Origin: Deltaproteobacteria bacterium
GTDB taxonomy: Bacteria; Desulfobacterota; Desulfobacteria; Desulfobacterales; C00003060
Assembly (NCBI GenBank): GCA_003647275.1
Contig: QMMN01000010.1
Location: 1,121-65,120, forward strand
Reading direction: 5' to 3'
Length of the DNA: 64,000 nt
Made by a program: the position numbers and the translations under genes
Notes under the pieces: generated by a model
The model's input: the letters and a program-made list of their open reading frames with translations, nothing else
Database searches by the model: none
What the model was told of the DNA's origin: nothing
Shown here: positions 1-64,000 of the stretch, one piece after another
Numbering within the stretch: the stretch's first letter is position 1
Layout: the number at the start of each line of letters is the position of its first letter

Positions 1-1
1 G

Positions 2-670
2 CTGGAGTTGGTCCGCACCAGCAGGGTCTATTTTGTCCTTGGAAGTCCTTCTTTTCAAAAAACCGGTCAAGGAATCCACTATTATAACAGCGCCTATCTG
101 GTTGACCCCTTTGGCAAAGTTGTGGGCAAGTATGACAAGGCACACCTAGTGCCCTATGGTGAATATGTCCCTCTCAAGCGCTACTTTCCCTTCCTGGGAA
201 AGATGGTTGAGGCTGCAGGGGATTTCGAACCAGGCAACAAGGGCCAAGTCCTATTGTGGGAGCATAAAAAGATCGGCGTCCTGATCTGTTTTGAGGTAAT
301 CTTTCCGGAGCTTGCCCGTTCAATGGTTCAAAACGGTGCTCAACTCTTGATCAATATTACAAACGATGCGTGGTTCGGGACCTCAAGTGCCCCTTACCAG
401 CATCTTTCGATGGTCGTGTTTCGGGCAGTTGAAAACCACTTAGCCGTAGCCAGAGCAGCCAATACCGGTATTAGCGCCTTTGTCGATCCTGTAGGCAGGC
501 TCCTGGACAAAACGCCCCTGTTTCAAGAGGCGATTCGAATCCGTTCGCTCCCTATGATGAACCACAAGAGCTTCTATGCTCGCCACGGCGACTTTTTTGC
601 TATAGGCTGCATTTTAATGGGTTTAGCCATGTGCATAGGCGCTTTTCGGCACAGGTTGTTTCTTGGGTAG
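2..670 (+). CDS. lnt: apolipoprotein N-acyltransferase, C-terminal part (5' end outside window)
   Basis: The ORF is open to the window edge. It has CN-hydrolase motifs (KAHLVPYGEYVP, ICFEVIFPE, NITNDAWFG, RAANTGIS) and a terminal TM helix. Confidence 0.85.
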   Translation: MELVRTSRVYFVLGSPSFQKTGQGIHYYNSAYLVDPFGKVVGKYDKAHLVPYGEYVPLKRYFPFLGKMVEAAGDFEPGNKGQVLLWEHKKIGVLICFEVIFPELARSMVQNGAQLLINITNDAWFGTSSAPYQHLSMVVFRAVENHLAVARAANTGISAFVDPVGRLLDKTPLFQEAIRIRSLPMMNHKSFYARHGDFFAIGCILMGLAMCIGAFRHRLFLG

Positions 671-1013
671 TGCTGGTTGATCGTTGTCAGGCGTGCGTTG
701 GTGTGATCTCAAAATCGGTTAATTTAGATAGATAGCAAAAAAAATAGGGCAATGATATCTCGTCCCGTTAGATACTTTGATGGCCATATAGGATGGTATG
801 ATATGTGCATGCATCCAATGGTGAGAGAGTCCCAAATCAACGCTTAATTTATCGAACTGGACTTTACTAACTAATTGAAAATATGGCCACAGTTGACTAA
901 TAACAACGGTCAACTGACTTAATTATTTCTTAATCAGTTATAGAATTACATCCGAAATTGGGAGACTGAATGAAGACCAACAACATAAATTATATAACCA
1001 AGGAGGCACTGTC

Positions 1014-2118
1014 ATGTCACTTGAATTAAAAAGCAGGATCCAATCTCTTCACAATCAACTAGAACAACTCAGGGGTTATCTTTGACATAGATGGAAAGCA
1101 AAAACGGCTTAACGAAATCGAGGCGATTATATCTAAAAAAGGCTTTTGGAATGTTCCAGAGGAAACAAAAGAAATCCTGAAAGAAAGAACGACCCTTTCC
1201 GATACAATTAATGCCTGGCAAAAGCTTCACCATGAACTCGAGGATGCTGGGGTCCTTTTAGACCTTGCCATAGAAGAGGCTGACGAAGCGACTATCCAGG
1301 AAGTCTCTGAAACACTTCAGGCGCTGGAAGATGCCATGAATCAAATGGCTATGGCGCGGATGCTAAGTGGCAAGGACGATGACAAAAATGCCATTGTCTC
1401 GATTAACGCCGGCGCAGGAGGGACTGAAGCTCAGGACTGGGCTGAGATGCTCTTCCGCATGTACGTGCGCTGGGCTGAGCGCAAAAACTACAAAACCAGC
1501 GTAGTGGACTTCCAGCCCGGTGAAGAAGCTGGGATCAAGAGTGTCACTTTTATCGCCAGTGGCCCCTATGCTTATGGTTATTTGAAAGGTGAGACCGGGA
1601 TCCATCGCCTTGTGCGTCTGTCCCCGTTCGATGCCAGTAATCGTCGACACACCTCCTTTGCGTCGGTCTCTGTGTCTCCGGAAGTCAACGAGGAGGTTGT
1701 CATAGACATTGACGAAAAGGACCTTCGCATTGAGACCTTCCGTTCCAGCGGTGCAGGCGGCCAGCACGTCAATAAGACCAGTTCAGCCGTCCGCCTCACA
1801 CATCTGCCAACAGGGATCGTGGTTCAGTGTCAGCAGGAATCTTCACAACACCGAAACAAGGCAATTGCCATGAAGGTCTTGAGGTCCCGGCTGTATGAAT
1901 ACGAACAATCGAAAAGGGCGAATGAAAAGCAAGCGCTTTATGAAAGCAAAGAAGAGATTGCCTGGGGGAGCCAGATCAGGTCCTATACCCTGCACCCTTA
2001 TCAGATGGTGAAAGACCATCGAATCAATCTTGAGATAGGAAACGTCAATGCTGTTCTGGATGGAAACCTCGATCTTTTTATAGAAGGGGTGCTTCTGGCA
2101 ACCAGTCAGCCCCATTAG
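1014..2118 (+). CDS. prfB: peptide chain release factor 2, requires programmed +1 frameshift at 1083
   Basis: ATG 1014 follows an AGGAGG RBS. Twenty-three codons (MSLELKSRIQSLHNQLEQLRGYL) end at the in-frame TGA 1083-1085. The +1 frame continues DIDGKQKRLNEIE... into ORF 1336..2118, which carries SPF and GGQ (SSGAGGQHVNK) motifs. Confidence 0.93.
1071..1086 (+). promoter_or_regulatory. RF2 autoregulatory +1 frameshift site (SD-like AGGGGT, then TAT CTT TGA C)
   Basis: The sequence AGGGGTTATCTTTGAC is almost identical to the E. coli prfB shift site AGGGGGTATCTTTGAC. Confidence 0.9.
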
Positions 2119-2200
2119 AAGCTCAAGAGGAACATTGTGACGCAATGCGATACAACGCTTAATAAGGAACCTCTAATAGGGGTAAAAAAAGGGAGGACTC

Positions 2201-2566
2201 ATGGCAAAGATATTGGTCGTTGATGACGAAAAAAGCATCAGGGCCCTTTGTAAAGAAGAACTGGAAGAGGAAGGTTACGAGGTCATCACAACTGGCCAAT
2301 GTAAAGATGTACTGGAACTCATTGCCTCTACCCGGCCATCTGCTGTGGTTTTGGACATCCGTATGGAGGATTGCAATGGGCTGGACCTGCTTCAGGAAGT
2401 ACGGAATGCCAACCCAACTCTGCCGATTATTCTCAACACGGCCTACGACTCATACAGTGAGGACATTAAATCCGTTGCTGCTGACTGTTACGTGGTCAAG
2501 TCCTATGACCTCTTAGAGCTGAAGGCCAAGATAGCTGAACTCGTGAATAAAGAAGGTCGGTCATGA
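2201..2566 (+). CDS. single-domain response regulator (CheY-like receiver)
   Basis: It starts MAKILVVDDE, has the LDIRM phospho-acceptor Asp context and a conserved Lys region (YVVKS). The GGGAGG RBS is present and the stop overlaps the glgP start (ATGA). Confidence 0.85.
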   Translation: MAKILVVDDEKSIRALCKEELEEEGYEVITTGQCKDVLELIASTRPSAVVLDIRMEDCNGLDLLQEVRNANPTLPIILNTAYDSYSEDIKSVAADCYVVKSYDLLELKAKIAELVNKEGRS

Positions 2567-5142
2567 AGGCCATATATAAGTATAACGTCCTTGCGAAGCT
2601 GCCAGACAGGCTAAAGCCCCTGGAAAGGCTCGCCTACAATTTATGGTTTAGTTGGCACCATGACATCGGCTACCTGTTCAGCCGGATGGACGCTGAGCTC
2701 TGGGAGTCTTCAAAACATAATCCCGTCTATATGCTGGGGGCCATCAGCCAAAAGCGCTTGGAGCAGCTGGCAGAAGATGCAGGCTTTTTGGCTCAGATGG
2801 ACCGGGTTTATGAACAGTTGGAACAGTACCTTTCCGTTCAACCCTCTCCGATCCCTGAAGCCCGGGATCTGGCTCGATTCGGTGTTGCCTATTTTTCGGC
2901 AGAGTTCGGCCTGGCCGAGTGTTTGCCTATTTATTCTGGAGGACTGGGCGTCCTTGCGGGTGACTACCTGAAATCTGCCAGCGACTTGAATTTTCCCGCC
3001 GTAGGTGTCGGCCTTTTTTACCACGAAGGCTATTTTCAGCAGTACTTGAATGCCGACGGGTGGCAGCAGGAAGCCTATCCTGAGAACGATATTTCCACCA
3101 TGCCGGCCAGTCTTATGACAGATGAAAATGGCCAACCGGTCATGGTGGAGGTATCTATACAGGGCGAACCCGTCAAAATTCAGATATGGCGCCTCATGGT
3201 AGGGCGTGTTCCCCTGTACTTGCTCGACACGAATATCAAGGAAAACTCGCCTGAGCATCGTTACATCACCTCGCGGCTTTATGGCGGAGACTGGGATATG
3301 CGACTCAGGCAAGAGATCGTCCTGGGCATTGGTGGCGTCCGCGCACTCCGGGCCCTCGGCGTAGAAGCCTCAGCATACCACATGAATGAAGGCCACTCTG
3401 CCTTTTCTGCCTTGGAACGAATCCGCATCCTCAAAAATGAGCATAGCCTGTCCTTTGATGCTGCAAGGGAATTCGTGGTCGCCACCAATACCTTTACGAC
3501 CCACACACCTGTGCCAGCGGGAAACGACATGTTTTCACCAGACCTTATGCACACATATTTCGAAGATTATGTGCAGTCTCTCGGCATTGCTTTTAAGGTT
3601 TTTTTGGGATTTGGCCGCCAGGAGCCTGGAAACGACCAGGAGACTTTTTCTATGACAGTGCTGGCCTTAAGGCTGTCTGCCCATTCGAATGGGGTAAGCC
3701 GATTACATGCCAGCGTTTCCCGCAACATGTGGCACAAAATCTGGCCCAAGAATCCTATGGAAGATATCCCTATCTACCCTATAACCAACGGGATTCACAT
3801 CCCATCGTGGATTTCGAAAGACATGGCAGAACTCTTTGATCGTTATCTGGGGCCAAACTGGATCGAAGATCCGGACAGCCAGAAGGTGTGGAAACAGGTG
3901 AAACAAATCCCAGATTCAGAACTATGGCGGACCCATGAAAGGCGGCGGGAACGCCTCGTCGCCTTTGCAAGACGAAGGCTGCAGACCCAGCTTAAAAGCC
4001 ATGGCGCATCAGCCCAAGAGCTTGAGACTGCCGCCCAGGTGCTCAATCCGGAAATTCTCACCATCGGATTCGGCCGTCGCTTTGCCAACTATAAACGCGC
4101 AACCCTTATCCTGCAGGACCAGGATCGGCTTGTTAAATTGCTGACCCATCCCGAACGTCCCATCCAGATTATTATAGCAGGTAAGGCCCATCCCCAGGAT
4201 GCCCCAGCCAAGGAGCTTATTAGAAGGATTATCCATTTTGCCAATCTGGAAGAGGTTCGCCATCGGTTTGTATTCATCCAGGACTACAATATCAGGGTGG
4301 CACGCATGATGCTTCAGGGCTGCGATGTGTGGATCAACACCCCCCGGAGGCCCCTGGAAGCGTGCGGTACCAGCGGCATGAAGGCCATCCCTAACGGCGT
4401 GTTAAACTTAAGCACCCTGGATGGATGGTGGGATGAAGGTTATGACCCAAGTTATGGATGGGCCATTGGTCGGGGTGAGACCTATGAAGATCATCACTTG
4501 CAAGACGAGGTGGAAAGCCGAGACATTTACAATCTCTTAGAACGAGAGATCGTACCGCTGTTTTATGACCGAGGCTTGGATAATCTGCCCCGTGGTTGGC
4601 TGGAAAAGATGAAGGCAGCCATGTGTTATCTTTGCCCGATTTTTAACTGCCACCGGATGCTACAGGACTACACCAATCAATGCTACATCAGTGCCTCAAG
4701 GCGATACAATGAGCTTTCAAGAGACGACATGAAGGGTGCCAACGAGCTGGCCCAGTGGCGACAAAAAATCTTGACCAACTGGGACCAGATTCGGATCAAT
4801 CGTATCCATGTGCACGGAGGCACACCTGTGCCGGTGTCGGGTTACCTCAAAATCGGGACCGATATCTTTCTCAATGAGCTTAAACCTGAAGACGTGGATG
4901 TGGATATCTATTTCGGACCATTGAGCTTTAAGGATGAGTTCACGGAAAGAGAGACTATCCAGATGAAAGCTGTGGATTCTGACGGCAATGGCAACCATCA
5001 TTTTGAGGGCGAGATACCATGTACCGAGACAGGCAAATACGGGTTTACTATCAGGGTCATGCCGAGTCGTCAAAAGATGGAAACCCCGTATACCACAGGT
5101 CTGGTGATCTGGGCACAGGACCAGGCCATTGTGAACCCGTAG
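2563..5142 (+). CDS. glgP: alpha-glucan phosphorylase (GT35, maltodextrin/glycogen phosphorylase type)
   Basis: An 859 aa ORF with the motifs YFSAEFGL, YSGGLGVLAGDYLKSASDL and EACGTSGMKA (PLP lysine context). Confidence 0.88.
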   Translation: MKAIYKYNVLAKLPDRLKPLERLAYNLWFSWHHDIGYLFSRMDAELWESSKHNPVYMLGAISQKRLEQLAEDAGFLAQMDRVYEQLEQYLSVQPSPIPEARDLARFGVAYFSAEFGLAECLPIYSGGLGVLAGDYLKSASDLNFPAVGVGLFYHEGYFQQYLNADGWQQEAYPENDISTMPASLMTDENGQPVMVEVSIQGEPVKIQIWRLMVGRVPLYLLDTNIKENSPEHRYITSRLYGGDWDMRLRQEIVLGIGGVRALRALGVEASAYHMNEGHSAFSALERIRILKNEHSLSFDAAREFVVATNTFTTHTPVPAGNDMFSPDLMHTYFEDYVQSLGIAFKVFLGFGRQEPGNDQETFSMTVLALRLSAHSNGVSRLHASVSRNMWHKIWPKNPMEDIPIYPITNGIHIPSWISKDMAELFDRYLGPNWIEDPDSQKVWKQVKQIPDSELWRTHERRRERLVAFARRRLQTQLKSHGASAQELETAAQVLNPEILTIGFGRRFANYKRATLILQDQDRLVKLLTHPERPIQIIIAGKAHPQDAPAKELIRRIIHFANLEEVRHRFVFIQDYNIRVARMMLQGCDVWINTPRRPLEACGTSGMKAIPNGVLNLSTLDGWWDEGYDPSYGWAIGRGETYEDHHLQDEVESRDIYNLLEREIVPLFYDRGLDNLPRGWLEKMKAAMCYLCPIFNCHRMLQDYTNQCYISASRRYNELSRDDMKGANELAQWRQKILTNWDQIRINRIHVHGGTPVPVSGYLKIGTDIFLNELKPEDVDVDIYFGPLSFKDEFTERETIQMKAVDSDGNGNHHFEGEIPCTETGKYGFTIRVMPSRQKMETPYTTGLVIWAQDQAIVNP

Positions 5143-5300
5143 CCCAGAGGAAAAGCCCCCTCCTCAACCCACAGAGGTCTCTAACGCATAAATCAGGCTT
5201 ATAGTGCTCTCTGTTCGTTGATACAAATGACTAAGGGGAGCATCAAATCGTTTACATCGAAACAGGCTGTTACCCAAGCAGCCGTACATTGAAACACCTT

Positions 5301-5316
5301 TGGATTATTTGTTGCA
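5301..5316 (+). promoter_or_regulatory. candidate sigma54 (-24/-12) promoter upstream of the fdhA-like gene
   Basis: TGGATTATTTGTTGCA has the GG and GC elements at the exact TGGCAC-N5-TTGCA spacing. It lies about 39 nt upstream of ATG 5355. The -24 hexamer is only a half match. Confidence 0.35.
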
Positions 5317-5354
5317 AACAATATGATGCTCTCCTTAGTACAAGGCGGTCAATC

Positions 5355-7388
5355 ATGCCCAAGGTTTTGACGACCTGCTGTTTTTGCGCCTGCGGGTGCA
5401 ACTTATATCTTCAGGTCGAAGCTGGAAAGGTCATTGGGGTGACCCCCAGCAGAGAACATCCCATTACCCGGGGAAACCTGTGTCTCAAGGGATGGAACAG
5501 CTTTGAGTTTGTCCATCACAAGGACCGTCTCCGATATCCATTGATTCGAAGAAGGGGCCACCTTGTAGAGGCGGATTGGGAAAAAGCGCTGAACTTGGTT
5601 GCACAAAGGCTGGCCGAGGTCAAGGACAAATATGGCCCCCAATCATTGGGGGTACTCTCTTCTGCCAAGTGTACCAATGAGGAGAACTATCTTCTAATGA
5701 AATTTGCGCGGGCCGTGCTGAAGACCAACAATGTGGACCACTGTGCCCGGCTATGTCATTCTCCAAGTGTCATTGGGCTAAGCAATGCCTTTGGTTCCGG
5801 GGCGATGACAAACGCCATATCAGAGCTTGCCAGCGCCGAGGTCATCTTGGTGACCGGCTCCAATACGACCGAGCAGCATCCCCAGATAGCACGGTTTATC
5901 TTTGATGCCCTGGCAAGAGGGGCCAAGCTGATTGTGGTGGACCCGCGACGTATTCCGTTGAGCAGATTCGCCCATATCTATCTGCAGCCACGCCTGGGGA
6001 CTGACGTGATATGGCTAAACGGCATGACGAAAATCATCCTGGAGGAGGGGCTCCTTGACGATGCCTTTATCAAGATGCGCACTGAAAATTTCAGGGCATT
6101 CAGCGAGATGCTGAAAAACTTTGACCTCGAGCAGGTGGAAGCCATCAGCGGGATCCCCCTGGAAGATCTCCGGATGGCAGCACGGGTGTATGCCGGTGTC
6201 AAGCGGGCCATGATCATTTATTCTATGGGGATTACGCAACACATCTCTGGAACGGATAATGTGCAATCCATTGCCAACCTGGCCATGTTGACCGGGCATG
6301 TGGAACAAAAGTATACCGGGGTCGGACCGCTCCGCGGCCAGAACAATGTCCAAGGGGCCTGTGACATGGGGGCACTTCCCGGAATGTTGTCAGGCTATCA
6401 AAATGTTGCAGACGAGGGCATCAGAAAAAAGTTTGAACGCGTATGGAAGACTGATCTGCCAACAGCCCCCGGTCTGACTGAGATTGATATGTTTCATGGA
6501 ACAGGGAATAAAAAAATTCGGGCGATGTTTGTTATGGGAGAAAATCCGGCACTCAGCCACCCTGATCTTAAAGCAACACGTGCCGCCTTACAAGTATTGG
6601 AATTTATGGCAGTATCAGATATCTTCCTGACAGAGACTGCAGCGTTGGCAGACGTGGTACTGCCTGCGGCTTCGTTTGCTGAAAAGAACGGAACCGTCAC
6701 CAGTACTGAACGCCGTATTCAAAGAGTTCGAAAGGCAGTGTCTCCTATTGGTGCAAGCAGGCCAGACTGGCAGATCATATGCGAACTGGCCTCTCGGATG
6801 AATTACCCCATGGCTTACGAATCCCCGGCAGAGATTATGGAAGAGATCGCCATGCTGACCCCCATTTACGGCGGCGTATATTACGATCGGCTGGAACAGG
6901 GGTGGGGGTTGTTTTGGCCGTGCCCGAACCGAGACCATCCGGGAACGCCCTTTTTGCACAAGGGTTCATTTGTACGCGGGAAGGGACGCTTTGAATGTAC
7001 TCTATATCGTCCTCCTGCAGAAATGCCGGATGAGGCGTATCCGTTTTATCTAACCACAGGACGGATCTCCGAACATTGGCATACGGGAAGTATGAGCAGG
7101 CGGATTACGGCCCTTTCCAGAGAACGGCCAGAGGCATTTGTTGAGATCAATCCACAGGATGCAAAGCGCTTGGGGGTGGCAAACAGGAAACCGGTTCGGG
7201 TCGTTTCAAGGCGCGGAGAAATTACAGTCAAGGCACGCCTTACAGACGATGTTCCAGAAAAAACGGTCTATATCCCTTTTCACTTCACAGAGGCTCCGGC
7301 CAATATCCTCACCCATGGTCACTGCGATCCAGAGGCCAAGATCCCGGAATTTAAGGTATGCGCGGTACGGTTGGAAAAGGTGCAGTGA
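5355..7388 (+). CDS. fdhA: formate dehydrogenase alpha subunit-like molybdopterin oxidoreductase (Cys type, no signal peptide)
   Basis: The N-terminal 4Fe-4S motif is CCFCACGC...CLKG. The fold is FdhF-like MopB, and ARLCHSPSV places Cys where Sec or Cys ligates Mo. The internal ATG 5355 (MPKVLTTCCF) is preferred over the TTG at 5289. Confidence 0.82.
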   Translation: MPKVLTTCCFCACGCNLYLQVEAGKVIGVTPSREHPITRGNLCLKGWNSFEFVHHKDRLRYPLIRRRGHLVEADWEKALNLVAQRLAEVKDKYGPQSLGVLSSAKCTNEENYLLMKFARAVLKTNNVDHCARLCHSPSVIGLSNAFGSGAMTNAISELASAEVILVTGSNTTEQHPQIARFIFDALARGAKLIVVDPRRIPLSRFAHIYLQPRLGTDVIWLNGMTKIILEEGLLDDAFIKMRTENFRAFSEMLKNFDLEQVEAISGIPLEDLRMAARVYAGVKRAMIIYSMGITQHISGTDNVQSIANLAMLTGHVEQKYTGVGPLRGQNNVQGACDMGALPGMLSGYQNVADEGIRKKFERVWKTDLPTAPGLTEIDMFHGTGNKKIRAMFVMGENPALSHPDLKATRAALQVLEFMAVSDIFLTETAALADVVLPAASFAEKNGTVTSTERRIQRVRKAVSPIGASRPDWQIICELASRMNYPMAYESPAEIMEEIAMLTPIYGGVYYDRLEQGWGLFWPCPNRDHPGTPFLHKGSFVRGKGRFECTLYRPPAEMPDEAYPFYLTTGRISEHWHTGSMSRRITALSRERPEAFVEINPQDAKRLGVANRKPVRVVSRRGEITVKARLTDDVPEKTVYIPFHFTEAPANILTHGHCDPEAKIPEFKVCAVRLEKVQ

Positions 7389-8644
7389 TGCCAAACGAGC
7401 TCATTCTAAACAAGGAACACCTTACAGGCTTTTTGCGCAAGATCGCAAAAGAACGTGAACTGATCGCGCCGATAAAAAATTCATATGGGGATACGCTCTT
7501 TGAAGTCATCTCCTCTGTGGATGATGTCTCTCTTGACCTGGAAAGCAGACCGGCCATGCCTCCCAAGGATTTCTTTTTACCTCCCACCGAGACACTGTTT
7601 AACTACCAGCGTGAAGGGAAACAATATCGGTTTGAGGAAGTTCTTCCTGATGTGTCAAGGGTCTTATTTGGTCTGCGTTCCTGCGATTTGTGGGCCATTC
7701 TGTTCCTTGACGTGGTATTCCAGGAAAACTTTAAAGACCGATACTATTTAAACAGACGAAGTAACACCATATTGATCAATATTGGGTGCCATGAACCGAT
7801 GCTGAACTGCTTTTGCAAAAGCGCAAAAAGCGGACCTTTTCTGACGCAAGGATACGATCTGCAGCTCACAGACCTGGGGGACCGATTTTTTGTCGAAGTC
7901 GGACGGCCCAGGGGCAGAGAGTTGGTTGACAAATGGGACTATTTTTTCACCTCGGCAACCCAAAAAGATCGGGACGAACAGTATGAGATCGTCCTGGAAG
8001 CGGAGAGCAAATTTGGGCAGACCGTTGATCTTGATATGGCAACCTCCCGACTCATCAATCATGAGGTGGACGACGCCCTGTGGGAGGAACTCGGGAACCG
8101 TTGCCAGGGGTGCGGGGGGTGTGCCTATGTATGCCCCACGTGTTACTGCTTTAATATTGTAGACCGGCCCGTGTCAGAAACTCAAGGGGAAAGGGTCAGA
8201 ATGCACGATGCGTGTACCTTGGCCGGATTTACCCGACTTGCGGGCGGTTACAATCCACGCCAGGAAAGAAGCCGTCGGATTCGAAGGCGCTTTTATCACA
8301 AACTCCCTTTTGCCATAGAGAAATACCATCGTCCCAGCTGCGTGGGATGCGGTCGGTGTATGGAAATATGCTTTGGCCGTGTTGATATGATTCACTTTAT
8401 CAAAATGGTTTGTGAGCGAGGTAAAAAAGCATCTCAAGAAGCCTCTTTGAGGTTAGGAGAAATTCTTGTCCAGGCTGGACTTATAAGCCGTGAAGAACTC
8501 AAGGTCGCCCTTGAGAAACAGGCTGACACCGGTAAGCCACTTGGCATACAGCTCATAGAAGACGGATTGACCACAACGAAAGAGATTGCCCTCGCCCTTG
8601 GTTGTCAACTGAGGATCCCGGAGACAGCGGGAACCGAGGGATAG
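7388..8644 (+). CDS. 4Fe-4S dicluster electron-transfer subunit (AsrA/HydB-like) with C-terminal MshEN/T2SSE_N-type domain
   Basis: TGATG overlap with fdhA. Cys clusters are CQGCGGCAYVCPTCYC and CVGCGRCMEIC. The C-terminus reads RLGEILVQAGLISREELKVALEKQ-ADTGK-PLGIQLIEDGLTTTKEIALALGCQ. Confidence 0.8.
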   Translation: MPNELILNKEHLTGFLRKIAKERELIAPIKNSYGDTLFEVISSVDDVSLDLESRPAMPPKDFFLPPTETLFNYQREGKQYRFEEVLPDVSRVLFGLRSCDLWAILFLDVVFQENFKDRYYLNRRSNTILINIGCHEPMLNCFCKSAKSGPFLTQGYDLQLTDLGDRFFVEVGRPRGRELVDKWDYFFTSATQKDRDEQYEIVLEAESKFGQTVDLDMATSRLINHEVDDALWEELGNRCQGCGGCAYVCPTCYCFNIVDRPVSETQGERVRMHDACTLAGFTRLAGGYNPRQERSRRIRRRFYHKLPFAIEKYHRPSCVGCGRCMEICFGRVDMIHFIKMVCERGKKASQEASLRLGEILVQAGLISREELKVALEKQADTGKPLGIQLIEDGLTTTKEIALALGCQLRIPETAGTEG

Positions 8645-8672
8645 CGGTTTCGCTATTACAGAGGAGGTCTAT

Positions 8673-9536
8673 TTGGAAGATAGGGCTCAGACATTAGTAC
8701 GGAAGATGGTGCCCAATATTTATCAACCCTATCCTGTCTCCGTTCATGGGGTGAAGGAAGAAACCGGGGATATCAAGACCTTTACGCTTGGTTTCAAAGA
8801 CCAAGAAATACAAAATCGCTTTACTTTTCGACCAGGCCAATTTGTTTTGGTCTCTGTATTCAATTGTGGCGAGGCGCCTATCTCCATATGTTCATCCCCC
8901 ACGTTTTCCAAAGGCTTGCAGTTGAGTATAAAAAAAATGGGCCTTTTGACTGGAGAGATACATCGCTACACCGAGGGGGACGAAGTTGGTTTACGGGGGC
9001 CGTATGGCAATGGCTTTCCTCTGGAACAGCTTTGCGGCCACGACCTTTTGTTCGTTGGAGGCGGGATCGGACTAGCCCCCTTGCGCTCTCTCATCCAATA
9101 TGTCCTTTCCAAGCGATCGCAGTTCGGAGGGGTCACCATCCTTTACGGGGCAAGAACCCCTCAGGATATTGTCTTTAAGGACGATTTGGCTGCCTGGGAC
9201 AAAGAAGAAGATGTTCAGGTAACAACCACCGTGTACCGGGACAATCCAACATGGAAAGGAGAGGTTGGTCCGGTGACACGTTTGCTGGAAAAGGCTACAA
9301 TATCTCCTTCAAACACAAAGGCGATCATATGCGGCCATCCGGCTATCATTTCTTATGTGGTTTTCGATCTGCTAAAGATGGGATTTGCTGAAGAGGATAT
9401 TATCACCACCCTTGAGAGAAATATGAAATGTGGCGTTGGCAAATGCGGCCATTGCAGCATAGGAAGCAAATTCACTTGTATGCACGGTCCAGTTTTCACC
9501 TATCGAGAGATTAAGACATTCCCTACCGGGTTCTGA
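8673..9536 (+). CDS. FAD/NAD(P)-binding oxidoreductase subunit with 2Fe-2S cluster (AsrB/HydG-like)
   Basis: TTG start 5 nt after a GAGGAGG RBS. It has ferredoxin-reductase motifs (RPGQFV, GGGIGLAP) and a terminal CGVGKCGHCS motif. Confidence 0.8.
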   Translation: MEDRAQTLVRKMVPNIYQPYPVSVHGVKEETGDIKTFTLGFKDQEIQNRFTFRPGQFVLVSVFNCGEAPISICSSPTFSKGLQLSIKKMGLLTGEIHRYTEGDEVGLRGPYGNGFPLEQLCGHDLLFVGGGIGLAPLRSLIQYVLSKRSQFGGVTILYGARTPQDIVFKDDLAAWDKEEDVQVTTTVYRDNPTWKGEVGPVTRLLEKATISPSNTKAIICGHPAIISYVVFDLLKMGFAEEDIITTLERNMKCGVGKCGHCSIGSKFTCMHGPVFTYREIKTFPTGF

Positions 9537-9863
9537 GGTTGATAGCCCCTTGTTTCGGTCGTGTCCGTTGATACTTGTTCTGCCAGGATGGTTTCATTGC
9601 CGAAATCCTAAACGTCGTTCATTCAGATAGATACCAACAGAGATACAGGCGGCCTCATATCGTTCCTTCCCGTTTAAAACATATAGATAGAATTAACTAT
9701 TTACGGGCTGCTGCTCAAATCGCGACAATACAAATGTTTAATGGTCTTTTACTCTTTGAAGGCTGAATGTATAGCTATCTGGGCAATAGCCTGGTTACAA
9801 CTGACAACAGCCAACCAACATCGAGGATTGACATGGAGTGCACACGTGCTTTAGACATAACGC

Positions 9864-10697
9864 ATGATCCTGTCGTTCCATCCGCGTGTCAAAGGAGATG
9901 TGAATCTCCGGCTGACCTTAAAAGGGTCCTTTTCGGACAAAGAGATCAGGCTGATTGGCTCAGCCCGCGCCATTGTGGTCACACAAAGCATTAAGGCCCA
10001 CCAATACGCATTCTGTCGAACCCATTGTGCCAATCTTTTCCCTGATTATACCTACCGATTTGGTTTTGAAGGAAAATACGGCAATATTCAGCTCTTGCGG
10101 ACATTCAATGCCCCCCATCCTAAAACCACCTGCTACGAATCAGTAGAAGACTTTAAGATTCGCCATTTCAAGAATCATGAGCCACTCATGTCGTTCCCCT
10201 TTGTGTTAAAAGGAGACCGGGGTGGCGGCGGCTGGGCGGTTTTCCTTATAAGAAACGAGCATGACCTCATAAGGCGGCTTAAGATCCTGGCCGATGAGTC
10301 CCTGCATGCGACCAAGCGTTTCATCGCCCAGACTTTTGTCCCTCACCGCGGAAGGGACCTGCGGGTGGTGGTTATTGGCAGGATCACGAAGGCCTACTGG
10401 CGGTGTCAGCACAAGCCGGGGGAGTTTCGAAATAATGTGGGCAGGGGTGCAGTGATCAATTATGACCTGGATCCTGAACTAAAAAACAAGGGAATAAAGT
10501 GTGTGCAGGATTTGTGCTCAAAGACAGGCATCAATTTGGCCGCCTTTGATGTGTTGTTTGACCGGAATCAACCGGAGCCAGAACCACTTCTTTCAGAGAT
10601 CAATTTTCTGTTTGGTCGTAAGGGCCTGGGGGGTTCTCCGCGTTTCTATGAACTCCTGAACCACGCCGTTCAACAATGGACAAGGGAACTGCGATAA
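9864..10697 (+). CDS. ATP-grasp family protein (RimK-like ligase fold)
   Basis: A 277 aa ORF with FVLKGDRGGGGWAVFLI, FIAQTFVP, GRDLRVVVIG and a FRNNVGRGA motif. Confidence 0.65.
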   Translation: MILSFHPRVKGDVNLRLTLKGSFSDKEIRLIGSARAIVVTQSIKAHQYAFCRTHCANLFPDYTYRFGFEGKYGNIQLLRTFNAPHPKTTCYESVEDFKIRHFKNHEPLMSFPFVLKGDRGGGGWAVFLIRNEHDLIRRLKILADESLHATKRFIAQTFVPHRGRDLRVVVIGRITKAYWRCQHKPGEFRNNVGRGAVINYDLDPELKNKGIKCVQDLCSKTGINLAAFDVLFDRNQPEPEPLLSEINFLFGRKGLGGSPRFYELLNHAVQQWTRELR

Positions 10698-10721
10698 CAG
10701 TAATCGTTGTCCATTCAGTGC

Positions 10722-11138
10722 CTACCCGTGCGCTTGATGAGATCCTCGATTCCTCATATAATCGTCCAGGGCCGCCTGTAAGGTCTCAGCAGCCAGGCTA
10801 GCACAATCCATATGGTCTCTGGGAAGACCACCCATGGATGCCTGGATAAGATCAGCGTCAATGGCCAGGATCTCATCCGGGGTTTTCCCCTTGGCAAGAT
10901 CTGCGGCAGCACAAACACAGTTTAGACTATAAACGCATCCATTGGTCTGGTAAGAGGTCTCTGCGACGCGATTTCCGGCAAATGTCAGGCGGATCTCCAT
11001 GGTGTCTCCACACCTTCCTGTCACACACGCTTTCCCGTCGGCCTTTTCTAAATGGGGATTCAGCCAGTAATAAACAAGAAACCATGCCACCACGATGACA
11101 ACAAGGACCCCGCCTGCAATAAGCATATTTGAGCACAT
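10722..11138 (-). CDS. membrane-anchored NifU/IscU-like Fe-S scaffold protein
   Basis: An N-terminal TM helix is followed by IscU-type motifs (CGDTMEI, NGCVYS, HMDCASLAAETL). ATG 11138 overlaps the apbE TAA by 1 nt; the longer ORF to 11198 would overlap apbE by 60 nt. Confidence 0.65.
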   Translation of the reverse strand: MCSNMLIAGGVLVVIVVAWFLVYYWLNPHLEKADGKACVTGRCGDTMEIRLTFAGNRVAETSYQTNGCVYSLNCVCAAADLAKGKTPDEILAIDADLIQASMGGLPRDHMDCASLAAETLQAALDDYMRNRGSHQAHG

Positions 11139-12178
11139 TAAGCCGAAGGCCACCCGTTCGACATAACTCTTGCCCCGGTGGAACTCAAGATCAGACATTC
11201 AGTCCCTGGCACATTTTCTATAAATTTCTTGCCCGCTAAGGGCCCTAAAACAAAACCTGTTGTGGAAAGGGCATCGGCATCCATCGTATTACCAGCCAGG
11301 ACGGTCACACTGGTGCTTTCAAGCGGCGAACGGCCTGTTTCCGGGTTTACAATATGATGGTATAGCTTTTCCTGATCAAAATAGACCTCGTAGTTACCGG
11401 AAGTGGCAATGGCGCCATTCACCATGGTGATGGTGTCAACATAGGGGCCTTCCTTATCGGGATTTTGAATCGCCACCTTCCACGGGATCCTGCTATCCTT
11501 ACCGCCAATGGCTCGAATATCCCCGCCAGCATTAATCAACGCATGTTTCATTCCATGTCGTTCGATCACCTTGGCTCCACAATCAATGATGTACCCCTTG
11601 GCGATTCCATCTAAGGTAACACCCATTCCGTCTTTGGCAAACCGAATGGTATGCCCATCGAACCGGATCTGACTGGCATCTACCAGGTCAAGGACCTTGG
11701 CTAATTCGGCCTCGGACGGAGGGGCCTGATGAGTCGCAAAGTGCGCCTTATAGAAATCAACCAGCGGCTTTACGGTGATGTCAAAGGCACCGTTGCTGGC
11801 CTTATGAAAATAGAGCGAACGGGCAATGACCTCTGACACTTCCAGGGGAAGGTCGGAGATATAGCCGTCCCGGTTGAGCATTCCAATGGCCGAAGCTGAC
11901 TGGTAACGATTCACCAACCGGGCAACCCGATCCATCTCTTCAAAGGCCATCCCGATCACCTCTTCGGCCTCGGCCTTTGAGGGGTGCATCACGGTAATCG
12001 CTGCAAAGGTCCCCATGGAAAGCCGCGCCCTGGTTACTTTATACAGTTTTCTGTTGAAGGCCACACTCTCTGAAACCGGCATCAAGCCACCAAAGGCAAA
12101 TCCCATACCAAGAATGCCTGAGTATTTCAGAAAGGTTCTTCGGTCCATGGTTCGATGGTTTTCTTCTTGAGCATACAT
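11138..12178 (-). CDS. apbE: FAD:protein FMN transferase (flavin-trafficking protein)
   Basis: Tat-type signal (DRRTFLKYSGILGMGFAFG) plus ApbE motifs (LDGIAKGY, ATSGNYE). A GGGGGA RBS precedes ATG 12178. Confidence 0.85.
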   Translation of the reverse strand: MYAQEENHRTMDRRTFLKYSGILGMGFAFGGLMPVSESVAFNRKLYKVTRARLSMGTFAAITVMHPSKAEAEEVIGMAFEEMDRVARLVNRYQSASAIGMLNRDGYISDLPLEVSEVIARSLYFHKASNGAFDITVKPLVDFYKAHFATHQAPPSEAELAKVLDLVDASQIRFDGHTIRFAKDGMGVTLDGIAKGYIIDCGAKVIERHGMKHALINAGGDIRAIGGKDSRIPWKVAIQNPDKEGPYVDTITMVNGAIATSGNYEVYFDQEKLYHHIVNPETGRSPLESTSVTVLAGNTMDADALSTTGFVLGPLAGKKFIENVPGTECLILSSTGARVMSNGWPSA

Positions 12179-12202
12179 AGATTATCCCCCACTTCGTAAC
12201 TG

Positions 12203-12317
12203 TTCAGGAGGTAAGGAATACTGCTGACAAGGATAACAGCATACCTCTTACGAAAGGCATTGGATGCCGGCGGGTCTGCTGCAGGCGGATTCCTTACCCC
12301 AGATACTGAACGATTAC
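12203..12317 (-). repeat. structured intercistronic repeat, type X, copy A (between rnfB and apbE)
   Basis: Four blocks are shared with 16966..17096 (22/25, 13/13, 14/15 and 25/27 nt). The GGGGTAAGGAAT and ATTCCTTACCTCC arms can pair. Confidence 0.75.
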
Positions 12318-12324
12318 CCCACTT

Positions 12325-13194
12325 TTAAGAAGCTACGGCTTCTTTTGCCTTTTCCATCCTTTCCTCAAGGTGGAATGGTTGCACGACATGGATTATATCG
12401 CAGGCCTCTATACAGATTTCCTTGCAAGCAGGTCCGTATTCCATGCATTTGTTCTGGTCGATGGTTACCACACCATCCACCTCAGAGATCGCATTGGCCG
12501 GGCATTCCCTGATGCAGGCCCCACAATGAATACACCCGTTCTCGCAGATGGTTCGCGTGACTTTACGGCTATCCTTGGTGCTGCACCGGATCAGTACCCG
12601 GGCGTTCCTGGGGACCAAGCTGATAATCCCTTTAGGGCAGGTCTTGACACATATGCCGCAGCCTACACAGAGATCTTTCGTGATAACCGGGAAATTGTCC
12701 ACCATGGTGATCGCGTCAAAGGGACAAGCTTTGGCACATTCCCCAAATCCAACGCAGCCGTACTGGCACTCCATGGGACCGGCAAAGGCCAGATCCGCTC
12801 CAGAGCACGCCCCATAGCCGATATAGTTATATTTTTTGTGTACGTGTCCCTGGACCCTGGAGCAGTGGACAGCGGCTACGAGGTCCTCGACGGCGCCTGG
12901 TTTCTTTCCCGTAATTTCAGCCACGGCATCAGCCACTTCCTTTTTGCCAGGAAAACAGAGATTTGGTGGAACATCTGGTTCGGTCACCACAGCTTCGGCG
13001 TATGCTTCACACCCGGGGAAGCCGCACCCGCCTCATTGCGCCCCGGCCAGGGTCTCCTTCACCTCTTCAATCTTGGGATTAATTTCCACCGCAAATTTAT
13101 GGGCGGCCAGGGCAAGCCCAATACCAAAGAACAGGCCGATAACGCCGAGGACGGTCAAGCCACCAAGGGCTAATTTGACTAATGCTGGATCCAT
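12325..13194 (-). CDS. rnfB: Rnf complex subunit B with in-frame TGA (13033-13035) at a conserved Cys position; putative selenoprotein
   Basis: ATG 13194 with a GGAAGGGA RBS opens MDPALVKLALGGLTVLGVIGLFFGIGLALAAHKFAVEINPKIEEVKETLAGAQ. This is followed by TGA and then, in frame, GGCGFPGCEAYAEAVVTEPD... running into ORF 12325..12990, which carries several 4Fe-4S ferredoxin motifs. Confidence 0.7.
12990..13024 (-). other. candidate bacterial SECIS-like hairpin downstream of the rnfB UGA
   Basis: An imperfect hairpin starts 9 nt after the UGA. The outer stem is CGGCUUC/GAAGCUG and the inner stem is GGGUGU/AUACGCC with a bulge, folded by eye. Confidence 0.3.
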
Positions 13195-13216
13195 ATACGT
13201 TCCCTTCCTTGTTTAA

Positions 13217-14176
13217 TCAGAAAATCGACATGCCTGAAAAGCCCAGAAAGGCCAGGGCGAAAAGCCCTGCCACGACAAAAGCAATGGGCAGCCCTCTGAA
13301 CGTGGGCGGCACATTAGCCAGTTCCAGCTTTTCCCGTACAGAGGACATCAAAAACAGTGCGATCAAAAATCCTGTCCCGGCTCCGAGGGAAAGCATTAAG
13401 CTCTCCCATGCATTGTATTCGTTGTCTGCCAGTATCAGGGGAACCGCTATGATGATGCAGTTTGCAATGACAAGGACAAGGTACACTCCAAACGCCTTAA
13501 ATAAGGCAGGGTTGACCTTCCTTAAGATGGTATCCACCGCCTGGACTGAAAGGGAAACCAGTCCGATAAAGACAACCACCTGTAAGAAGTCGAGGTGGTA
13601 GGGTTTCAGGACAAACTGGTAGAGAAACCACGACATCATGGAGGCAAAGACAATAACAATCGTAAAGGTTATGCCCATTCCGACAGCCGTTGTCTTCTTC
13701 TGAGAAGTGCCGAAAAACACGCAAAGGCCTAGATACTTGGTAAAGACAAAGTTATTAATGATCATTGCCCCGATTAGAATAGAAAAGAGATACCCAAAAT
13801 AGAGCTTCTTCACCGTTAGGATCGCTGTCCCCTGGGACCTTCCTGCAGACATCATTTCTGTGACGGTTAAGATATGGGCTTGGTCCTGGTTCAGAGCATC
13901 TTCAAAGGTCAGGGTTACCGTTCTCTTATCAGGGCTCAGGGCGATGTCGGTAATTTTCAACAGGATGTCCGGGTCTTGTTTTTCGTAAACCGAATAGTTG
14001 GCCACATCTTTTGCCCAGGTCTCATCTACAGGCCCTGCAAAGGTCATCACAACCTTGTTTTTGTCCTTGAACGCGACCTTTTTGACAAAACGATGTTCTG
14101 TTGCACATCCGGTTAAAAGGAGTACCCATATAAAGAACGTACACACCAGTATATGATGCCGTCTATCCATTCTCAT
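13217..14176 (-). CDS. rnfA: Rnf complex subunit A with an N-terminal lipoprotein-type extension of about 125 aa
   Basis: The C-terminal 190 aa or so is canonical RnfA (INNFVFTKYLGLCVFFG..., AFVVAGLFALAFLGF). The N-terminus has a signal plus lipobox (LLLTGC) and a beta-rich domain. ATGA overlap with rnfE. Confidence 0.8.
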   Translation of the reverse strand: MRMDRRHHILVCTFFIWVLLLTGCATEHRFVKKVAFKDKNKVVMTFAGPVDETWAKDVANYSVYEKQDPDILLKITDIALSPDKRTVTLTFEDALNQDQAHILTVTEMMSAGRSQGTAILTVKKLYFGYLFSILIGAMIINNFVFTKYLGLCVFFGTSQKKTTAVGMGITFTIVIVFASMMSWFLYQFVLKPYHLDFLQVVVFIGLVSLSVQAVDTILRKVNPALFKAFGVYLVLVIANCIIIAVPLILADNEYNAWESLMLSLGAGTGFLIALFLMSSVREKLELANVPPTFRGLPIAFVVAGLFALAFLGFSGMSIF

Positions 14177-14793
14177 AACCCTTTTTTCCTTCGGTTATAA
14201 ACGACTTCTATATAGTTGAACATCGCCATCATGAGGCCAACCAAAAAGAACCCTGCGGCCGGGAGGGCAAAGAAAAGGAGCGGTCGGAAACCGAGGATAT
14301 CATACCCTAAGAGCGTGCCCATCCCCAAAAGCTCCCGGACAAAACCGAGGGTCATCATCGCAAACATAAACCCGAGTCCCATGCCAAGACCGTCCCAGAA
14401 GGAGGCGGTGACCGTATTCTTGCAGGCAAACATCTCCAAACGCATGGTAATAATCGCAAAGGCTACGATTAACTTTACAAAGATACCCATGGCCTTATAT
14501 GCCACCGGGACATAGGCGGCCAAAACCAGGTCGATCACCGTGACCCATGTGGCGATGGTCAGCGTATAAGTGGGGATCCGGATACGGGGGTGAATGTAAT
14601 CCTTAATGAGTGCGATGGTACAACTCGAAAAAACCTGTACGAAAAGGACGGCGATCCCAAGGAGGAGGCCGTTCATAACGCTTGTGCTGATCCCCACAGC
14701 CGGGCACATCGAAAGGGCCAAACGGAAGATCGGGTTCTCATTTAGGATGCCGTTAACAAACAGTTCTTTGTTCGTCTTAGTTGTAGGTGCCAA
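14173..14793 (-). CDS. rnfE: Rnf complex subunit E
   Basis: RnfE/NqrD family (NGILNENPIFRLALSMCPAVGIST). TTG 14793 with an AGGGAG RBS is preferred; the GTG-initiated ORF to 14847 would run into a repeat element. Confidence 0.8.
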   Translation of the reverse strand: MAPTTKTNKELFVNGILNENPIFRLALSMCPAVGISTSVMNGLLLGIAVLFVQVFSSCTIALIKDYIHPRIRIPTYTLTIATWVTVIDLVLAAYVPVAYKAMGIFVKLIVAFAIITMRLEMFACKNTVTASFWDGLGMGLGFMFAMMTLGFVRELLGMGTLLGYDILGFRPLLFFALPAAGFFLVGLMMAMFNYIEVVYNRRKKGL

Positions 14794-14822
14794 TCTCTTT
14801 CTCCCTGCACGAAGTCTACGTT

Positions 14823-14950
14823 GTGAAGCCTCCCTGTGTTTCTGCACAGGGGCCCTGCCTTACGGCAGTGCTTTGGCGTCCGGGGAGCAAGCCGGTCAAA
14901 ACTGATAGGCCTTTCGGTTCGCAGAGGCGTGAGTCACCCCGGACAGTGAA
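14823..14950. repeat. hairpin-rich intergenic repeat, type Y, copy 1 (between rnfG and rnfE)
   Basis: GTGAAGCC, then hairpin CCCTGTG/CACAGGG, then CTGCC-TTAC-GGCAG, then GCGTCCGGGGAGCAAGCCGGTCAA. This is shared with 49053.., 51587.. and, inverted, 26533... Confidence 0.7.
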
Positions 14951-14959
14951 ACCTTTATA

Positions 14960-15874
14960 CTAAAAGGTTACTGCAATATGTTGACTTGCGATCACCTTGT
15001 TCAGCTTACCCATGCGGTATGCAAACTTTTTTATGATATTTTTAACACCATTTGTCACCGACCTACTGGAGATGGTCGCCCCGGTTAGGGCATAGATATC
15101 ATGGTCTTGATATTTGCTCCGTATGCTTTCAATCTCTTGTTCGGAAAACATGCCTTTTTTCCATTTCTTTGTCTCCAGGTATCTTTTATACTTATCCGGG
15201 AGGGGTTCCTTGATAACTTTGAGCCTCTTCACCTTCTCAAAGGACTTTCCTTTAAACTGATTCTTAAAATATTCCTGTTCGATCTCAGCACCCAGCCCTG
15301 GGTCTTCCTCGTGTTCCATGATCTCCAGGCCAAGGATTTTGAAGTTTGGATCCAAGGCCAACATGACCGAGATGAATGTCTTGAAACCAGGAAATTCACC
15401 AGGAAGCAGGTAGGCCAATTGCTTATCCCCCAGCCTGGCAATGATCGTGGTATCAGCGTAGGTAAAGGTCTTTGGATGCCTTAGCACTGTTTTCAAGGCC
15501 GTCTCACGTTCTCCTTCTTCAATAGCTGCTTCGGGTGAGATGGGCACCTCAAGCTTCTCTACGAATTTCCCTGCCAGGTTAATCACCACCAACTCGTAAC
15601 CCTCTGTAGCCCCCTTTTTTACGGGGACCATGTATCCGATGTACTTCGCCTCTCCATCTTCAATAATATAGCGGTATACGCTATGAAACCTAAGGTCTGA
15701 AGGAGCGGGATTGGCCTTGGTGTATCCCAGCAAAGCAAGCATGGTCTCCTGCACATTTAGATGTTCGTTGTGCTTCTTAGCTTTGGCAGTTATGGTAAAG
15801 ACCAGCCCCATGATTGAACCAGCAATCAGACAAGAAATGGTCAGGCCTATGGTAATTCGTAGGATCTGCTTCAT
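14960..15874 (-). CDS. rnfG: Rnf complex subunit G (FMN-binding), longer than usual (304 aa)
   Basis: N-terminal TM helix and the FMN_bind motif ALTGATISSRSV. ATGA overlap with rnfD. Confidence 0.82.
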   Translation of the reverse strand: MKQILRITIGLTISCLIAGSIMGLVFTITAKAKKHNEHLNVQETMLALLGYTKANPAPSDLRFHSVYRYIIEDGEAKYIGYMVPVKKGATEGYELVVINLAGKFVEKLEVPISPEAAIEEGERETALKTVLRHPKTFTYADTTIIARLGDKQLAYLLPGEFPGFKTFISVMLALDPNFKILGLEIMEHEEDPGLGAEIEQEYFKNQFKGKSFEKVKRLKVIKEPLPDKYKRYLETKKWKKGMFSEQEIESIRSKYQDHDIYALTGATISSRSVTNGVKNIIKKFAYRMGKLNKVIASQHIAVTF

Positions 15875-16938
15875 TTTTGAGCACCTTCTTGTGGTTGCGG
15901 GGCAAAACGTCTGGGTTTAAACCATTGGTCTATGGCAGGCGTCAGGGTGTTCATCAGCAAGATGGCATAACAAACCCCTTCCGGATAGCCTCCCTTCAAC
16001 CGGATCAGAACGGTCAGGGCGCCGATCCCGGCTCCAAAGAATAATTGGCCTGCCTTCTGGTTGGGAGATGTGACGTAATCGGTGGCCATGAAAAAGGCTC
16101 CCAGTATCACGCCTCCTGACAGCACAGCCAACAAGGGGTTGCCTGTAAAGAGTTTTTCACCGCCGAAAACCCAGGTAAAAAAACCAACAGACACAATGAC
16201 TGATACCGGGATATGCCAGGTGATGTATTTCTTATAAATCAGAAAAAGTCCGCCAATAATAAGCAAAAAGGCGGAAGTCTCACCAATACAGCCGGGTCTC
16301 CAACCAATAAAGAAATTGCCGTAGATAGAAGCCAATGACCCAAATTTTTCAATCACCGCCCCAATGCCGTAATGCTTTAGGACATAAAGCGGCGTGGCGG
16401 TCGTGATGGCATCAACCCCGGTTCCCATGTATTTGAAAATCGAGGCGTCCCGAATGGGTAGGAGCCAGGCCGACGTCATGGCCACCGGATATGTGGCAAC
16501 CAGAAAGGCCCGACCAATAAGGGCAGGATTGAATATGTTAAATCCAATGCCACCCATGAGAACCTTTGTCACAAAGATGGCCATGACCGCACCCAGGATA
16601 GGCATCCAGTAGGGCACGCCAGGCGGGATGATGTAGGCCAGCAGGACCCCTGTAATCACTGCGCTGCCATCTTTGACTGTAACAGGACGATGCAAAAGCT
16701 TCTGAGATATCGCCTCGGTTGCAACGCAGCTTGCCACACTGATGACAGTGATGATTAGCGTTTGGAAACCAAAGATGAAAACAGACAAAATAAGCGGCGG
16801 CATCAAGCAGGCCACAACCGTCCACATGATCTTGTTAATGGTTTCCGCGCTTTTGACATGCGGCGAAACCGACACAAACAAGCGAGCTGGCTTCTCTACT
16901 TCTGTTATAGCGGTTGTTTCAGTTTGTGTTTCCACCAT
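15871..16938 (-). CDS. rnfD: Rnf complex subunit D
   Basis: Polytopic NqrB/RnfD family protein (GGVILGAFFMATDYVTSP) with an AGAGGA RBS. Confidence 0.88.
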   Translation of the reverse strand: MVETQTETTAITEVEKPARLFVSVSPHVKSAETINKIMWTVVACLMPPLILSVFIFGFQTLIITVISVASCVATEAISQKLLHRPVTVKDGSAVITGVLLAYIIPPGVPYWMPILGAVMAIFVTKVLMGGIGFNIFNPALIGRAFLVATYPVAMTSAWLLPIRDASIFKYMGTGVDAITTATPLYVLKHYGIGAVIEKFGSLASIYGNFFIGWRPGCIGETSAFLLIIGGLFLIYKKYITWHIPVSVIVSVGFFTWVFGGEKLFTGNPLLAVLSGGVILGAFFMATDYVTSPNQKAGQLFFGAGIGALTVLIRLKGGYPEGVCYAILLMNTLTPAIDQWFKPRRFAPQPQEGAQK

Positions 16939-16965
16939 CCTGGTCCTCTTGTTATTTCATAGCTC

Positions 16966-17096
16966 TTCAGGGAGTAAGGAATACCGCTGAACGTAGGCAT
17001 CCAGTCCCATTTCCAGCAAGGATAACAGCCCAGCGACTAAAGACATTGGATGCTGAGGAGAAGTGGTTGTCCTTACCCCAGATGCTAAACGATTAC
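16966..17096 (-). repeat. structured intercistronic repeat, type X, copy B (between rnfC and rnfD)
   Basis: Homologous to 12203..12317 and begins 1 nt after the rnfC stop. It carries a 25-nt insertion that can pair internally (GCATCCA/TGGATGC). Confidence 0.75.
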
Positions 17097-17097
17097 G

Positions 17098-18519
17098 TTA
17101 TTTCTTTTTGGATTCCCTGATCTTCATCTTGGCCAGCCTTATAAATTGCACCAAAGGCCTCTTTGCGGGGCACACAAAGGCGCACGAGCCACACTCAAAA
17201 CAATCATCAATGCCAAATTGTTCTGTCTCGGCACCACGTCCTGCCTCCACATAGATGCCAATATTGTTTGGCTCAAGCCCCATGGGACAGGCCTCAAGGC
17301 AAAATCCGCATCGAATACAAGGATAATAAGACTCGGTGTCGACCTCATCTTTTGTGAGGAAAAGCACCCCCGAGGTGGTCTTGGTTATGGGGATATCGAA
17401 GGTGGAGACCGAAAATCCCATCATTGGGCCGCCGATGACTACCTTGACAAGGTCTGGCGTGGTTCCCCCTAAATAGTCCACGATATCGGCAAGGCTTGTT
17501 CCCACCTTCACCATGAGATTTGCTGGCCGCTTGATCCCCTTGCCAGCAATGGTGACCACTCTTTCGTAAAATGGTTTACCAAAAGCGACCGCATCGTAAA
17601 TCGCCTTTGTGGTGTATACGTTTTGAACAATGATACCAATTGCTGAGGAGCGCGCACCTGCAGGCCGCACCCGGCCGGTTAGACTCTGCATGATCTGGTC
17701 TGCAGACCCCTGAGGATATTTGACTTTAAGGGGCTTTACAGCAATTTTGTAACCATTTTTCGACGTGTCTTGAGCAATGGCCCGATTTAAAGCCTCTATG
17801 GCATCGGGCTTGTTGTTCTCAATGCCAATGGCGCAATAGTCGATGCCAAGAATCTTCAAAATGATCTTGGCCCCTTCGATAATATCATGGGGATGTTCGA
17901 CCATGATGCGGTGATCACTGGTCAGATATGGCTCACACTCCGCTCCATTCAATATCAGGGTATCGACCTTGACATCTGGCCCAAGGGTAAGTTTAGCATG
18001 AGCAGGGAACCCGGCACCGCCCAACCCAACGATTCCAGCATCTTTGATCCTGGCAATAAGCTCTTCTCTGGAAAACTTCTTCCAGTCTACCGAAGAATAC
18101 GACCTTGGCTCCGCCTCTGGATCCGCAGAAATTACCAGGGCAGGCGCCTTTCCCACCATGGGATGCTGGACATTCTCAACACCCTCCAGCGTACCGCTCA
18201 AACTGGCATGGAGGTTTGCACCCAGGCCCTTCTCAACGGATCCGACTAGATCCCCCTCGAAGACCTTGTCCTTTTTCTTGACCAAAAGCTGGTAGAGATC
18301 CCCTGCATGTCGCTTCAAAAAAAGACGCTCCTCTGAAGGCGTCGTCATGACCCTTTTCTTGACCGAAACTCGGCAGGGCGCTCCTGCGTGTTGCTTCAAA
18401 AATAGGCGCACTTGCGAGGGAGGCGGCATGACCTCCACAGGAAGCTTTTCGGTCAGTTCCTTGGATTCTTTGGGGTGGATGCCCCCTTTTGGGAATGTCG
18501 CCAATGTCTCAGCAGCCAT
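17098..18519 (-). CDS. rnfC: Rnf complex subunit C
   Basis: GLGGAGFPAHAK and two 4Fe-4S motifs (CIRCGFCLEACP, CFECGSCAFVCP), with an AGGGAGAG RBS. The N-terminus contains a tandem duplication of about 26 aa. Confidence 0.88.
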   Translation of the reverse strand: MAAETLATFPKGGIHPKESKELTEKLPVEVMPPPSQVRLFLKQHAGAPCRVSVKKRVMTTPSEERLFLKRHAGDLYQLLVKKKDKVFEGDLVGSVEKGLGANLHASLSGTLEGVENVQHPMVGKAPALVISADPEAEPRSYSSVDWKKFSREELIARIKDAGIVGLGGAGFPAHAKLTLGPDVKVDTLILNGAECEPYLTSDHRIMVEHPHDIIEGAKIILKILGIDYCAIGIENNKPDAIEALNRAIAQDTSKNGYKIAVKPLKVKYPQGSADQIMQSLTGRVRPAGARSSAIGIIVQNVYTTKAIYDAVAFGKPFYERVVTIAGKGIKRPANLMVKVGTSLADIVDYLGGTTPDLVKVVIGGPMMGFSVSTFDIPITKTTSGVLFLTKDEVDTESYYPCIRCGFCLEACPMGLEPNNIGIYVEAGRGAETEQFGIDDCFECGSCAFVCPAKRPLVQFIRLAKMKIRESKKK

Positions 18520-18565
18520 AAACTCTCCCTTGTAAAGATGGGGTCATAGCACACGTATAGGCACT

Positions 18566-19078
18566 CTACCCTGCAAAGCCCTTTGATAGCACAGCCTGAC
18601 CGTATGCCTCCCTTGTCTCCTGGGAAAGCTCGCCCGGTTTGCCAAAACGCAAGGCGTTGGTGGTGCAGGCCGCTACACAGGCCGGTTCCAGTCCCTCATC
18701 GATCCTATCCATACAAAGATCGCATTTGATGGCTTTGCCTGTTTGGGGATTCCACTGGGGAATATTCCAGGGACAGGCCGTGATGCACGCTTTGCAGCCC
18801 GCACATAGATCGGCCACGATGTACACGATGCCGTCTTTGGCTCTCCTTCGGATGGCCTCGGTCGGGCAGGCACCTATGCACCAGGCGTCCTCACAGTGAA
18901 AGCAAGGAAGAAACAGGGCCGACATCCTTGGTACGCCATTTACCAGTTTCGGCCCGAGTATGACGATCTTTCCCAGGCTTGCGCCCTGGGGGACATTGTT
19001 CTTGGCCTTGCAGTGTACCTCACAGGCGTGACAGGCAATGCATCGCTGTGGATCCGTAGAAATACAATAAGCTCCCAT
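18566..19078 (-). CDS. 4Fe-4S multi-cluster ferredoxin subunit (DmsB/PsrB-like) of the molybdopterin enzyme
   Basis: A 170 aa ORF with Cys groups CIACHACEVHC, CFHCEDAWCIGACP, CAGCKACITACP and CDLC...C. Confidence 0.8.
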   Translation of the reverse strand: MGAYCISTDPQRCIACHACEVHCKAKNNVPQGASLGKIVILGPKLVNGVPRMSALFLPCFHCEDAWCIGACPTEAIRRRAKDGIVYIVADLCAGCKACITACPWNIPQWNPQTGKAIKCDLCMDRIDEGLEPACVAACTTNALRFGKPGELSQETREAYGQAVLSKGFAG

Positions 19079-19163
19079 ATCCTTACCTCCTCAGAATATG
19101 TTTTTCATGTGAATCGGGCTTTCTTCCTGAGCGTCCTTTGTGTACGCATGGAGCACTAAACCA

Positions 19164-21251
19164 TCACGCCTTTTTCACGCTCACCAGGGTGTGATCAAGG
19201 GCCGGACTTCCGCCTATGGTATCCATGATGTGTTCCTGAAGCAATGTATCGGCCACACCCCGCTTGTAGCTCCTGGTGCATCCGGCCTCCTGGTGACCAA
19301 AACCATGGAGTATAAAGACCGCTTCAGGATGAATCAGATCGGTGACAAAGGCCCTTAATGTTCCTTTACCCACCTTTGAACTTACCTCTACCATCTCGTT
19401 GTTCTTAATCCCCAAAGCTTCGGCTTTCTTGTTGTTGATCCAGAGCACGTTTTCGGATACGAGTTCGTTCAAGTAAGGGTTGTTCTGGGTAGCGACATGG
19501 GTGTGGGCCGCACAGCGGCCAACCATAAGCCGGAAAGTACTCTCAGGGGTTTCCAGCTTTTCATAGGGAGGAAAAGAGGGAAAGCCGTGTTCCTCCATCA
19601 AGCTTGAAACAAACTCAATCTTGCCCGAAGGGGGCTTGAACTTGAGGCCGTCTTTTCGGTCCCACCATATGGGTTTGTCGCTCAGCTCAACAAATCCCTT
19701 TGCTTCAAAATCCTCTGGTTTGAGTCCCAGATCAGCCAGTTGATAATTCCAAATATCCTCGATGGATTCATAGGGGAAATATTCACCCGCTCCCAGCCTT
19801 TCAGCCAGGGCCTTTACAATCCACCACCCCGGCTTCGTGTCATACCGAGGCGTCACGCACTGCACCCGCCGGTAGGGAGCCGGTTTCAGGCCCGGGAACA
19901 TCTTGATAGGATCTGACCGTTCCAAGAATGTGGACTCTGGCAAAACCACATCGCTCATCCAGGTGATTCCGCCCCAGTTGATATCAATACTGACAATGAG
20001 GTCCAGTTTTTCAAGGGCCTTGAGGTTTTGGTTAAGGTCGGGGATCGAGTACAAGGGGTCAAAACGGAAGGCGAAAAGGACCTTGATGGGATAGGGGTCC
20101 TCATTTAGTACAGCCAAGGGGAACATGCCCCCAACGCCGTGAGCTGGATCCGCAATAGGGTACTTATCCTGCCCGCAACCGTCGAACCTACGGGTATCCT
20201 CCATCTTGGGAAACTTCTGGCTTGAATAGTTGCGCAATCCAGCCTTATGACCGGCATCCTTGGGGCCCTTCTTGAAGAAGATGCCGCCCTTTGCCTCAAT
20301 ACTCCCCATAAGGGCGTTTAAGATCAAGAGCGAACGCCTAAAATAGATCTCATTAGGGTGATTCGCGCCCCTGTAACCATAGTGAAAGATAACAGACGGT
20401 TTGGCCTCGCCTAGTTCCTGCGCCAGTGCAACAATTTCATTGGCCGGGATACCGGTTTCCTCTTCTGCCCACTCCGGGGTGTAACGATCGACAAAGGTAC
20501 GGAGCTTCTCGAAACCATCGACCCACCGATCCACATATTCCGCGTCAAAGAGGCGCTCCTTGATAATGACGTTCATCAGGGCATAATTGAGGGCAAGGTC
20601 GGTTCCTGGCCGAATCATCAGGTAACGGGTGGACTTTGCGGCTGTGATCGTAACCCGTGGATCCACATAGGTCAGCTTGGCCCCCTTTCCCATGGCGTCG
20701 AGCAGGTTATTAACCGCCTTTACTTCTATGGCCTCAAAGATATTGCGGCCATAGAGCACAATGTGTTTGGTGTTTCCATAGTCAACACTGATCTGGGCGT
20801 CGGTGTACCCGAAAAGGGATCTGCACGCCGTGTTGACCGACCCCTTACATAAAGCGTCATGGGTAAAATAATTGGGGGTTCCTATAGCCTTTGTAAAGGT
20901 CTTGCTCAGGTCTGTAATGAAATTGGTCCTTTCACACCAGACAGCGGATTTGCTTCCGTATTTTGAAAAAATTTCCTTGCATTTCTCGGCCGTGTAATCA
21001 AGGGCCTCATCCCAGCTCACCCTCTTCCACTGGCCCGAACCGCGTGGACCGGTTCTGATCATCGGAGCCTGTAGCCTTTCTGTGTCGTTAAGCAGCCCGG
21101 TGGCCGCTGCGCCCTTGGGGCATACCCCCCCCTTCATGGCCCCTACATAGGGATTGCCCTCTATGCTTACAATTTCATCGTCTTCCACAACGACCTTTAT
21201 GGGGCATCGAATCGAACACATAAAGCAAAGCGTATACACGACCTTTTTCAT
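19164..21251 (-). CDS. molybdopterin (MopB family) oxidoreductase catalytic subunit, no Tat signal, substrate unknown
   Basis: A 695 aa ORF. The N-terminal motif is CFMCSIRC...CPKG, a candidate Mo-ligand Cys lies in THDALCKGS, and the layout resembles PsrA/PhsA/Ttr. Confidence 0.8.
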   Translation of the reverse strand: MKKVVYTLCFMCSIRCPIKVVVEDDEIVSIEGNPYVGAMKGGVCPKGAAATGLLNDTERLQAPMIRTGPRGSGQWKRVSWDEALDYTAEKCKEIFSKYGSKSAVWCERTNFITDLSKTFTKAIGTPNYFTHDALCKGSVNTACRSLFGYTDAQISVDYGNTKHIVLYGRNIFEAIEVKAVNNLLDAMGKGAKLTYVDPRVTITAAKSTRYLMIRPGTDLALNYALMNVIIKERLFDAEYVDRWVDGFEKLRTFVDRYTPEWAEEETGIPANEIVALAQELGEAKPSVIFHYGYRGANHPNEIYFRRSLLILNALMGSIEAKGGIFFKKGPKDAGHKAGLRNYSSQKFPKMEDTRRFDGCGQDKYPIADPAHGVGGMFPLAVLNEDPYPIKVLFAFRFDPLYSIPDLNQNLKALEKLDLIVSIDINWGGITWMSDVVLPESTFLERSDPIKMFPGLKPAPYRRVQCVTPRYDTKPGWWIVKALAERLGAGEYFPYESIEDIWNYQLADLGLKPEDFEAKGFVELSDKPIWWDRKDGLKFKPPSGKIEFVSSLMEEHGFPSFPPYEKLETPESTFRLMVGRCAAHTHVATQNNPYLNELVSENVLWINNKKAEALGIKNNEMVEVSSKVGKGTLRAFVTDLIHPEAVFILHGFGHQEAGCTRSYKRGVADTLLQEHIMDTIGGSPALDHTLVSVKKA

Positions 21252-21437
21252 GGCACATTCCTCCTCTGAGATCTGTTTAGGCTTATCTATTTCATTAACC
21301 CAATCAATTCGTGACTTGATCGGGGAAGTTTCCTTATGCGGGATAAGGGATCTGTTTTTCTCAATCCCTTATCCCACAAGGGATGGAAGGAAGAGTTTAG
21401 GGGGAAAAATCAGTAATCTACCCGGCAGAAAGTGGTG

Positions 21438-21453
21438 AGCAAGAAGGGTGCCA
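21438..21453 (-). promoter_or_regulatory. sigma54 promoter for the molybdopterin-Rnf gene array
   Basis: The minus strand reads TGGCACCCTTCTTGCT, a full match to TGGCAC-N5-TTGCW, about 187 nt upstream of ATG 21251. Confidence 0.75.
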
Positions 21454-21624
21454 GATACCTACAGCAGGATTTATTTGTCATGAATGATAAAAATTACACA
21501 TAGTTAGGTGCAAAATCTTGATCGCGTTTCTGGGTAGACACCCCTAACAGGGGCGTGTGAATGCCATGTTTTGGTGTCACCTGCAAGGAAAATAAGGGAT
21601 ATTTATTTAATGATATCATTTAGA

Positions 21625-21672
21625 TGTGCAACATTAAGCTGCTGGAATTGCAGTGCAATAAGAAACTTGCAC
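21625..21672. promoter_or_regulatory. candidate enhancer (UAS) dyads for the NtrC-type activator
   Basis: The palindrome GTGCAA-N8-TTGCAC (21653-21672) plus TGTGCAAC...TTGCA (21625-21652) lie 170-230 bp upstream of the sigma54 element. Confidence 0.45.
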
Positions 21673-21688
21673 CCCGGGGGTAATCTCC

Positions 21689-21717
21689 TTGACTTTTGGC
21701 GACACTTTATTGATAAT
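21689..21717 (+). promoter_or_regulatory. sigma70-type promoter for the binding-protein/kinase/regulator operon
   Basis: TTGACT, a 17-nt spacer, then GATAAT. An AAGGAG RBS and ATG 21753 follow. Confidence 0.5.
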
Positions 21718-21752
21718 AAGATTAAATATGGCCTGAAGGAGATACATAATAT

Positions 21753-22688
21753 ATGCAAATTATTAAAAATAAGGTCTTCGTAGCGGTTGTTGCGTTAAGC
21801 TGTTTGTTTGCGGCATGCTCCAAAGAAGAGCCAGCCCAAAAAATTGACCTGAGCAAACGAGAAGCAGTTGGCATCAGAGAGGAAGAAGACGTCATTACCT
21901 ATGCCTACCTGCCGCAATATTCCCATACCGTTTCCTATCAGAGGCACTACCTGTTAGTAGAGTATCTCAAGAAGGAAACCGGCCTTAACATCAAGCAGGT
22001 ATTTCCAGATACTTTTGATGAGCACATGAGGATGGTAGGACAGGAAAAGATCGACATTTCATTTTCTAATCCCTTTATTTACGTTAAGATTGCCCATCGT
22101 TACGGGGCGCGCGCGTTTGCGCGCACAGTAGAAGTGTATGGTAAGGAGAACTTTAGAGGACAAATCATATGCCGCGCTGACAACAAGAAGATCAGGACGC
22201 TTGAAGACTGTAAAGGGAAGCGATGGGTTGCCGTCGATCCTTCATCTGCCGGAGGTTATCTTTATGCCTTGGGGCATTTTATTGACCACGGCATTAGCAA
22301 AGAAGACTTTGCAGAGATTGCCTTTGCTCCCGGGCCGGGTGGCAAGCAGGAGAAGGTCGTCCTTGCCGTCTACGCGGGCAAATATGACATAGGCTCTATT
22401 CGGGAAGGGACGCTAAATGTGGTAGCTGACAAGATCGACATAAATCAGATCAGGGTCATTGCCCACACCAAGTGGTATCCGGGGTGGGTATATGCCTCCC
22501 GTCGAGGCCTTGAGCAAGAGATTGTCGACAAAATTAGAGAGGCATTGGTGAGTCTTGATTATGATAATCCCGAGCATAAAAAAATACTCGATATGGCTGA
22601 TATCATAGGTGTTGTCCCCTCGGAAGATTTAGAGTTCGACTCCATCAGAGACTTGGCAGCCAAGGTCGGAATTGATTTGGATGAATAA
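21753..22688 (+). CDS. PhnD-family (phosphonate-type) periplasmic substrate-binding lipoprotein, probable sensor partner
   Basis: Lipobox LFAAC. The overall pattern fits the PhnD/Phosphonate-bd fold, judged by eye. Confidence 0.65.
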   Translation: MQIIKNKVFVAVVALSCLFAACSKEEPAQKIDLSKREAVGIREEEDVITYAYLPQYSHTVSYQRHYLLVEYLKKETGLNIKQVFPDTFDEHMRMVGQEKIDISFSNPFIYVKIAHRYGARAFARTVEVYGKENFRGQIICRADNKKIRTLEDCKGKRWVAVDPSSAGGYLYALGHFIDHGISKEDFAEIAFAPGPGGKQEKVVLAVYAGKYDIGSIREGTLNVVADKIDINQIRVIAHTKWYPGWVYASRRGLEQEIVDKIREALVSLDYDNPEHKKILDMADIIGVVPSEDLEFDSIRDLAAKVGIDLDE

Positions 22689-22697
22689 GGGTAAGCC

Positions 22698-24713
22698 TTG
22701 AGACGATTTCAGATAAAATTTGGCTTTCGAGGCAAGGTCTATGTCGGTACTATCTCTATAGTTCTACTATCCGGGTTTTTGATCGCCTTGTCTGTGAGCA
22801 CAATCGTGTCAGATGTATTATCAAAAGAGTTCAAAAACAGAGGGATATCCATTGCTATAAACCTTGCTGCACGAAGTGAGGAGCCAATCTTGGCCATGGA
22901 TTTCCTTCGCATGAAAGACTTGATTGATGAAGGGGTTAGATCAAGCGATGATATTTCATACGCATTTACCCTTGATCAAAACGGGGAAGTCCTCAGTCAT
23001 ACCTTTGAGGGAGGGTTTCCTGTTGAACTGAAGACAGCAAACAGGGTTTCTGAAGGTCAAGACTACAATATCAAGCTTTTGGACACAGGAAAAGATCTAA
23101 TTTATGATTTTGCCGCGCCTGTGTTTGTAGGGAATCATAGGCTTGGAACCGTACGGATAGGTCTTTCAAGGACAAAAGTTAAAGAGACCATCAATGATCT
23201 CTTATCGACGATTCTCGTATTAATGGGATTATCGATACTGATAGCAGGTCTTGCCGGGGCAGGCTTTGCAGATCAGGTCACAAGACGGATCAAGAAATTG
23301 CATTGGGCATCAGAAGAGGCATTAAGGGGTAATTTAGATGTCCAAGCAGCCCCCCTGTTGAAAAAAAACTGTTGGGAAATCATGAACTGCAACAATGAGG
23401 CATGTCCGGCCTATGGTGAAAGGCACAGGCGTTGCTGGTATGTTGCTGGCACGATGTGTCCAGAGTGTGTTGATGGTGAATATGTAAAAAAGATTGAAAA
23501 CTGTAGGAGCTGTCGAGTTTATAGGAGGAACTCAGGGGATGAAATCCAGCATTTGGCCGAATCCTTTGATGCCATGACACAGTCCCTCAAAGATCACATA
23601 ACCCGAGTGGAAGAATCAAAAGAAGCCATAGAAAAATCGGGGAGGAAATATCGACGTATCTTTGAAGGTTCTATGGACTTTATTTTTGTAGCTGATAACA
23701 AAGGCAATTTTTTGGACATCAATCAAGCTGGCTTGGCCCTGTTGGGCTATGATTCCAAGGAGGCATTCCTTGGAACGGTCAATTTAGGTGATATCCTTGT
23801 CGAACCTGAGCGTATCGAGTCCTTGTTTGAAGAAATTGCCTCCAAAGGGTTCATCAAAGACATGGAATGCACCCTGAGGGCCAGGGATGGTCGTGAGCTT
23901 CAGGTTCTGTTTAGCAGTACGGCCCATAGGGACGAAACAGGTCAGATTATCAGCTACGAAGGGATTATTAAGGATATAACGCAGCGAAGGAATATAAAGC
24001 GGCAATTGTTACAGGCGGATAAGCTGGCATCTATCGGACAGCTTTCAGCTGGTGTGGCTCACGAAATCAATAACCCGCTGGGCTTGATTCTGGGTTATAC
24101 CCAGCTTTTAATTCGCGGAGAGCCCGAAGGATCCGAGAAATATGAGGATTTGAAAAGGATCGAAAAGCATGGACGCAACTGCAAAAGAATCGTGGAGGCC
24201 CTCATTAGCTTTGCCAGGAGAACGGAAACCAAGATGGTCATGATAGACATCAACCAGACGATTCAAGAGGTCATTGCTGTTGTCAGGCATCAATTTGAAC
24301 TCGACAACGTGCGGATTGAGACCGTCTTTGATGAGGCCATACCACCTTTTGGAGGGGACAGCGATAAACTCAAGCAGGTTTTTATGAATCTTCTTATGAA
24401 TGCCAATCAGGCTATTTCGGATTCAGGTCATATCACGATTTCCACCAAGTTTGTTCGGGGACAAGAGGAGGTCCGTATCATCGTTGAGGATACGGGCTCC
24501 GGGATTCCACCAGAGATTATCGACAAGATATTTGATCCCTTCTTTACCACGAAGCCAACGGGCCAGGGAACAGGCCTTGGTCTTTCGGTGAGCTACGGGA
24601 TCGTTAAAGAGCACAATGGTGACATCTTGGTTCACAGTGAACCGGGCAGGGGGGCAATTTTTACGGTTGTTCTCCCTGTGTGTCGAGTTGAAGAAGATGG
24701 AGTCGCTCATTAG
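22698..24713 (+). CDS. sensor histidine kinase: 2 TM + periplasmic domain, HAMP, Cys-rich two-CW module, PAS, HisKA, HATPase
   Basis: TTG start. Motifs are [34 protein letters not shown]...CRSCRVYRR, the H-box [10 protein letters not shown], and the N/G boxes NLLMNANQA and DTGSGI...GTGLGLS. Confidence 0.85.
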
Positions 24714-24714
24714 C

Positions 24715-26103
24715 ATGAAAGCAAAGCTCTTAGTCGTAGATGACGAAGCAGATATGCTTAACCTGTTGAAGAGGTCCATTGGAGAGGATCTTGACTGCCA
24801 TGTCGAGACCGCCTTAAGTGGTGAGGAGGCCTTTCGCCTCATTGAGCGGAAGCCTTTTGATCTGGCGCTTGTGGACATCCGCATGCCTGGTATGGACGGC
24901 ATTGAGCTTCTTGAACGGATCAAACAGGTTGATCCATGGCTTACGGTGGTCATGATGACAGCATATGGGGTCATAGAGGTTGCAGTGGAGTCGATTAAAA
25001 AAGGGGCCTATGACTTTATTACCAAGCCCTTTGATCAAGATGACCTGATACGCGTTTTGCGAAAGGCTCTGGAGCGGAGCCGGTTGTTGCGCGAAAACTT
25101 AAACCTGCGAAAGCGTATCAAGGAAGAGGACACCTTTCAAAATTTTATTGGTGTTAGTCCAAGGATGCAAAAGGTGTACGACACCATACAGATGCTCAGT
25201 AAAACGGATGTTACCGTGCTGATTACCGGAGAGTCAGGGACCGGCAAGAACTTGGCCGCCAAGGCCATCCATGCCTTGAGTCATCGGAGCGCCAAACCTT
25301 ATGTGCGAGTAAGTTGCCCCACACTCCCGGAAAATATATTGGAAAGCGAGCTTTTTGGCTACAAAAAAGGCGCCTTCACCCACGCCACTCAGGATAAGAA
25401 GGGCCTGTTTGAAGAAGCCCATGGCGGTACCATCTATTTGGATGAAATCGGCGACATCAGCCCCTCCATACAAACCAAACTCCTCCAGGTCCTTGAGGAC
25501 AAGGAAATGAAACCACTCGGTCAGACCAAGACCATCTGTGTGGATGTAAGGGTGATTGCCTCTACCAATAGCGACTTAAGGTCCAAGATGGATACGCGCG
25601 AATTTCGGGAAGACCTTTTCTACCGATTGAACGTGGTTAATGTGGAAATGCCTCCATTGAGGGAACGCAAAGAAGATATCCCCCTTTTGGTGCACCACTT
25701 TTTGGACAAATATTGCACTAAGTTCAACAGGAAGAAAAAGCAGATCTCTTCGGATCTGATGCAGTTGTTCTTGGAACGAAACTGGGAAGGGAATGTCAGG
25801 GAATTAAAAAACACGATTAAGGGTGCTGTAGTAATGGCCCCGGAAGACTGGATTCGAATAGAGGACATAGGATGGCATCGCTTCACAGAATCACAGACTT
25901 CCCCAACAGATGAACTTAGTGCGCTTCCGTATCGTGAGGCGAAACAGCGAGTTTTAAAACGGTTTAATGTAAACTATATCAGCAATGCTCTTCGACAAAC
26001 CAGCGGCAATGTGACCAAAGCCGCCCAACAGTGTGGCCTTGAGCGGCAATCTTTGCAACAAATCATGAAGAAATGTGGGATTAAATCGATTGATTTTCGC
26101 TGA
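24715..26103 (+). CDS. sigma54-dependent response regulator (NtrC family)
   Basis: Receiver domain (LLVVDDE...VDIRMPGMDG), AAA+ domain (GESGTGK, GAFTHA, ESELFGY) and a C-terminal Fis-type HTH. ATG 24715 is 2 nt after the kinase stop; ATG 24697 is an alternative. Confidence 0.88.
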   Translation: MKAKLLVVDDEADMLNLLKRSIGEDLDCHVETALSGEEAFRLIERKPFDLALVDIRMPGMDGIELLERIKQVDPWLTVVMMTAYGVIEVAVESIKKGAYDFITKPFDQDDLIRVLRKALERSRLLRENLNLRKRIKEEDTFQNFIGVSPRMQKVYDTIQMLSKTDVTVLITGESGTGKNLAAKAIHALSHRSAKPYVRVSCPTLPENILESELFGYKKGAFTHATQDKKGLFEEAHGGTIYLDEIGDISPSIQTKLLQVLEDKEMKPLGQTKTICVDVRVIASTNSDLRSKMDTREFREDLFYRLNVVNVEMPPLRERKEDIPLLVHHFLDKYCTKFNRKKKQISSDLMQLFLERNWEGNVRELKNTIKGAVVMAPEDWIRIEDIGWHRFTESQTSPTDELSALPYREAKQRVLKRFNVNYISNALRQTSGNVTKAAQQCGLERQSLQQIMKKCGIKSIDFR

Positions 26104-26532
26104 ACTGCAATAAATTACTTGCACCGCAATGAATGCCTGCTAGAACGACAACCTATTAAAATCATTGAAACTAGGCATATACACCCATCGAAGTGTTATT
26201 GTTGAATGGCACCTGCCTATCGCTTTTCCGCCATATGTTTCAGCCACACCACGCCTGCCAAGCAAAAAACAGCAATAAAATCCATCTGTTATAACCTGCA
26301 TATGCCTTGTCCTAGAGAACAGGCGTTCTTGGCATGCCGCTTGCTGAATAGGCCTGAATAGGCTCAAGTGGAGGTTGGTCAAGTTTGACCGCAAAAGCCG
26401 CACTGTCTGTTTGAGCCTCAAAAGTTATATCAGAAACACAACAGGGCCACCCGGAGCCTTCCCAACGGCAGCAGCTTAAGAAACCAAAAAATCCGTAAAA
26501 TTCTAACGGCTTAGATTGAAGCTGCCTGCAGC

Positions 26533-26578
26533 CCGCGAAGCACTGCCGTCAGGCAGAACCTGCGGGGTTAGCGGCCGC
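26533..26578. repeat. type Y repeat, partial copy in inverted orientation
   Basis: CGCGAAGCACTGCCGTCAGGCAGAACCTGCGG aligns with the reverse complement of 51700-51730 (CGCAAAGCGCTGCCGTAAGGCAGAACCCCCG). Confidence 0.55.
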
Positions 26579-26614
26579 TGTGTATTTTCAAAATGAAAAG
26601 GAGACAACCCAGAA

Positions 26615-27364
26615 GTGCATGAAATAAATCGATATAGCCCAGGACTATACGAGTTTATAAAACACAAAGTAGAAGTAGAAAATCTCTATGACTACGAGGT
26701 CGCCACCACATTGAAGGTGAGCAATGCATTCATCAGACGTTTACGAAAAACCTTTAGAATTCAAAAGGCCAATGGATTCTTCAGGCGTTTCGAGCGTACC
26801 TACGGCACAGGGTCGATCGACAGGTTCAAAAGGATGATAGAAGATCCGAGAAACTCCCTGTCCGATGTAGCCAAACATTTTGGGTTCTCTAGGGAAAACG
26901 CCCGGATTGTTTACCAGAAGATCTACGGGTACCCTTACACGATAGCCTACAAGAAAAAACTGCAAATAAGGAGGCGTGAAAAGCGAATCGCCATGATGTC
27001 AAAGCGCCTGAAACGCTTAATGAAGGTAAGCAAGAAAATGAAAGCGATGGGTCTTGATTCTCATATTATGCATGAAGGGCCCGTCTACAGGATTATTGTA
27101 AATGGGTACAAGCTGGCATTCAGATGTGCTTCAAAGCCTGCCTTCATAGGCAATAAACAGTACTTTCGTTTCAATAATGCAAAAAGCGCCAACACCGACT
27201 GCGATTTTTTTATCTGTCTTTGCGGAAAAAACATCCATTATATTATACCACGCCACGCCATGCCGAAATACGGTGTTTTTCTCTCCCCTGCGGCAGGTGC
27301 CAACGAAAGCAAGTATGCTCATTTCAGGGAGGCTTGGCACTTACTGGATAAAAAAGGGTTATGA
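26615..27364 (+). CDS. hypothetical basic protein (possible N-terminal HTH repeats; C-terminal nuclease-like fold is speculative)
   Basis: A 249 aa ORF with a GTG start after a GGAG RBS. No motif was recognised with confidence. Confidence 0.5.
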   Translation: MHEINRYSPGLYEFIKHKVEVENLYDYEVATTLKVSNAFIRRLRKTFRIQKANGFFRRFERTYGTGSIDRFKRMIEDPRNSLSDVAKHFGFSRENARIVYQKIYGYPYTIAYKKKLQIRRREKRIAMMSKRLKRLMKVSKKMKAMGLDSHIMHEGPVYRIIVNGYKLAFRCASKPAFIGNKQYFRFNNAKSANTDCDFFICLCGKNIHYIIPRHAMPKYGVFLSPAAGANESKYAHFREAWHLLDKKGL

Positions 27365-27559
27365 TATTAACAGGTTGGGCAGGAATCATATCAAAAAGGA
27401 GGGCCATTAAATCATCATTTTCGATAATAAATAAGAGAACATAAAATAACTTTAAAAGGGAAGGGGGGGTGACGCTAACCAAATCGTTTATTGATAACGA
27501 TTATACAAGGGATGTTTTAAGCAAGTCATTGTCGAAAATAGACGCTAAGGAGGAACGAA

Positions 27560-29218
27560 ATGTTAAGAAAAACGTATCTGTTTATGTGTTTATTTATTGC
27601 CACGACATTCATGGCAGCCACATCCAGTATGGCTGCGACTGCCACCCTGTCCACCAAAAACCCAAAGGCTGGCAGTCGAATCGAAATAAGTGGCAATATC
27701 GCACCCGGGCAAGATCTTTTTGTGGTCGTGTGCTCGGAGAAGATGTTTAAGCCCGCAGATTCCATAGGATCCAAGGAAAAGGCAAAGCTTACCAAAAAAT
27801 TTGGCGACACGGCTATCCCACCAATTTATTATGTTATTACCAGTGCCCCTGAAAAACTGGCCACGCCAAAGGTGGTACGGAAGGGCAAATGGTTCCCGCC
27901 ATTCAGTTGGAATATGGAAGTCAACAAGATCAAGAAATGGGGAGACATACCTGTAGATGCCAAACAAATGCTCGGTCCCATTAACACAAAAAAACAGTGG
28001 GATTTCTTGATCTTCACACATGAAAAGAAATTCGGAATCAATACGATATCCAAAGAAAGGCCCATTGGCGGCGGTAACGCTCGCATGATTATGAGTGGGG
28101 ATGAGAGCAAAAGCTGGAATAAGGGAGTAAGCCTTTCTTTGAATAAGGCCACAGGCGAATACACGGCATCGTTTAATCTGGGCAAAAGGATCCCTCCAAA
28201 CACGCCACTTCTTGTTTACGTAAACGGCGAGAAGCTTGAAAAGTTAAATGTGCAAAAGAGGGGCTTCTTTTTTAAGATCGGTGGGACCTATATGAACCCT
28301 CTGGTGGTGCTCATTGGCGCCTTTTTGATCGGATGCATGTTTGTTATCGTTGGTGCTGCAGGCGGTCTTTTTACGGCAGCTTTTCAGATTACTGTTATCG
28401 GGACAAACGGCATGGTGGGTGTAAATGCAGCAAATGCGGTTAAGCCTACAAACCTGTTTTTGACCCTCTGTTCACCCATCACGGGCGTCTATACCTACTT
28501 TAAAGAGGGCAGGTTGGCCTGGCCCGTGGCCCTGTTCTTTGTGGGCGGCATCCTGCTCGGCGCATTTTGGATCGGCCCGACATATTCTGCCAAATATCTG
28601 CCAATGAAGGCCTACAAGTTTTACCTCGGGTTCTTCTGCCTGATCCTGTTTGCAAAGCTCTGGTATGAATCAACAAAAAGATCGATCGAGAAGAAGAAGG
28701 CGATTAAGGCGATTATTCAAAAGTTTAACGCAGAGATTAAGCAGGCCAAAGAGGAAGGCCGGGCTGCAGAGCTGGGCAAGGTGATTCTTCAAAAAGGGTG
28801 GAGTGCTACAAGGATCGACTTTACCTTCTGGGGTGAGGCGTTTAAGGCCAATCCGCTAGCCCTGTTCTTTGGCGGTATTATTATCGGGTGTATTGCGTCT
28901 GCTTTTGGGGTTGGCGGCGGCTTTATGCTGGTGCCTTTTATGACCACTATTATGGGATATCCTATGTACTTGGCTGTGCCGATATCGCTGTGTGGGACCT
29001 TCGGTACATCTCTTGGCGGCATATCCAGATATATTATCAACGGCTATCAGCCGGATTGGATCATGGCTGCCCTGATCGCAGCAGGTGCGATTATTGGCGG
29101 CAAGACCGGACCAAAGATTCAGAAGAAGCTGCCGGAGGTATTCTTGAAACGGGCGCTGGCCCTTATCCTCTTTATCGTCTTCCTGAAGTACACTAAGGTG
29201 ATCCCGTTTTTGAGATAA
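27560..29218 (+). CDS. TauE/SafE (TSUP) family permease fused to an N-terminal secreted domain of about 230 aa
   Basis: A signal peptide, then a soluble region of unknown fold, then 8 or so TM helices with GAAGG/GVGGG motifs typical of TSUP. AGGAGG RBS. Confidence 0.7.
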   Translation: MLRKTYLFMCLFIATTFMAATSSMAATATLSTKNPKAGSRIEISGNIAPGQDLFVVVCSEKMFKPADSIGSKEKAKLTKKFGDTAIPPIYYVITSAPEKLATPKVVRKGKWFPPFSWNMEVNKIKKWGDIPVDAKQMLGPINTKKQWDFLIFTHEKKFGINTISKERPIGGGNARMIMSGDESKSWNKGVSLSLNKATGEYTASFNLGKRIPPNTPLLVYVNGEKLEKLNVQKRGFFFKIGGTYMNPLVVLIGAFLIGCMFVIVGAAGGLFTAAFQITVIGTNGMVGVNAANAVKPTNLFLTLCSPITGVYTYFKEGRLAWPVALFFVGGILLGAFWIGPTYSAKYLPMKAYKFYLGFFCLILFAKLWYESTKRSIEKKKAIKAIIQKFNAEIKQAKEEGRAAELGKVILQKGWSATRIDFTFWGEAFKANPLALFFGGIIIGCIASAFGVGGGFMLVPFMTTIMGYPMYLAVPISLCGTFGTSLGGISRYIINGYQPDWIMAALIAAGAIIGGKTGPKIQKKLPEVFLKRALALILFIVFLKYTKVIPFLR

Positions 29219-29246
29219 GATAAAACGCGGACAAGGCATGAATTTT

Positions 29247-29290
29247 GCGACAGCGGCCACAAAAAATAATTGCGGTCGCTGTCGCTTTTT
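29247..29290 (+). terminator. rho-independent terminator
   Basis: The GCGACAGCGGCC...GCGGTCGCTGTCGC stem is followed by TTTTT. Confidence 0.7.
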
Positions 29291-29348
29291 GCCTATAATT
29301 GGCTTATAGTTTTACATCTACCATCCTTAATCACGGAACACGCTGGCC

Positions 29349-29969
29349 ATGGAATACATTGTTGATGCCTTTAATGCCTTTTTTGATCTCCTGTACAATA
29401 ATCTATTAGCCCCTTTCCTCTATTGGATTGCTGCCTTTCTTAACCTTCTCATCTCACCCCTTAGCGCATATCCGCCCCGCACCCAGATCATAGTTGTCTC
29501 GGTTTTTGGCGCTATTGTGTCCAGAATACTTGCAAAAAGATTCAGGGCCAAACAAGAAAAGAGGCTATTGCAAGAATTCAAGGAAAGGCTTTCCACGCTG
29601 GAATACACTAAATATATTGAAGATGATAAATTGAGGAGAGGGTTTAGAAAAGGAATCAATGAGTCGGCTGATGAAGTTTATGAAAAGATCATACTTGATA
29701 AGTTTTTCGAAATGGGCATCTCCTATCTCTTCCCTTTATTCTTTTTCCTCATCTGGTTGCAGTATAGCTTGTTCACTCCTGAAAACCTGAAATCCCTAAC
29801 CGGCTCTCCATACGTATGGGTGACAGACTCCGGATTGAAGCTCAGCGCGGCCTGGGTTTATCTATACTTTTATAATATTTTACTCTTCGGTCTCTGGATA
29901 CTAGAGGTGATTGTCCGAGTTGTTTTAAAGTGGCCAAAAGTAAAAAAACGTAACAGTTTGGCTATCTGA
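29349..29969 (+). CDS. hypothetical membrane protein (TM, basic coiled-coil, 2-3 TM)
   Basis: A 206 aa ORF called from its hydrophobicity pattern only. Confidence 0.5.
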   Translation: MEYIVDAFNAFFDLLYNNLLAPFLYWIAAFLNLLISPLSAYPPRTQIIVVSVFGAIVSRILAKRFRAKQEKRLLQEFKERLSTLEYTKYIEDDKLRRGFRKGINESADEVYEKIILDKFFEMGISYLFPLFFFLIWLQYSLFTPENLKSLTGSPYVWVTDSGLKLSAAWVYLYFYNILLFGLWILEVIVRVVLKWPKVKKRNSLAI

Positions 29970-30256
29970 AAAGGCAGCTAAACTTCGACGCAAAATGCAA
30001 ATTTTAAATCGCCCTTACTATTCGTTGTCTGGATAACGCGGCAAGCTGCGGGGAATGCGCTCGTTTTTGCAGTTCAAAAAAACAGACAAATCATTCATCT
30101 CTGTGGCCTTGCTTTTCATATGGACCCCTCTATGGTCCCAACCGATTCAGCCTATTAAATGGTTAATCTAGATAGGAAATGGTGTTAAAATTCACACAGT
30201 GAAGAGGTTATGTCCGCAAATACTAGTGTACTACTATAAAGAAAGGGGGCAACACG

Positions 30257-31153
30257 ATGAAGAAACTAGTTAATGTTATGAATATTATTTGCCTGGCCGT
30301 GGTTTTTTGTCTTTCTTTTTCCGTTCTTGCAAAAGCGGACTATAAAATTGGAGTGCTGGCAAAACGCGGCGCCCCCAAATGTATGAAGAAATGGGGTGCT
30401 ACCGGTGCCTATTTGACTGAGAAGCTGGGGACAAAGTTTACTATTATCCCACTTAAATTCACTGCAATTGAACCGTCGGTGAAAGAGGGAAGGATTGACT
30501 TTATGCTGGCAAACTCTGCATTTTACGTGGAGATGGAGAAAAAACACAATGTTTATGCAATTGCAACCCTTATTAATTCGAGAAAAGGCAAGGCGTTGAA
30601 AGAATTTGGTGGCGTTATTTTGACGCGCAAGGACAGCCCGATTCAAGACCTTGCCGGGATTAAAGGGAAGAAGTTTATGTGCGTCAAGTATTCGTCTTTT
30701 GGAGGTGCACACATGGCCTGGCGTCTCCTCTTAGAAAACGGTATCGAGCCCAAGACGGACTGCGCTGCCTTCTTAGAGGGAGGGAAGCATGACAACGTGG
30801 TGCTGGCGGTAAAAAACGGCACGGCTGATGTAGGAACGGTAAGAAGCGACACCCTTGAGAGAATGCAGGACGAAGGTAAAATCAAGATGAGTGACTTCAG
30901 GATTATTCATCAGATCAAGGACGATTTTCCTTTTGTTCACAGTACCCGTTTATATCCTGAATGGCCCATGGCTGCCTGCGCTAAAACAGATAAGGGCTTG
31001 GCCCAAAAGGTGGCAGATGCGCTGATTGCCATGCCAAAAGATGCCACGGCCGCCAAGACCGCCAAGATCGTGGGCTGGACCCAACCGGCCGATTATAACA
31101 GCGTGATAGAATGCCTTAAGACCATTAGATACGGTGTTTTTGGAGGAAATTAA
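30257..31153 (+). CDS. PhnD-family periplasmic substrate-binding protein (second copy)
   Basis: Signal peptide present. It has the same family pattern as 21753..22688 and lies directly upstream of a chemoreceptor. Confidence 0.65.
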
Positions 31154-31154
31154 T

Positions 31155-32813
31155 ATGTTATCAAAAATAGGCATTGCGGGTAAGTTCATATTGATTAATT
31201 CCCTTGTAATCATTGTCTTGCTGGCGATTATTACCTTTGTGACCGTTACAACTGCCAATAAGTATCAGTCAAAGCAGGCCAATGTCTTCATTAAGTCGCT
31301 GAAAGCTGAGCAGTCCAATGAAGAGAAGTTGCTCCGGCAAGCCCTTTTTCAGAAGGGTGAATCGATTACAGCCTTGTTGGCCCAGACTGCATCAAGCTTA
31401 ATTATTGGCTATGACTTTGATACCCTAGGCCGGTTAGCCCAGAGTGGGAGCCGTGACCAGGACATTGTATTCGTTACTTTTTACGATAAGGATGAAAAAC
31501 CGATTACTGAACAGGTGAGTCAACAAAGTGGTATCGAAACCATCAAGCAAGAAGTGTTGTTTGAGGAAGAGTTGGTTGGTTTTGTTGAGGTGGGTCTCGA
31601 TTTTGCCTCTGTTAAGAACAATATAAACGAGGTGTCTGCTCGCATTGATAAAATGATACAGGATACCAGTAAGGCTAAGGAAGAGGCATTGAGATCCATT
31701 ATAAACCTGATTGTTGTTTATGCAGCAGTGGGAGTCGTTGCACTTTGTCTGGCTATTTATTTCTCGCTTTCATATATTGTAACTAAGCCGATCAATGGCA
31801 CTATCGATATGCTTAAAGATGTTGCTGAAGGTGAAGGTGATCTCACTGCCCGCCTCGCGGTTAAGAGTAAGGATGAGGTGGGAGAACTATCAAATTGGTT
31901 TAACATATTTGTCGAGAAGCTCCAAGGAATGATTAAAGATATTGCAGAAAACGCCAAAACCTTGAGTACCTCCTCCAGCAACCTTTCCAACCTTTCCGGG
32001 CAGATGTCAGATGGGATCAACAACGTGTCCTCAAAATCGAACATCGTGGCCACAGCAGGTGAAGAGATGAGTTCCAACATGCACTCTGTTGCTACTGCCA
32101 TGGAACAGGCTGCCACCAATGTGAACATGGTGGCAACAACGATTGAAGAGATAGCTGCCACCGTTAACGAGATTGCACAAAATTCCGAGAAGGCACGCGC
32201 CATAACAGGTGAGGCCGTTTCCCAGTCCCAGCGCGCTTCCGACAGGGTCGAAGAACTTGGAAAAGCTGCTCAGGAAATAGGTGAGGTCACCGAAACCATT
32301 ACCGAGATCTCTGAGCAGACAAATCTTCTGGCCTTGAATGCCACCATTGAGGCAGCCAGAGCCGGAGAGGCTGGCAAGGGCTTTGCCGTAGTGGCCAACG
32401 AGATTAAGGAACTGGCCATGCAGACCGCTGAAGCAACCCAGGAAATCAAAGAAAAGATTGACGGTATTCAGGGCTCGACTGCGGGAACGATAACGGAAAT
32501 TGAACAAATCACAAAGATAATCAACGATGTCAATGAAATCGTGACTACCATTGCCGCGGCCGTGGAGGAACAATCTGCGACAACCAAAGAGATCGCAAGC
32601 AATGTGACCCAGGCATCCCAGGGGATTCAGGAAGTCAATGAGAATGTGGCGCAGAGTTCTATGGTTTCCGCAGAGATTGCCAAAGACATTGCTGATGTCC
32701 ACAAGGAAGCCAATGAAATGTCCAACAGCAGTTCGCAGGTCAAGTTGAGTGCAGAAGAATTATCAAAACTAGCTGAACAGTTAAAGGATCTGGTGGGAAA
32801 ATTCAAGGTATAG
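31155..32813 (+). CDS. methyl-accepting chemotaxis protein
   Basis: ATG 31155 follows a GGAGGA RBS. It has 2 TM helices, a HAMP domain and the signalling hairpin [35 protein letters not shown]. Confidence 0.88.
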
Positions 32814-32874
32814 TAGAGCCGATTGGTTGAAAATGCACAGGGAGCGCTAACCCTGCAGCAAGCCGCAGGAAGCT

Positions 32875-33033
32875 TCAATTGTTGGGTGGAAATGGCTGGA
32901 GCCGTAGCCCATGAAGTTTTTCTCTTGCCCGATGTTCTTCCCGCAGCTGAACGTGAGCGGTGATATCTCTTATGGTTCCTATGATGAAGTTTACTTTCCC
33001 TTTATGGTCAAAAACTGCAACCGGTGAGACCAT
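32875..33033 (-). pseudogene. possible remnant of a PAS-domain sensor gene (52 codons)
   Basis: The translation MVSPVAVFDHKGKVNFIIGTIRDITAHVQLREEHRA... resembles the end of a PAS domain plus linker. There is no upstream coding continuation. Confidence 0.25.
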
Positions 33034-33231
33034 CACTTCCAAATACTTTTCCTCTCTGCCCCTTCTATAGCAATTCCACCCTGCTCAGCTACTGCCATAA
33101 TACTTGCGAAATTCGGGGTTAACCGATTGGGTGGATCGTCTGCCTGGGGTGAACCTATTGTCCTGAGGGAGTAGATTTTTTCTTCGTGATGGGTTATCAT
33201 ACTAAAAAAATGGTCTCAAGGGAATGCCCTT

Positions 33232-35802
33232 ATGCTTATAACGAGCTTGTTTAAACATTGGACCTATCAAGTATTTTCCCCGGGAACTATCCTCAGGGAA
33301 AAATACGAAGCATTTAAATCGCTGTTAAGATATGACAAGCGAGCCCATGAACTGATGGCAGAACTGGAGGAGATATATTATAACCAGATCAAAGTTGACT
33401 TTAAGGTAATTGAGGATAAATATGATAAGCTCTCCTGTTGTGTTTCCAACATGATAGAAAATATTTCCAAGATGTGCCCTACATGTTATCCTGGTTTGAG
33501 AGACTATTTCAAGAAATTCGATTTTTATATAAGGTTCATGCTTGCCCCACCAGAGTTTAATTTTTCGCCTCCCTTTACCATTCCACTGAAGGAGATATCT
33601 CCGGATAGCCACACGTTGGTGGGCGGGAAGGCTCTGAACTTGGCTATCATTGAAAGAGATCTTCGGCTTCCCATACCAAATGGGTTTGTTATTACAACCA
33701 ATGCCTTCTATTACTTTATTGAGTTTAATAATCTCAGGAAATCAATCGATGAGCGGCTCTCCAAACTCGACCTCAACTCTACGGCTTCCTTAGATGCCGT
33801 CTCCCACGAGTTAGTGGACATCATGATAAACGCCCAGATTCCTCCAGGCATCGAAGAAGCCATCCTCGATGCCTTCGAGAAACTTCAAGGGGCCACTCGC
33901 AAGGATGTGAGAATAGCCATGCGTAGTAGCGCCGTAGGTGAGGATATGCGGTCGTCATTTGCGGGACAGTATCGTACACTTTTAAATGTAAAAGAAGACG
34001 GTATCCTCGATGCTTACAAAGAAGTCATTGCTAGCAAATATACGCCAAGGGCCCTTTACTACAGGATCAACTACGGACTTTCGGATATTGAAACGCCCAT
34101 GGCCGTTGTAGCCCTTGAAATGATTGATCCAGAGGCAAGCGGGGTGATGTATACTCAAGATCTTGAGGATCCAGAGTCAAAAGCTTTGACCATTCATGCC
34201 ATTTGGGGCCTTGGAGAATTGTTGGTAGGCGGGGAGGTCTCACCCGACGTAATTAGTGTAGCAAAAGAGGAAAAGCCAAGGATTGTCCAGAAAAAAACAG
34301 GGGTCAAATCCAAACAGATGATTTTTTCCCAAAATAATGCAACTGAAATTATTCCTGTTCATGATGACAAAAAGTGTTCCCCCTCACTGGAAGATGCCCC
34401 TGTGCTAATTCTGGCCGAGTGGGGCATAAAACTCGAAAGATTTTACAAAGCACCACAGGATATTGAATGGTGTATGGATAACAAAGGGCATCTTTTTCTC
34501 CTTCAATCAAGACCCCTCAGGATCGAAGAAGCGGGCCATGGGGCCCTGACATGTAAGTTTGAAAACATCAAAAATCCCGTACTTGTTTCAGGTGGAGAAA
34601 GGGCTAGCTCTGGAATCGGAGCGGGGAAGGTTTTCAAGATCGACCGCGAATCCGACCTCAAAGATCTTCCTGAAGGTGCGGTCCTGGTGGCCAGGCATGC
34701 TTCACCCCATTATGTCAAGGTGATGGACAAGCTAAACGCAGTCGTAACCGATATGGGAAGCACTGCTGGGCATTTTGCATCTGTTGCACGCGAATTTGGT
34801 GTTCCCACTTTAGTGAACACCAATGTTGCCACTGCCAACTTGCCCCAGGGGAGAGAGGTTACCGTGTATGCAGAGGGCAAAGTCGTCTATGATGGGATCG
34901 TTGAATCCATGCTGGCGAGTCCCTGTGCCCGACGAAACCTTATATCAGACAGCCCCTTTAGCCGCAAGCTGAAATATATCATGAGCTTTATCTCACCTTT
35001 GAACCTTGTTGATCCTAAGGCTTCCTCTTTTGCTCCAGAAGGATGCAGGTCTCTTCACGATATCATCAGGTTCTGCCATGAAAAGGCTGTGCAGGAGATG
35101 TTTTCCATTGGACAGAAGCGCTCAAGTAAGATAAAGGGCGCCAAAAAGCTCCTTTCAGAGATACCTGTACTGTTTTATCTGATGGATGTAGGTGATGGAT
35201 TGAAAAAAAAGCGGGCGGATGAGAAGGAGGTAAGAATTGATAATATTGTGAGCGTCCCCATGAAGGCGCTATGGAAAGGTCTGAATCACCCTGAAATACG
35301 CTGGTCAGCGTTTACCCATTTTGACTGGGCAGAGTTTGACAATATTGTCATGAGCGGCGGAGTCATAAGCAAGGAATCACCACTCCTTGCAAGCTATGCT
35401 GTGCTGTCGAGCGATTATCTTAATCTTAACATGCGATTCGGCTATCATTTTGTCATCCTGGACACAATCTGTCGAGATCAATCAGAAGACAACTACATTC
35501 TGTTTAGGTTCTCTGGTGGAGGGGCCGATTTTTACAGAAGGTCTTTGAGGGCCAGTTTCTTGGAAGAGGTGTTGCAACGCCTTGGTTTTGAGGTGGATAA
35601 AAAGGGTGATCTCGTAGATGCCCAGCTGAAGGGGGCTGACAGGAAGACAATGGAACAGAAATTGGACATGATTGGACGCCTTCTTGGCGCAACGAGACTG
35701 ATGGATATGTACCTCAAGGATGTGTCAATGGTGGAAAGTTTTGTTGAAGATTTTATGAGTGGACGATATCATTTCGCTTCCGCGGAAAAAACTACCTGTT
35801 AG
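33232..35802 (+). CDS. PEP-utilizing-enzyme-like dikinase (PpsA-type ATP-grasp + swivel His domain) with non-canonical N- and C-terminal domains
   Basis: PPDK_N-type motifs (VGGKALNL, MRSSAVGEDMRSSFAGQY, DIEWCMD). The mobile domain reads VTDMGSTAGHFASVAREFGVPT. The last 300 aa or so lack the PEP/pyruvate TIM-barrel motifs. Confidence 0.75.
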   Translation: MLITSLFKHWTYQVFSPGTILREKYEAFKSLLRYDKRAHELMAELEEIYYNQIKVDFKVIEDKYDKLSCCVSNMIENISKMCPTCYPGLRDYFKKFDFYIRFMLAPPEFNFSPPFTIPLKEISPDSHTLVGGKALNLAIIERDLRLPIPNGFVITTNAFYYFIEFNNLRKSIDERLSKLDLNSTASLDAVSHELVDIMINAQIPPGIEEAILDAFEKLQGATRKDVRIAMRSSAVGEDMRSSFAGQYRTLLNVKEDGILDAYKEVIASKYTPRALYYRINYGLSDIETPMAVVALEMIDPEASGVMYTQDLEDPESKALTIHAIWGLGELLVGGEVSPDVISVAKEEKPRIVQKKTGVKSKQMIFSQNNATEIIPVHDDKKCSPSLEDAPVLILAEWGIKLERFYKAPQDIEWCMDNKGHLFLLQSRPLRIEEAGHGALTCKFENIKNPVLVSGGERASSGIGAGKVFKIDRESDLKDLPEGAVLVARHASPHYVKVMDKLNAVVTDMGSTAGHFASVAREFGVPTLVNTNVATANLPQGREVTVYAEGKVVYDGIVESMLASPCARRNLISDSPFSRKLKYIMSFISPLNLVDPKASSFAPEGCRSLHDIIRFCHEKAVQEMFSIGQKRSSKIKGAKKLLSEIPVLFYLMDVGDGLKKKRADEKEVRIDNIVSVPMKALWKGLNHPEIRWSAFTHFDWAEFDNIVMSGGVISKESPLLASYAVLSSDYLNLNMRFGYHFVILDTICRDQSEDNYILFRFSGGGADFYRRSLRASFLEEVLQRLGFEVDKKGDLVDAQLKGADRKTMEQKLDMIGRLLGATRLMDMYLKDVSMVESFVEDFMSGRYHFASAEKTTC

Positions 35803-35851
35803 ATGTAAACGCTTTGATTCTCCCCTAGTAAAAGTGGAAAAGCTATAGGAT

Positions 35852-36943
35852 ATGCCCGGATATCAACTTACATGGATAACTAAAGATTTGGCCGTTGGCT
35901 ATGCGCCCATGTCATATGCTGAACTCGAATCTATAAGAACACAGGGGATTGATGCCATTGTCAACCTTTGTGCAGAATTCTGCGATCTGCATGAGATTGA
36001 GGAAAAGACAGGCTTTGAGGTCTACTATCTTCCCATTCCGGATGAGAGCGCACCGAACATGGAGGATATGGAAAAGGCCCTTGACTGGCTGGATGAGGCT
36101 ATCTATTTGGGCAAAAAGGTCTTGATTCACTGCCGTCATGGCATCGGGAGAACAGGGACCTTTGTGATCTCTTATTTGCTAAGGAGAGGGCTGGGCTTAA
36201 AGGTTGCATCCAAAAGGATGAAACACACTCGCGCAAGCCCGACTGGTTACAGTCAGTGGAGGCTGTTGAAAAAATATGGGAAGAAATCGGGCACCTTAAA
36301 GATACGAGAGCCTTCCCTTGAAAGCAGAAATGTTGTTGATTTAAGCGCATATTTTGCAGAATATGAGGCATTGGTTCAAAAAATAGATGAAGATATCAAA
36401 AAAGCAAGCAAAACGCTTGGAAATATCCCAAAGTGTGGGTTTGAAACAGATGAGTGCTGCTTTCAATATTTCGACTTGCAATTGATCGAGGTCATTTACA
36501 TAAATAACAAAATGAACAAGACCCTTAAAAGCGATGTAAGGCAAGAAGTCATCCACAAAGCCGTGGAAGTATCCAAAAAGACAAGAGAGATAAAACGTCG
36601 GTTGTGTGAAAAAGGAGACGATTGTGACGATGGCAAAAACGCTCTGGTTGATGCTTACACGAAGGAGAACATTTTGTGCCCGTTAAATAGAGAGTCAAGG
36701 TGCAGCCTGTACGAATACAGGCCCATAAGATGCAGGTTGCACGGTGTTCCCAACAATTTGGTTGATTTTGATCTGATAAATAACGTGCTTTTTGACATCT
36801 CCAAAAACATCTTCCTTGCATTTTCCGGGTATTTTCTTGAAGAAAACCCCTTGTTCTTTTCTTTGGCCGATACTGTTTCAGGAAAGTTCGTTCAGGATTA
36901 CTTCCATTACTTGGCTTATTTGGCAACCAACTCAAATCATTAG
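35852..36943 (+). CDS. dual-specificity (Cys-based) phosphatase fused to a YkgJ/UPF0153-type Cys-rich metal-binding domain
   Basis: P-loop VLIHCRHGIGRTGT (HCxxGxxR[ST]). The C-terminal half carries CGFETDECC... and CPLNRESRCSLYEYRPIRCRLHG. Confidence 0.75.
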   Translation: MPGYQLTWITKDLAVGYAPMSYAELESIRTQGIDAIVNLCAEFCDLHEIEEKTGFEVYYLPIPDESAPNMEDMEKALDWLDEAIYLGKKVLIHCRHGIGRTGTFVISYLLRRGLGLKVASKRMKHTRASPTGYSQWRLLKKYGKKSGTLKIREPSLESRNVVDLSAYFAEYEALVQKIDEDIKKASKTLGNIPKCGFETDECCFQYFDLQLIEVIYINNKMNKTLKSDVRQEVIHKAVEVSKKTREIKRRLCEKGDDCDDGKNALVDAYTKENILCPLNRESRCSLYEYRPIRCRLHGVPNNLVDFDLINNVLFDISKNIFLAFSGYFLEENPLFFSLADTVSGKFVQDYFHYLAYLATNSNH

Positions 36944-37299
36944 TCTTTTAACACGGTTGCCACTTTTTCCTCCAGTTCGTCCTTGTCTATCGGCTTGACA
37001 CAGTACTCGCTGGCTCCCAGCTTCAAAGATTGCCGGGCGGTCTCCAGAGTGGGATAACCGGTCAGCATAATCGCGCGAATTGACGGATCTGTTTTCTTAA
37101 GTTCCTCTAGTACTTCAACACCGCTCATCTTTTTTAACTTGATATCCAAAATGGCCAAGTCTATCTCGTTGGATTGGGCACAATGCAACGCCTCTTCCTC
37201 CTCTGTAAAGGCAAACACCTCGTGTCCTTTTTTTTGTAAAATCTTCTTGATGAGTATGACCGCATCTAACACATCATCCAACACCAATATTTTTGCCAT
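36940..37299 (-). CDS. single-domain response regulator
   Basis: MAKILVLDD..., LDIKL and CVKP, a receiver-domain pattern. It overlaps the upstream kinase stop by 26 nt. Confidence 0.85.
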   Translation of the reverse strand: MAKILVLDDVLDAVILIKKILQKKGHEVFAFTEEEEALHCAQSNEIDLAILDIKLKKMSGVEVLEELKKTDPSIRAIMLTGYPTLETARQSLKLGASEYCVKPIDKDELEEKVATVLKD

Positions 37300-39346
37300 C
37301 CCCTGTTTCCCCCTTCTTGTTTTCGAGGCCTGTAATTTCTGACACAGGTAGATATATTATAAAAACAGCGCCCCCCGCATCTGCTCCCTCTTTGTCTTTT
37401 GAGAACAAGGGTGGGCTCTGGACTTCTATTCTTCCTCCATGCTCCTGAATAATGCCGAAGGTAACCGACAATCCGAGACCAGTCCCTTTACCAACCGCCT
37501 TGGTGGTAAAAAAGGGATCGAAGATCTTATCTATCTTTTCGGGTGGAATGCCACGGCCGGTATCGGCCATAGAGATCACTAACTCACTATTTTTCTTGTC
37601 AAAACTGGTTGTTATAGTAATGGTTCCATCCGTGCCGATCGCATCATGGGCATTGTTAAGCAGGTTAACGAAGACCTGTTTGAGCTTCTCTTTGTCCCCC
37701 TTAACAGGAGGCAAATTGGCATCATAATCTCTTTTGATTGTCACTCTCTCTAACTTGAAAGTATGCTCCACAACAGATACCACTTCTTCAATGCATTGGT
37801 TTATATCGACCGAGGTCACAGTACTTTCCGTATGCCTGGAAAATCTCAGAAGGTCAGCCACAATCCTGCGGCATATCTTACTTTGCTTTTCTATGGTCTG
37901 AAGCCCTTCATAGATATCTCCACCCTCTGGCGCTTCCTCCAACAATAGTTGGGCATAGCCTAAGATAATCCCAATAGGCGTGTTAATCTCATGGGCGATA
38001 CCAGCGGCCAATTGTCCGATAGATTCCATCTTCTGAGATTGAACCAGTCTCGCCTGGATTTCTTTGAGTTCGGTTATATCTCTTCCACTCCAAAGAATAC
38101 CGGTTACATTTCCATCAGTATCATATACGGGTATCTTAACCACGTGGAACCACTTCTTGCCTTTGGCAGCCTGTACTTCGTCCTGCCTTTCAAACGGTTT
38201 ACCGGTCTCCATAACCCTCAAGTTTTCCTCATGGTTCTTCTCAGCAAGATCCCTAGGGAAAAGTTCAAAATCTGTCTTGCCGATAACATCTTTTTCTTCC
38301 TTAGAAATAAACTTACAGAATGCCTTATTAACAGCCCGGTATATTGATTCCCGATCTTGCAGGCAAACAATGTCAGGCGTTGCATCGAGAATGGTTTGAA
38401 GGAGCTGACTCTGCTGCCTCAATCTCTCTTCCGTTTCTTTCAGACCAGAAATGTGTTCATTGAGGGACAGGGCCATGACGTCAAAGGATTCAGCAAGATG
38501 CTGAATCTCATCCCCTGCATTTTTCCTGTAAACCTTACATTTTCGACAAGTGTCAATCTTCTGCGCATAGTCCCCTGCAACACAGGTTGGACACATGGTG
38601 CCAGCAAGATACCAGCAGCGACGGCGGGTATCGCCATAAGCCGGACACTGCTTCTTGTCGCACGACATGATTTCCCAGCAGTCTTGTTTCAACAAGGGGG
38701 CTGTTTGAGCGTCGAGATTCCCCTTGACAGCCTCTTCTGATGAACGACGGAGGATATTGATCCTTTTGGTCACCGTGCGGGCAAAGAATGTTCCCACAAA
38801 CCCTGCTATGATGATAACAAACCCGGTGGCTAAAAAGATGGTTCGCAAAAGTCTATTGATCGTTTCTTGTACTTTGGTCCTTGAAATGCCTATGTGTACT
38901 GCGCCAAATCGATCGCCGCCGATAAAAATAGGAACAGCAAAATCATATATAAGTTCCTTTCCTGTATTCAGAAGCTTTACATTAAAGTTTTTTTCAAGGG
39001 GCACGATGTTTGCCATTTTCAGCTCAACTGGAAAGCCCCCCTTAAACGAATGAACCAAGGTCTCCTTACCCTTATCGAGAATGAAAGTATAAGAAACATC
39101 GTCACTGAGGCGAGCGACTTCATCTAATAGATCATTCATCCGAAGGAAATCCATGGCCAAGATAGGTTCCCTTATGCGGGCAGCAAGATTTACAGCAATA
39201 GCAATCCCTCTCTTCTTATTTTCTTCTAAAAGTGAGTCTGTTACTATTTCACTCACGATCACCGATAAAACAATTCCAAACATAAGGAGTATAGAGATGA
39301 TCACAGTATAGATTTTAGTCCTAAAACTAAATTTTAATGTTATCAT
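37274..39346 (-). CDS. sensor histidine kinase, paralog of 22698..24713 (TM/periplasmic, HAMP, two-CW Cys module, PAS, HisKA, HATPase)
   Basis: [34 protein letters not shown]...CRKCKVYRK, the H-box [10 protein letters not shown], and DTGRGI...GTGLGLS. Confidence 0.85.
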
Positions 39347-39413
39347 GCTAGGCAGTTAATCGTTCCGTTACTCTTCAATTTAAATTAATAGGATCCAGTT
39401 TTGTCTATTACAT

Positions 39414-39944
39414 TTAAAGTTTTTTTATTTTGGCATGGCTTCTACGCTCGCGCTTGGATGGACGGCGTGATGGTCCCTTCTTTTTTGTAGTGGGTATCCA
39501 GCTTATGTCCTCTTCTTCGCTAAAATCGGCAGGGGGAATGAACTCTCCATAAATGGCCATCGTCATCTTGTTTTCAAACTCGATTGAGTCTATGGTTGCC
39601 GATCCGTGTTTGGCAGCAAAATGGGCAATCTCCTTATCAGAAGTGACCACAACGACCCGCTCCCGTTCCCGGGTTATGATGCGCTTAATAACACTATCAG
39701 CCAACTCCCCTGGACGCGAAAAGACAACATGGATTCCCTTCCAGCGGGTCCTGGCTTCCATCAAACTGCCCGCACCTGCCCCATCAAAAACCACTGTCAT
39801 GGGATAGCGTTTCACTTTTTTATAAGAAACCAGCCGCTGCAGAAGGGCCTCCCGCCCTTCTGCCAGACTGCGGTGTTCAATGATGCTCAAGGTAGGAGAC
39901 TGACGGATCAGGTTGTATCCATCTATCACAATGTGAACAGACAT
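39414..39944 (-). CDS. NYN-domain protein (YacP/Rae1-like putative RNase)
   Basis: HIVIDGYNLI, VVFDGAG and VVVVTSDKEI. Confidence 0.7.
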   Translation of the reverse strand: MSVHIVIDGYNLIRQSPTLSIIEHRSLAEGREALLQRLVSYKKVKRYPMTVVFDGAGAGSLMEARTRWKGIHVVFSRPGELADSVIKRIITRERERVVVVTSDKEIAHFAAKHGSATIDSIEFENKMTMAIYGEFIPPADFSEEEDISWIPTTKKKGPSRRPSKRERRSHAKIKKL

Positions 39945-39953
39945 GAGAAGTTG

Positions 39954-40814
39954 TCACGAGGCCTTCAACCGGGCAATCAGCCGGCCCAGGTCATCATGGC
40001 TGTAAAACTCAATCTCAACCTTTCCCCGCTTTCCCCGGCGTATGATACGCACCTTGGTGCCAAGATGCCGGGTCAGCTCATCGGCCAGGTTCTCCACATA
40101 GATGTCCTCTGACGAGAGGGCCTTTGCCTTCGAAGCCTTGGGCTTGCGGGTTTTGAGTTTTTTGACCAGGACCTCTGCGGCCCGAACAGAAAGATTCCCA
40201 GAAACGATGCGGCGCCAAGCCTCTTTTTGCTGAGCAGGAGTCTCAGCACCTAAAAGCGCCCTCGCATGGCCCATGGTTAAGGTATTGTTGACAATATCAG
40301 CCTGGATCGGCTTGGGCAGATTCCGAAGCCGCAAAAAATTGGCCACCGTAGAGCGATCTTGGCCCACACGCTTGGCAACCCCTTCTTGGGTAAGGCCAAA
40401 TTCCTTGATCAGGCGATAATAGGCCTCGGCCTTCTCCACAGGATTCAGGTCTTGCCGTTGGATATTTTCAACCAAGGCCATCTCCAGCATTTCGGCCCCG
40501 GAGACATCCTTGACGACCACTGGAACCTGTTTGAGCCCGACCACCCGGGCTGCCCGCCAGCGGCGCTCTCCAACAATCAATTCATAGCCCGTGGAGGCTG
40601 GGCGCACAACAAGGGGCTGAATAACCCCTTGCTCCTTGATGGACACCCCCAAATCCCTTAGCTCCTGTTCGGTGAAGCGCCGCCTCGGCTGATATGGATT
40701 GGGCCGGATGGCATTAATATCACAGTAGAAAAAAGATCTCGGCTCCAGATCTGATGTGTCTACGTCAGCTATGAGGGCATCGAGTCCTCGACCTAACACC
40801 TGTTTTTTAGGCAT
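39954..40814 (-). CDS. parB: chromosome partitioning protein ParB
   Basis: LGRGLDALI, the ParB box GERRWRAA, and an HTH region. ATG 40814 overlaps the parA end. Confidence 0.9.
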   Translation of the reverse strand: MPKKQVLGRGLDALIADVDTSDLEPRSFFYCDINAIRPNPYQPRRRFTEQELRDLGVSIKEQGVIQPLVVRPASTGYELIVGERRWRAARVVGLKQVPVVVKDVSGAEMLEMALVENIQRQDLNPVEKAEAYYRLIKEFGLTQEGVAKRVGQDRSTVANFLRLRNLPKPIQADIVNNTLTMGHARALLGAETPAQQKEAWRRIVSGNLSVRAAEVLVKKLKTRKPKASKAKALSSEDIYVENLADELTRHLGTKVRIIRRGKRGKVEIEFYSHDDLGRLIARLKAS

Positions 40815-41583
40815 GGCGTGTCTCCCCACCGTTCATGATCTCTTGGGCCAGTGCCAGATAGCTCTTGGCTCCCCGGGATGTGATATCGTAAAGGAGTATG
40901 GGCTTTCCAAAACTGGGGGCCTCTCCCAGTCTCACGTTTCTCGGGATACGTGTCTTGAAAACCAGATTCTTAAAGTATTTCTCAGCCTCTTCGGCAACCT
41001 GATGCGAAAGGTTGTTTCGCCTGTCAAACATGGTCAGGAGCACCCCCTCCATGACAAGGCCGGGGTTCAGGTGCCTCTTGATGCGTCTGAAGGTTTGAAG
41101 GAGCTGGCTTAGACCTTCTAACGCATAAAATTCGCACTGCAGCGGAATCAACAAGGTGTGGGCCGCGGTCAGGGCGTTTACCGTAAGAAGGTTTAAGGAT
41201 GGAGGGCAATCAAGCAGGATGTAAGCAAAATCATCAGCAAGGGGTCTTAGGAGGTCCCGGAGGAAGGTTTCCCGATTTGGCTGTGAAATCAACTCCACCT
41301 CAACGCCAATCAGGTCAATACACGCAGGAATAACTTTTAGATAAGTCAAGTCCGTATCTACCACAAGACCTTCAACGGGATCCTTTTGAATCAAACCGTG
41401 ATAGAGGTTCTTTGTGAGTTCCGCCTTGTTGATACCCACGCCAGTTGTAGCGTTTCCCTGGGGGTCGCAGTCAACGAGCAGGGTTTTGCGCTCGGCCACA
41501 GCAAGGGCAGCGCCAAGGTTCACTGCGGTCGTGGTTTTGCCTACGCCCCCCTTTTGATTGGCTATACAAATAATGTGACTCAT
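40807..41583 (-). CDS. parA: chromosome partitioning ATPase ParA/Soj
   Basis: MSHIICIANQKGGVGKTTT, the deviant Walker A motif. The internal ATG 41583 is preferred. Confidence 0.9.
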   Translation of the reverse strand: MSHIICIANQKGGVGKTTTAVNLGAALAVAERKTLLVDCDPQGNATTGVGINKAELTKNLYHGLIQKDPVEGLVVDTDLTYLKVIPACIDLIGVEVELISQPNRETFLRDLLRPLADDFAYILLDCPPSLNLLTVNALTAAHTLLIPLQCEFYALEGLSQLLQTFRRIKRHLNPGLVMEGVLLTMFDRRNNLSHQVAEEAEKYFKNLVFKTRIPRNVRLGEAPSFGKPILLYDITSRGAKSYLALAQEIMNGGETRHA

Positions 41584-41812
41584 GGGGAAAATTTGTATTA
41601 CGACAGCCAGATACAAAATAAGCTGTCATTTTTAGCAACAAATACAGTAAAATTTTCTACCACAAAATCGGCTTTTTTCAAAGTCATAACCCCTTGGTCG
41701 AAAAAAAGGGGGCCCCCAAGTTTTTCTTGATTTGTTCGTTGCCCGCGATTATGTTAAAAATTAAAGGGTATTTAGCGTATCTTGAGGGAGGCCCGTACCT
41801 GACCAGCGTACC

Positions 41813-43255
41813 ATGCACCTTACAAAAATAGCCACATTAGCGCTTCTTATAACTGTCATTGCCATGAGAAACGGCCTTGAAGCCTACGCATTTCTCTCCT
41901 CCCAGATTTACTTGACGACCAAAGAAGAAGAGAAGCTGGGCAAGGAATTCATGCGCTATGTGAAGAAGCACTATGTATTTATTGAAGATCCTTTTATTGT
42001 AAGCTACGTCAACAAGATAGGTCACCATATCGTGGCACAGCTCCCATCCCCACCCTTTGACTTTCATTTCTATATTCTCGAGGAAGATGTTTACAATGCC
42101 TTTGCCGCGCCCGCCGGCCACGTATTCCTTCACAGTGGCCTACTTGCTGCCATGGAGAGTGAAGAAGAACTGGCTGGTATTCTCGCCCACGAGATTGCCC
42201 ATGTGTTGTGCCGCCATATCTCCAAGCAGATGAAACAGTCTCAAAAAATCGGTCTTGCCACACTGGCTGGTGCGCTGGCCGGAATTTTTTTGGGCGGAAG
42301 TCCCACAGCCACAGGCGCTATTACGTCGAGCTCCATTGCAGCCGGCATGTCCCTTTCCCTGAAGTACAGCCGAGAAAACGAAATCGAGGCCGACCAGGTC
42401 GGCCTCAAGTACCTGACCAAGGCTGGATACAGCGGTGGGGGACTCTTGAAGATTTTACAAAAGATACGCGCCAAACGATGGTTCGGCCCTGAACAAATCC
42501 CCTCTTATATGAGCACCCACCCAGCCATTGAGGATAGGATGGCTTATCTTGACACATGGATCCAGACCCACCCCGAAGCAGCCAAATCTGTGCGCCACAT
42601 GGATCCAACAGATTTTTGCAAGGTTCGAACCAAGTTAATCGCTCTGTATGGCGATCCCGGGGCAGCCCACAACACATTTGATGCCCAACTCCGAAAAAAC
42701 CCTAAAGACGCCCTGGCATATTATGGCAAAGGGCTTGTTCTTGACCGAGACGGTAAAAAGGAAGAGGCTGTGGAAAATCTTAAAAGGGCTGTGCAATTGC
42801 GCCCCGTAGATTCAGACATTCTCCGGGATTTAGGCAAGGCCTATTTTCACATGGGCGACTATGCTATCGCCTTGAAGACCCTGAAGGGAGCCCTTGCGTT
42901 TAGCCCCAAAGACCCGGAGGGATGGTTTCTCTTAGGGCGAGCACAAATGGAGATGGGGAATCTGCAAGGGGCCCTCGAAAGCTTCAAGACCCTGGTGAAT
43001 ACCGCCCCCGATTATTTGCCCGGCACCTATTATCTGGGGGAAGTTTACGGAAAGCTCGGCAACCTGGGAGAGGCCCACTACCACCTCGGCATTTACTATA
43101 AGGAAAAAGGACGATTAAAAAATGCTAAATTCCACCTGAATCGTGCCCTGGATTTGCTGACCAAAGACCCTGAAAAGAGGCTGACCATTGAGAAGGCCCT
43201 CAAAGAGCTTTCGGGGGCTCAAGGACACGATCGTAATGAGAAAAGTGCATGGTAA
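41813..43255 (+). CDS. M48-family zinc metalloprotease with C-terminal TPR repeats (BepA-like)
   Basis: Signal peptide, HEIAHV zinc motif, and TPR-like repeats in the C-terminal half. Confidence 0.8.
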
Positions 43256-45257
43256 AAGTTCCGCGGCCTTGGGTGGCCGACCGGAGGGCCGTTGAATAGC
43301 CAAACATTTTCGACAACGGGACGGTTGCATCTATGATCTGCATTTCGCCCCTCCGATGTAAGTGCTCAATTTTACCTCCCCGTGCGTTGACATCACCGAT
43401 CACATCCCCCATAAAGTCCGCAGGTACCAGGATCTCCACAGCCATAATGGGTTCCAACAAAACCGGCCTCGCCTTTTGAAGACCCTCCTTGCAAGCCATG
43501 GACGCAGCGACCTTGAAAGCCAAAGGGCTGGAAAGAGATTCTTTATACGTGCCATCAACCAGAGCAACCGCCACATCCACAACAGGATATCCCAGAAGCA
43601 CGCCACTTTCCAATGACTCCATTACACCCTGCTCAATCGCCGGAACAAATTCGCTCAGCAATGATTCATCAGGTAAGTTGTTTACAAACCAGTTTCCCTG
43701 ACCTCGTTCTCTGGGTGACAGCTCAAGTACCACCTCGCCAAAGTGACGAATTCCCCCAATCTCTTTTTCGAATATGGCAGATGCTTGAGCCGCCTGCTCA
43801 ATGGCCTCCTTATAGACAACACGAGGCTTGCCCACATTAACCTGTGTATTAAACTCACGCTTTAGGCGGCTTACCAGGATCTCAAGATGAAGCTCTCCCA
43901 TACCAGAAATAATGATTTGACCTGTGTCTTCATCATGCTTGACCCGAAACGTAGGGTCTTCAGCTTCCAGCTTGCTAAGGGCCTGCTCAATTTTTTCCTG
44001 ATCAGCATGCGTCTTTGGCTCCACAGCCACAGAGATGACAGGCTCATAAGCATCGATTGGCTCAAGTACAATCGGGTTTGACGGATCACACAGGGTGTCG
44101 CCAGTACCCGAAGCCTTCAGGCCAACGACCCCCACAATATTCCCCACCCGTGCCTCACTGATACGCTCGCGCTTGTTGGCATGCATGGCAAGAATTCTCG
44201 CCACTTTTTCCTTTGCTTGCTTTGTAGAGTTGAAAACTTCGTCACCTGTATTTAGCCGGCCTGAATAGACCCGCACATAGGTTAATCTGCGGCCCTGATC
44301 CATCTTGACCTTAAATACCAAAGCAGCCAGGGGTGACTGGTCTGAGGGGCTGGCCGTCTTCACTTGCCCTGTGTCGGGGTCTACGCCCTCGACAGGTGGT
44401 ACGTCCAGAGGGCTCGGGAGAAAGTCGACAATACCGTCCAGCAGTAGTTGTATCCCCTTATTCTTGAGCGCAGCGCCACAAAACACAGGGACAAGTTTTA
44501 AGGAGCTGGTGGCTTTTCGGATACTGGAAACAAGCGCCTCAGGCGTTATGGGAACTTCGGATAGATAGGCTTCCATGATTTGATCGTCAATCTCTGCCAC
44601 TGATTCAACAAGTTTTTCCCGGTATTCAAGGGCCGTTTCCATCAAACCTTCGGGAATGTCTGTGACTCTGAAAGTTGCCCCCAGGGTCTCTTGATCCCAG
44701 ATGAGTTGTTTCATGTTTAGCAGATCAATCACCCCTTGAAAGGATTCCTCAATCCCTACCGGTATTTGCATCATGAGAGGATTGGCGCCCAGACGATCCC
44801 GCATCATCTGAACGGTTCCAAAGAAATCAGCACCAGCACGATCCAGTTTATTGACAAAGGCAATCTTTGGCACGCGGTACTTATCCGCCTGATGCCACAC
44901 AGTTTCTGACTGCGGTTGTACACCCCCCACTGCACAGAATACGCCGATCGCCCCATCCAAAACCCGGAGGGACCGCTCCACCTCAATGGTAAAATCGACG
45001 TGTCCTGGTGTATCAATGATGTGAATCTCGGCACCTCTCCAGTGGCAAGTTGTCACTGCCGAGGTAATGGTGATCCCGCGCTCTTGCTCATCCGGCATCC
45101 AGTCCATGACCGCCTCACCATTGTGGACCTCGCCCATCTTGTAAGATCGACCTGTATAGTAGAGTATACGCTCTATGATGGTGGTCTTGCCTGCATCAAT
45201 ATGGGCAATGATGCCGATGTTTCTGATTTTACTGGTGGATAAAGTTTTTTTCCCCAT
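43200..45257 (-). CDS. fusA: elongation factor G paralog
   Basis: [17 protein letters not shown] and NKLDR. It is not in an str-operon context. ATG 45257 ([15 protein letters not shown]) is preferred. Confidence 0.88.
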
Positions 45258-45347
45258 TGGCTGTTCGTTATTCGGACACGGGGTGCTTGTTTTGAAGCCG
45301 TCAGGCACAATTTTGTGCTAAATCATTATCCCATTGACGATTTGCGA

Positions 45348-45917
45348 CTATTTGATCATAAGCATGTCTGGCCGAAAAGGAAATCGGATATCGATGTGAC
45401 CTGCCAGTGTTTTCGCCTCCTGCCCCTCGATCAGGATCTTTACAGCCTCGACCTCAGGGACGTTGAGGACCACTGTGTTAACAATCGAAAATATGGTAAG
45501 CAGCTCGCACAAGCTACCCCCTGGATGCTGCTCGCTGATGGCCCTGTCAAAATCTACATAGGCGATACCATCTTTTGTGACATAGAGCGCTAAGAGCTTT
45601 GTTTCGGCCGGAACGGTTGGGGTCAATGGCCCCTTTGGTCCCTCGATGAGAGCCTGCACGATGACCTTTACGCGCTCAACTACGCTATCTGGTTGAGCCA
45701 GGAGGCGTTCTTCAGCTGTAAGAAACCGGTGATCGGCATCCGAAAAGTAAAGATGTACCCTCGCCTCGGTCGATTTTAGGAGGAAACTGCGGGGACCCGC
45801 TTCAGGCCCCTTATTTGCATTTGCCAACCACAAGGCCCTGTAGCGATAGGCAAGGAGTCCAGCTGTGGCGATGCAAATAACCAGTGTAGCTATCAGACCA
45901 TGGTGTCGTATTGTCAT
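45348..45917 (-). CDS. GerMN-domain lipoprotein-like protein
   Basis: An N-terminal TM/signal region followed by a GerMN-like pattern (VIVQALIEGP...LLALYVTKDGIAYVDF...ILIEG). Confidence 0.6.
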   Translation of the reverse strand: MTIRHHGLIATLVICIATAGLLAYRYRALWLANANKGPEAGPRSFLLKSTEARVHLYFSDADHRFLTAEERLLAQPDSVVERVKVIVQALIEGPKGPLTPTVPAETKLLALYVTKDGIAYVDFDRAISEQHPGGSLCELLTIFSIVNTVVLNVPEVEAVKILIEGQEAKTLAGHIDIRFPFRPDMLMIK

Positions 45918-46066
45918 GATTCGTCTCTATCCCCTAAGATAGAATAAAATGAAAGGTTTTTACGCAACTATCGTCTCTATGTCAAGGATAAGACAACCAA
46001 ACCAACTGGTACATTGCCACATCATCTAGCCAGGGATAAAAAATCTGTAAAAAAATGAAATAAGCC

Positions 46067-46096
46067 TCAAGTTCTTTAACTAAAATGCCGATCTAA
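46067..46096 (+). promoter_or_regulatory. candidate sigma28 (FliA)-type promoter
   Basis: TCAAGTTC-N12-GCCGATCT compared with the consensus TAAAGTTT-N11-GCCGATAA. It lies about 20 nt upstream of the riboswitch. Confidence 0.35.
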
Positions 46097-46116
46097 GAAC
46101 AGGTATAGTTTATGAA

Positions 46117-46214
46117 ATATCGTTGAAGGGCAAACCTCCCGAAAGGTAGGGGCGCAAAGCTTCCGGTCTAAATCCCCCTGATGCGGATAGGACAGCGGGG
46201 CTACCAAACGATAG
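46117..46214 (+). promoter_or_regulatory. c-di-GMP-I (GEMM-I) riboswitch aptamer
   Basis: GAAGGGCAAACCUCCCGAAAGGUAGGGGCGCAAAGCUUCCGGUCUAAAUCC...GGACAGCGGGGCUACCAAACG aligns block by block with V. cholerae Vc2 (CAGGGCAAACCAUUCGAAAGAGUGGGACGCAAAGCCUCCGGCCUAAACC...GGUAGCGGGGUUACCGAUGG). P1 is UAUCGUU/AACGAUA. Confidence 0.88.
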
Positions 46215-46221
46215 CAAGGAA

Positions 46222-46257
46222 CAGCCTGCTTCTTTCCTTTCGAGAGCGGCTTTTTTT
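46222..46257 (+). terminator. intrinsic terminator forming the riboswitch expression platform
   Basis: The GCCTGCT...AGCGGC stem is followed by T7, 20 nt before ATG 46277. Confidence 0.6.
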
Positions 46258-46276
46258 AGGGCCAAGGAGGTGGATC

Positions 46277-47551
46277 ATGCAAGTTACCGGTACCTATAAT
46301 AATTACCTGTCCGTGACCAATCTCCTTTCACCTCTGGGTGTAAGGGGCTCCGGGACCTTGGTCATGCAGGTCTTTTCATCGGCCATGAAAAATCTCCAAG
46401 ACAAGACGAACCAGCAAATATTTTCCCAGGAATCTGATGCTGCCCTAAAACAACTTTACAACGAAGTTTCGAATTTAAATAGCCAGGCTGAAAAATTGAC
46501 ACTCACCGATTTCTATTCCGTTTTCAACGACCGCACGCCAACCTCTTCGGACCCCAACGTGTTGACGGCTACGGCCGTGGACGCCTTTTCGCCGGATTCC
46601 GGAGCGGCAGAGGCCACCTATAATGTTTCGGTTACCGATCTGGCTCTAGCCCAGGAAAATACCGGCCTGGCATTGAATGCGGCTGATCCCAGCGTGGTTA
46701 ACCTGGGAAGCAATACCTTCAATATTAACATTAACGGCCAGGACCATGAACTCGGCATTGAGGTCGTGGATGGCGATACAAACGAGGCTGTCCTCCAAAA
46801 AATGGCAGCAGCCATTAATGACGCGAGCATCGGTGTGACCGCGCAAATAACCAACGGCAGTGTGGATGGGACTCAACATTTAGTGATCACGGCCGATCAA
46901 ACCGGAACGGCCAGTTCCTTTGCTGTCTCCGATATATCCGGTAACGCCGTGACCGCGACCGGTGCCGACACCGTGTCAACTGCGGCTCAGAATGCGGCAT
47001 ATACGGTTGATGGAACCGGCTATACGTCTGAAACCAACACCATTTATCTGGATGATGGCCTAGTTACGGTGAACCTAAAAGGAACGGGAGAAGCGATATT
47101 GACAGTAGCCCCGGATCAAAATGAGGTCAAGGATGCCATAACCGCCTTTGTGTCCGAGATAAATTCATTTATCGGCTTTCTGGAAAACAATAGTGATTAC
47201 ATCCAGGATGAGGTCCTTTCATCCGTGAACTCTTTTATCGCCAAGCACAGGGGTGAGCTTGAGTCCTTTGGTATCACCCAAGCAGAAGATGGAAAGCTTG
47301 TGATAGATACCGACAAACTGGGTACAGCCGTGAGAGATAACCTTTCAGATATTAAAGACACGTTTGGTGGTTTGGACGGATTGGCCATACAGACAAAAAA
47401 CTATACCTCTCATATAGCAACTGACTCCCCTCTTAATTATGCCAAAGAAGCAGAGGGTATGAGTATGAATTTTGTTGATTATATCTACGATACTTCCGCA
47501 ACAATGCTGGAAGGCATTGTCCAGGGAATGCTGCTCAACACCTTTGGTTGA
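46277..47551 (+). CDS. FliD (flagellar cap/HAP2)-like domain protein, orphan context
   Basis: AAGGAGG RBS. Central and C-terminal segments resemble FliD (ATYNVSVTDLALAQ, AYTVDGTGYTSETN, KLVIDTDKLGTAVRDNLSDIKDTF). The N-terminus is atypical. Confidence 0.6.
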   Translation: MQVTGTYNNYLSVTNLLSPLGVRGSGTLVMQVFSSAMKNLQDKTNQQIFSQESDAALKQLYNEVSNLNSQAEKLTLTDFYSVFNDRTPTSSDPNVLTATAVDAFSPDSGAAEATYNVSVTDLALAQENTGLALNAADPSVVNLGSNTFNININGQDHELGIEVVDGDTNEAVLQKMAAAINDASIGVTAQITNGSVDGTQHLVITADQTGTASSFAVSDISGNAVTATGADTVSTAAQNAAYTVDGTGYTSETNTIYLDDGLVTVNLKGTGEAILTVAPDQNEVKDAITAFVSEINSFIGFLENNSDYIQDEVLSSVNSFIAKHRGELESFGITQAEDGKLVIDTDKLGTAVRDNLSDIKDTFGGLDGLAIQTKNYTSHIATDSPLNYAKEAEGMSMNFVDYIYDTSATMLEGIVQGMLLNTFG

Positions 47552-47961
47552 TCTGGATTACTCAAAAAAATATCCATCAGCATCTCAATTCTTCCCTTTG
47601 ACCGGGCAGGAGTCCTTTGTGCCAAGGAAGGGTAGATGGATCGAGGATAGCCAAAAGATTTTATCTCATCCCTTCCTGTAAGGATCAATTTACCTGGCGT
47701 GTCGCGACTCGTTCCACCTCTAGAGATGCAGGTCCAGTTGACAGATTTCCTTTCTCATGTTTCCTTTTTCATCCACCCAATCTTCAAAAAACATCCGGAA
47801 AAGTGAGCCCGCACGTTCGATGACCTTTCTACGACGAAGCTCTACACCTGCCTGAGAAAGCAATCTCACGGGGAGGTTTTGATATGTCCTTCGAGGTTAC
47901 GGCTCATTGTGGGGGGTGCGAGTATTTCGGCACCCATCTTTCAGAATGGGCAAGGCAAACC

Positions 47962-48249
47962 TTAATCACGGTGGACAAGAAATCCAATTGAGGCGAGAAT
48001 AACAATGATGAAACCGAATCCAAAATAGATCGCAGTAAAGTGGTCTATCTTTTCAAGGTTGGGACCAAGCAACTCATCTCGGTTAAAGATATATCCCCAG
48101 TACAACGTGAAAAGGTAATTTATAAGCAGTGCCAGTTTTATCCGTCCAAAAAGCATGGCGAGTGTGCTCAGCGCCAGGAGCAACGCTATTTGAAAAAGAG
48201 GTACAGACAGTTCGGTTGCATGAAGAAACGCCATAAGCCCCTCTCTCAT
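47962..48249 (-). CDS. small hypothetical membrane protein
   Basis: A 95 aa ORF with three hydrophobic helices and no recognised family. Confidence 0.4.
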   Translation of the reverse strand: MREGLMAFLHATELSVPLFQIALLLALSTLAMLFGRIKLALLINYLFTLYWGYIFNRDELLGPNLEKIDHFTAIYFGFGFIIVILASIGFLVHRD

Positions 48250-48790
48250 AAAGTTTTACATTGATTTGTATTATACGAAATCTCTTTTTTAAAGTCAACA
48301 TGGATATGATTCTTGATACTGGAACCCAGTCTACCACCCTTTAAAAAATATAAGCGTGTGTCTCTGCGGCACCTGCAGAAACTTACAGGACTTCCCCCAA
48401 AAATTGATCTATAAATTAGTGAAGGATTATAATATCGGGCAGTTACTGGTGTTAGAAAGTAGAAAAGTGATTTTTTGAAAAATAGGGAAATTGTTTGTTG
48501 GGTTAATTAAAGGTGAGCCTCCTGTATGATAGATATCGGGGCGGTAGGTTGAATAGACCAAGTAATATACACCGGATACACCAGAGGAATCAAATGGAGG
48601 ATAGCAAAGTGACGGTCAAATTACAAGAGAAAATTGTTCATTTCTTTATGATACCGCCCATTACACTTTCAGCGTAAGCCGCACATCTCATCCGTAACAA
48701 TCCTCACTCAGAGAGTGCCGACCTATATATGAAAAAAATCGAAAAAATACTATATCTCGTATTTTGTTGTCCTAAAACCACAATATATGC

Positions 48791-48819
48791 TTGACATCTC
48801 CATTTTGGTGTGCTAAAGA
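48791..48819 (+). promoter_or_regulatory. sigma70-type promoter (extended -10) in ORF-free region
   Basis: TTGACA, a 17-nt spacer, then TGcTAAAGA. Confidence 0.4.
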
Positions 48820-48825
48820 AATAAT

Positions 48826-48931
48826 AGACAGGCCATGTGTGCGTGTGCCTGTTCACATCCCCCTCAGAGGCCCCTGAGCTTGGTGAAAGGTGTAAGACCT
48901 GCTGTGGCTGTTTTCTCAGGGGCTCTCTTTT
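48826..48931 (+). ncRNA. candidate small RNA (promoter to terminator-like hairpin)
   Basis: Hairpin ACAGGC/GCCTGT, then GAGGCCCCTGAG...CTCAGGGGCTC followed by TCTTTTT. No ORF is present and no known RNA family was recognised. Confidence 0.25.
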
Positions 48932-49052
48932 TCACGCTCGTCGGCTTCTCGCTTACCTCAAGACCACAAACCTAAATGTCGAGACCCTTTGCAAAACGTT
49001 CAATTTTATTCAAGGTCAAGGGTAATTCCGCGAGATAGCGGAATTGGACAAC

Positions 49053-49114
49053 TGTGAAGTTCCCCGCCCATAGGGCGGAGGTTCGCTTCGCGTCCGGAAA
49101 GCAGGCCGGTCAAG
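49053..49114. repeat. type Y repeat, copy 2
   Basis: GTGAAG, hairpin CCGCCC-ATA-GGGCGG, then GGTTCGCTTCGCGTCCGGAAAGCAGGCCGGTCAAG. Confidence 0.65.
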
Positions 49115-50375
49115 TTGCCTTCAAGTGCGAGGGGCATGGATGCCTCGAGTCAACACAAAGATTTTATCCATTCCAGAGAAATATGCTTCGCCCTAGTGAA
49201 ATATATTTCGTATTTCATAGAACAAGCATTTTACAGGGTAGGCAGGAATACTTTCGAGTATTTTGAGGACAGCGCTGACGGTTGCGCGTAACCGCTTGAA
49301 AAGAGGCACTTCGTGCAAAATCTGAGCCTGACGTAGAGATTGGGCAAAAGCGGAACATTCTCAAAACCCCTCCAACGAATATCCAAGAACGAGTGATTAC
49401 CAAACGCAGAGTTCATAACATGGTCCATGATAGAAGAACAATCAACCTCTTCTCGAGGACCCAGAAGGGGTAAATCGGGAAAGGAGGTAAACATGAGAAT
49501 ATTTTAAAGCTTAGCATACGTGAGACAAAGTATAATATCATACTGTTTGGGGCCCAAGATATCTGCGAAAAGTGCTTTGTGAAAAAGTTTGGTGCAAGCT
49601 AGTCGTTACGTGGTGGGACACCTCAAAAAAAACCTGAAAATTTCAAGTATAGGTAGTGTGTTCCGACGATAGAAGGTTGGAGGCAATTGATCGACACAAA
49701 AAAATAACATTTTCTCCTGGTTGCCTCATCTACTCATGCACTGTAATGCTCTGGCTGGGAATATTAATCACAAAAATAAAAGCGAGATGGCATTTGTCTT
49801 GCCTGTCCGTTCGATAGATTAACGGTTTGGCTGAAGTAGAATACGTCCAAGAATGACTTGATTAATGAAAGTGGTCTCAGAGGCAAATCTTCGGGTATTT
49901 GCAGAGAAAAATTCATTTCGTAATCACGCTAAATACAATTTGACTAAAATGAAGAAGACTGGCTAAATAAAGGTAGCAACGTCCAGGTCAAATTTAGCCT
50001 TCTCCTATGTGAGCTTATGCCACCTCATCTGCTCATTTGCTCTTAATGCACCTTAATCGAGTGAAAATGCCATTTCACTTCTGATAAAGTGCTTACCCAC
50101 AAAGACATCTAGGGTGATCAGCACGGTTTTTGTAAATCACCTGTTAACGTGTTTTGGTGATTCAATTGATTGGGCCAAATATCCCGTCCGTTCTTCGTTT
50201 ACGGCGGATGGAAGCAGATTTTTGACTCAATTAAGATGCACAAAAGTGGTATTTCTCTTTTTCCAATGAAATTTCTCAAAACATACGGATTTATTTTGAC
50301 TCTGTGCCAAACGCTGCATTTTAATCACATCGAATATAGTTTTGCTTAAACCTTCAAATAAACGGTTAATAGTCA

Positions 50376-50404
50376 TTGACTTTATTTCATCAATCTTTTA
50401 TAAT
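50376..50404 (+). promoter_or_regulatory. near-consensus sigma70 promoter of the IHF/HU-like gene
   Basis: TTGACT, a 17-nt spacer, then TATAAT. Confidence 0.6.
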
Positions 50405-50436
50405 TATTACTTAAGGGATTTTATCAGGAGGACCCT

Positions 50437-50715
50437 ATGAACAAGGCAGAGCTCATAGAAGCCCTTAGAGAGGAGGCTAGCCTCTCAAGAACCAAGGCGA
50501 GGGAAGTCGTTGAGCTGTTCTTTGATGAAATGGCCAATACCCTTACAAGTGGCGGCCGGGTGGAGATCCGTGGATTGTGCTCTTTTTTTGTGAAGGAATA
50601 TAAGGCTTACACCGGCAGAAACCCCAAGACCGGAGAACCGACGCTCGTGAAACCCAAGAAGTTGCCCTTCTTCAAATGCGGTAAGGAATTGAAAGAGAGG
50701 GTAGATTACAAATAA
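50437..50715 (+). CDS. IHF/HU-family DNA-binding protein
   Basis: MNKAELIEAL..., RVEIRGLCSFFVKEYKAYTGRNPKTGE and KKLPFFKCGKELKERV. CAGGAGG RBS. Confidence 0.88.
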   Translation: MNKAELIEALREEASLSRTKAREVVELFFDEMANTLTSGGRVEIRGLCSFFVKEYKAYTGRNPKTGEPTLVKPKKLPFFKCGKELKERVDYK

Positions 50716-50741
50716 ACCCAAGTATAAGGAGGAAAGCGAGA

Positions 50742-51107
50742 ATGAAAAGTCTGAAAAAGGATTTGGTGGCTGTAACCAAAGAACTCAAGGCACTTACAAA
50801 GAAGACGGAAAAGATCATGAAGGCGGTTGACAAGCTTGAAAAAGCTCAAGCTGTGAAGAAACCAACAACCAAGGCCAAAACAACAAAAAAGGCTCCTGCT
50901 AAGAAAGCTGCAGCCAAGAAAGCAACTGCATTGACCGCCACTGACCAAATACTCAAAATTATCAAGCGGGCAAAGAAAGGCGTTGATGTCCCCACGCTGA
51001 TAAAGAAGACAGGGTTTGCGGACAAGAAAGTCAGGAATATCGTCTTCAGGTCTTCCAAGCAGGGAAAAATCAAGAAAGCAGGCAGGGGGATTTATGTGGC
51101 CGCATAA
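50742..51107 (+). CDS. Lys/Ala-rich histone-H1-like protein with C-terminal winged-helix-like domain
   Basis: AAGGAGG RBS. It has a coiled-coil N-terminus, a KAKTTKKAPAKKAAAKKA tract, and the C-terminal GVDVPTLIKKTGFADKKVRNIVFRSSKQGKIKKAGRGIYV. Confidence 0.7.
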   Translation: MKSLKKDLVAVTKELKALTKKTEKIMKAVDKLEKAQAVKKPTTKAKTTKKAPAKKAAAKKATALTATDQILKIIKRAKKGVDVPTLIKKTGFADKKVRNIVFRSSKQGKIKKAGRGIYVAA

Positions 51108-51586
51108 TTGCTAACCGTTAGGTTTTCAAATACACAAAAGTAGGCCACTGGGATACGGTCCTGGTTGGCTCTCTTCAGGTCCAGCCCTTGGTGTTTCACA
51201 TCAGGGGCTTTTCTTTTGTTCGTTTCTCGACTTGATTCTCGCCCAAACGAGCTAATCCATGCGTATCCTTGACCTGAATCGGAGCCTTGTGATGGCCTAT
51301 CCCGAAATTCTTCAGTAATACATTACATAAAACTCGGTATATAAGGTTATGCATTTTGAATCCTTCACCAAACTTGCCTCGCAACCGAAAACGTTACTGC
51401 ATTATAGCGGAGGCAATTTCTTTGCAGAGAAAGTAGCGATGTGTATTGGCAATAAGTAGTATTATAATATATTGTTATCCACTATATTCTTATCTATGAT
51501 TTTCCATTTACTAGCATCAGTAACCTTTCAAATACCATTACGGGTTGACGGAAGAGTGTGCAATTTGTTAGGTAGGGGACAGTTAA

Positions 51587-51752
51587 GGACAGTGAAGCCT
51601 CCCCGTGCTTCCGCACGGGGGTTCGCTTCGCGGGCTTACGCGCCCGGTAAAGAAGAGAAACATTTCATTATAGCTCCCCTCGACCCCGCCCTTCCGGACG
51701 GGGGTTCTGCCTTACGGCAGCGCTTTGCGTCCGGGGAGTAAGCCGGTCAAGA
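51587..51752. repeat. type Y repeat, tandem double copy (3a+3b)
   Basis: Copy 3a is GTGAAGCC, hairpin CCCCGTG/CACGGGG, then GGTTCGCTTCGCG.... Copy 3b is hairpin CCCCG../..CGGGG, CTGCC-TTAC-GGCAG, then GCGTCCGGGGAGTAAGCCGGTCAAG. Confidence 0.7.
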
Positions 51753-51780
51753 GGAGTTCACACATAGTTCACACCGATTC

Positions 51781-51815
51781 AAAAAGGGGTCAACCGCAAT
51801 CGGCTACCCCTCCTT
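51781..51815 (-). terminator. rho-independent terminator after the tRNA pair
   Basis: The minus strand reads GGGGTAGCCGATTGCGGTTGACCCC followed by TTTTT. Confidence 0.65.
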
Positions 51816-51824
51816 AAATTCATT

Positions 51825-51902
51825 TGGCGTCCCCAACCGGATTTGAACCGGTGTTGCCGGCGTGAAAGGCCGGTGTCCTGGACCTGGCTAGACGATGGGG
51901 AC
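51825..51902 (-). tRNA. tRNA-Glu (anticodon UUC), CCA encoded
   Basis: Cloverleaf folded by hand: acceptor GTCCCCA/TGGGGAC, anticodon arm CCGGC-CTTTCAC-GCCGG, T arm ACCGG-TTCAAAT-CCGGT. Confidence 0.92.
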
Positions 51903-51904
51903 GC

Positions 51905-51980
51905 TGGTGGGCCGTGCTGGACTCGAACCAGCGACTCTCTGCTTAAAAGGCAGATACTCTACCACCTGAGTTAACGGCCC
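51905..51980 (-). tRNA. tRNA-Lys (anticodon UUU), CCA encoded
   Basis: Acceptor GGGCCGT/ACGGCCC, anticodon arm TCTGC-CTTTTAA-GCAGA, T arm GCTGG-TTCGAGT-CCAGC. Confidence 0.92.
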
Positions 51981-51993
51981 TAAGGAACTTCTT

Positions 51994-52022
51994 TTGCTAA
52001 CATCTTATTAGGTTACTGTCAA
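51994..52022 (-). promoter_or_regulatory. candidate promoter of the tRNA-Lys/tRNA-Glu unit
   Basis: The minus strand has TTGACA, a 17-nt spacer, then TAGCAA, about 14 nt upstream of the tRNA-Lys 5' end. Confidence 0.4.
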
Positions 52023-52059
52023 GGAGAAAGGATCGTCCGGTCAAACACGGCAGTTCATG

Positions 52060-52089
52060 TTGACAAAGCGCGAATAGTGTGCTTATACA
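52060..52089 (+). promoter_or_regulatory. candidate sigma70 promoter of trxA-trxB
   Basis: TTGACA, a 17/18-nt spacer, then TTATAC/TATACA. Confidence 0.45.
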
Positions 52090-52147
52090 TAAAAAGTTGA
52101 GATCGGGTGCATGCTTGGCAAATCCAAAGAAAATAAGGAGTGTTTCC

Positions 52148-52474
52148 ATGACACAAGGTGTTCTGGATGTTGACGACACAAACTTTGAATCACAGATATT
52201 AAAGGCTGATAAGCCCGCCTTAGTCGATTTTTGGGCACCATGGTGCGGACCCTGTAAAGCCATTGCTCCAGTTATCACGGAACTGGAAAAGGCTTATGGG
52301 GACAGAATAATTTTTGCCAGATGTAATGTCGACACCAGTCCCAATACCCCCACACAATACAGTATTCGTGCCATCCCTACCCTCATCCTGTTTCAAAACG
52401 GCAAAGTGGTTGACCAGATCGTTGGCGCCGTACCAAAATCCCATCTGGAAGAGGCCGTAAAAAAGATACTCTGA
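52148..52474 (+). CDS. trxA: thioredoxin
   Basis: The WCGPC active site is present. The internal ATG 52148 (MTQGVLDVDD) follows an AGGAG RBS. Confidence 0.92.
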   Translation: MTQGVLDVDDTNFESQILKADKPALVDFWAPWCGPCKAIAPVITELEKAYGDRIIFARCNVDTSPNTPTQYSIRAIPTLILFQNGKVVDQIVGAVPKSHLEEAVKKIL

Positions 52475-53386
52475 ATGACTCAAGACCTGTACGATGTTGC
52501 CATAATCGGCTGTGGACCTGCCGGACTTCAGGCAGCTATCCATGCTGCCAGCAAGAAGGCAAAGGTTATCGTCTTTGGAAAACCAACCAAGAGTAGCCTT
52601 TACAAGGCCCACATAGCCAATTTTTGCTGCTATGAAAAGCCCATCTCGGGAAAGGACATACTCGAGGCGGGCAGGAAGCAGGCTGAAAGCTTTGACGCAG
52701 TATTCCTGGAAGAGGATATCGTCAAAACGAAAAAAGAGAATAATCTTTTCAGCCTCGTTACAGAAAGCGGTGAAACCTTTACCTCCAGGAGTCTTCTCCT
52801 TTGCATGGGCATTGCCCGAAAAAAGCTCCGCGTCAAAGGAGAAAAGAAGTTTGAAGGCCGCGGTGTGAGCTATTGCGTGGATTGTGATGCGAATTTTTAC
52901 AAGGGTCTAGACGTGGCTGTCGTGGGCAACGAAAGCGCGGCCGCGACCGGCGCCTTGACCCTCTTATTGTATGCCAAGACAGTGTATCTCATTTGCCGGA
53001 AACTTATGATTAGCGATATGCTTTACGAGGAACTGAAAAATAGTCAGGTCAAGATCATACAAGACACCTGGGTTAAGGAGATCTTTGGAACGAATGAGGT
53101 CGAAGGCATATTGTTGAAAAACGATAACACACTGAAGGTAAACGGTATTTTTGTTGAGTTGGGTGCAAAGGGTGCCATGGAGCTAGCCGCTAACCTGGGT
53201 GTCGCCTTTGACCCGGAGACCTTTAGCCATGTTGAGACCAATAGGAAACAGGAGACCAACATCCCGGGCCTTTACGCGGCCGGAGATATTACGGGGCAAC
53301 CATGGCAAATCGCGAAGGCGGTAGGCGAAGGCTGCATAGCAGGAATTGAGGCAGCAGAGTATGCAAAGAAGCTGGCCAACCGTTAA
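52475..53386 (+). CDS. trxB: thioredoxin-disulfide reductase-like flavoprotein
   Basis: GCGPAG FAD motif and the redox motif CVDCDA (a CxxC). The ATG directly follows the trxA stop. Confidence 0.8.
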   Translation: MTQDLYDVAIIGCGPAGLQAAIHAASKKAKVIVFGKPTKSSLYKAHIANFCCYEKPISGKDILEAGRKQAESFDAVFLEEDIVKTKKENNLFSLVTESGETFTSRSLLLCMGIARKKLRVKGEKKFEGRGVSYCVDCDANFYKGLDVAVVGNESAAATGALTLLLYAKTVYLICRKLMISDMLYEELKNSQVKIIQDTWVKEIFGTNEVEGILLKNDNTLKVNGIFVELGAKGAMELAANLGVAFDPETFSHVETNRKQETNIPGLYAAGDITGQPWQIAKAVGEGCIAGIEAAEYAKKLANR

Positions 53387-53396
53387 GGGTATTTGT

Positions 53397-54071
53397 GTGA
53401 ACCTCAGGAAAATCATCTATTTTGCTATCATACTATGGTTGACAGGACAGCTGTTGGGTTGTGCCTGGTTTCAGGCCAAAAAGGAAAAGACAGCCCGAGA
53501 GCTCGCTGAGGAGGGAATGGAGGCCTTCAAGAACGAAGACTATAAAAAAGCCATAGCCTCCTTTGAAAAACTGAAGGACTGGTACCCATTCAGTCAGTAC
53601 GCCATGTTAGCCGAACTCAAGCTTGGGGATGCCCACTACCACCGTAAAGAATACGACGAAGCCATTTTTGCATATGAAGAGTTCGAAAACCTTCATCCCA
53701 AAAATGAGGCCATCCCCTATGTGATTTATCAAACCGGCCGCTGCTATTTTGAGCGACTCCAAACCATTGACCGGGATCAAACCATGACCCGAGAGGCCCT
53801 TCAGACCTTTGAAAGGCTAATCCGCACCTATCCCGCCAGCCCATATGCCAAGAAGGCCAGGGACCACCTGAAGGTCTGTAATAGAAACCTGGCTGAACAT
53901 GAGTTCTATGTAGGCTTGTTTTATTATAAGAGCAAACACTACAAGGCCGCCCTAGAACGTTTCAAAACAGTGGTGAAGTCTTACCCGGACCTGGGGGTTC
54001 ATCATAAGGCCCTTCAGTACATTTCACTGTGTCATGCCAAAATCGACAACGCTGCCAGCGGCAAGAATTAA
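53397..54071 (+). CDS. bamD: outer membrane protein assembly factor BamD (TPR lipoprotein)
   Basis: Lipobox LLGC and TPR-like repeats. The start is uncertain: the GTG at 53397 was chosen to avoid a 41-nt overlap with trxB. Confidence 0.7.
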   Translation: MNLRKIIYFAIILWLTGQLLGCAWFQAKKEKTARELAEEGMEAFKNEDYKKAIASFEKLKDWYPFSQYAMLAELKLGDAHYHRKEYDEAIFAYEEFENLHPKNEAIPYVIYQTGRCYFERLQTIDRDQTMTREALQTFERLIRTYPASPYAKKARDHLKVCNRNLAEHEFYVGLFYYKSKHYKAALERFKTVVKSYPDLGVHHKALQYISLCHAKIDNAASGKN

Positions 54072-54086
54072 GTACATTTAACCAAC

Positions 54087-54695
54087 ATGATCTCCAAGGC
54101 CATAATCTTACTGCCATTCGCCTATATTTTGGGTTCTGTGCCCTGGGGCGTGATCCTGACCCGTATGTTTAGTGATGTGGATGTCAGATCTGCCGGCAGC
54201 AAAAATATAGGGGCTTACAATGTATTTCGGGTTGCCGGAACAAAGCTCGGGGTCATGACGCTTGCGGGAGACCTCTTAAAGGGTGCGGTCCCGGTGCTGG
54301 TGGCGGTCTCCTGGTTTGGGGTCTCAGATTGGAAAGGAGAGGTTTGGGTCTGTCTGATAGCTCTTTCGGCCTTTGCCGGTCATCTCTTTCCCCTATTCTT
54401 GGGCTTTAAGGGAGGCAAAGGAGTGGCTACTGCAGCTGGATGTTTCCTGGTTATCACACCTTTTGTGTTCCTGGTTTGCGTACTGGTCTATGTCTTAGTG
54501 CTGTGCTATTGGGGATACTCCTCAGCAGGCTCGCTTTCTGCGGCAGCTATTCTACCCGGGGCTACATGGCTTGCTATGCACTCGGTTCCCATAACAGCCT
54601 GCGCCTTTATCATGGCAGTGCTCATATTCATTCGCCATGCAGATAACATCAGGCGCTTACTCAAGGGGACAGAACACTCATCACTCCGCCCATAA
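54087..54695 (+). CDS. plsY: glycerol-3-phosphate acyltransferase PlsY
   Basis: YILGSVPWG, GSKNIGAYNV and FKGGKGVAT. Confidence 0.9.
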   Translation: MISKAIILLPFAYILGSVPWGVILTRMFSDVDVRSAGSKNIGAYNVFRVAGTKLGVMTLAGDLLKGAVPVLVAVSWFGVSDWKGEVWVCLIALSAFAGHLFPLFLGFKGGKGVATAAGCFLVITPFVFLVCVLVYVLVLCYWGYSSAGSLSAAAILPGATWLAMHSVPITACAFIMAVLIFIRHADNIRRLLKGTEHSSLRP

Positions 54696-54856
54696 GCGTA
54701 GAGAGCTTTGCAGAGCTCCTTTTCACTTATCTGCATGAACTTTTTGACCCCTCTACGGGCGCTTGCCTCACTAAATCCTGCAAACTCGGCCTAATGGCCT
54801 AAAGAGCGCTGAGCTTGGTATAAGGAAGGAGGGAAGAGAGGAGGGTTAAGCAGATA

Positions 54857-55327
54857 CTATGCGATGGCCTTGTAAACCCCGCGTCCGGTCCTCTTGACCT
54901 TACGTTTCTTGCTAAGCCTGAAAACAATGTTACGGATCTTCTTGTCTTCAAAACCCGTGATTGTCTTAAGTGTCGCCACATCCACGCCAGCCGGGTATTT
55001 CTTCATGGCTGCCAAGACTTTTTCTGAATCTGTCATTTGAGGTTTGGCCTTTGATACCGGCCTTTTTTTGACGCCAGCCTTCTTGTGCACTTTTGCAGGC
55101 CCTGCAACCTTTGTTGCCCGCTTCTGGGCCTTAAGGGCCTTTTCCAATGCCTCTACCCGCTTTGTCAACTGGTCAAAAGCGGCCCTTGTTGGCACCTTTA
55201 ACGACTCAAGAGATTGCTCGGTCTTTTTTATGAGTTTATCGATTTCTTTTTTGGTTGGAATTTTGAAACGATTGGTCATGAACTCGACCACCGGCTCAAG
55301 ATTAAAGGGTTTTTGCTTCTTTTTCAT
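54857..55327 (-). CDS. Lys-rich nucleoid/phasin-like protein with C-terminal winged-helix-like domain (paralog of 50742..51107)
   Basis: MKKKQKPF.... It has phasin-like repeats (IPTKKEIDKLIKK, VPTRAAFDQLTKRVEALEKAL), a K-rich tract, and GVDVATLKTITGFEDKKIRNIVFRLSKKRKVKRTGRGVY. Confidence 0.65.
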   Translation of the reverse strand: MKKKQKPFNLEPVVEFMTNRFKIPTKKEIDKLIKKTEQSLESLKVPTRAAFDQLTKRVEALEKALKAQKRATKVAGPAKVHKKAGVKKRPVSKAKPQMTDSEKVLAAMKKYPAGVDVATLKTITGFEDKKIRNIVFRLSKKRKVKRTGRGVYKAIA

Positions 55328-55365
55328 AAGGCCTCTCCCCCATTGCTTGGAATTTTGAGAAATCT

Positions 55366-55641
55366 TCAGTAATCGACCCGTTCTTTCAACTCTTTGCCGC
55401 ACTTGAAGAAAGGAAGCTTTTTGGGCGGTATTTCAACTGGCGTGCCGGTCTTTGGGTTTCGTCCAATGTAGCCTTTGTAATCCTTTACGAAGATACTGCA
55501 AAAGCCACGTATTTCCACCCTGTCACCCCTGGCAAGGGCCTCTGAAATAGTATCAAAGAAGATGTCGACCACCTGCTCGGCCTTGGCCTTGCTAAGGCCT
55601 GTTTCACTTTGTAAAGAATCAATGAGACCTGACTTGTTCAT
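55366..55641 (-). CDS. IHF/HU-family DNA-binding protein (paralog of 50437..50715)
   Basis: MNKSGLIDSL..., RVEIRGFCSIFVKDYKGYIGRNPKTGT and KKLPFFKCGKELKERVDY. Confidence 0.88.
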   Translation of the reverse strand: MNKSGLIDSLQSETGLSKAKAEQVVDIFFDTISEALARGDRVEIRGFCSIFVKDYKGYIGRNPKTGTPVEIPPKKLPFFKCGKELKERVDY

Positions 55642-55690
55642 AAGCCCTCCATCTGAGCTGTCTTGTCGTCCTTTTTGCGACCCAGGCCAT

Positions 55691-55720
55691 TTAATACATA
55701 ATAACATTTTGAAAAGTCAA
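55691..55720 (-). promoter_or_regulatory. candidate sigma70 promoter of the second IHF/HU-like gene
   Basis: The minus strand has TTGACT, an 18-nt spacer, then TATTAA. Confidence 0.35.
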
Positions 55721-55731
55721 GAGAAATTTCT

Positions 55732-57096
55732 CTACAAACGGCACGAATATCTCTCCTGGATCTCAGCTAACACCGACTCCACCAGGGATTGGATTTCAGA
55801 AAGTCGCGCCTGTGAAAGGGCCTCAAATCGCAGTACCAACACCGGCTGGGTATTGGAAGCCCTGACCAGACCCCAGCCATCTTCAAAAATGACGCGGGCC
55901 CCGTCTATATCAATCACTTTATACCGCTGGCGGAAGTACCCGGTGACATCTTTTACAATCTGAAACTTCTTGTCATCAGGACAGGGCACGCGGATCTCAG
56001 GCGTGGTGTAAGTCCTGGGCACGTCACTTAACAGCTCTGCAATCGTCTTTCCTGTTGCTGCCAAGATCTCCAACAAACGACAAGAGGCATAGAGGGCATC
56101 GTCGTAGCCAAAGTATCGGTCAGCAAAAAACATATGCCCGCTCATCTCCCCTGCCAGTTCAGCCTTGACTTCTTTCATCTTCTGTTTGATGAGGGAGTGT
56201 CCTGTCTTCCACATAATGGCGCGTCCACCGTGTTTTTCTATGTCATCATACAGGGTCTGGGAACACTTGACCTCTGAGATGAACGTGGCACCCGGTTTTC
56301 GGGAAAGGACGTCCCTTGCGTATATGATCATCAACTGGTCGCCCCATATGATATCGCCTTTTTCGTCAACCACGCCAATCCGATCGCCGTCGCCGTCATA
56401 GCCGATCCCAACATCAAGCCCCTTTTCCCGTACCAATGCGATCAAATCCTGCATGTTCTTTACCACTGTAGGATCCGGCTCATGATTGGGAAAATTTCCA
56501 TCCATGTCGCAATAAAGGTCAAAGACCTCGCAGCCCAAGCTCCGCATGATCGGCACCGCCACTGCACCCGCAGTCCCATTCCCAGCATCGATGCCGACCT
56601 TCAAGGGCCTGGCAAGCTTGACATTGTCTTGAAGAAACTGCTTGTATGGCGTTATCACATCAGCAGCCTCCACGCTTCCGCGCCCCTCAGCAAAGGCCCC
56701 GTCCTCAATAATCTTTCGCAGCTTTTGTATCTGCTCTCCAAAAAGTGTGTTATAACCGACACATAACTTAAAACCGTTGTACTCAGGAGGGTTATGGCTT
56801 GCCGTGACCATGATGCCGCCCTCCTGTTTTAGATGCCTGATCGAAAAGTAAAGAACCGGGGTCGGACAGGTGCCGATATCCACCACATGACAGCCCGTGG
56901 CAAGGAGCCCCTCGATCAAAAGATCTCGATACCTCTTAGAACTCAAACGGCAGTCCCGACCTATGGTGACCTTAGAGCGGTTTTCACCCCGAAGGTAAGT
57001 GCCAAATGCCTTACCAATCAAAACCACATCCTGATCGGTTAAGTCTTTGTCGACAATCCCTCTAATGTCGTATTCTCTAAAGATTTCAGAATTCAT
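55732..57096 (-). CDS. phosphomannomutase/phosphoglucomutase
   Basis: TASHNPPEYNGFK (active-site Ser), GIGYDGDGDR (metal site), and GEMSGH. Confidence 0.9.
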   Translation of the reverse strand: MNSEIFREYDIRGIVDKDLTDQDVVLIGKAFGTYLRGENRSKVTIGRDCRLSSKRYRDLLIEGLLATGCHVVDIGTCPTPVLYFSIRHLKQEGGIMVTASHNPPEYNGFKLCVGYNTLFGEQIQKLRKIIEDGAFAEGRGSVEAADVITPYKQFLQDNVKLARPLKVGIDAGNGTAGAVAVPIMRSLGCEVFDLYCDMDGNFPNHEPDPTVVKNMQDLIALVREKGLDVGIGYDGDGDRIGVVDEKGDIIWGDQLMIIYARDVLSRKPGATFISEVKCSQTLYDDIEKHGGRAIMWKTGHSLIKQKMKEVKAELAGEMSGHMFFADRYFGYDDALYASCRLLEILAATGKTIAELLSDVPRTYTTPEIRVPCPDDKKFQIVKDVTGYFRQRYKVIDIDGARVIFEDGWGLVRASNTQPVLVLRFEALSQARLSEIQSLVESVLAEIQERYSCRL

Positions 57097-57149
57097 AATA
57101 ACACCGCTTCAAACCGGGTGCCACACCGGCATTTTCTCAATATCCATCC

Positions 57150-57986
57150 TCAAAATGACCCGACGATTGCCAGTATCCCCAGGAGCCAGCAATAGGGAGC
57201 AAAGGCGTAGAGGTTTCCTTTCTTCACCAGGTGTATCAGGATCTTCAGGGCAGCAAACCCCACGGCCGCAGCCATGAAGGTCCCCAGCAGTACCACGCCC
57301 GCGGGTGGAAAACCCGAAGTCAGGGCCCCGCCCAATTCCAGGAGCATGGCCCCCAAGATGGCTGGAATAGACAGAAGAAATGAATATCTGACTGCAGTCT
57401 CACGGCTGAGGCCTCTGAATAGCCCCATGGCAATGGTCGCTCCTGAACGAGAGATCCCTGGCAAAATAGCCAATCCCTGGATTGTACCGATCAACAGGGC
57501 ATCCCAGATCATGAGCTGGCCCACATGACGCCCCTCCCTTTTGAGTCCCCGGGTCAACCACAGCAACAGCCCAGTGACCAAAAGCATGCTTCCCACAATT
57601 TGGACCGACGAAAAAAGCTTCTCGGCCATGGGTCGAAACACCAACCCCAAGAAGGCGGTTGGCACCGTTCCCAACAGGATAAGACCCAGCAATCGCATTT
57701 CCGGCTTTTGGCGAAGGCGTTTCCAAAGCGTATCCTCCTGGCCAGACCAGGTAGAAACCGAAAAAAGTGTGGTGGCAATCCCCTTAAGGTCTTCAAAGAA
57801 GAACACACACAGGGCGATCAATGTCCCCACGTGAAGCGAGACATCAAAAAAGATTTCTGGTTCTGTTAAACCCAGGAGGTTTTGAAAGAGCACTAAATGT
57901 CCAGAGCTGCTAACAGGCAAAAATTCGGTCAACCCCTGAATAATACCCAACACAGCCGCATATCCCATCCCTATGTCCATTCTCAC
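57150..57986 (-). CDS. uppP: undecaprenyl-diphosphate phosphatase
   Basis: GLTEFLPVSSSGH and PGISRSGATI. Confidence 0.9.
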   Translation of the reverse strand: MRMDIGMGYAAVLGIIQGLTEFLPVSSSGHLVLFQNLLGLTEPEIFFDVSLHVGTLIALCVFFFEDLKGIATTLFSVSTWSGQEDTLWKRLRQKPEMRLLGLILLGTVPTAFLGLVFRPMAEKLFSSVQIVGSMLLVTGLLLWLTRGLKREGRHVGQLMIWDALLIGTIQGLAILPGISRSGATIAMGLFRGLSRETAVRYSFLLSIPAILGAMLLELGGALTSGFPPAGVVLLGTFMAAAVGFAALKILIHLVKKGNLYAFAPYCWLLGILAIVGSF

Positions 57987-58366
57987 TCCGTGGAGGACTC
58001 GGAGGGGATATGTCCCTCTAATGCCATTTTGATTTTTTGCTTCAACTCGCTCAGATCTGCACTCTTGACCACGTAGTAATCGGCTGCGACCGATTTCAGG
58101 TCGCCCTTAAAGGAAGAGTAGGCTGAACAAAGAATGACGGGGATGTTATAGAACTCCTTCCGGATTTCCTGTAATAAGTCCAACCCGTCATGTTCGGCCA
58201 TTTTGATATCCAAGATGATCAGGTCTGGTTTTTGCTGCTCAACCAACTCGATCAACCCGTGACCAGTCCCTGTGGTGACCACATCATACCCTTCATCATC
58301 CAACTCCTCGGCGTAGAGCATACGGATAACCTCTTCATCATCAACAATAAGAATTTTCTTCATCAA
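57983..58366 (-). CDS. single-domain response regulator (paralog of 2201..2566)
   Basis: MMKKILIVDDEE..., LDIKM and DLKSVAADYYVVKS. Confidence 0.85.
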   Translation of the reverse strand: MMKKILIVDDEEVIRMLYAEELDDEGYDVVTTGTGHGLIELVEQQKPDLIILDIKMAEHDGLDLLQEIRKEFYNIPVILCSAYSSFKGDLKSVAADYYVVKSADLSELKQKIKMALEGHIPSESSTE

Positions 58367-58399
58367 AGCCCTCCATTTGCGATCTATGAGCGCAAAGCT

Positions 58400-59617
58400 T
58401 CACTTCGTGTCAAACCATTTCTTTAGCAAATAAGGCTTACTCCGCTCAAACACAATGCACTGATCTTCTATCACTTCCTCAGCCTGCTGAATGGTCATCG
58501 GCTCCAGTTCAATCACAAAGGAACATGTACGGCCATAATAGAGCGGGATTAAACTTTCCATGATCTTCTCTCTATCATGCGCACTTTTCTTGTAGGCGAC
58601 CGCAAAGTCAATTAATATTTCGGCCCACAGGTTGGCGGGAAGCTCAAAATCCGCAAAGCCCAATGTTCTTACTTCGGAGAGTTTCTTGTAAACATTCGTG
58701 GAAAGGATTTCCTTCCACAGGGCATCATAACCTGTAAAGCCTGCCTGAAATTCGTCATAAAGTCTTTCCACATTGACTTCAACCGGCGGAGGCATTTCCA
58801 TCTCCCCAAGTCCGAAACCGAAAATCGCTGTTGGCTTACTCCACCGGACCTCTTGCCAGAAAGCAAATTTTTTGGTCATAATATCAAAAATGGTTCCCAC
58901 GACCTGCGAGAACATGGGACCTAAAGATTCTCCAGGATCTTTTGGTTTGTGGATCTTGGGCCTCCCCATGTAAGACTGGCAAGTTGGTATGCCGTGACAC
59001 ATGGCCATGGTGGTCATCCAAATATCAATACCAAATTCTGCAACCGCGGGGGTCCAATCCTCCTGCTTCAAGTAGATCTCTGCCAGTTTTCCAGAAAAGC
59101 CAAAGTCTCCACCAATGGGCTGGCGAACTCTGCGCCCGTAAATGGAGCGTGTCATGGGATAGGCGATGTTGTTCGTTATGGTGCCATCATACTTGTGCCG
59201 AACGTACAGGGGTGCCACAAAACCAAAGTCTTCAAAAAGCGGTTGCCCCAGATTTTTTATCCAGCGCGGTGTGATGCTTTTGAGATCAGCATCCACCATA
59301 ATAATGGCCTCTGCCTCGAGATCACAACTTTTTTTAAAAAGGTTTTTAAGGTTGTTTCCTTTCCCCCTGACACCCGGTGGTGTTGACAGGTAGATCTTAG
59401 GGACTTCTGTAGGCGTATTCATGAATGCCTCGCGGGTGCCGTCCGGGGAGTTATTATCACAGTTAATGATAACACTGTTTTTATCCCCAAAATATTTAAT
59501 GAGGCCTTCGTTTGCCATCTGGGTAGGGTAAGAAATCAGTTCTGCTTCATTGTACGACGGAATTCCCACAATCACGTCAGCAGATCGTACATCGTTTGGA
59601 TTCTCCTCTATGTGCAT
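58400..59617 (-). CDS. GT-A glycosyltransferase resembling mannosylglycerate / glucosyl-3-phosphoglycerate synthases
   Basis: VGIPSYNE, GKGNNL, VDADLKSITPRWI, QPIGGDFGF and FGIDIWMT follow the same motif order as Rhodothermus MGS, recalled from memory. The internal ATG 59617 is preferred. Confidence 0.6.
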   Translation of the reverse strand: MHIEENPNDVRSADVIVGIPSYNEAELISYPTQMANEGLIKYFGDKNSVIINCDNNSPDGTREAFMNTPTEVPKIYLSTPPGVRGKGNNLKNLFKKSCDLEAEAIIMVDADLKSITPRWIKNLGQPLFEDFGFVAPLYVRHKYDGTITNNIAYPMTRSIYGRRVRQPIGGDFGFSGKLAEIYLKQEDWTPAVAEFGIDIWMTTMAMCHGIPTCQSYMGRPKIHKPKDPGESLGPMFSQVVGTIFDIMTKKFAFWQEVRWSKPTAIFGFGLGEMEMPPPVEVNVERLYDEFQAGFTGYDALWKEILSTNVYKKLSEVRTLGFADFELPANLWAEILIDFAVAYKKSAHDREKIMESLIPLYYGRTCSFVIELEPMTIQQAEEVIEDQCIVFERSKPYLLKKWFDTK

Positions 59618-59787
59618 ACCGCAACCCCCTTGTAGCCTTCGAACCAATTTAACTCACAAAGGAAAACAGATACCAGAAAAGCAAGGTCTTCCAATGACAA
59701 ATATATACTACATATCCCAAGCCCGGTCAACTTGACAGGTGATAACTATGCAGATAATATAAATATAATTATATCTCAAGCTTGATT

Positions 59788-60597
59788 ATGGAACAAATAC
59801 TCATTTTCACCGATCTGGATGGCACGTTGATCGATCATGATACTTACGATTTCGAAGCGGCACGGCCTGCCTTGGATCAGATCAGATCAAGGTCTATCCC
59901 AGTAATCATTTGCAGTAGCAAGACGCGGGCAGAAATCGAAGTCTATCGCCAGCGGATGGGCCTTAGTGATCCGTTTATCGTAGAAAACGGTGGTGCTGTC
60001 TTTATCCCTGCCCACGCTCTTAACTTAACGGGTGTAAACTTTGTTGAAAGGGGCGGGTACCACGTGGTGGAGCTGGGACTGGCCTACGCTGAGCTGTGCG
60101 CTACCTGGAAAAAGATCAAAACCAAGGGAAACTTTCGCATGAAAGGGTTTTGCGAAATGACGGTTGAGGAAATTGCCATACTTTCAGGGCTGCCGCCTGA
60201 AGAAGCCCGATGGGCTGCCAGCCGCGAGTATTCAGAACCCTTCACGTTTTCTGACGCTCCCGAGCGACTCGCCCTCCTGAGACGCCTTTTACAAGAAAAG
60301 GGCCTTACCGTTACCAGGGGAGGACGCTTTTACCACGTCACGGGAAAACACGACAAGGGCAAGGCCGTCCAGATTTTAACAAAGGCTTACGCCAGAACAT
60401 ACCCCGAAAGCAGGCTTTGCTCTGTCGGGCTGGGGGACAGCGCAAATGATATCCCCATGCTCAGGAACGTGGACAAACCGATTTTAATCCGGAAGAAGAC
60501 CGGAGGCTGCGAGCGCATCCCCGGGATCAAGCCGTTCCTGTGTTCCGAGCAACCCGGTCCAAGGGGATGGGCTGAGGCCATTCAGAAAATCTTGTAG
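59788..60597 (+). CDS. HAD-IIB phosphatase, mannosyl/glucosyl-3-phosphoglycerate phosphatase family
   Basis: IFTDLDGTLID, ICSSKTRAE and GLGDSANDIPML. Confidence 0.75.
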   Translation: MEQILIFTDLDGTLIDHDTYDFEAARPALDQIRSRSIPVIICSSKTRAEIEVYRQRMGLSDPFIVENGGAVFIPAHALNLTGVNFVERGGYHVVELGLAYAELCATWKKIKTKGNFRMKGFCEMTVEEIAILSGLPPEEARWAASREYSEPFTFSDAPERLALLRRLLQEKGLTVTRGGRFYHVTGKHDKGKAVQILTKAYARTYPESRLCSVGLGDSANDIPMLRNVDKPILIRKKTGGCERIPGIKPFLCSEQPGPRGWAEAIQKIL

Positions 60598-60766
60598 GCC
60601 ACATCGATGTGTGCCCCTCCGGGCCAGAGGCCCCTGGGCCGGCGGCTGGTCCGGGTGATGCGATGCATTCTGCTCTTGACAAGCAGGATGAGATTTGACC
60701 TGCCTCAAAAAGAGATCCCCTTTGACGGCCGACAAACACCAAAAGAGGGCTGAAACTTGAATTGTT

Positions 60767-61471
60767 GTGCATTGTGAGATAAACTTAGAAATCAAATACT
60801 TCGGTGAATTGCGAGAGGAATTAAACGTGGATGCCCCAAAAAAGAGTGCTGAGAATCATGCCTCACCCCACATAGACCGTGAATACTGGACCCTCACAGG
60901 GTGGGTGAGAAGTTGGTCGGACGTTATTCTCGATCCGCTTTCTCGCCTGTTCGCACGCGTGGGGATTCAACCCAATCTCCTGTCTATGATCGGTTTTTTT
61001 GCCGCATCTGCTGCTGGTGCGGTGGTGGCTGCAGGCCACATTTCGCTGGGGGGGTGGTTATTCCTCCTTTCCGGCCCCTTTGATGCCCTGGACGGGGCCC
61101 TGGCCCGAACAGCAGGTCTTGAGTCACGCTTTGGGGCCTTCCTCGATTCCGTCATAGACCGTTACTCGGAAGCGGCCGTCTTGTTCGGAATACTGTGCTG
61201 GTCCACCTTTCATGGGCAACACATCCTGGTGCTGGTCACCTTTTTGACCTTGATCGGCTCATTCATGGTCAGCTATACCCGGGCCAGGGCCGAGGGGTTG
61301 AACATCTCATGCAAGGTAGGCCTTTTTACCCGACTGGAACGCTTTATTGTGCTGACCCTTACCCTGATCACCGAACAACTCCTAGTCGGTCTTGTGATTC
61401 TTGCCTTTTTGACAAACTTTACTGCCTTGCAGCGGATGTTCCATGTCTATCGGCAGTCTCTGGATCAGTAA
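60767..61471 (+). CDS. CDP-alcohol phosphatidyltransferase family protein
   Basis: DALDGALAR...G...DSVIDRYSE (the DGxxAR...D...D motif). The GTG start is uncertain. Confidence 0.75.
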   Translation: MHCEINLEIKYFGELREELNVDAPKKSAENHASPHIDREYWTLTGWVRSWSDVILDPLSRLFARVGIQPNLLSMIGFFAASAAGAVVAAGHISLGGWLFLLSGPFDALDGALARTAGLESRFGAFLDSVIDRYSEAAVLFGILCWSTFHGQHILVLVTFLTLIGSFMVSYTRARAEGLNISCKVGLFTRLERFIVLTLTLITEQLLVGLVILAFLTNFTALQRMFHVYRQSLDQ

Positions 61472-61613
61472 CTCGGGTTAGCCCATTCAGACCGTTGGCA
61501 AGCCCCAACAGCCTGTTGACAAACAAACCTGCTTCTGTTTTAAGGGGTCTCTAAGAGATATTATGCACCAGCCACGCCGGCCTGCGGTGTGAAAATCATT
61601 GAGGGTAGGATAC

Positions 61614-62042
61614 ATGTATTCAAGAATGCTCGTGCTCCGGTTTCCAAAGGCGGAGGTTGAAAAACCGATCGTCTGTTATCTTGCCAAAGATTTTGATCTT
61701 ACATTCAACATCCTTAAGGCGACCATACTCCCCCGCAAGGAGGGGGTTATGGTCTTGGAACTGTCTGGGGCCAGAAAGGACTTTAATAAAGGGGTTCAAT
61801 ACCTGAAAAACTGTGGGGTGCAGGTCCAGGCAGTCGGGCAAGAAATCAAACGCAACAGGAGCAAATGCACCCACTGTGGCGCCTGTACCGCAGTGTGTCC
61901 CACTGGCGCCCTGTCAATCAAGCGGCCTGAGATGACGGTTGCGTTCAATCAGAAGAAATGCAGTGTATGCGGACTCTGTGTTCCTGGTTGTCCCCCAAGG
62001 GCCATGGAGGTCCGCACAGTAGCAAGCTCCATCCTGAAATGA
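61614..62042 (+). CDS. NIL-domain / 2x[4Fe-4S] ferredoxin fusion protein
   Basis: A NIL-like N-terminal half (VLRFPKAEVEKPIVCYL...VMVLELSG) and CTHCGACTAVCP plus CSVCGLCVPGCP. Confidence 0.7.
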   Translation: MYSRMLVLRFPKAEVEKPIVCYLAKDFDLTFNILKATILPRKEGVMVLELSGARKDFNKGVQYLKNCGVQVQAVGQEIKRNRSKCTHCGACTAVCPTGALSIKRPEMTVAFNQKKCSVCGLCVPGCPPRAMEVRTVASSILK

Positions 62043-63106
62043 AAACAACTGTGGCCGTTGCCTTAAGCGGCGGCCTGGATTCCGCTGTTGCAGCTGCTCT
62101 CCTTAAAAAGAAAAGCTACCGAGTCATTGGACTTTATTTCCAAACGGGCTATGAACTTCCCCCCGGCGACTCAACCCCGCCCAGGCCATTGTCCCGCATC
62201 CATACTCGGGCCCAGATGGCTGCAAAACAGATCGGCATACCCCTTGAAGTGCTCGATTGTTCTCAACCTTTCGAAAGGGAGGTTGTGCGATACTTTATCG
62301 ATACTTACCGCTCAGGGAAAACGCCAAACCCATGCGTGGTGTGCAATCAGTGTATCAAGTTTGGCTTCATTCTTGATCGGGCCATGGCGCTTGGCGTCTC
62401 AGCCCTGGCAACAGGCCACTATGCCAGAATACGCCAGGAACCCAACGGGCGGTTTTGCCTGCTAAAGGGCGTGGATCGGGCCAAAGACCAGTCCTACTTC
62501 CTGGCCCGCCTGAGCCAGAAACAGTTAAGCCGGGTCTTGTTTCCCCTAGGAACCTATACGAAAAAACAAGTCAGGGAGATGGCCGAGGCATGGGGATTCG
62601 GGACTTTTATGGACAGTGAAAGCCAGGAGCTATGCTTCGTACGCCACCCCAGTTATAAAGACTTTCTTTCCAGCCTGGCGGAAGTTCCCCCCAAGCCGGG
62701 ACCCATTGTCAATACCAGAGGGGACATCATAGGACACCACCAGGGTCTCCATGCCTATACCGTCGGACAGCGCAGGGGGATTGGCATTCCCGGACCAGAG
62801 CCTTACTATGTCATCCGTCTTGACAATAAGCAAAATAGGCTGGTCATCGGGTCCAAATCCGAGCTGGCAGCCACAGAGTGTAGGGTGACCGACATCAATT
62901 GGATCGAGACAAAAGTGCCCGACAAACCCATATCGGTCCAAACCCGTATCCGGTATCGACATCAAGAGGCAGCGTCCACCCTAACGCCTCTTGGCCCCTC
63001 CACGGCCACGGTCCGTTTTTCCGAAGCACAATATGCCATTACGCCCGGGCAGGCCGCTGTCTTCTATAAGGGCGAACGGGTTCTAGGCGGAGGGTGGATC
63101 GCCTAA
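62039..63106 (+). CDS. mnmA: tRNA 2-thiouridine(34) synthase MnmA (CxxC 'C-type')
   Basis: ATGA overlap with the ferredoxin gene. PP-loop VALSGGLDSAV, NPCVVCNQCIKF and SQELCF. Confidence 0.88.
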   Translation: MKTTVAVALSGGLDSAVAAALLKKKSYRVIGLYFQTGYELPPGDSTPPRPLSRIHTRAQMAAKQIGIPLEVLDCSQPFEREVVRYFIDTYRSGKTPNPCVVCNQCIKFGFILDRAMALGVSALATGHYARIRQEPNGRFCLLKGVDRAKDQSYFLARLSQKQLSRVLFPLGTYTKKQVREMAEAWGFGTFMDSESQELCFVRHPSYKDFLSSLAEVPPKPGPIVNTRGDIIGHHQGLHAYTVGQRRGIGIPGPEPYYVIRLDNKQNRLVIGSKSELAATECRVTDINWIETKVPDKPISVQTRIRYRHQEAASTLTPLGPSTATVRFSEAQYAITPGQAAVFYKGERVLGGGWIA

Positions 63107-63119
63107 GAGAGATGATATC

Positions 63120-64000
63120 ATGAAGTCTTTTACCATCACCACTCTGGGATGCAAGGTAAACCGCTATGAATCGGAAGCGATTTCCGAGCAGTTGGTGGAC
63201 CAAGGATGGCACCTGATAGACAAGGGGGCCAGGGCAAATCTTTGTATTGTCAATACCTGCACGGTCACCGGGAAAGCAGCCATGCAGTCCAGGCAGGCCG
63301 TAAGAAAGGCCATCCGCACCCATCCAGGGGCCCTTATGGTGGTCACGGGCTGCTATGCCCAGATAGCCCCCGAGGTCTTCAGTGCCCTGCCGGGCGTACA
63401 TTTTGTCGTAGGCCATACCTTCAAAGACCGGATTGCACGACTGGCCAGCCCCAATAAGGACCACGGGCCTGCAATGATCCTTGTTGAAGATCTTTCGGCC
63501 CCCTGCCCGTTTCAGGATCTTCCGATCACCAGGTTTGGAAATCGAACGCGCCCCTTTGTAAAGATCCAGGACGGTTGCGATGCTTTTTGTGCCTACTGCA
63601 TCATTCCGTATGCCCGGGGGCGAAGCCGGTCTCTGAGACCGGAAGTGGTTGTTAAGAGGATAAGGGAGCTCAAGGCGCAGGGGTACGCCGAAGTCGTGCT
63701 TTGCGGCATCAACTGCGGCCGGTATGGTCAAGATCTCACCCCGGCGACCTCACTGTGCGGACTCATGCAGTTGATCGATGGTCCCCAAGGGGTTGAACGG
63801 TTGCGCCTGAGCTCTATTGAACCGACCGAGCTATCAGAAGCGCTCATTGACCAGTTGGCAACCTCTAAGCACATTTGTCCGCACCTCCATATCCCCTTAC
63901 AGAGCGGAGACGACGAGGTGCTCAAGTCCATGAACCGGCCCTATACTTCAAAATTTTACAGGGACTTGGTTCACCACATCATGAATGTGATGCCAGATGC
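63120..64000 (+). CDS. mtaB: radical-SAM methylthiotransferase (MtaB/MiaB family), 3' end outside window
   Basis: I read this frame by hand and it stays open to the window end: MKSFTITTLGCKVNRYESE..., VNTCTVT, and the radical-SAM motif CDAFCAYC. It is absent from the ORF track because it has no stop codon. Confidence 0.82.
   Translation, partial: MKSFTITTLGCKVNRYESEAISEQLVDQGWHLIDKGARANLCIVNTCTVTGKAAMQSRQAVRKAIRTHPGALMVVTGCYAQIAPEVFSALPGVHFVVGHTFKDRIARLASPNKDHGPAMILVEDLSAPCPFQDLPITRFGNRTRPFVKIQDGCDAFCAYCIIPYARGRSRSLRPEVVVKRIRELKAQGYAEVVLCGINCGRYGQDLTPATSLCGLMQLIDGPQGVERLRLSSIEPTELSEALIDQLATSKHICPHLHIPLQSGDDEVLKSMNRPYTSKFYRDLVHHIMNVMPD

Follow-up and report, generated by a model that had tools for sequence, protein, structure and literature searches.

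An MshEN_N domain, a candidate c-di-GMP receptor, at the C-terminus of the Fe–S subunit of a Desulfobacterota formate dehydrogenase

The FdhA–beta–gamma operon

The window analyzed here, a stretch of 64,000 nucleotides, carries on its forward strand three adjacent genes encoding a formate dehydrogenase (FDH) catalytic subunit (FdhA), an Fe–S electron-transfer protein (beta) and an FAD/NAD(P)-binding protein (gamma) (Table 1). FdhA scores 815.8 bits with the Fdh-alpha model TIGR01591 (cutoff 666.25) and contains the Pfam domains Molybdop_Fe4S4, Molybdopterin, and Molydop_binding. As stated in a preliminary description of this DNA, FdhA is of the Cys type, i.e., Cys134 (codon 5754–5756) lies within the active-site motif HCARLCHSPSV and aligns with the in-frame TGA (Sec) of relatives. 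A Tat signal is absent, the N-terminus beginning directly at the Fe4S4 Cys motif, which places FdhA in the cytoplasm. The translational coupling of FdhA to beta, noted in the same description, is evident from the FdhA stop codon TGA and the beta ATG, which share 1 nt; the beta start was placed at 7388 rather than at an upstream ATG at 7358 because of the lengths of the homologues. The TTG start of gamma has a GGAGG Shine–Dalgarno sequence ahead of it. The gamma product matches PRK08345 (3.9e-80), ShyC (4.1e-67), AsrB (2.9e-60), and Pfam NAD_binding_1 and DHODB_Fe-S_bind, in agreement with its earlier assignment as an FAD/NAD(P)/2Fe-2S subunit. A promoter scan of 5000–10000 performed no better than shuffles, and the promoter/terminator scan gave no usable signal.

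Table 1. Features of the operon, of the beta tail, and of the riboswitch, in window coordinates
Feature	Position	Strand	Basis
FdhA, 677 aa, catalytic alpha subunit of the formate dehydrogenase (molybdo/tungstopterin type)	5355..7388	+	TIGR01591 and Pfam
Beta subunit ORF, Fe–S electron-transfer protein, 418 aa	7388..8644	+	
Beta core, residues 1–344, HydB/ShyB/AsrA-like poly-[4Fe-4S] protein	7388..8419	+	NCBIfam, Pfam, PDB, model
Linker, residues 345–354, GKKASQEASL, predicted helical	8420..8449	+	AF2 models
MshEN_N motif I, residues 355–378, RLGEILVQAGLISREELKVALEKQ	8450..8521	+	Strict motif match
Spacer, residues 379–383, ADTGK	8522..8536	+	Alignment with MshE spacer KNTGR
MshEN_N motif II, residues 384–407, PLGIQLIEDGLTTTKEIALALGCQ	8537..8608	+	Alignment with MshE
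C-terminal peptide LRIPETAGTEG and stop codon, predicted disordered	8609..8644	+	Model, tail alignment
Gamma, 287 aa, FNR-like FAD/NAD(P)-binding protein with C-terminal 2Fe-2S domain (HydG/ShyC/AsrB-like)	8673..9536	+	
c-di-GMP-I (GEMM-I) riboswitch, RF01051	46119..46208		73.6 bits vs. gathering score 35, model positions 1–87 of 87

The AsrA/HydB-like character of beta, also proposed earlier, is borne out by profile, PDB, and model comparisons. Its core matches the NCBIfam models ShyB (1.4e-58), HydB (9.4e-58), and AsrA (1.9e-43), as well as Pfam Fer4_22 (7.8e-29), and it has a PDB sequence match in 9nez_B, the beta subunit of sulfhydrogenase I (4.7e-48). The full-length AlphaFold2 (AF2) model (pLDDT 88.4) gives a Foldseek match to 9nf0_B with a TM score (target) of 0.89 and an rmsd of 2.6 Å. 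The bit scores of 198.5, 195.8, and 149 are far below the respective equivalog cutoffs for sulfhydrogenase beta and AsrA (690, 750, and 323). With FdhA as its upstream partner, beta is a distinct FDH-associated paralogue, homologous in fold to HydB/ShyB/AsrA but outside those equivalogs.

Identification of the tail as an MshEN_N domain

Beyond its core, beta carries a C-terminal tail, in which residues 355–407 (8450..8608) form a 53-residue block of two 24-residue motifs and a 5-residue spacer. This is the layout of MshEN_N, which consists of two copies, 5 residues apart, of a motif whose strict form is RLGxx(L/V/I)(L/V/I)xxG(L/V/I)(L/V/I)xxxxLxxxLxxQ. The preliminary description quoted the C-terminus of beta as RLGEILVQAGLISREELKVALEKQ-ADTGK-PLGIQLIEDGLTTTKEIALALGCQLRIPETAGTEG, to which the translated ORF is identical, and stated that the first 24 residues fit all fixed positions of the motif. 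Motif I is indeed a strict match, the only one in the six-frame translation of the window, where 2.2e-6 occurrences are expected. A degenerate second copy was also described; the spacer is exactly 5 residues long, but "degenerate" overstates the case, since motif II keeps L39, G40, L43, I44, G47, L58, and Q61 (MshE numbering) and departs only at R38→P and L49→T. The GSPII-B domain of PilF, a 6 nM binder, is likewise non-consensus at both positions, with a confirmed Leu at the first and, as read from the alignment, a Pro at the second. According to published work, motif position 1 may be R, K, or L, with Leu binding even tighter, and the relaxed motif of Wang et al. 2016 permits P at this position.

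The tail aligns to residues 8–65 of Vibrio cholerae MshE without gaps, with motif I corresponding to R9–Q32, and retains R9, L10, G11, G18, L25, L29, Q32, L39, G40, G47, L58, and Q61. The diagnostic residues are G357, G364, G386, and G393 of beta (MshE G11, G18, G40, and G47), together with Q378 and Q407 (Q32 and Q61). In MshE, the substitutions G11L and G40I abolish c-di-GMP binding and mutations of the hydrophobic residues cost more than 10-fold, and in PilF, single Q→E mutations cost 77–158-fold while the double Q→E mutation (Q190E+Q218E) abolishes binding.

At the profile level, the NCBIfam model NF053729 (NF053729.1, "c-di-GMP-binding, MshE-related"; curated cutoff 38 bits) matches residues 355–405, scoring 50.7 bits with full-length beta and 55.1 bits (E 4.7e-15) with the tail alone, and it is matched by 31/31 family tails tested (E ≤ 1e-5). 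A phmmer search of the tail against the PDB returned PilF (3.6e-17), the PilF c-di-GMP domain (5.8e-6), and MshE (5HTL, 1.1e-5). The Pfam model PF05157 (T2SSE_N), a search with which had been proposed as a check, found no match on beta even at E ≤ 1. We attribute this to the missing MshEN_C/T2SSE_N1 half, as only 11 residues follow motif II, and do not take it as a refutation because PF05157 spans MshEN_N and MshEN_C and the MshEN-specific NCBIfam model does match. Thus, the tail is not a complete T2SSE_N domain but belongs to the "MshEN_N only" type.

The AF2 model of the tail alone (pLDDT 82) shows four helices, including one at residues 347–362. Its top 13 Foldseek matches in the PDB are all GSPII/MshEN domains, and the predicted tail superimposes on c-di-GMP-bound 8pfa with an rmsd of 1.4 Å over 52 columns (46% identity) and on 5htl with 1.5 Å over 54 columns; the PilB(N)–PilZ complex 7lkm/7lko is also matched. 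In the full-length model, a single helix (residues 334–362) joins the last core helix, the linker, and the tail alpha1, and residues 413–418 have pLDDT < 50. The block pLDDT is 76 across the junction residues 341–350, and AlphaFold may have overpredicted the continuity of this helix.

An exhaustive search with the tail profile recovers 31,820 representative proteins, and an alignment-seeded search shows that close relatives elsewhere carry PF05157. Neither search yielded another redox fusion, the matches being mainly multi-repeat or short stand-alone MshEN_N proteins, and the 74-aa tail on its own gave no matches in a word-indexed homologue search. Taken together, four kinds of evidence, i.e., the HMM, PDB sequence matches, predicted fold, and conservation (see below), support the identity of the tail as an MshEN-type receptor module on the beta C-terminus, as the preliminary description held.

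Conservation and genomic context

The tail is carried by ~39 protein clusters of uncultured Desulfobacterota (46–99% identity), drawn from NCBI, JGI, ENA, and Logan assemblies and always within an FdhA–beta–gamma operon, whose gene order is the same in relatives with and without the tail. MAGs with a tailed beta include GCA_049323255.1, GCA_035529315.1, and GCA_054040535.1. Most homologues are tail-less, ~345 aa long, and end 2–15 residues beyond core residue 344, which answers the earlier question of whether orthologues have or lack the extension. In one nested lineage (P0025/26) the tail has been entirely lost while beta–gamma is kept, showing that the enzyme works without it. A Desulfobacterales chromosome (L036), whose beta is 83% identical over residues 1–187 only, was considered as a natural truncation and rejected, as a masked N-run interrupts the gene.

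The tailed clusters fall into two clades that differ at the ligand-contacting positions. In clade A, to which the window belongs (n = 24), G11, G18, G40, Q32, and Q61 are each present in 24/24 members and G47 in 23/24, the exception (P0018) having G47R. The spacer keeps its TG pair, which the MshE spacer KNTGR also has (T35 in 22/24, G36 in 23/24), one member (L010) has a 10-residue spacer insertion, and motif position 1 is T or Q rather than R/K in 4/24. An "IPExAGTGG" consensus recurs C-terminal of the domain in this clade. In clade B, Q32 is found in 5/15 and Q61 in 6/15 members; 8/15 have neither terminal Gln, and 5/15 have G11A. Among the tails, that of P0036 (clade B) reads "ILA...R/K" and that of P0008 "TLG". 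The want of Arg at motif position 1 in clade B is not by itself a sign of degeneration, since Leu at this position binds tighter, and the Gly and Gln positions are used for the comparison. Since the same fold in clade B often does without them, the terminal glutamines are dispensable for folding; that clade A never varies at these positions thus points to selection for ligand contact. Conversely, the retention of the clade B tail despite many lost polar contacts indicates that the domain can be retained for another reason than c-di-GMP binding.

The tail is under purifying selection: in seven synonymous-unsaturated pairs, its dN/dS is 0.05–0.24 in six and 0.77 in one (L008–L009, few sites), with 0.12–0.20 for the beta core in the same pairs. 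Its GC content is 0.51, and that of the remainder of the beta gene is 0.49. An artefactual origin of the tail, i.e., a strain-specific frameshift, stop-codon read-through, or assembly chimera, is refuted by the ~39 independent clusters, the gapless domain alignment, and the dN/dS values, to which the normal GC content and the confident fold may be added, leaving this explanation a negligible probability.

The flanks of the tailed operon differ in every locus, with no conserved partner gene, and the RimK-like, NifU, ApbE, RnfB, and GlgP-like neighbors in the window are found around none of the other tailed operons examined. An Rnf operon sits 3 kb downstream of FdhA–beta–gamma in the window. 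The c-di-GMP riboswitch reported earlier at 46117..46214 was recovered as a GEMM-I element with near-identical boundaries, and its candidate specificity position is G rather than A. This element speaks for c-di-GMP signalling in the organism, as the preliminary description reasoned. Genes for GGDEF, EAL, HD-GYP, or PilZ domains were not found among the scanned window ORFs of at least 130 aa.

Comparison with known systems

The closest structural counterparts of the tail are V. cholerae MshEN (5HTL) and Thermus thermophilus PilF GSPII-B (8PDK/8PFA), with which it shares the tandem 24-residue motifs and 5-residue spacer, the four Gly, both Gln, the hydrophobic contacts, and a predicted four-helix fold within 1.4–1.5 Å. 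Three differences are apparent. First, the tail is a 53-residue N-subdomain only, with no MshEN_C/T2SSE_N1. Second, it lies at the C-terminus of a redox protein, whereas theirs lie at the N-terminus of T2SS/T4P ATPases. Third, the first residue of motif II is Pro in the tail, Arg in MshE, and Leu in PilF.

The C-terminal location, emphasized in the preliminary description, is real but not unusual in itself, since two precedents exist. In E. coli NfrB, a C-terminal MshEN binds c-di-GMP, which is not outcompeted by other nucleotides, and allosterically activates the glycosyltransferase domain; NfrB acts in a local signalling complex with the dedicated cyclase DgcJ. The tail aligns to NfrB residues 482–538. 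However, NfrB is a membrane GT2 glycosyltransferase for exopolysaccharide, a classic c-di-GMP output, with a full MshEN (N and C), whereas here the enzyme is a soluble multi-subunit redox complex with the sensor on the electron-transfer rather than the catalytic subunit. The second precedent belongs to the "MshEN_N only" class defined by Wang et al. 2016, who found that MshEN_N by itself binds c-di-GMP with a KD of 0.35 μM. This class includes Acaryochloris AM1_1657 (UNK-TrxB-MshEN_N), Methylobacillus EpsG, and Bdellovibrio Bd2402, and shares with the tail an MshEN_N without T2SSE_N1 on unrelated domains. AM1_1657 is, like the tailed beta, a redox-type (TrxB) protein with a C-terminal MshEN_N, although this TrxB fusion is uncharacterized. 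The census of Wang et al. 2016 includes no Fer4_22, HydB/AsrA, or formate dehydrogenase partner, and we found no earlier description of the tailed beta architecture either in that work, searched for Fer4, ferredoxin, hydrogenase, and reductase, or in the literature on MshEN with formate dehydrogenases or oxidoreductases, consistent with the earlier view that it had not been characterized.

For the redox module itself, the Pyrococcus furiosus sulfhydrogenase I beta–gamma (9NEZ/9NF0) and AsrAB are homologous to the beta core and gamma (1e-60 to 1e-67 for gamma against ShyC/HydG/AsrB; 4.7e-48 and TM 0.89 for beta against sulfhydrogenase I), and presumably form the same NAD(P)H–FAD–2Fe2S–[4Fe4S] wire. 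The partner here is FdhA, in contrast to the NiFe hydrogenase alpha–delta or AsrC, and both SHI beta and AsrA are without the MshEN tail. The same three-gene module is widespread in tail-less form among Desulfobacterota as FdhA–HydB–HydG triads, e.g., Desulfurivibrio dismutans RS03135–03125, for which a role as a cytoplasmic CO2 reductase/FDH, linked to NAD(P)H and supplying the Wood–Ljungdahl pathway, has been proposed; no biochemical characterization of the triad was found in the literature examined. In the tail-less triads, beta is ~345 aa and FdhA is mostly of the Sec type (32 TGA vs. 7 Cys), whereas the clade of the window is tailed and uniformly of the Cys type.

Proposed mechanism and alternatives

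The last ~65 residues of beta are a genuine four-helix MshEN_N, the c-di-GMP-binding half of the MshE/PilB/GSPII N-terminal domain, added at the point where a sulfhydrogenase-beta-like electron-transfer protein naturally ends. FdhA, beta, and gamma are taken to form a soluble cytoplasmic formate:NAD(P)+ oxidoreductase/CO2 reductase, with electrons presumably passing from NAD(P)H through the FAD/2Fe-2S of gamma and the [4Fe-4S] chain of beta to the Mo/W-pterin of FdhA. We propose that monomeric c-di-GMP would bind in the space between the two 24-residue motifs of the tail. In apo PilF159–302, alpha1 is extended, and its first turn unfolds upon c-di-GMP binding; likewise, binding to the beta tail would require that the N-terminal turn(s) of alpha1 be unwound, as in the transition from apo to holo PilF GSPII-B. 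Such unwinding would break the predicted helix that runs from the last core helix, beside the distal Cys318–328 cluster, into the tail, and the four-helix bundle would then be repositioned, altering electron transfer or subunit assembly. The enzyme would be under the allosteric control of a C-terminal MshEN in one of its own chains, for which E. coli NfrB is a demonstrated case, although the direction of the effect (activation vs. inhibition) is not inferable. As a whole, i.e., a genuine MshEN_N graft that binds c-di-GMP and allosterically controls the FDH, we consider this the best explanation and hold it with moderate confidence. The more specific proposal, that unwinding of the helix between the bundle and the distal [4Fe-4S] region lets c-di-GMP directly gate the flow of electrons in a cytoplasmic FDH/CO2 reductase linked to NAD(P), is put forward tentatively, as a possible mechanism.

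Judging from PilF GSPII-A, a perfect motif alone is no guarantee of c-di-GMP binding, as that domain remains non-binding even when engineered to the full consensus, because a stabilized N-terminal alpha1 extension occludes the site. The same consideration may apply here, since the beta alpha1 is predicted to reach much further N-terminally, into the core helix. The tail could accordingly be a non-binding module of MshEN fold for protein docking or oligomerization, e.g., a partner tether or a stabilizer of an (alpha–beta–gamma)n assembly, comparable to the Xanthomonas PilB N-terminal domain, which binds a PilZ protein, or to the non-binding N-domains of GspE/XpsE. XpsE is, like PilF GSPII-A, a documented non-binding MshEN homologue; the persistence of the tail in clade B, the Foldseek match to PilB(N)–PilZ, and the conserved disordered "IPExAGTGG" peptide of clade A, which could be a docking motif, are all in line with such a role. 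However, clade A keeps the known c-di-GMP contacts, including both glutamines that the fold does not need, the score with the c-di-GMP-motif model NF053729 is well over its cutoff, and the predicted geometry fits the ligand-bound structures, so that we regard pure docking as unlikely.

The tail may instead bind c-di-GMP and act spatially, leaving catalytic turnover unchanged, either as a local sink or by recruiting the FDH to a location or partner, e.g., to one particular diguanylate cyclase or, at the membrane, to a complex like Rnf. Such a role, to which we assign a rather small chance, would share the binding evidence of the allosteric explanation, has a precedent in the NfrB–DgcJ complex, and is compatible with the Rnf operon downstream in the window; recruitment was also raised in the preliminary description. 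Against it are the differing flanks, which offer no conserved partner gene, and the predicted junction, which is not a flexible tether but an uninterrupted rigid helix, a geometry with which conformational coupling fits better than a free recruitment handle.

It is also conceivable, though very improbable, that the tail binds another cyclic dinucleotide instead of c-di-GMP, e.g., 3′3′-cGAMP, a messenger of some Deltaproteobacteria. Geobacter-type Desulfobacterota use cGAMP, with GEMM-Ib riboswitches, and position 1 of motif II is Pro rather than a guanine-stacking Arg, Lys, or Leu. However, the characterized MshEN domains in the literature examined all bind c-di-GMP, the NfrB ligand resists competition, motif I and both glutamines are canonical, and the riboswitch in the window has G at its candidate specificity position.

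Significance

Known c-di-GMP outputs are mostly motility, adhesion, exopolysaccharide, and secretion. Few central catabolic or redox enzymes carry a direct c-di-GMP receptor, and we know of no redox enzyme complex shown to be under MshEN/c-di-GMP control of this kind. In the present case, the electron-transfer subunit of a formate dehydrogenase carries a receptor module that is well understood and of high affinity, and in a clade of uncultured relatives of sulfate reducers the fusion is conserved and under selection. Because the tail-less orthologues, the one nested secondary loss, and the sister clade with eroded binding residues provide natural controls, the hypothesis linking c-di-GMP to the FDH is cleanly testable. 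The tailed beta also illustrates an annotation gap for MshEN_N-only domains: since the MshEN_N-only form escapes detection by Pfam T2SSE_N, public records give these proteins no more specific name than "4Fe-4S dicluster domain-containing protein".

If functional, the tail would extend the MshEN_N repertoire to oxidoreductases and, in anaerobic sediments, would tie formate/CO2 redox chemistry to whether the cells live as aggregates or biofilms. Our analysis suggests that a core carbon/redox enzyme may be under the direct control of a lifestyle signal in these uncultured relatives of sulfate reducers. If this is true, the messenger of planktonic vs. aggregate/biofilm lifestyle would be a direct post-translational regulator of C1/redox metabolism in uncultured Desulfobacterales, and its regulation would cover the entry to or exit from the Wood–Ljungdahl pathway and possibly interspecies formate exchange.

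[quoted passage not shown]

The preliminary description held that a c-di-GMP receptor motif is fused to the Fe–S (beta) subunit of a formate dehydrogenase-like complex, and translation of the 418-residue ORF (7388..8644, + strand) matches the C-terminal sequence it gave exactly. Homologue lengths and Cys spacing place the start at ATG 7388, which shares one base with the FdhA stop codon, rather than at ATG 7358. Across all six reading frames of the window the strict MshEN motif turns up once, against 2.2e-6 occurrences expected. A tandem copy does follow after a 5-residue spacer; the term "degenerate" suits it poorly, as its only deviations are R38P and L49T (MshE numbering), and PilF GSPII-B likewise departs from the consensus at both sites (Leu, confirmed, at the first; Pro, as read from the PDB sequence alignment, at the second).

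Fer4_22 is the sole Pfam match in beta, the tail having no significant one, and the proposed check against T2SSE_N (PF05157) gave no match even at E<=1. The test is negative because the tail is the "MshEN_N only" form, defined by the absence of the MshEN_C/T2SSE_N1 subdomain (Wang et al. 2016); PF05157 is frequent in the closest relatives of the tail elsewhere. NCBIfam model NF053729 (cutoff 38), named [quoted passage not shown], matches residues 355–405 with 50.7 bits, the tail alone with 55.1 bits (E 4.7e-15), and still matches 31 of 31 tails tested. Other NCBIfam families that align with the tail are NfrB (over its C-terminal MshEN region), EpsG (over its N-terminus) and, as a weak match, PilB. 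Against PDB sequences, the tail matches four GSPII stretches of T. thermophilus PilF (3.6e-17), the isolated PilF c-di-GMP-binding domain (5.8e-6), and V. cholerae MshE 5HTL (1.1e-5; MshE residues 8–65 aligned gap-free). With 31 aligned tails as input, AlphaFold2 predicts four helices for the tail at a mean pLDDT of 82 (~90 over the core). When Foldseek compares this model with the PDB, each of the top thirteen matches is a GSPII/MshEN domain, among them c-di-GMP-bound PilF GSPII-B (52 columns at rmsd 1.4 A, 46% identity) and MshE (54 columns at 1.5 A); the short length of the domain alone accounts for the weak Foldseek E-values. Out of 1.84 billion, 31,820 representative proteins are picked up by a profile built from the tails. 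The family, PDB sequence, fold and profile matches together make the tail an ordinary MshEN family member.

Distribution and evolution of the fusion

Homologous beta subunits carry the tail in 39 of the 120 best homologue clusters (409–432 aa), and the remaining clusters end 2–15 residues past the last Cys cluster. The tailed proteins form clade A (24 clusters, 61–99% identity to the window's beta, labelled Desulfobacterales, Desulfobacteria or Thermodesulfobacteriota MAGs, with one Anaerolineae) and clade B (15 clusters, 46–51% identity, Thermodesulfobacteria-type labels). With one genome per GTDB species, a tailed beta is found in only ~10 MAGs, all uncultured Desulfobacterota. The Anaerolineae-labelled case (P0019, locus L086, GCA_035529315.1; 72% identity) is explained either by mis-binning or by horizontal transfer beyond Desulfobacterota; ~5 kb downstream of it there is a SelB gene.

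The tails align gap-free across a 53-residue core. In seven sequence pairs unsaturated at synonymous sites, dN/dS of this block is 0.05–0.24 in six and 0.77 in the seventh (L008–L009, few sites), against 0.12–0.20 for the beta core. The reading of the extension as an artefact is refuted.

In a neighbour-joining tree of the beta core alone, clade A groups with the two tail-less proteins P0025/P0026 at 100% bootstrap, the latter nested and sister to P0022–24; clade B is monophyletic (99%), and A+B monophyly reaches only 46%. P0025 is a genuine tail-less gene, with gamma starting 26 nt later. This nesting implies that the tail has been lost at least once, and is thus dispensable to the enzyme. 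As the linker length is alike in both clades and both share an unusual Pro at motif-II position 1 (14/24 in A, 10/15 in B), we infer that the tail was probably acquired once.

One clade A orthologue (L010) has a 10-residue insertion (EKQAATGHATGRFAVAKKPLG) within the normally 5-residue spacer, which should disturb the four-helix bundle; either an assembly error or a natural variant that has lost binding may account for it. After motif II, clade A tails (P0002–P0024) share a short peptide, "QL(K/G)IPE(x)AGTGG...", predicted to be disordered and absent from clade B, which could be a docking motif; the window version reads LRIPETAGTEG.

The FdhA–beta–gamma triad

The beta core (residues 1–344) is homologous to the sulfhydrogenase beta subunits ShyB (1.4e-58) and HydB (9.4e-58) and to AsrA (1.9e-43), scoring far under all three NCBIfam equivalog cutoffs. 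Among solved structures, P. furiosus SHI beta (9NEZ/9NF0; phmmer 4.7e-48) is the nearest relative of this core, and the full-length model (pLDDT 88) superposes on it with a Foldseek TM of 0.89 and rmsd of 2.6 A. The partners are as previously assigned: a Cys-type FdhA upstream (TIGR01591, 815.8 bits vs 666; active-site motif HCARLCHSPSV), without a Tat signal, and downstream the FAD/NAD(P)/2Fe-2S subunit, an FNR-like gamma with a TTG start and a GGAGG Shine-Dalgarno sequence.

The gene order is kept in all tailed loci examined and recurs in dozens of tail-less loci (Desulfobulbia, Nitrospirota, others); more distant beta–gamma pairs (35–41% identity) mostly have no neighbouring FdhA-type gene. 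Genome papers report the tail-less triad and propose that it serves the Wood-Ljungdahl pathway as an NAD(P)H-linked CO2 reductase; our literature search found no biochemical characterisation of it. At FdhA Cys134, Cys is encoded in the window and in 9/9 clade A loci; among loci L001–L081, an in-frame TGA (Sec; HCARL*HAPTV) occupies the position in 3/3 clade B tailed loci, as it does in 32 of 39 loci that have an FdhA-type active site but no tail. The Cys-type FdhA thus co-occurs with a well-formed MshEN_N tail.

Features of the beta tail and its surroundings (window positions unless a locus is named)
Feature	Location	Strand	Remark
53-residue block of beta tail	8450..8608	+	residues 355–407
Motif I	start of block	+	RLGEILVQAGLISREELKVALEKQ (translation)
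Spacer	between motifs I and II	+	ADTGK, 5 residues (translation)
Motif II	end of block	+	PLGIQLIEDGLTTTKEIALALGCQ (translation)
C-terminal peptide	8609-8641		
FdhA Cys134 codon	5754-5756		
RimK-family ATP-grasp	9864-10697	+	just downstream of FDH operon
NifU-like	10722-11198		after rnfCDGEAB
ApbE	11138-12178		after rnfCDGEAB
rnfCDGEAB operon	12325-18519	-	complete
DmsB-like 4Fe-4S protein	18566-19078	-	directly before rnfCDGEAB
PhsA/Psr-like molybdopterin oxidoreductase	19164-21251	-	before rnfCDGEAB
Phosphonate-type periplasmic binding protein	21753-22688		flanks first kinase
sCache_3-PAS histidine kinase, first paralogue	22698-24713	+	
Sigma54 response regulator	24616-26103		flanks first kinase
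Second binding-protein paralogue	30257-31153		precedes MCP
MCP	31134-32813		
sCache_3-PAS histidine kinase, second paralogue	37274-39346	-	
c-di-GMP-I riboswitch	46119..46208	+	73.6 bits
FliD-like flagellar cap gene, longest ORF	46181-47551		
Tail-less beta, L085 (Logan SRR34261229 contig)	61-1101		
Gamma, L085	1127-2017		
Region with spacer insertion, L010 (QYQD01000069.1)	about 7054-7272		
Response-regulator-GAF-HD-GYP-type (HD_5), L003 (GCA_054040535.1)	1-1277	-	~6 kb upstream of clade B tailed operon

Prospects of c-di-GMP binding

MshEN_N alone suffices for binding in VcMshE (residues 1–62, KD 0.35 uM; Wang et al. 2016). In MshE, hydrophobic contacts are worth >10-fold and G11L and G40I abolish binding, whereas R9/D12/Q32 changes cost <=5-fold. 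PilF GSPII-B (KD 6 nM), with Leu at motif-II position 1, tolerates K, R or L at position 1 (K167L binds at 2 nM); Q190E and Q218E cost 77–158-fold each and together abolish binding. Judged by its sequence, the window's tail has all the residues that these rules require.

In clade A, G11, G18, G40, L10, L25, L58, Q32 and Q61 are each present in 24/24 and G47 in 23/24, with R or K at motif position 1 in 20/24. Clade B always has M, L, V, I or T at that position, Ala at G11 in 5/15, and Gln at Q32 in 5/15 and at Q61 in 6/15, with no terminal Gln at all in 8/15. The strongest internal evidence is that both Gln are invariant in clade A and drift freely in clade B while the fold is kept, suggesting selection for ligand contact in clade A. 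The weightiest alternative is a module for docking or oligomerisation that acts independently of nucleotide, and for clade B, where this drift occurs, it is the favoured reading; the invariant Gln of clade A argue for a ligand there.

The main caveat to predicted binding is PilF GSPII-A, which does not bind even with its motifs mutated to full consensus, because its helix alpha1 has a stabilised extension at the N-terminal end that blocks the site. The full-length beta model likewise shows alpha1 extended, continuous with the last core helix (residues 334–362; block pLDDT 76 at the junction). In apo GSPII-B, alpha1 is also extended, and one turn unfolds on binding. Overall, we consider physiologically relevant c-di-GMP binding by the tail to be reasonably likely.

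c-di-GMP would sit between motifs I and II, and binding would force unwinding of the alpha1 turn(s) before and including RLG. This would break the helix rigidly coupling the four-helix bundle to the core, ~26 residues past the distal Cys318–328 cluster, and the repositioned bundle may alter electron transfer or subunit assembly. Second in weight among the rivals is c-di-GMP-dependent recruitment in place of such allostery; the required residues would serve either, and the modelled continuous helix is what the allosteric reading builds on. Third is a tail specific for another cyclic dinucleotide, although the relatives whose rules it follows bind c-di-GMP.

Genomic context

The c-di-GMP riboswitch noted earlier in the window is present, as a c-di-GMP-I riboswitch directly upstream of a FliD-like flagellar cap gene; because it overlaps the longest ORF of that gene, the true start codon is probably further downstream. 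Its specificity region reads AAGGGCAAACC, with G, not A, at all candidate specificity positions, which under the G20A rule we take to mark the c-di-GMP and not the cGAMP type. The scanned window ORFs of >=130 aa yielded neither a c-di-GMP-metabolising gene nor a PilZ gene, and no conserved flanking genes were found around the tailed operons. At one locus only (L003), the HD_5 gene is a possible c-di-GMP phosphodiesterase. In Pseudomonas, c-di-GMP modulates RimK itself; the RimK-family neighbour in the window (54 bits vs the family cutoff of 143.4) is not conserved beside other tailed operons. The PhsA/Psr-like protein lacks the Tat-signal region, since its alignment begins at PhsA residue 41, and is possibly a Mo enzyme of the cytoplasm that couples to Rnf.

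Implications

The many MshEN and MshEN_N architectures catalogued by Wang et al. (2016) include one fused to the C-terminus of a TrxB-like protein, and none involves Fer4_22, HydB, AsrA or formate dehydrogenase. Full-text searches returned no paper that combines MshEN and formate dehydrogenase, nor anything relevant on MshEN with oxidoreductase, and public records name beta only "4Fe-4S dicluster domain-containing protein". The domain and its chemistry are already known; what is new is the architecture, together with the target that it implies. The fusion is real and conserved, and its regulatory role is putative. P0025/P0026 provide a natural tail deletion, a useful experimental comparator. 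Speculatively, the fusion might link the aggregate/biofilm state to formate/CO2 redox chemistry.

Follow-up and report, generated by a model that had tools for sequence, protein, structure and literature searches.

Two kinds of described enzyme come close to the one considered here. In PhsABC of Salmonella and PsrABC of Thermus (PDB 2vpw) and Wolinella, a molybdopterin oxidoreductase (MopB) subunit with an FS0 cluster and a cysteine ligand to molybdenum is joined by a four-cluster FeS subunit, a Tat leader is present, and the complex has an NrfD-type anchor (PhsC or PsrC). For PhsABC, thiosulfate reduction is known to depend on energy supplied by the proton-motive force (Stoffels 2012, cited in PMC13490349). 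The PhsAB-like enzymes are two-subunit and signal-less and either stand alone or lie upstream of an 11-subunit Nuo; examples are Dissulfuribacter thermophilus DITHS69_2027/2028, Desulfolithobacter GF1_30490/30500, Desulfovibrio G20 Dde_1075/1076 and Thermodesulfovibrio N1 THER_0567/0568. Proteomic and fitness evidence has made them candidates, in the literature, for a cytoplasmic thiosulfate reductase: in D. thermophilus, PhsAB-like proteins with neither a Tat leader nor PhsC rank with the most strongly induced proteins during thiosulfate disproportionation, where TauE and a co-occurring transmembrane (TM) protein are also up (PMC13490349), and PhsAB mutants of Desulfovibrio G20 have a mild, thiosulfate-specific fitness defect, being least fit on thiosulfate (PMC4215793). 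Locus tags put PhsA-1/PhsB-1 of strain GF1 directly before Nuo subunits (PMC9751629), and the Nuo linkage of the N1 pair has already been published together with its interpretation as coupling (PMC5165239).

Regulation and electron supply have described counterparts, too. In the oxyanion sensors AioXSR, ArrXSR and TtrSR, a MopB enzyme operon is controlled by a periplasmic binder of the PhnD/PtxB fold, a histidine kinase and a response regulator; the binder is a free protein in the Aio and Arr systems but part of TtrS in the third. AioR is sigma-54 dependent. Classical Rnf, as in A. woodii, has six subunits (CDGEAB), with an NADH/FMN domain in RnfC, a small polyferredoxin as RnfB and ApbE alongside, while formate hydrogenlyase and complex-I-like assemblies mount a soluble MopB and a four-cluster ferredoxin subunit on an ion-translocating module. 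Our literature search found no paper on an Rnf-linked form, or on sigma-54/PhnD-type control, of PhsAB-like enzymes.

The locus described here (Table 1) lies in a 64,000-nucleotide stretch of DNA, which we call the window, from a Deltaproteobacteria bacterium of the sulfate-reducer type. Domain and model matches bear out the gene order MopB-FeS-rnfCDGEAB-apbE-NifU-like (minus strand, 21251 to 10722) given by an earlier sequence-only reading, as well as its divergent operon of a PhnD-like protein, a two-CW kinase and a sigma-54 activator. The extent proposed then, 10722 to 26103, holds for gene content but not as the end of the functional unit, which continues past 26103 through UAS2, P2 and the TauE-like and orf206 genes to 29969. 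Neither this second promoter with its UAS nor the TauE-like transporter had been noticed. Intergenic spacing in the minus-strand array ranges from a 61-bp overlap up to 159 bp, a search for a convincing terminator inside it found none, and the whole array sits behind the window's sole full-consensus sigma-54 promoter. The MopB-FeS, rnf, apbE and NifU-like genes are predicted to be co-transcribed.

Table 1. Features of the locus, with positions in the window
Feature	Position	Strand	Basis
IscU/NifU_N-like protein, membrane-anchored	10722..11198	-	NifU_N 62.5 bits; one N-terminal TM helix; three IscU-type scaffold Cys
apbE flavin transferase with Tat-type leader	11138..12178	-	Pfam ApbE 251 bits; RRTFLK leader in translation
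rnfB, in-frame TGA (13033-13035) read as selenocysteine	12325..13194	-	NF005503 283 bits (cut-off 252), C-terminal part
rnfA with ~125-aa N-terminal lipoprotein-like extension	13217..14176	-	Rnf-Nqr domain, residues 131-316
rnfE	14173..14847	-	NF009070 212 bits (cut-off 184)
rnfG, long form, 304 aa	14960..15874	-	FMN_bind; TIGR01947 72.6 bits, below cut-off 102
rnfD	15871..16938	-	TIGR01946 333 bits (cut-off 207)
rnfC, NADH/FMN-binding subunit	17098..18519	-	TIGR01945 490 bits (cut-off 246); Complex1_51K, SLBB, RnfC_N
Four-[4Fe-4S] electron-transfer subunit, 170 aa, DmsB/PhsB-like	18566..19078	-	Fer4_11; four Cys groups
MopB catalytic subunit, 695 aa, PhsA/PsrA-like, no Tat leader	19164..21251	-	Pfam Molybdop_Fe4S4 + Molybdopterin + Molydop_binding
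Strong hairpin in ~175-nt 5' leader of MopB transcript	21334..21381	-	Arms GGGATAAGGGAT, unique in window
Sigma-54 promoter P1 (-24/-12), TGGCACCCTTCTTGCT	21438..21453	-	Sole TGGCAC-N5-TTGCW match in window
UAS1, perfect palindrome TGCAATAAGAAACTTGCA, ~210 nt upstream of P1	21654..21671	.	One of two window matches
PhnD-family periplasmic binding lipoprotein, candidate ligand sensor	21753..22688	+	Phosphonate-bd 197 bits; lipobox-like LFAAC
Sensor histidine kinase	22698..24713	+	Two TM helices, sCache_3_2, HAMP, Cys-rich CW...CW, PAS, HisKA, HATPase
NtrC-type sigma-54 activator, true start probably near 24697	24616..26103	+	REC, Sigma54_activat, AAA_lid_14, HTH_8; Walker A
UAS2, palindrome TGCAATAAATTACTTGCA, directly after ntrC stop codon	26106..26123	.	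Second of two window matches
Sigma-54-type promoter P2, TGGCATGCCGCTTGCT	26330..26345	+	Near-identical sites at TauE operons of relatives
TauE/SafE-family membrane protein with 250-aa N-terminal periplasmic domain	27560..29218	+	Pfam TauE 113 bits, residues 251-543; signal peptide, TM helices
orf206, four-TM protein travelling with TauE	29349..29969	+	Predicted TM segments

Our comparison drew on 80 MopB loci from genomes, 64 of them informative for the downstream partner, and on 80 metagenome loci. The MopB-FeS pair does not stand apart but is a member of the signal-less PhsAB-like family, known from Desulfobacterota, Nitrospirota and Thermodesulfobacteria. This family takes in Desulfovibrionales loci (43-46% identity to the window MopB) and the Thermodesulfovibrio N1 locus of PMC5165239 (L071, 47%). 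The best NCBIfam match of MopB is the PhsA model NF012032, at 562 bits under its equivalog cut-off of 694, followed by Fdh-alpha at 283 bits; among PDB entries, Thermus PsrA (2vpw) matches best, at 366 bits, and its Mo ligand Cys173 aligns with Cys135 of the window MopB. The FS0 cysteines and the ligand cysteine are kept in 93 of 94 relatives. The FeS subunit reaches 128 bits against DMSO_dmsB, below the model cut-off, and its gene is paired with MopB in 71 of the 80 genome loci. MopB starts MKKVVYTLCFMCSIRC, with the first FS0 cysteine 8 residues after the start, and an in-frame twin-arginine leader occurs in none of 92 family members, in agreement with the earlier remark that a Tat signal is missing. 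Having neither such a signal nor a quinol-oxidising anchor, the dimer is therefore predicted to be cytoplasmic. Two other remarks, that this is the wrong side of the membrane for a reductase of this group and that the substrate cannot be read, find no support, since the whole family is signal-less and already discussed as a cytoplasmic thiosulfate reductase, with the induction and fitness data cited above (PMC13490349, PMC4215793).

The gene directly after the FeS gene belongs to a redox-coupling module in 50 of the 64 informative loci. This module is an 11-subunit Nuo without NuoEFG in 33 loci, NuoE/NuoF/GltD-like flavoproteins in 10 and Rnf in 7; a metagenome search started from RnfC added 18 Rnf-linked MopB loci. 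Partner type tracks the clades of the MopB tree, where the Rnf-linked proteins are monophyletic within the signal-less family and sister clades go with Nuo-11 or NuoEF/GltD-like partners. At one locus (L005, MopB-FeS-GltD-like-NifU) an NAD(P)H flavoprotein occupies the slot that rnf holds in the window. In Desulfonema magnum, by contrast, the array ends after rnfC. Every MopB-linked metagenome locus that extends far enough, 16 in all, has the NifU_N-like gene, which Rnf-only loci lack. Comparison across genomes and metagenomes supports the functional tie between MopB-FeS and Rnf that the sequence-only reading had suggested.

The window Rnf differs from classical Rnf in its putative shared transcript with a terminal oxidoreductase, in the long RnfG (TGAT flavinylation motif at residue 264) and in two further respects. 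One is the RnfA extension, which begins LLLTGC, is conserved in relatives and matched no Pfam family. The other is the predicted selenocysteine in RnfB, whose TGA aligns with the first Cys of the N-terminal CGxCGxxGC motif; the codon found here is TGA in 24 cases and one for Cys in 28 among the 80 genome and 80 metagenome loci. An ORF finder splits rnfB at this codon, leaving the RnfB TM anchor as an upstream ORF (13033-13194), and the selenocysteine codon had previously been overlooked.

Turning to regulation, the promoter pattern TGGCAC-N5-TTGCW is found once in 64 kb against 0.11 expected (at least one match in 9 of 100 shuffles), at the very site picked out earlier. The TGCAA/TTGCA dyads reported with it include a perfect palindrome. 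TGCAA-N8-TTGCA occurs twice, again against 0.11 expected (at least two matches in 1 of 100 shuffles), and each copy lies ~210 nt upstream of a sigma-54 promoter. Relatives repeat this layout: full-consensus sigma-54 sites stand 115-146 nt upstream of MopB in L081-L083, L092 has a 9/10 site upstream of its MopB, the sequence TTGCACTGCAATTC is conserved as a block ~215 nt upstream in L082, L083 and L092, and the same three loci have a palindrome after ntrC at the position of UAS2. The dyad also precedes sigma-54 sites in L006 and L080. Sites near-identical to P2 (TGGCATATAGCTTGCT, TGGCACATAGCTTGCA) come 70-204 nt before the TauE operons of L007, L008, L014 and L080. By contrast, the closest Rnf-bearing genome relatives (L001-L004, L011, L025) lack the PhnD-kinase-NtrC set and have no strong upstream sigma-54 site. 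The MopB 5' leader is predicted to fold stably (MFE -55.4 kcal/mol, z = -3.25). The activator's sigma-54 contact loop reads GAFTHA. The promoter and palindrome evidence backs the earlier view of a sigma-54-controlled array with an enhancer-binding protein as its activator.

The closest solved relatives of the PhnD-like lipoprotein are PtxB, ArrX and AioX, and the TtrS sensor-domain model matches it weakly, as it matches both PhnD-like proteins of the window. Unlike the Aio, Arr and Ttr systems, the window kinase has its own sCache domain and Cys-rich two-CW module, and the predicted target is a cytoplasmic PhsA-like enzyme plus Rnf. The PhnD/kinase/NtrC/TauE set also adjoins MopB in Nitrospirota and Thermodesulfobacteria; TauE is a MopB neighbour in 35 of the 80 genome loci and is joined by orf206 in L006, L008, L014, L057 and L080. 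L092 combines the same sensor set and Rnf with a different, TorD-fused MopB, so the sensor need not be specific to the window enzyme.

How might these parts work together? We favour, with a probability of about one half, an oxyanion-sensing sigma-54 regulon that serves a cytoplasmic reductase of a sulfur oxyanion, thiosulfate being the most probable one, and that brings its own electron supply via Rnf. The lipoprotein would bind its ligand outside the cell and pass a signal to the sCache/two-CW/PAS kinase, and this in turn to the NtrC-type activator, which would bind the two palindromes; P1 would then drive the array from MopB to the IscU-like membrane protein, and P2 the TauE-like transporter and orf206, which may carry either the oxyanion or the sulfite made from it through the membrane. 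The MopB-FeS dimer would reduce the substrate in the cytoplasm. At about -402 mV the thiosulfate/(HS- + HSO3-) couple lies below NADH. Rnf would therefore have to work backwards, using ion-motive force to raise electrons from NADH to the potential of ferredoxin. These electrons could reach the reductase via ferredoxin or through an FeS subunit docking directly on RnfB or RnfC. The sequence-only reading had Rnf balancing electrons as a ferredoxin:NAD+ pump; that direction is not established, and flow from NADH to a low-potential acceptor fits thiosulfate better. In other lineages, an 11-subunit Nuo working from menaquinol or NuoEF/GltD-like flavoproteins may do the same job. The proposed arrangement follows the logic of formate hydrogenlyase, with two differences: the membrane module is Rnf rather than complex-I/Hyc-type, and the MopB is Phs/Psr-like, not FdhF-like.

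Imagine instead that this Rnf were a general A. woodii-type ferredoxin:NAD+ oxidoreductase around which MopB-FeS and the NifU-like gene had been inserted, a shared transcript and free ferredoxin being the sole link. The same Rnf subtype does occur without MopB in ~12 metagenome loci, its RnfC equally similar (69-74%), and the selenocysteine and the RnfA extension are common to linked and unlinked Rnf. In the RnfD tree the window's own RnfD groups with Rnf-only loci, and for Desulfobacteraceae two rnf clusters have been reported that serve as general machinery (PMC5109826). We nonetheless consider this scenario unlikely: MopB and Rnf have long been stably linked, with congruent clades of MopB and RnfD across ~25 loci, all linked Rnf but the window's own forms one clade in the RnfD tree, some coupling module fills the slot in 50 of 64 loci, and an inducible sigma-54 promoter would be odd for a housekeeping Rnf. 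In addition, the FeS gene and rnfC are only 46 bp apart and therefore leave little room for a separate rnf promoter.

If a functional unit with Rnf is accepted, substrate and direction still have to be weighed. Thiosulfate is probably the substrate, by analogy with proteomics and mild fitness data from Nuo-linked and stand-alone clades, which are 43-50% identical to the window MopB. Beside the ligand cysteine these clades have C-G/A-R/K-N and W-M/H/F, whereas the Rnf and flavoprotein clades have C-K-G-S and Y-R. This difference would suit an enzyme of the same architecture that reduces another compound sensed by the PhnD-like protein, such as polysulfide, tetrathionate, selenite or an arsenic oxyanion; PsrA, the nearest solved relative, is a polysulfide reductase, the ligands of the solved proteins related to the sensor are phosphite, arsenate and arsenite, and the PhsA cut-off is not reached. 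Yet tetrathionate and arsenate are high-potential acceptors with no need of an energy-coupled low-potential feed, scores against the ArrA and TtrA models are much lower, at 170 and 99 bits, and TauE and the sensor set are shared with other clades, so that we hold a different substrate to be quite improbable. Lower still do we rate an enzyme working oxidatively on a very low-potential sulfur donor, for example sulfite (a Soe-like function), with electrons passing via ferredoxin and Rnf or Nuo to NAD+ or menaquinone while ions are pumped. Sulfite to sulfate stands at -516 mV, and energy would be conserved if Rnf or Nuo ran forward. TauE/SafE proteins carry a sulfite-exporter annotation, sulfur disproportionators such as Desulfocapsa and Dissulfurispiraceae commonly have a PhsAB-like enzyme, and a once-proposed sulfite oxidoreductase still has no gene in published models (PMC9751629). 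Against this, thiosulfate gave higher levels of the D. thermophilus PhsAB-like proteins than sulfite plus H2 did (PMC13490349), Phs/Psr-group reductases are the nearest in sequence, and the family is present in ordinary sulfate reducers as well.

On our preferred reading of a thiosulfate-type reductase fed by Rnf, a MopB-Rnf operon beside an oxyanion-type sensor suggests how the little-studied PhsAB-like family gets its electrons.

Pfam and NCBIfam searches bear out the gene calls that a sequence-only reading had made for the minus-strand array and for the operon divergent from it. The catalytic subunit belongs to the DMSO-reductase superfamily, its Molybdopterin, Molydop_binding and N-terminal Fe4S4 domains all scoring above Pfam cut-offs. 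Its top NCBIfam model is PhsA (NF012032), where 561.9 bits fall short of the curated equivalog cut-off of 694 and the match begins at model position 41, past the signal peptide. The closest solved structure is Thermus PsrA (2vpw, 366 bits), and Cys135 aligns with Cys173, the Mo ligand of PsrA (2vpw_A), which places the enzyme in the Phs/Psr group; this cysteine and those of FS0 are kept in 93 of 94 relatives. Formate dehydrogenase was weighed as an alternative identity and rejected: Fdh-alpha, the runner-up model, reaches 283 bits against 562 for PhsA, and a true FdhA is encoded elsewhere in the window.

Features of the window, ordered by position, with strand and defining properties
Feature	Position	Strand	Remarks
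FdhA, a second cytoplasmic MopB unrelated to the first, with the beta and gamma subunits after it	5289-9536	plus	FdhA: TIGR01591, 816 bits, above cut-off
MshE-related c-di-GMP-binding motif in AsrA-like beta subunit	about 8450-8603		NF053729, 50.7 bits vs cut-off of 38; residues 365-415
NifU_N-domain (IscU-like) protein, 158 aa		minus	one TM helix; three IscU cysteines kept
apbE		minus	RRTFLK Tat-type leader
TGA codon within rnfB	13033-13035	minus	ends the small ORF
Small ORF, RnfB membrane anchor	13033-13194	minus
RnfA N-terminal extension, ~125 aa	13802-14176	minus	5' part of rnfA
RnfC tandem duplication, ~28 residues	~18265-18432	minus	5' part of rnfC; VRLFLKQHAGAPCRVSVKK then ERLFLKRHAGDLYQLLVKKK
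FeS protein, DmsB-type, 170 aa	18566-19078	minus	four cysteine groups
MopB, 695 aa	19164-21251	minus	called with Pfam and NCBIfam
Leader hairpin, 16-19 bp	21334-21381	minus
P1, sigma-54 promoter	21438-21453	minus	TGGCACCCTTCTTGCT
UAS1, TGCAA-N8-TTGCA palindrome	21654-21671		~210 nt upstream of P1
PhnD-family protein		plus	lipobox
Kinase		plus	two TM helices, sCache_3_2, Cys-rich CW...CW, PAS, HisKA, HATPase
NtrC-type activator		plus	Sigma54_activat, 223 bits; contact loop GAFTHA, one residue off GAFTGA
UAS2, TGCAA-N8-TTGCA palindrome	26106-26123		about 217 nt upstream of P2, directly past the ntrC stop codon
P2, second sigma-54 promoter	26330-26345	plus	TGGCATGCCGCTTGCT
orf249	26615-27364	plus	very basic; no family match
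Second PhnD-like protein and methyl-accepting chemotaxis protein	30257-32813	plus	TtrS sensor domain, 138 bits (PhnD-like protein)
Orphan kinase paralogue	37274-39346	minus	no adjacent regulator
EF-G	43200-45308		Pfam
c-di-GMP-I riboswitch	46119-46208	plus	74 bits vs gathering score of 35
FliD-like flagellar cap gene	46181-47551		called start overlapped by the riboswitch

Since MopB starts with MKKVVYTLCFMCSIRC, it has no Tat leader, and an in-frame twin-arginine leader is found in none of the 92 family members drawn from genomes and metagenomes. PhsABC and PsrABC, in contrast, carry a Tat signal on the catalytic subunit and have an NrfD/PsrC-type membrane anchor encoded beside A and B. No such anchor is encoded in the window array, nor is a gene left over for one, each being otherwise assigned, and relatives have Nuo, flavoprotein or Rnf genes in its place. 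The sequence-only reading had put the enzyme on the 'wrong side' of the membrane; because the whole PhsAB-like family lacks a Tat leader, this objection falls, and a cytoplasmic location is the rule. Judged by these features, the protein matches the signal-less 'PhsAB-like' enzymes of recent sulfur-cycle papers. One of them, from Dissulfuribacter thermophilus, has neither PhsC nor a Tat leader and is among the most induced proteins in thiosulfate disproportionation, along with TauE/SafE and a co-occurring TM protein (PMC13490349); PhsAB mutants of Desulfovibrio G20 show the lowest fitness on thiosulfate (PMC4215793). These indirect proteomic and fitness data from relatives make thiosulfate reduction a candidate activity of the PhsAB-like family.

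We rejected the PsrA residues His145 and Arg332 as guides to substrate specificity, the alignment being ambiguous by one position there and the residues variable across the family; beside the ligand Cys, the Rnf and flavoprotein clades differ from the clades bearing thiosulfate evidence. A database search returned 2594 relatives of MopB at E <= 1e-20, and the best 120 of these, 62-99% identical and about 695 aa long, come from Desulfobacterales, Thermodesulforhabdus, Desulfofundulus, Desulfatiglandaceae and others.

Beyond the FeS gene, Rnf subunits C, D, G, E, A and B are all encoded together. The hits to rnfC, rnfD, rnfE and rnfB exceed the model cut-offs, while rnfA (193 versus 229) and rnfG (73 versus 102) stay below despite correct domains and position. 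RnfG has the flavinylation motif TGAT, RnfD has TTAT in place of the usual SGAT-type motif, and ApbE is itself encoded with a Tat leader. Distances between genes of the array range from a 61-bp overlap to 159 bp, with no credible terminator anywhere within it. The N-terminal extension of RnfA, which is in frame and kept in relatives both with and without MopB, has a signal of the lipoprotein type (LLLTGC) and, with it, a small soluble domain without any Pfam match, and the tandem duplication near the RnfC N-terminus makes that protein about 25 aa longer than its relatives.

A six-subunit Rnf requires that the UGA in rnfB be read as selenocysteine. The ORF finder broke the gene in two at a TGA that shares its frame with the remaining rnfB and takes the place of the first Cys in the N-terminal CGxCGxxGC motif. 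Among relatives, the homologous position has TGA in 24 cases and a Cys codon in 28, the in-frame TGA recurring in L025, L081-L083 and about 20 other loci (L numbers label the relative loci that we collected from genomes and metagenomes). Because TGA and Cys alternate at the same position, rnfB is to be read as an intact gene, and RnfB of this Desulfobacterales Rnf subtype as a selenoprotein, with selenocysteine at a predicted Fe-S ligand position. As a SECIS element, the hairpin downstream of the TGA (-20.5 kcal/mol predicted) is not better than shuffles (z = -0.35), so that the selenocysteine call depends on how Sec and Cys are distributed in the alignment. A selenoprotein family annotated 'RnfC' is listed by Peng et al. 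(2016); a Sec-containing RnfB was not found in our literature searches.

Does the join between MopB-FeS and rnf recur elsewhere, as the sequence-only reading had proposed to establish by a neighbourhood survey? It does, in 7 genome and 18 metagenome loci. For the genomes, we mapped the window proteins onto 80 loci around MopB relatives, clustered all ORFs and annotated recurrent families. The FeS gene follows MopB in 71 of the 80. Among the 64 loci with at least 1.5 kb past MopB, to which the partner count was limited, the pair is followed directly by nuoABCDHIJKLMN without nuoEFG in 33 (Desulfobulbia, Thermodesulfobacteria, Thermodesulfovibrio), by NuoE-, NuoF-, 2Fe2S/4Fe4S- and GltD-like genes in 10, by rnf in 7, and by none of these in 14, mostly Desulfovibrionales. 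On a neighbour-joining tree of family members, partner type tracks MopB clades, and the Rnf-linked MopBs are monophyletic with a flavoprotein-linked Desulfobacterales clade as their sister. Linkage of a PhsAB-like pair to Nuo is already published: the paper on Thermodesulfovibrio N1 (L071) describes a Nuo cluster 'linked to' A and B subunits of the Psr/Phs type and suggests proton coupling (PMC5165239), and in strain GF1 the PhsA-1/PhsB-1 locus tags come immediately before those of Nuo subunits (PMC9751629). For the form seen here, a PhsAB-like cytoplasmic reductase joined to Rnf, literature searches found no description. In the complete genome of Desulfonema magnum (L001; CP061800, 2647535-2669613), MopB-FeS-rnfC is followed by unrelated ORFs, with no rnfD-B within 8 kb, and the operon appears interrupted.

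The metagenomes were scanned with RnfC as query. MopB-FeS lies directly upstream of rnfCDGEAB in all 18 of the linked loci, and about 12 further metagenome loci contain this Rnf subtype (RnfC 56-74% identical) but no MopB. An IscU-like gene is present in 16 of 16 MopB-linked metagenome loci that reach that far and absent from the Rnf-only loci having sufficient downstream sequence; it also stands at the end of the Rnf-less array MopB-FeS-GltD-like-NifU of L005. Since this gene ends MopB-linked arrays with or without Rnf, the stretch from the enzyme to the IscU-like gene contains a 'partner slot', which rnf fills. The enzyme, too, can be exchanged: in L092, MopB-FeS upstream of rnf is replaced by a 937-aa protein in which a TorD/NarJ-type chaperone is fused to a signal-less MopB (4917-7730; 30% identical to the window MopB), accompanied by a sigma-54 site and a PhnD-kinase-NtrC set 72-74% identical to that of the window. 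At the level of gene order, this shows that sensor and Rnf can serve another MopB.

The full layout of the window, including apbE and nifU, is found in L081-L083, with the kinase-NtrC pair in L082 and L083; the nearest Rnf-bearing genome relatives lack the window's sensor set. In a tree of RnfD, the MopB-linked Rnf genes fall into a single clade that agrees with the MopB tree, the exception being the window RnfD, which groups with Rnf-only and TorD-MopB loci, so that the window represents a join that is either basal or separate. L088 and L091 contain a second Rnf-linked MopB, which is deeply divergent (45% identical); the one in L091 no longer has the FS0 cysteines or the ligand Cys and is probably a non-catalytic or differently cofactored subunit.

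Turning to regulation, the NtrC-type activator contains the AAA+ sigma-54 interaction domain of enhancer-binding proteins. The nearest solved relatives of the PhnD-like binder are PtxB, ArrX and AioX, and the two PhnD-like proteins encoded in the window each have a match to the sensor domain of TtrS, the tetrathionate kinase; from this kinship and this match we infer the regulatory design of oxyanion sensors controlling MopB operons. As in AioXSR and ArrXSR, a free PhnD/PtxB-fold binder, a kinase and a regulator are encoded beside a MopB operon, an XSR-like arrangement conserved in L010, L067, L082, L092 and Nitrospirota loci, and we regard the PhnD-like protein as a putative oxyanion binder of XSR-type design. 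Literature searches for regulatory data on DVU0172/0173 returned nothing. The second PhnD-like protein, encoded directly upstream of the chemotaxis protein, is 30% identical to the first, which suggests that chemotaxis may be directed toward the same or a related oxyanion; in L080, a PhnD-like gene follows TauE-orf206. The orphan kinase paralogue is 49% identical to the sensor kinase over its full length, CW...CW included. It is one of two ORFs of ~690-700 aa that had been candidates for paralogous MopB pairs, and Pfam identifies these as the kinase paralogue and EF-G.

The full-consensus sigma-54 promoter picked out in the sequence-only reading, P1, proves to be the only such site in the 64 kb (expected 0.11). 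Its -24 GG and -12 GC stand at consensus spacing ahead of the first gene. L081-L083 and L092 conserve it, and full-consensus promoters lie 115-146 nt upstream of MopB in L081-L083. P2, a second -24/-12 element, precedes orf249, the TauE-like gene and orf206, and in many relatives a scan of all loci finds intergenic -24/-12 elements ahead of TauE or Usp-TauE-...-MopB operons. Family-wide conservation of a sigma-54 site upstream of MopB itself can be dismissed: a 9/10 site is directly upstream in only 3 of 78 loci, and for most lineages either the sites precede the Usp/TauE genes that stand before MopB or the locus is without this regulator. The palindrome TGCAA-N8-TTGCA has exactly two copies in the window (expected 0.11; at least two copies in 1 of 100 shuffles), one upstream of each promoter. 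The dyad is also seen ahead of sigma-54 sites in L006 and L080, and L016 has it in the spacer between kinase and MopB; a palindrome again follows the ntrC stop codon in L082, L083 and L092, and these three share with the window the block TTGCACTGCAATTC, about 215 nt upstream of the MopB promoter. Such conservation is good footprinting evidence for a single activator that would drive two promoters, and we treat the array as one putative operon under PhnD-type, sigma-54 control.

The leader of ~175 nt between P1 and the MopB start has an unusually strong fold (z = -3.25) that includes the hairpin, and a predicted pairing covers the ribosome-binding site; neither a Moco riboswitch nor any other Rfam RNA was found in this 5' leader at gathering threshold or at E <= 1. 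Between P2 and the TauE-like gene, orf249 could be a regulator or an insertion. L087 encodes a homologue (2237-3019; 58% identical, weak HTH match) close upstream of its rnfC. Elsewhere in the window, FdhA is followed by sulfhydrogenase/AsrA-like beta and AsrB/HydG-like gamma subunits, and the three look like an NAD(P)-linked formate dehydrogenase, with the c-di-GMP-binding motif at the C-terminal end of beta. The c-di-GMP-I riboswitch is immediately upstream of the flagellar cap gene.

Why should a cytoplasmic reductase be found beside such partners? Without a quinol anchor, the enzyme would need another low-potential electron source. The potential of thiosulfate/(HS- + HSO3-) is given as -402 mV (PMC13490349), and Salmonella PhsABC, according to work cited in that paper, requires proton-motive force to reduce thiosulfate from menaquinol. 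The three partner types would then represent three known ways to bridge the potential gap: Rnf could operate in reverse with electrons from NADH, complex I could be reversed with electrons from menaquinol, and the flavoproteins could employ flavin-based bifurcation. Our main argument for this mechanism, and for a low-potential substrate, is that the three would fit together coherently. Caveats to it are the differing residues beside the ligand Cys, the free-standing copies of this Rnf subtype, the other MopB of L092, and the absence of the sensor set from the nearest Rnf-bearing genome relatives. Taking the proposal further, MopB-FeS might dock on Rnf and replace ferredoxin at RnfB, forming one membrane supercomplex that acts as an ion-motive-force-driven NADH:thiosulfate (sulfur-oxyanion) oxidoreductase; we consider docking unlikely, with a probability of about 0.2. 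What had been observed from sequence, a MopB and Rnf array divergent from a sensor set, is confirmed, and its interpretation is supported in part, the membrane-side objection having been lost.

Papers of 2022 and 2026 note that no functional analysis exists and that the electron route to an enzyme without a quinone-binding subunit is unclear. The clade-wise placement before Rnf, NuoEFG-less complex I or NuoEF/GltD flavoproteins offers a testable answer on electron supply and opens to direct test which donor serves this family and NuoEFG-less complex I; the partner pattern suggests that low-potential electrons are delivered with energy coupling. Further objects for testing that the survey yields are two promoter/UAS pairs, a transporter and what is likely the sensor system, and cultured hosts exist, Desulfonema magnum and Thermodesulfovibrio N1 among them. 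If docking on Rnf were true, the Rnf, Nuo-11 and NuoEF/GltD forms would together define one modular class of cytoplasmic sulfur-oxyanion reductases with energy coupling, and this would name the electron-input module of the NuoEFG-less complex I in sulfate reducers. The finding also bears on a question of long standing, the input to the 11-subunit Nuo complexes in these organisms.

Follow-up and report, generated by a model that had tools for sequence, protein, structure and literature searches.

Insertion sequences of the IS66 family carry inverted repeats of 20-30 bp that start with GTAAGCG and are flanked by 8-bp direct repeats (PMC11946415). ISDge4, a member of the ISBst12 group, has the ends GTAACTGCTCAGCA and an 8-bp repeat (PMC12898284). 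The IS66-like element of Geobacillus kaustophilus plasmid pHTA426 (L139), which was read directly, has the ends GTAACTATTCAGCCC and GTATCTATTCAGCCC and an 8-bp duplication, GACGAGTT; it encodes the Pfam domains DDE_Tnp_IS66 (transposase, 1.9e-64) and zf-IS66. The element described here resembles this single-ORF, ISBst12-like group in its termini (GTAA, then ..CTGTTCAG) and in its 8-bp target duplication. Unlike ISDge4 and the pHTA426 element, which are autonomous, 1.6 kb long and encode a DDE_Tnp_IS66 transposase, it has no transposase.

Several small palindromic elements are also comparable. Chunjie, found in Geobacter uraniireducens Rf4 (Chen et al. 2008, Genetics, PMC2516098, as summarised in PMC10969869), is a MITE; in that summary it shares with the present element an origin in the former 'Deltaproteobacteria', inverted termini, direct repeats and a size that varies by internal indels. 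It is longer (178-235 bp) and is summarised as having dozens of genomic copies, whereas the present element has two known copies and IS66-like termini; the two sequences are apparently unrelated. Correia (CREE) elements of Neisseria are likewise small (~104-157 bp), have inverted termini and are frequently co-transcribed, forming a hairpin in the RNA; in mtrCDE transcripts they are cleaved by RNase III at the inverted repeats (PMC10969869). In contrast, they duplicate TA, contain IHF sites and promoters and number more than 100 copies, features that the present element was not found to have. ERIC (IRU) elements of Enterobacteriaceae are ~127 bp imperfect palindromes in transcribed intergenic regions and can change mRNA decay via RNase E (PMC3184786). 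They are similar in this respect but are TA-flanked and unrelated in sequence, while the present element has a duplication of 7-8 bp.

The window (the whole 64-kb stretch of DNA analysed) contains an rnf operon whose genes all lie on the minus strand. Gene identities and strand in the initial annotation match the Pfam assignments:

17098-18519, minus strand: rnfC, upstream of copy B
15871-16938, minus strand: rnfD, downstream of copy B
14960-15874, minus strand: rnfG
14173-~14793, minus strand: rnfE
13217-14176, minus strand: rnfA
12325-12990, minus strand: rnfB (Fe-S subunit), upstream of copy A
11138-12178, minus strand: apbE (flavin transferase), downstream of copy A

Two gaps in this operon are long: rnfB-apbE, at 146 nt (12179-12324), and rnfC-rnfD, at 159 nt (16939-17097). 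The view that gaps of 140-160 nt are unusual for rnf operons holds against the five relatives of the same synteny that were examined (L008-L011 and L140). In these, rnfC-rnfD spacing ranges from -20 nt (a 20-nt overlap, in L008-L011) to +17 nt (L140), and rnfB-apbE spacing is 44-51 nt. Insertion of a MITE into each gap would explain the difference. The same genome also has a separate repeat family of GC-rich hairpins; one member lies in the rnfG-rnfE spacer and is unrelated to the element in the two long gaps. The parts of that element are as follows:

12195..12317, minus strand: copy A of the probable MITE, 123 bp, in the rnfB-apbE spacer; homology to copy B starts and ends here
12289..12317, minus strand: copy A 5' (transcript-sense) terminal inverted repeat, GTAATCGTTCAGTATCTGGGGTAAGGAAT; from sequence and predicted fold, with 24 arm base pairs
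12196..12221, plus strand: copy A other terminal inverted repeat, GTAACTGTTCAGGAGGTAAGGAATAC (outward-in, plus strand); from sequence and predicted fold
12318..12324, no strand: copy A upstream duplication, CCCACTT on the plus strand and AAGTGGG in sense; 8 bp if 12317 is included
12188..12194, no strand: copy A downstream duplication, CCCACTT; 8 bp if 12187 is included
16959..17096, minus strand: copy B of the probable MITE, 138 bp (139 with 16958 included), in the rnfC-rnfD spacer
17068..17096, minus strand: copy B 5' (sense) terminal inverted repeat, GTAATCGTTTAGCATCTGGGGTAAGGACA; from sequence and predicted fold
16959..16984, plus strand: copy B other terminal inverted repeat, ATAGCTCTTCAGGGAGTAAGGAATAC; from sequence and predicted fold
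17097..17104, no strand: copy B upstream duplication, GTTATTTC on the plus strand and GAAATAAC in sense
16951..16958, no strand: copy B downstream duplication, GTTATTTC; 8/8 match

The initial annotation had placed the same element in both gaps, and each gap does hold one copy. All four shared blocks that it listed (22/25, 13/13, 14/15 and 25/27 identical) are present in the sequence; besides the arms, the copies have the internal blocks GCATCCAATG and GCTGTTATCCTTG in common. Its location for the element was right, but its extent was too small: the arms reach further out, and the true element occupies 12195-12317 and 16958/9-17096. The boundary of copy A has a 1-nt ambiguity at each end (122-123 bp), set by counting the duplication as 7 or 8 bp. 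In a global alignment, 91 of 112 aligned positions are identical (81%) with three indels of 8, 3 and 26 nt, and the score was reached by none of 2000 shuffles; the largest indel is a 26-nt internal insertion in copy B relative to copy A. With no more than 81% identity between them, neither copy derives recently from the other. Both are in sense orientation relative to transcription, begin 1-7 nt past the upstream stop codon and lie 4.6 kb apart within one operon. Neither has coding capacity; as the indels put the two copies in different frames, their six-frame translations share no conserved ORF. Element sequences are identical in the four samples (4/4) that carry the locus, and among these samples there is no insertion polymorphism or within-species empty site.

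With arms that extend out to GTAATCGTTCAG...CTGAACAGTTAC, both copies have terminal inverted repeats of ~26-29 nt; on folding, the arms are predicted to form 20-24 base pairs. The predicted folds contain the arm pairing and the copy B-specific GCAUCCA/UGGAUGC helix reported in the initial annotation. Three of the four element ends begin with GTAA (GTAATCG twice, GTAACTG once). The fourth, at the tip of the right terminal inverted repeat of copy B, is degenerate (ATAGCTC, with ATAG in place of GTAA).

A separate direct repeat of 7-8 bp flanks each copy, exactly where homology between the copies stops; these repeats, overlooked in the earlier description of the element, are target-site duplications. 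That of copy A is CCCACTT, or CCCCACTT at the alternative boundary, and matches at 8/8 or 7/8 positions, according to which of two boundaries 1 nt apart is taken. Its upstream duplicate adjoins the rnfB stop codon (12325-12327), and beyond its downstream duplicate come the apbE ribosome-binding site GGGGGA and the start codon ATG (12176-12178). In copy B, the upstream duplicate contains the rnfC stop codon (17098-17100); beyond the downstream duplicate come the rnfD ribosome-binding site AAGAGGA and the start codon ATG (16936-16938). The background frequency of an exact repeat at the same fixed spacing is ~1 in 10,000 window positions for a 7-mer and ~2 in 100,000 for an 8-mer.

The rnf loci of the five relatives are free of the element. 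No trace of it was found in L008-L011 and L140, where the L140 junction was read directly. When copy B and one of its duplicates are removed in silico, the resulting junction, ...AGGGAATCCAAAAAGAAATAAC|AAGAGGACCAGGATG, aligns with the intact rnfC-rnfD junction of L140, ...AGGGAATCCAAGAAAAAGTAG CAACTAAGAGGAACGGA ATG. The C-terminus of RnfC, ...IRESKKK*, is the same as in the relative P0007. The presence/absence polymorphism that characterises a MITE is thus seen against the loci of distant relatives, whose RnfC proteins are 73-75% identical to that of the window.

The termini, three of the four beginning with GTAA, lie in inverted repeats of ~26-29 nt, are accompanied by an 8-bp duplication and resemble those of described IS66 elements. 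The copy A end GTAACTGTTCAG (repeat at 12196..12221) is identical to the end of the pHTA426 element at 11 of 12 positions, and the element terminus is identical to the published ISDge4 end at 12 of 14; likeness to IS66-family members is confined to these outer 12-14 nt. By this match the ends appear to be of IS66-family type, and the nearest to them are those of the single-ORF ISBst12-like group. A full-length cognate IS with matching inner inverted repeats was not found, and an IS66-type transposase is absent from the 64-kb window and the other loci examined. A MITE with IS66/ISBst12-type ends is thereby documented in an uncultured Desulfobacterales lineage.

The two segments are very probably independent insertions of a non-autonomous, non-coding MITE of ~123-139 bp with IS66-type ends. 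The element is smaller than ~300 bp, has no coding capacity, and has terminal inverted repeats and duplications specific to each copy. A presumably IS66-type transposase, encoded elsewhere in the genome at present or formerly and acting in trans, would recognise the GTAA(YY)GTTCAG termini, make an 8-bp staggered cut in the target and insert the element, leaving 8 bp duplicated on both sides. Copy B would have landed on the rnfC stop codon and copy A directly after that of rnfB. Because the target is duplicated, the upstream stop codon and the original downstream ribosome-binding site and start codon survive; with all three intact, the operon still reads through. An insertion in an essential operon can therefore survive by landing within the short interval that separates a stop codon from the following ribosome-binding site. 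The element is probably a co-transcribed and nearly neutral passenger that forms a long imperfect hairpin in the rnf mRNA; if this hairpin alters how the mRNA decays or is processed, it would do so incidentally, as described for ERIC and Correia elements.

Some features count against the MITE reading: there are two known copies, in one operon and in the same orientation, and the tip of copy B is degenerate. So do the absence of an IS66-type transposase from the window, the boundary-dependent match of the copy A duplication, the 81% identity of the copies and the lack of insertion polymorphism among the four samples. No third copy was found in the window by blastn, pattern and local-alignment searches. 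A weak third match suggested at 49231-49260 can be dismissed as noise, since 76-100 of 300 shuffles reached its score of 12 in local alignment and blastn returned nothing there. A 19-mer match at 2391-2409 was rejected as an element copy; it lies within a coding ORF and has no partner arm. Exact-pattern scans gave no further copies in genome and viral contigs and chance hits only in metagenome contigs, and blastn gave no copy in the plasmid collection; the contigs of the source organism are apparently outside all of these collections. The scans returned neither the two copies of the window nor other DNA of the source organism, and so give no count for this genome.

Whatever the origin of the element, selection could be maintaining its hairpin, either as a site for processing by RNase III or RNase E or as a barrier to 3'-exonucleases, uncoupling RnfC from RnfDGEA levels and RnfB from ApbE levels. 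This is unlikely. A stem of 20-24 base pairs would suit such a role. Both copies also lie in sense 1-7 nt past a stop codon with the next ribosome-binding site free (outside the predicted hairpins in both gaps), the sequences are fixed in the four samples, and there are precedents in Correia elements cut by RNase III at inverted repeats (PMC10969869) and in ERIC, which creates RNase E sites (PMC3184786). However, the shared orientation of two copies is a 1-in-2 event, and location after stop codons is also expected from survivorship of insertions in an essential operon.

The 3' arms differ between the copies in ways that G-U pairing accommodates on the sense strand, as had been reported, but this is not evidence for RNA-level selection, since the arms pair about as well in antisense. 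The duplex energies of the arms do not consistently favour the sense strand (sense vs antisense: -29.1 vs -25.6 kcal/mol in copy A, -24.0 vs -26.2 kcal/mol in copy B). Whole-gap folds on the sense strand have z-scores of -1.2 and -0.8, weaker than those of the antisense strand, and the interiors fold differently in the two copies. The relatives manage without the element. It is correspondingly improbable that co-opted MITE hairpins, cleaved or exonuclease-blocking, give unequal amounts of RnfC, RnfDGEA-B and ApbE from one rnf transcript. If they did, then together with the hairpin repeat between rnfG and rnfE the stoichiometry of the Rnf complex would be set by captured mobile repeats; if the hairpins affected mRNA decay at all, the operon would be a natural experiment on Rnf subunit stoichiometry.

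A structured non-coding RNA family (a protein-binding RNA, riboswitch-like leader or sRNA) duplicated within the operon is very improbable. Such a family could account for internal blocks being common to the copies as well as arms, but an RNA gene would not be expected to have target-site duplications, and the 8- and 26-nt indels change the interior fold. Rfam yields no match, whether at the gathering threshold or at E<=5, and neither element has a promoter-like site or, on the minus strand, a terminator-like site (tails GAAGUGGGGG and GAAAUAACAAG); the element is found neither at orthologous sites nor in the other collections searched. The main proposal of the initial annotation, a structured element acting on rnf mRNA as a processing or stability signal or a protein-binding RNA, consequently receives no positive support: Rfam match, presence in relatives, strong sense z-scores and a shared interior fold are all lacking. 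The reading that it listed last, a MITE-like insertion, is the one favoured by the terminal inverted repeats, the distinct duplication of each copy, the empty sites and the IS66-type termini. As mobile DNA the element is of an ordinary kind, and nothing indicates a dedicated regulatory RNA role. Inverted termini and target duplications should be checked before conserved-looking operon hairpins are called regulatory RNAs.

REPs are GC-rich palindromes of 20-40 nt without target duplications. A REP/BIME-type repeat, or another dispersed palindrome of non-transposon origin, is scarcely credible even in a genome with its own GC-rich-hairpin repeat family, as the anatomy (123-139 bp, inverted termini of 26-29 nt, flanking duplications) contradicts it, and chance resemblance between the copies, no more credible, is excluded by their alignment score.

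The rnf genes of the window lie in a minus-strand operon in the order molybdopterin oxidoreductase, Fer4_11 protein, rnfC, rnfD, rnfG, rnfE, rnfA, small ORF, rnfB, apbE and nifU; genes were assigned by Pfam and by the gene calls on identical public contigs. Two gaps of this operon hold related sequences, copy A (12195-12317) and copy B (from 16958 or 16959 to 17096):

12176-12327, minus strand: rnfB-apbE gap of 146 nt, between the rnfB stop (12325-12327) and the apbE start (12176-12178); holds copy A
16936-17100, minus strand: rnfC-rnfD gap of 159 nt, between the rnfC stop (17098-17100) and the rnfD start (16936-16938); holds copy B

The initial annotation described a single element present in both gaps in the same orientation. 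This is borne out, and all four sequence blocks that it quoted are present with the identities given. In a global alignment, 91 of 112 aligned positions are identical (81%) and there are three indels (8, 3 and 26 nt); the alignment score was not matched by any of 2000 shuffles. Two features had been missed. The inverted repeat extends exactly to the point where the likeness between the copies ends, and at that point each copy has a direct repeat of its flanking sequence on both sides. In the direction of transcription, copy A reads AAGTGGG-GTAATCGTTCAGTATCTGGGGTAAGGAAT...ATTCCTTACCTCCTGAACAGTTACG-AAGTGGG and copy B reads GAAATAAC-GTAATCGTTTAGCATCTGGGGTAAGGACA...GTATTCCTTACTCCCTGAAGAGCTAT-GAAATAAC. 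The direct repeat is 7 bp in copy A (8 bp with a 1-nt boundary shift) and 8 bp in copy B; an empty site would carry the target once, as AAGTGGGG at the 12187-12324 locus or GAAATAAC at the 16951-17104 locus. The background of an exact repeat at such fixed spacing in the window is about 1 in 10,000 positions for a 7-mer and about 2 in 100,000 for an 8-mer. Chance is a negligible explanation for direct repeats flanking both copies.

Inverted termini combined with a different target-site duplication for each copy are the mark of transposition by a DDE transposase. The two copies have no common reading frame, as it is destroyed by the indels, and gene callers place no ORFs over either copy in the identical public contigs. 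Given the inverted termini, the separate duplications and this lack of coding capacity, copies A and B are very probably a MITE, a non-autonomous transposable element.

Relatives show the sites without the element. Each copy is 100% identical across the four public assemblies carrying the source MAG (uncultured Desulfobacterales), and the nearest RnfC, among 5.8 billion proteins, reaches only 75% identity. In the relatives' loci L008-L011, rnfC overlaps rnfD by 20 nt, and rnfB-apbE spacing is 44-51 nt; in L140 (GCA_013375375.1), where the junction was read directly, rnfC-rnfD spacing is 17 nt. These syntenic relatives have no room for the element, and blastn detects no trace of it in L008-L012. 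In silico deletion of copy B and one duplicate joins ...AGGGAATCCAAAAAGAAATAAC to AAGAGGACCAGGATG, and this junction aligns at every base with the uninterrupted ...AGGGAATCCAAGAAAAAGTAG-CAACTAAGAGGAACGGA-ATG of L140. The RnfC C-terminus ...IRESKKK (stop) is common to the window and the relative's RnfC P0007. The equivalent deletion of copy A gives TAA-AAGTGGGGGATAATCT-ATG, which has the ribosome-binding region GRGGATAATNT(T)ATG in common with L008 and L010. Copy B very probably struck the rnfC stop codon itself. Since the 8-bp target was duplicated in the process, the stop codon was kept upstream, and the rnfD ribosome-binding site and ATG downstream. Survivorship in an essential operon would be expected to leave copies in a shared orientation and directly behind a stop codon; with only two copies, these features carry little weight.

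Three further observations concern rnfC and its surroundings. An 81-nt tandem duplication (72% identical; 18267-18428, minus strand, inside rnfC) encodes two 27-aa units, RLFLKQHAGAPCRVSVKKRV... and RLFLKRHAGDLYQLLVKKKD..., at the RnfC N-terminus. It is present in the relatives' RnfC proteins P0005 and P0018 and absent in P0007 (445 aa); this distribution identifies it as an old lineage-specific protein duplication. In Desulfonema magnum (locus L012; CP061800.1, 11428-21428), rnfD does not come next after the syntenic Mo-oxidoreductase, Fer4_11 and rnfC genes; the genes at that place are for an AAA_14 protein, a PLD-SNF2 helicase, a ParE toxin and an Eco57I-type methyltransferase/restriction gene product. 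This is either a defence-island-like insertion at the same rnfC 3' junction or a stand-alone rnfC paralogue. In L140, a second and divergent rnf/nqr-like cluster, which includes a cytochrome c3 gene, occupies 581-7453; it is divergent from, and directly upstream of, the homologue of the window's rnfC operon.

It is improbable that the element is an RNA element with a selected function, and Rfam, the promoter and terminator scan, folding, arm energies and interior folds give nothing positive in favour of this reading. Rfam has no match for either copy at gathering thresholds or at E<=5, and neither copy contains a promoter-like or terminator-like site. Compared with shuffles, the whole gaps fold no better in the sense direction (z -1.2 and -0.8) and somewhat better in antisense (z -2.2 and -2.8). 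The arm-arm duplex is -29.1 kcal/mol in sense vs -25.6 in antisense for copy A, and -24.0 vs -26.2 kcal/mol for copy B; the strand preference is inconsistent. The G-U wobbles noticed earlier in the arms are genuine pairs, but they are not evidence of RNA-level selection because the duplexes show no consistent strand preference. The insertion with its own helix in copy B is confirmed by the alignment (26 nt relative to copy A) and by predicted folds; as a result, the interiors of the two copies fold differently. Transcription of the element within the rnf mRNA is almost certain. The transcript would form an interrupted hairpin of 20-24 bp, with the downstream ribosome-binding sites outside it. 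Correia elements are cleaved by RNase III at their inverted repeats (PMC10969869) and ERIC sequences contain RNase E sites (PMC3184786); by analogy, the element may influence mRNA decay.

Segmental duplication or gene conversion between the gaps is rejected, since the flanking repeat of each copy matches its own target and not that of the other. The 81% identity together with intact duplications suggests that the copies descend from members of a larger family which had diverged beforehand, and that neither was copied from the other.

Among IS families, termini starting with GTAA and an 8-bp duplication define IS66 (PMC11946415); further examples of IS66 ends are GTAAGCGTCCGG and GTAACCGTCCGG (PMC12888890). 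The single-ORF element ISDge4 of the ISBst12 group has ends GTAACTGCTCAGCA and an 8-bp repeat (PMC12898284), and its end is identical to GTAACTGTTCAGGA of copy A at 12 of 14 positions. An IS66-like element on Geobacillus kaustophilus plasmid pHTA426, whose transposase matches DDE_Tnp_IS66 (1.9e-64) and zf-IS66, has ends GTATCTATTCAGCCC and GTAACTATTCAGCCC flanked by the 8-bp duplication GACGAGTT; its end matches GTAACTGTTCAG of the MITE at 11 of 12 positions. By this sequence likeness, the MITE ends are probably IS66/ISBst12-type termini. This assignment is less certain than the MITE itself because only the outer 12-14 nt are alike, the search turned up no cognate full-length element, and neither the window nor any fetched locus encodes an IS66-type transposase (Pfam on 20 window proteins; tblastn on all loci). 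The element is real and ordinary in kind: a new MITE, with ends probably of IS66 type, and a passenger in the rnf operon.

Arm patterns with 2-3 mismatches, blastn at word size 7 and tiled local alignment reveal no third copy in the window. A match at 2391-2409 lies inside a CDS and was rejected. The possible third match near 49231-49260 does not rise above noise: between a quarter and a third of shuffles score at least as high as its best local alignment. The left-arm exact pattern (19 specified bases) has 0 matches in genome_contigs. Exact-pattern scans returned nothing from the source organism, not even the two copies of the window. Evidently the source contigs are either absent from the searched collections or masked there, and zero counts are uninformative on the rest of the source genome. 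Three left-arm matches in metagenome_contigs are coding-sequence coincidences lacking the second arm, and 120 14-mer matches in viral_contigs are due to chance, none having the rest of the element. In plasmids, blastn gives no more than two matches, both of them weak, partial and located within coding genes (E=5). End-of-window proteins added only about 1.9 kb of sequence beyond the window.

The rnfG-rnfE spacer is also enlarged, to about 110-165 nt according to which rnfE start is taken; the corresponding spacers of L140 and L008 measure 55 and 30 nt. The added stretch is a member of a second repeat family of two GC-rich hairpins (about 70-80 nt), unrelated to the MITE. Thus, three spacers of one rnf operon are colonised by repeats, two by MITE copies and one by this hairpin repeat. 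Members of the second family are:

14823-14899: rnfG-rnfE spacer
51592-51621 and 51692-51750: beside two tRNA genes at 51828-51980
49087-49113: in the window
26534-26560, minus strand: in the window
L134:3084-3150, L137:1653-1728 and L138:863-928: fetched loci

The consensus is GTGAAGCC-(CCCCGCCC TTCC GGGCGGGG)-GTT-(CTGCC TTRC GGCAG)-...GCGTCCGGGGAGCAWGCCGGTCAA. It is 82-87% conserved between the window and the three fetched loci, which come from two other Desulfobacteria MAGs and in which it lies outside rnf and away from tRNAs. Compensatory changes occur in the first hairpin (4/20 pairs changed on both sides). The family has no inverted termini, no target duplication and no Rfam match. Scanning genome_contigs with it returns other Desulfobacteria MAGs, and these contain no MITE copies.

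One partial copy of the second family lies within a stretch of about 2 kb (about 48300-50400) that has no ORF above 95 aa on either strand and is situated between the flagellar gene and an HU/IHF-like gene (50437-50715). Rfam gives only a sub-threshold match in this stretch (rseX, E 0.39). A c-di-GMP-I riboswitch (46119-46208, plus strand; 73.6 bits, E 1.5e-12) is located directly upstream of a FliD-like flagellar cap gene (46181-47551) and overlaps the start of its longest ORF. A long inverted repeat (23059-23623 vs 38427-38991; 71-72% identical) corresponds to two paralogous sCache_3_2/PAS histidine-kinase genes on opposite strands, at 22698-24713 (plus) and 37274-39346 (minus).
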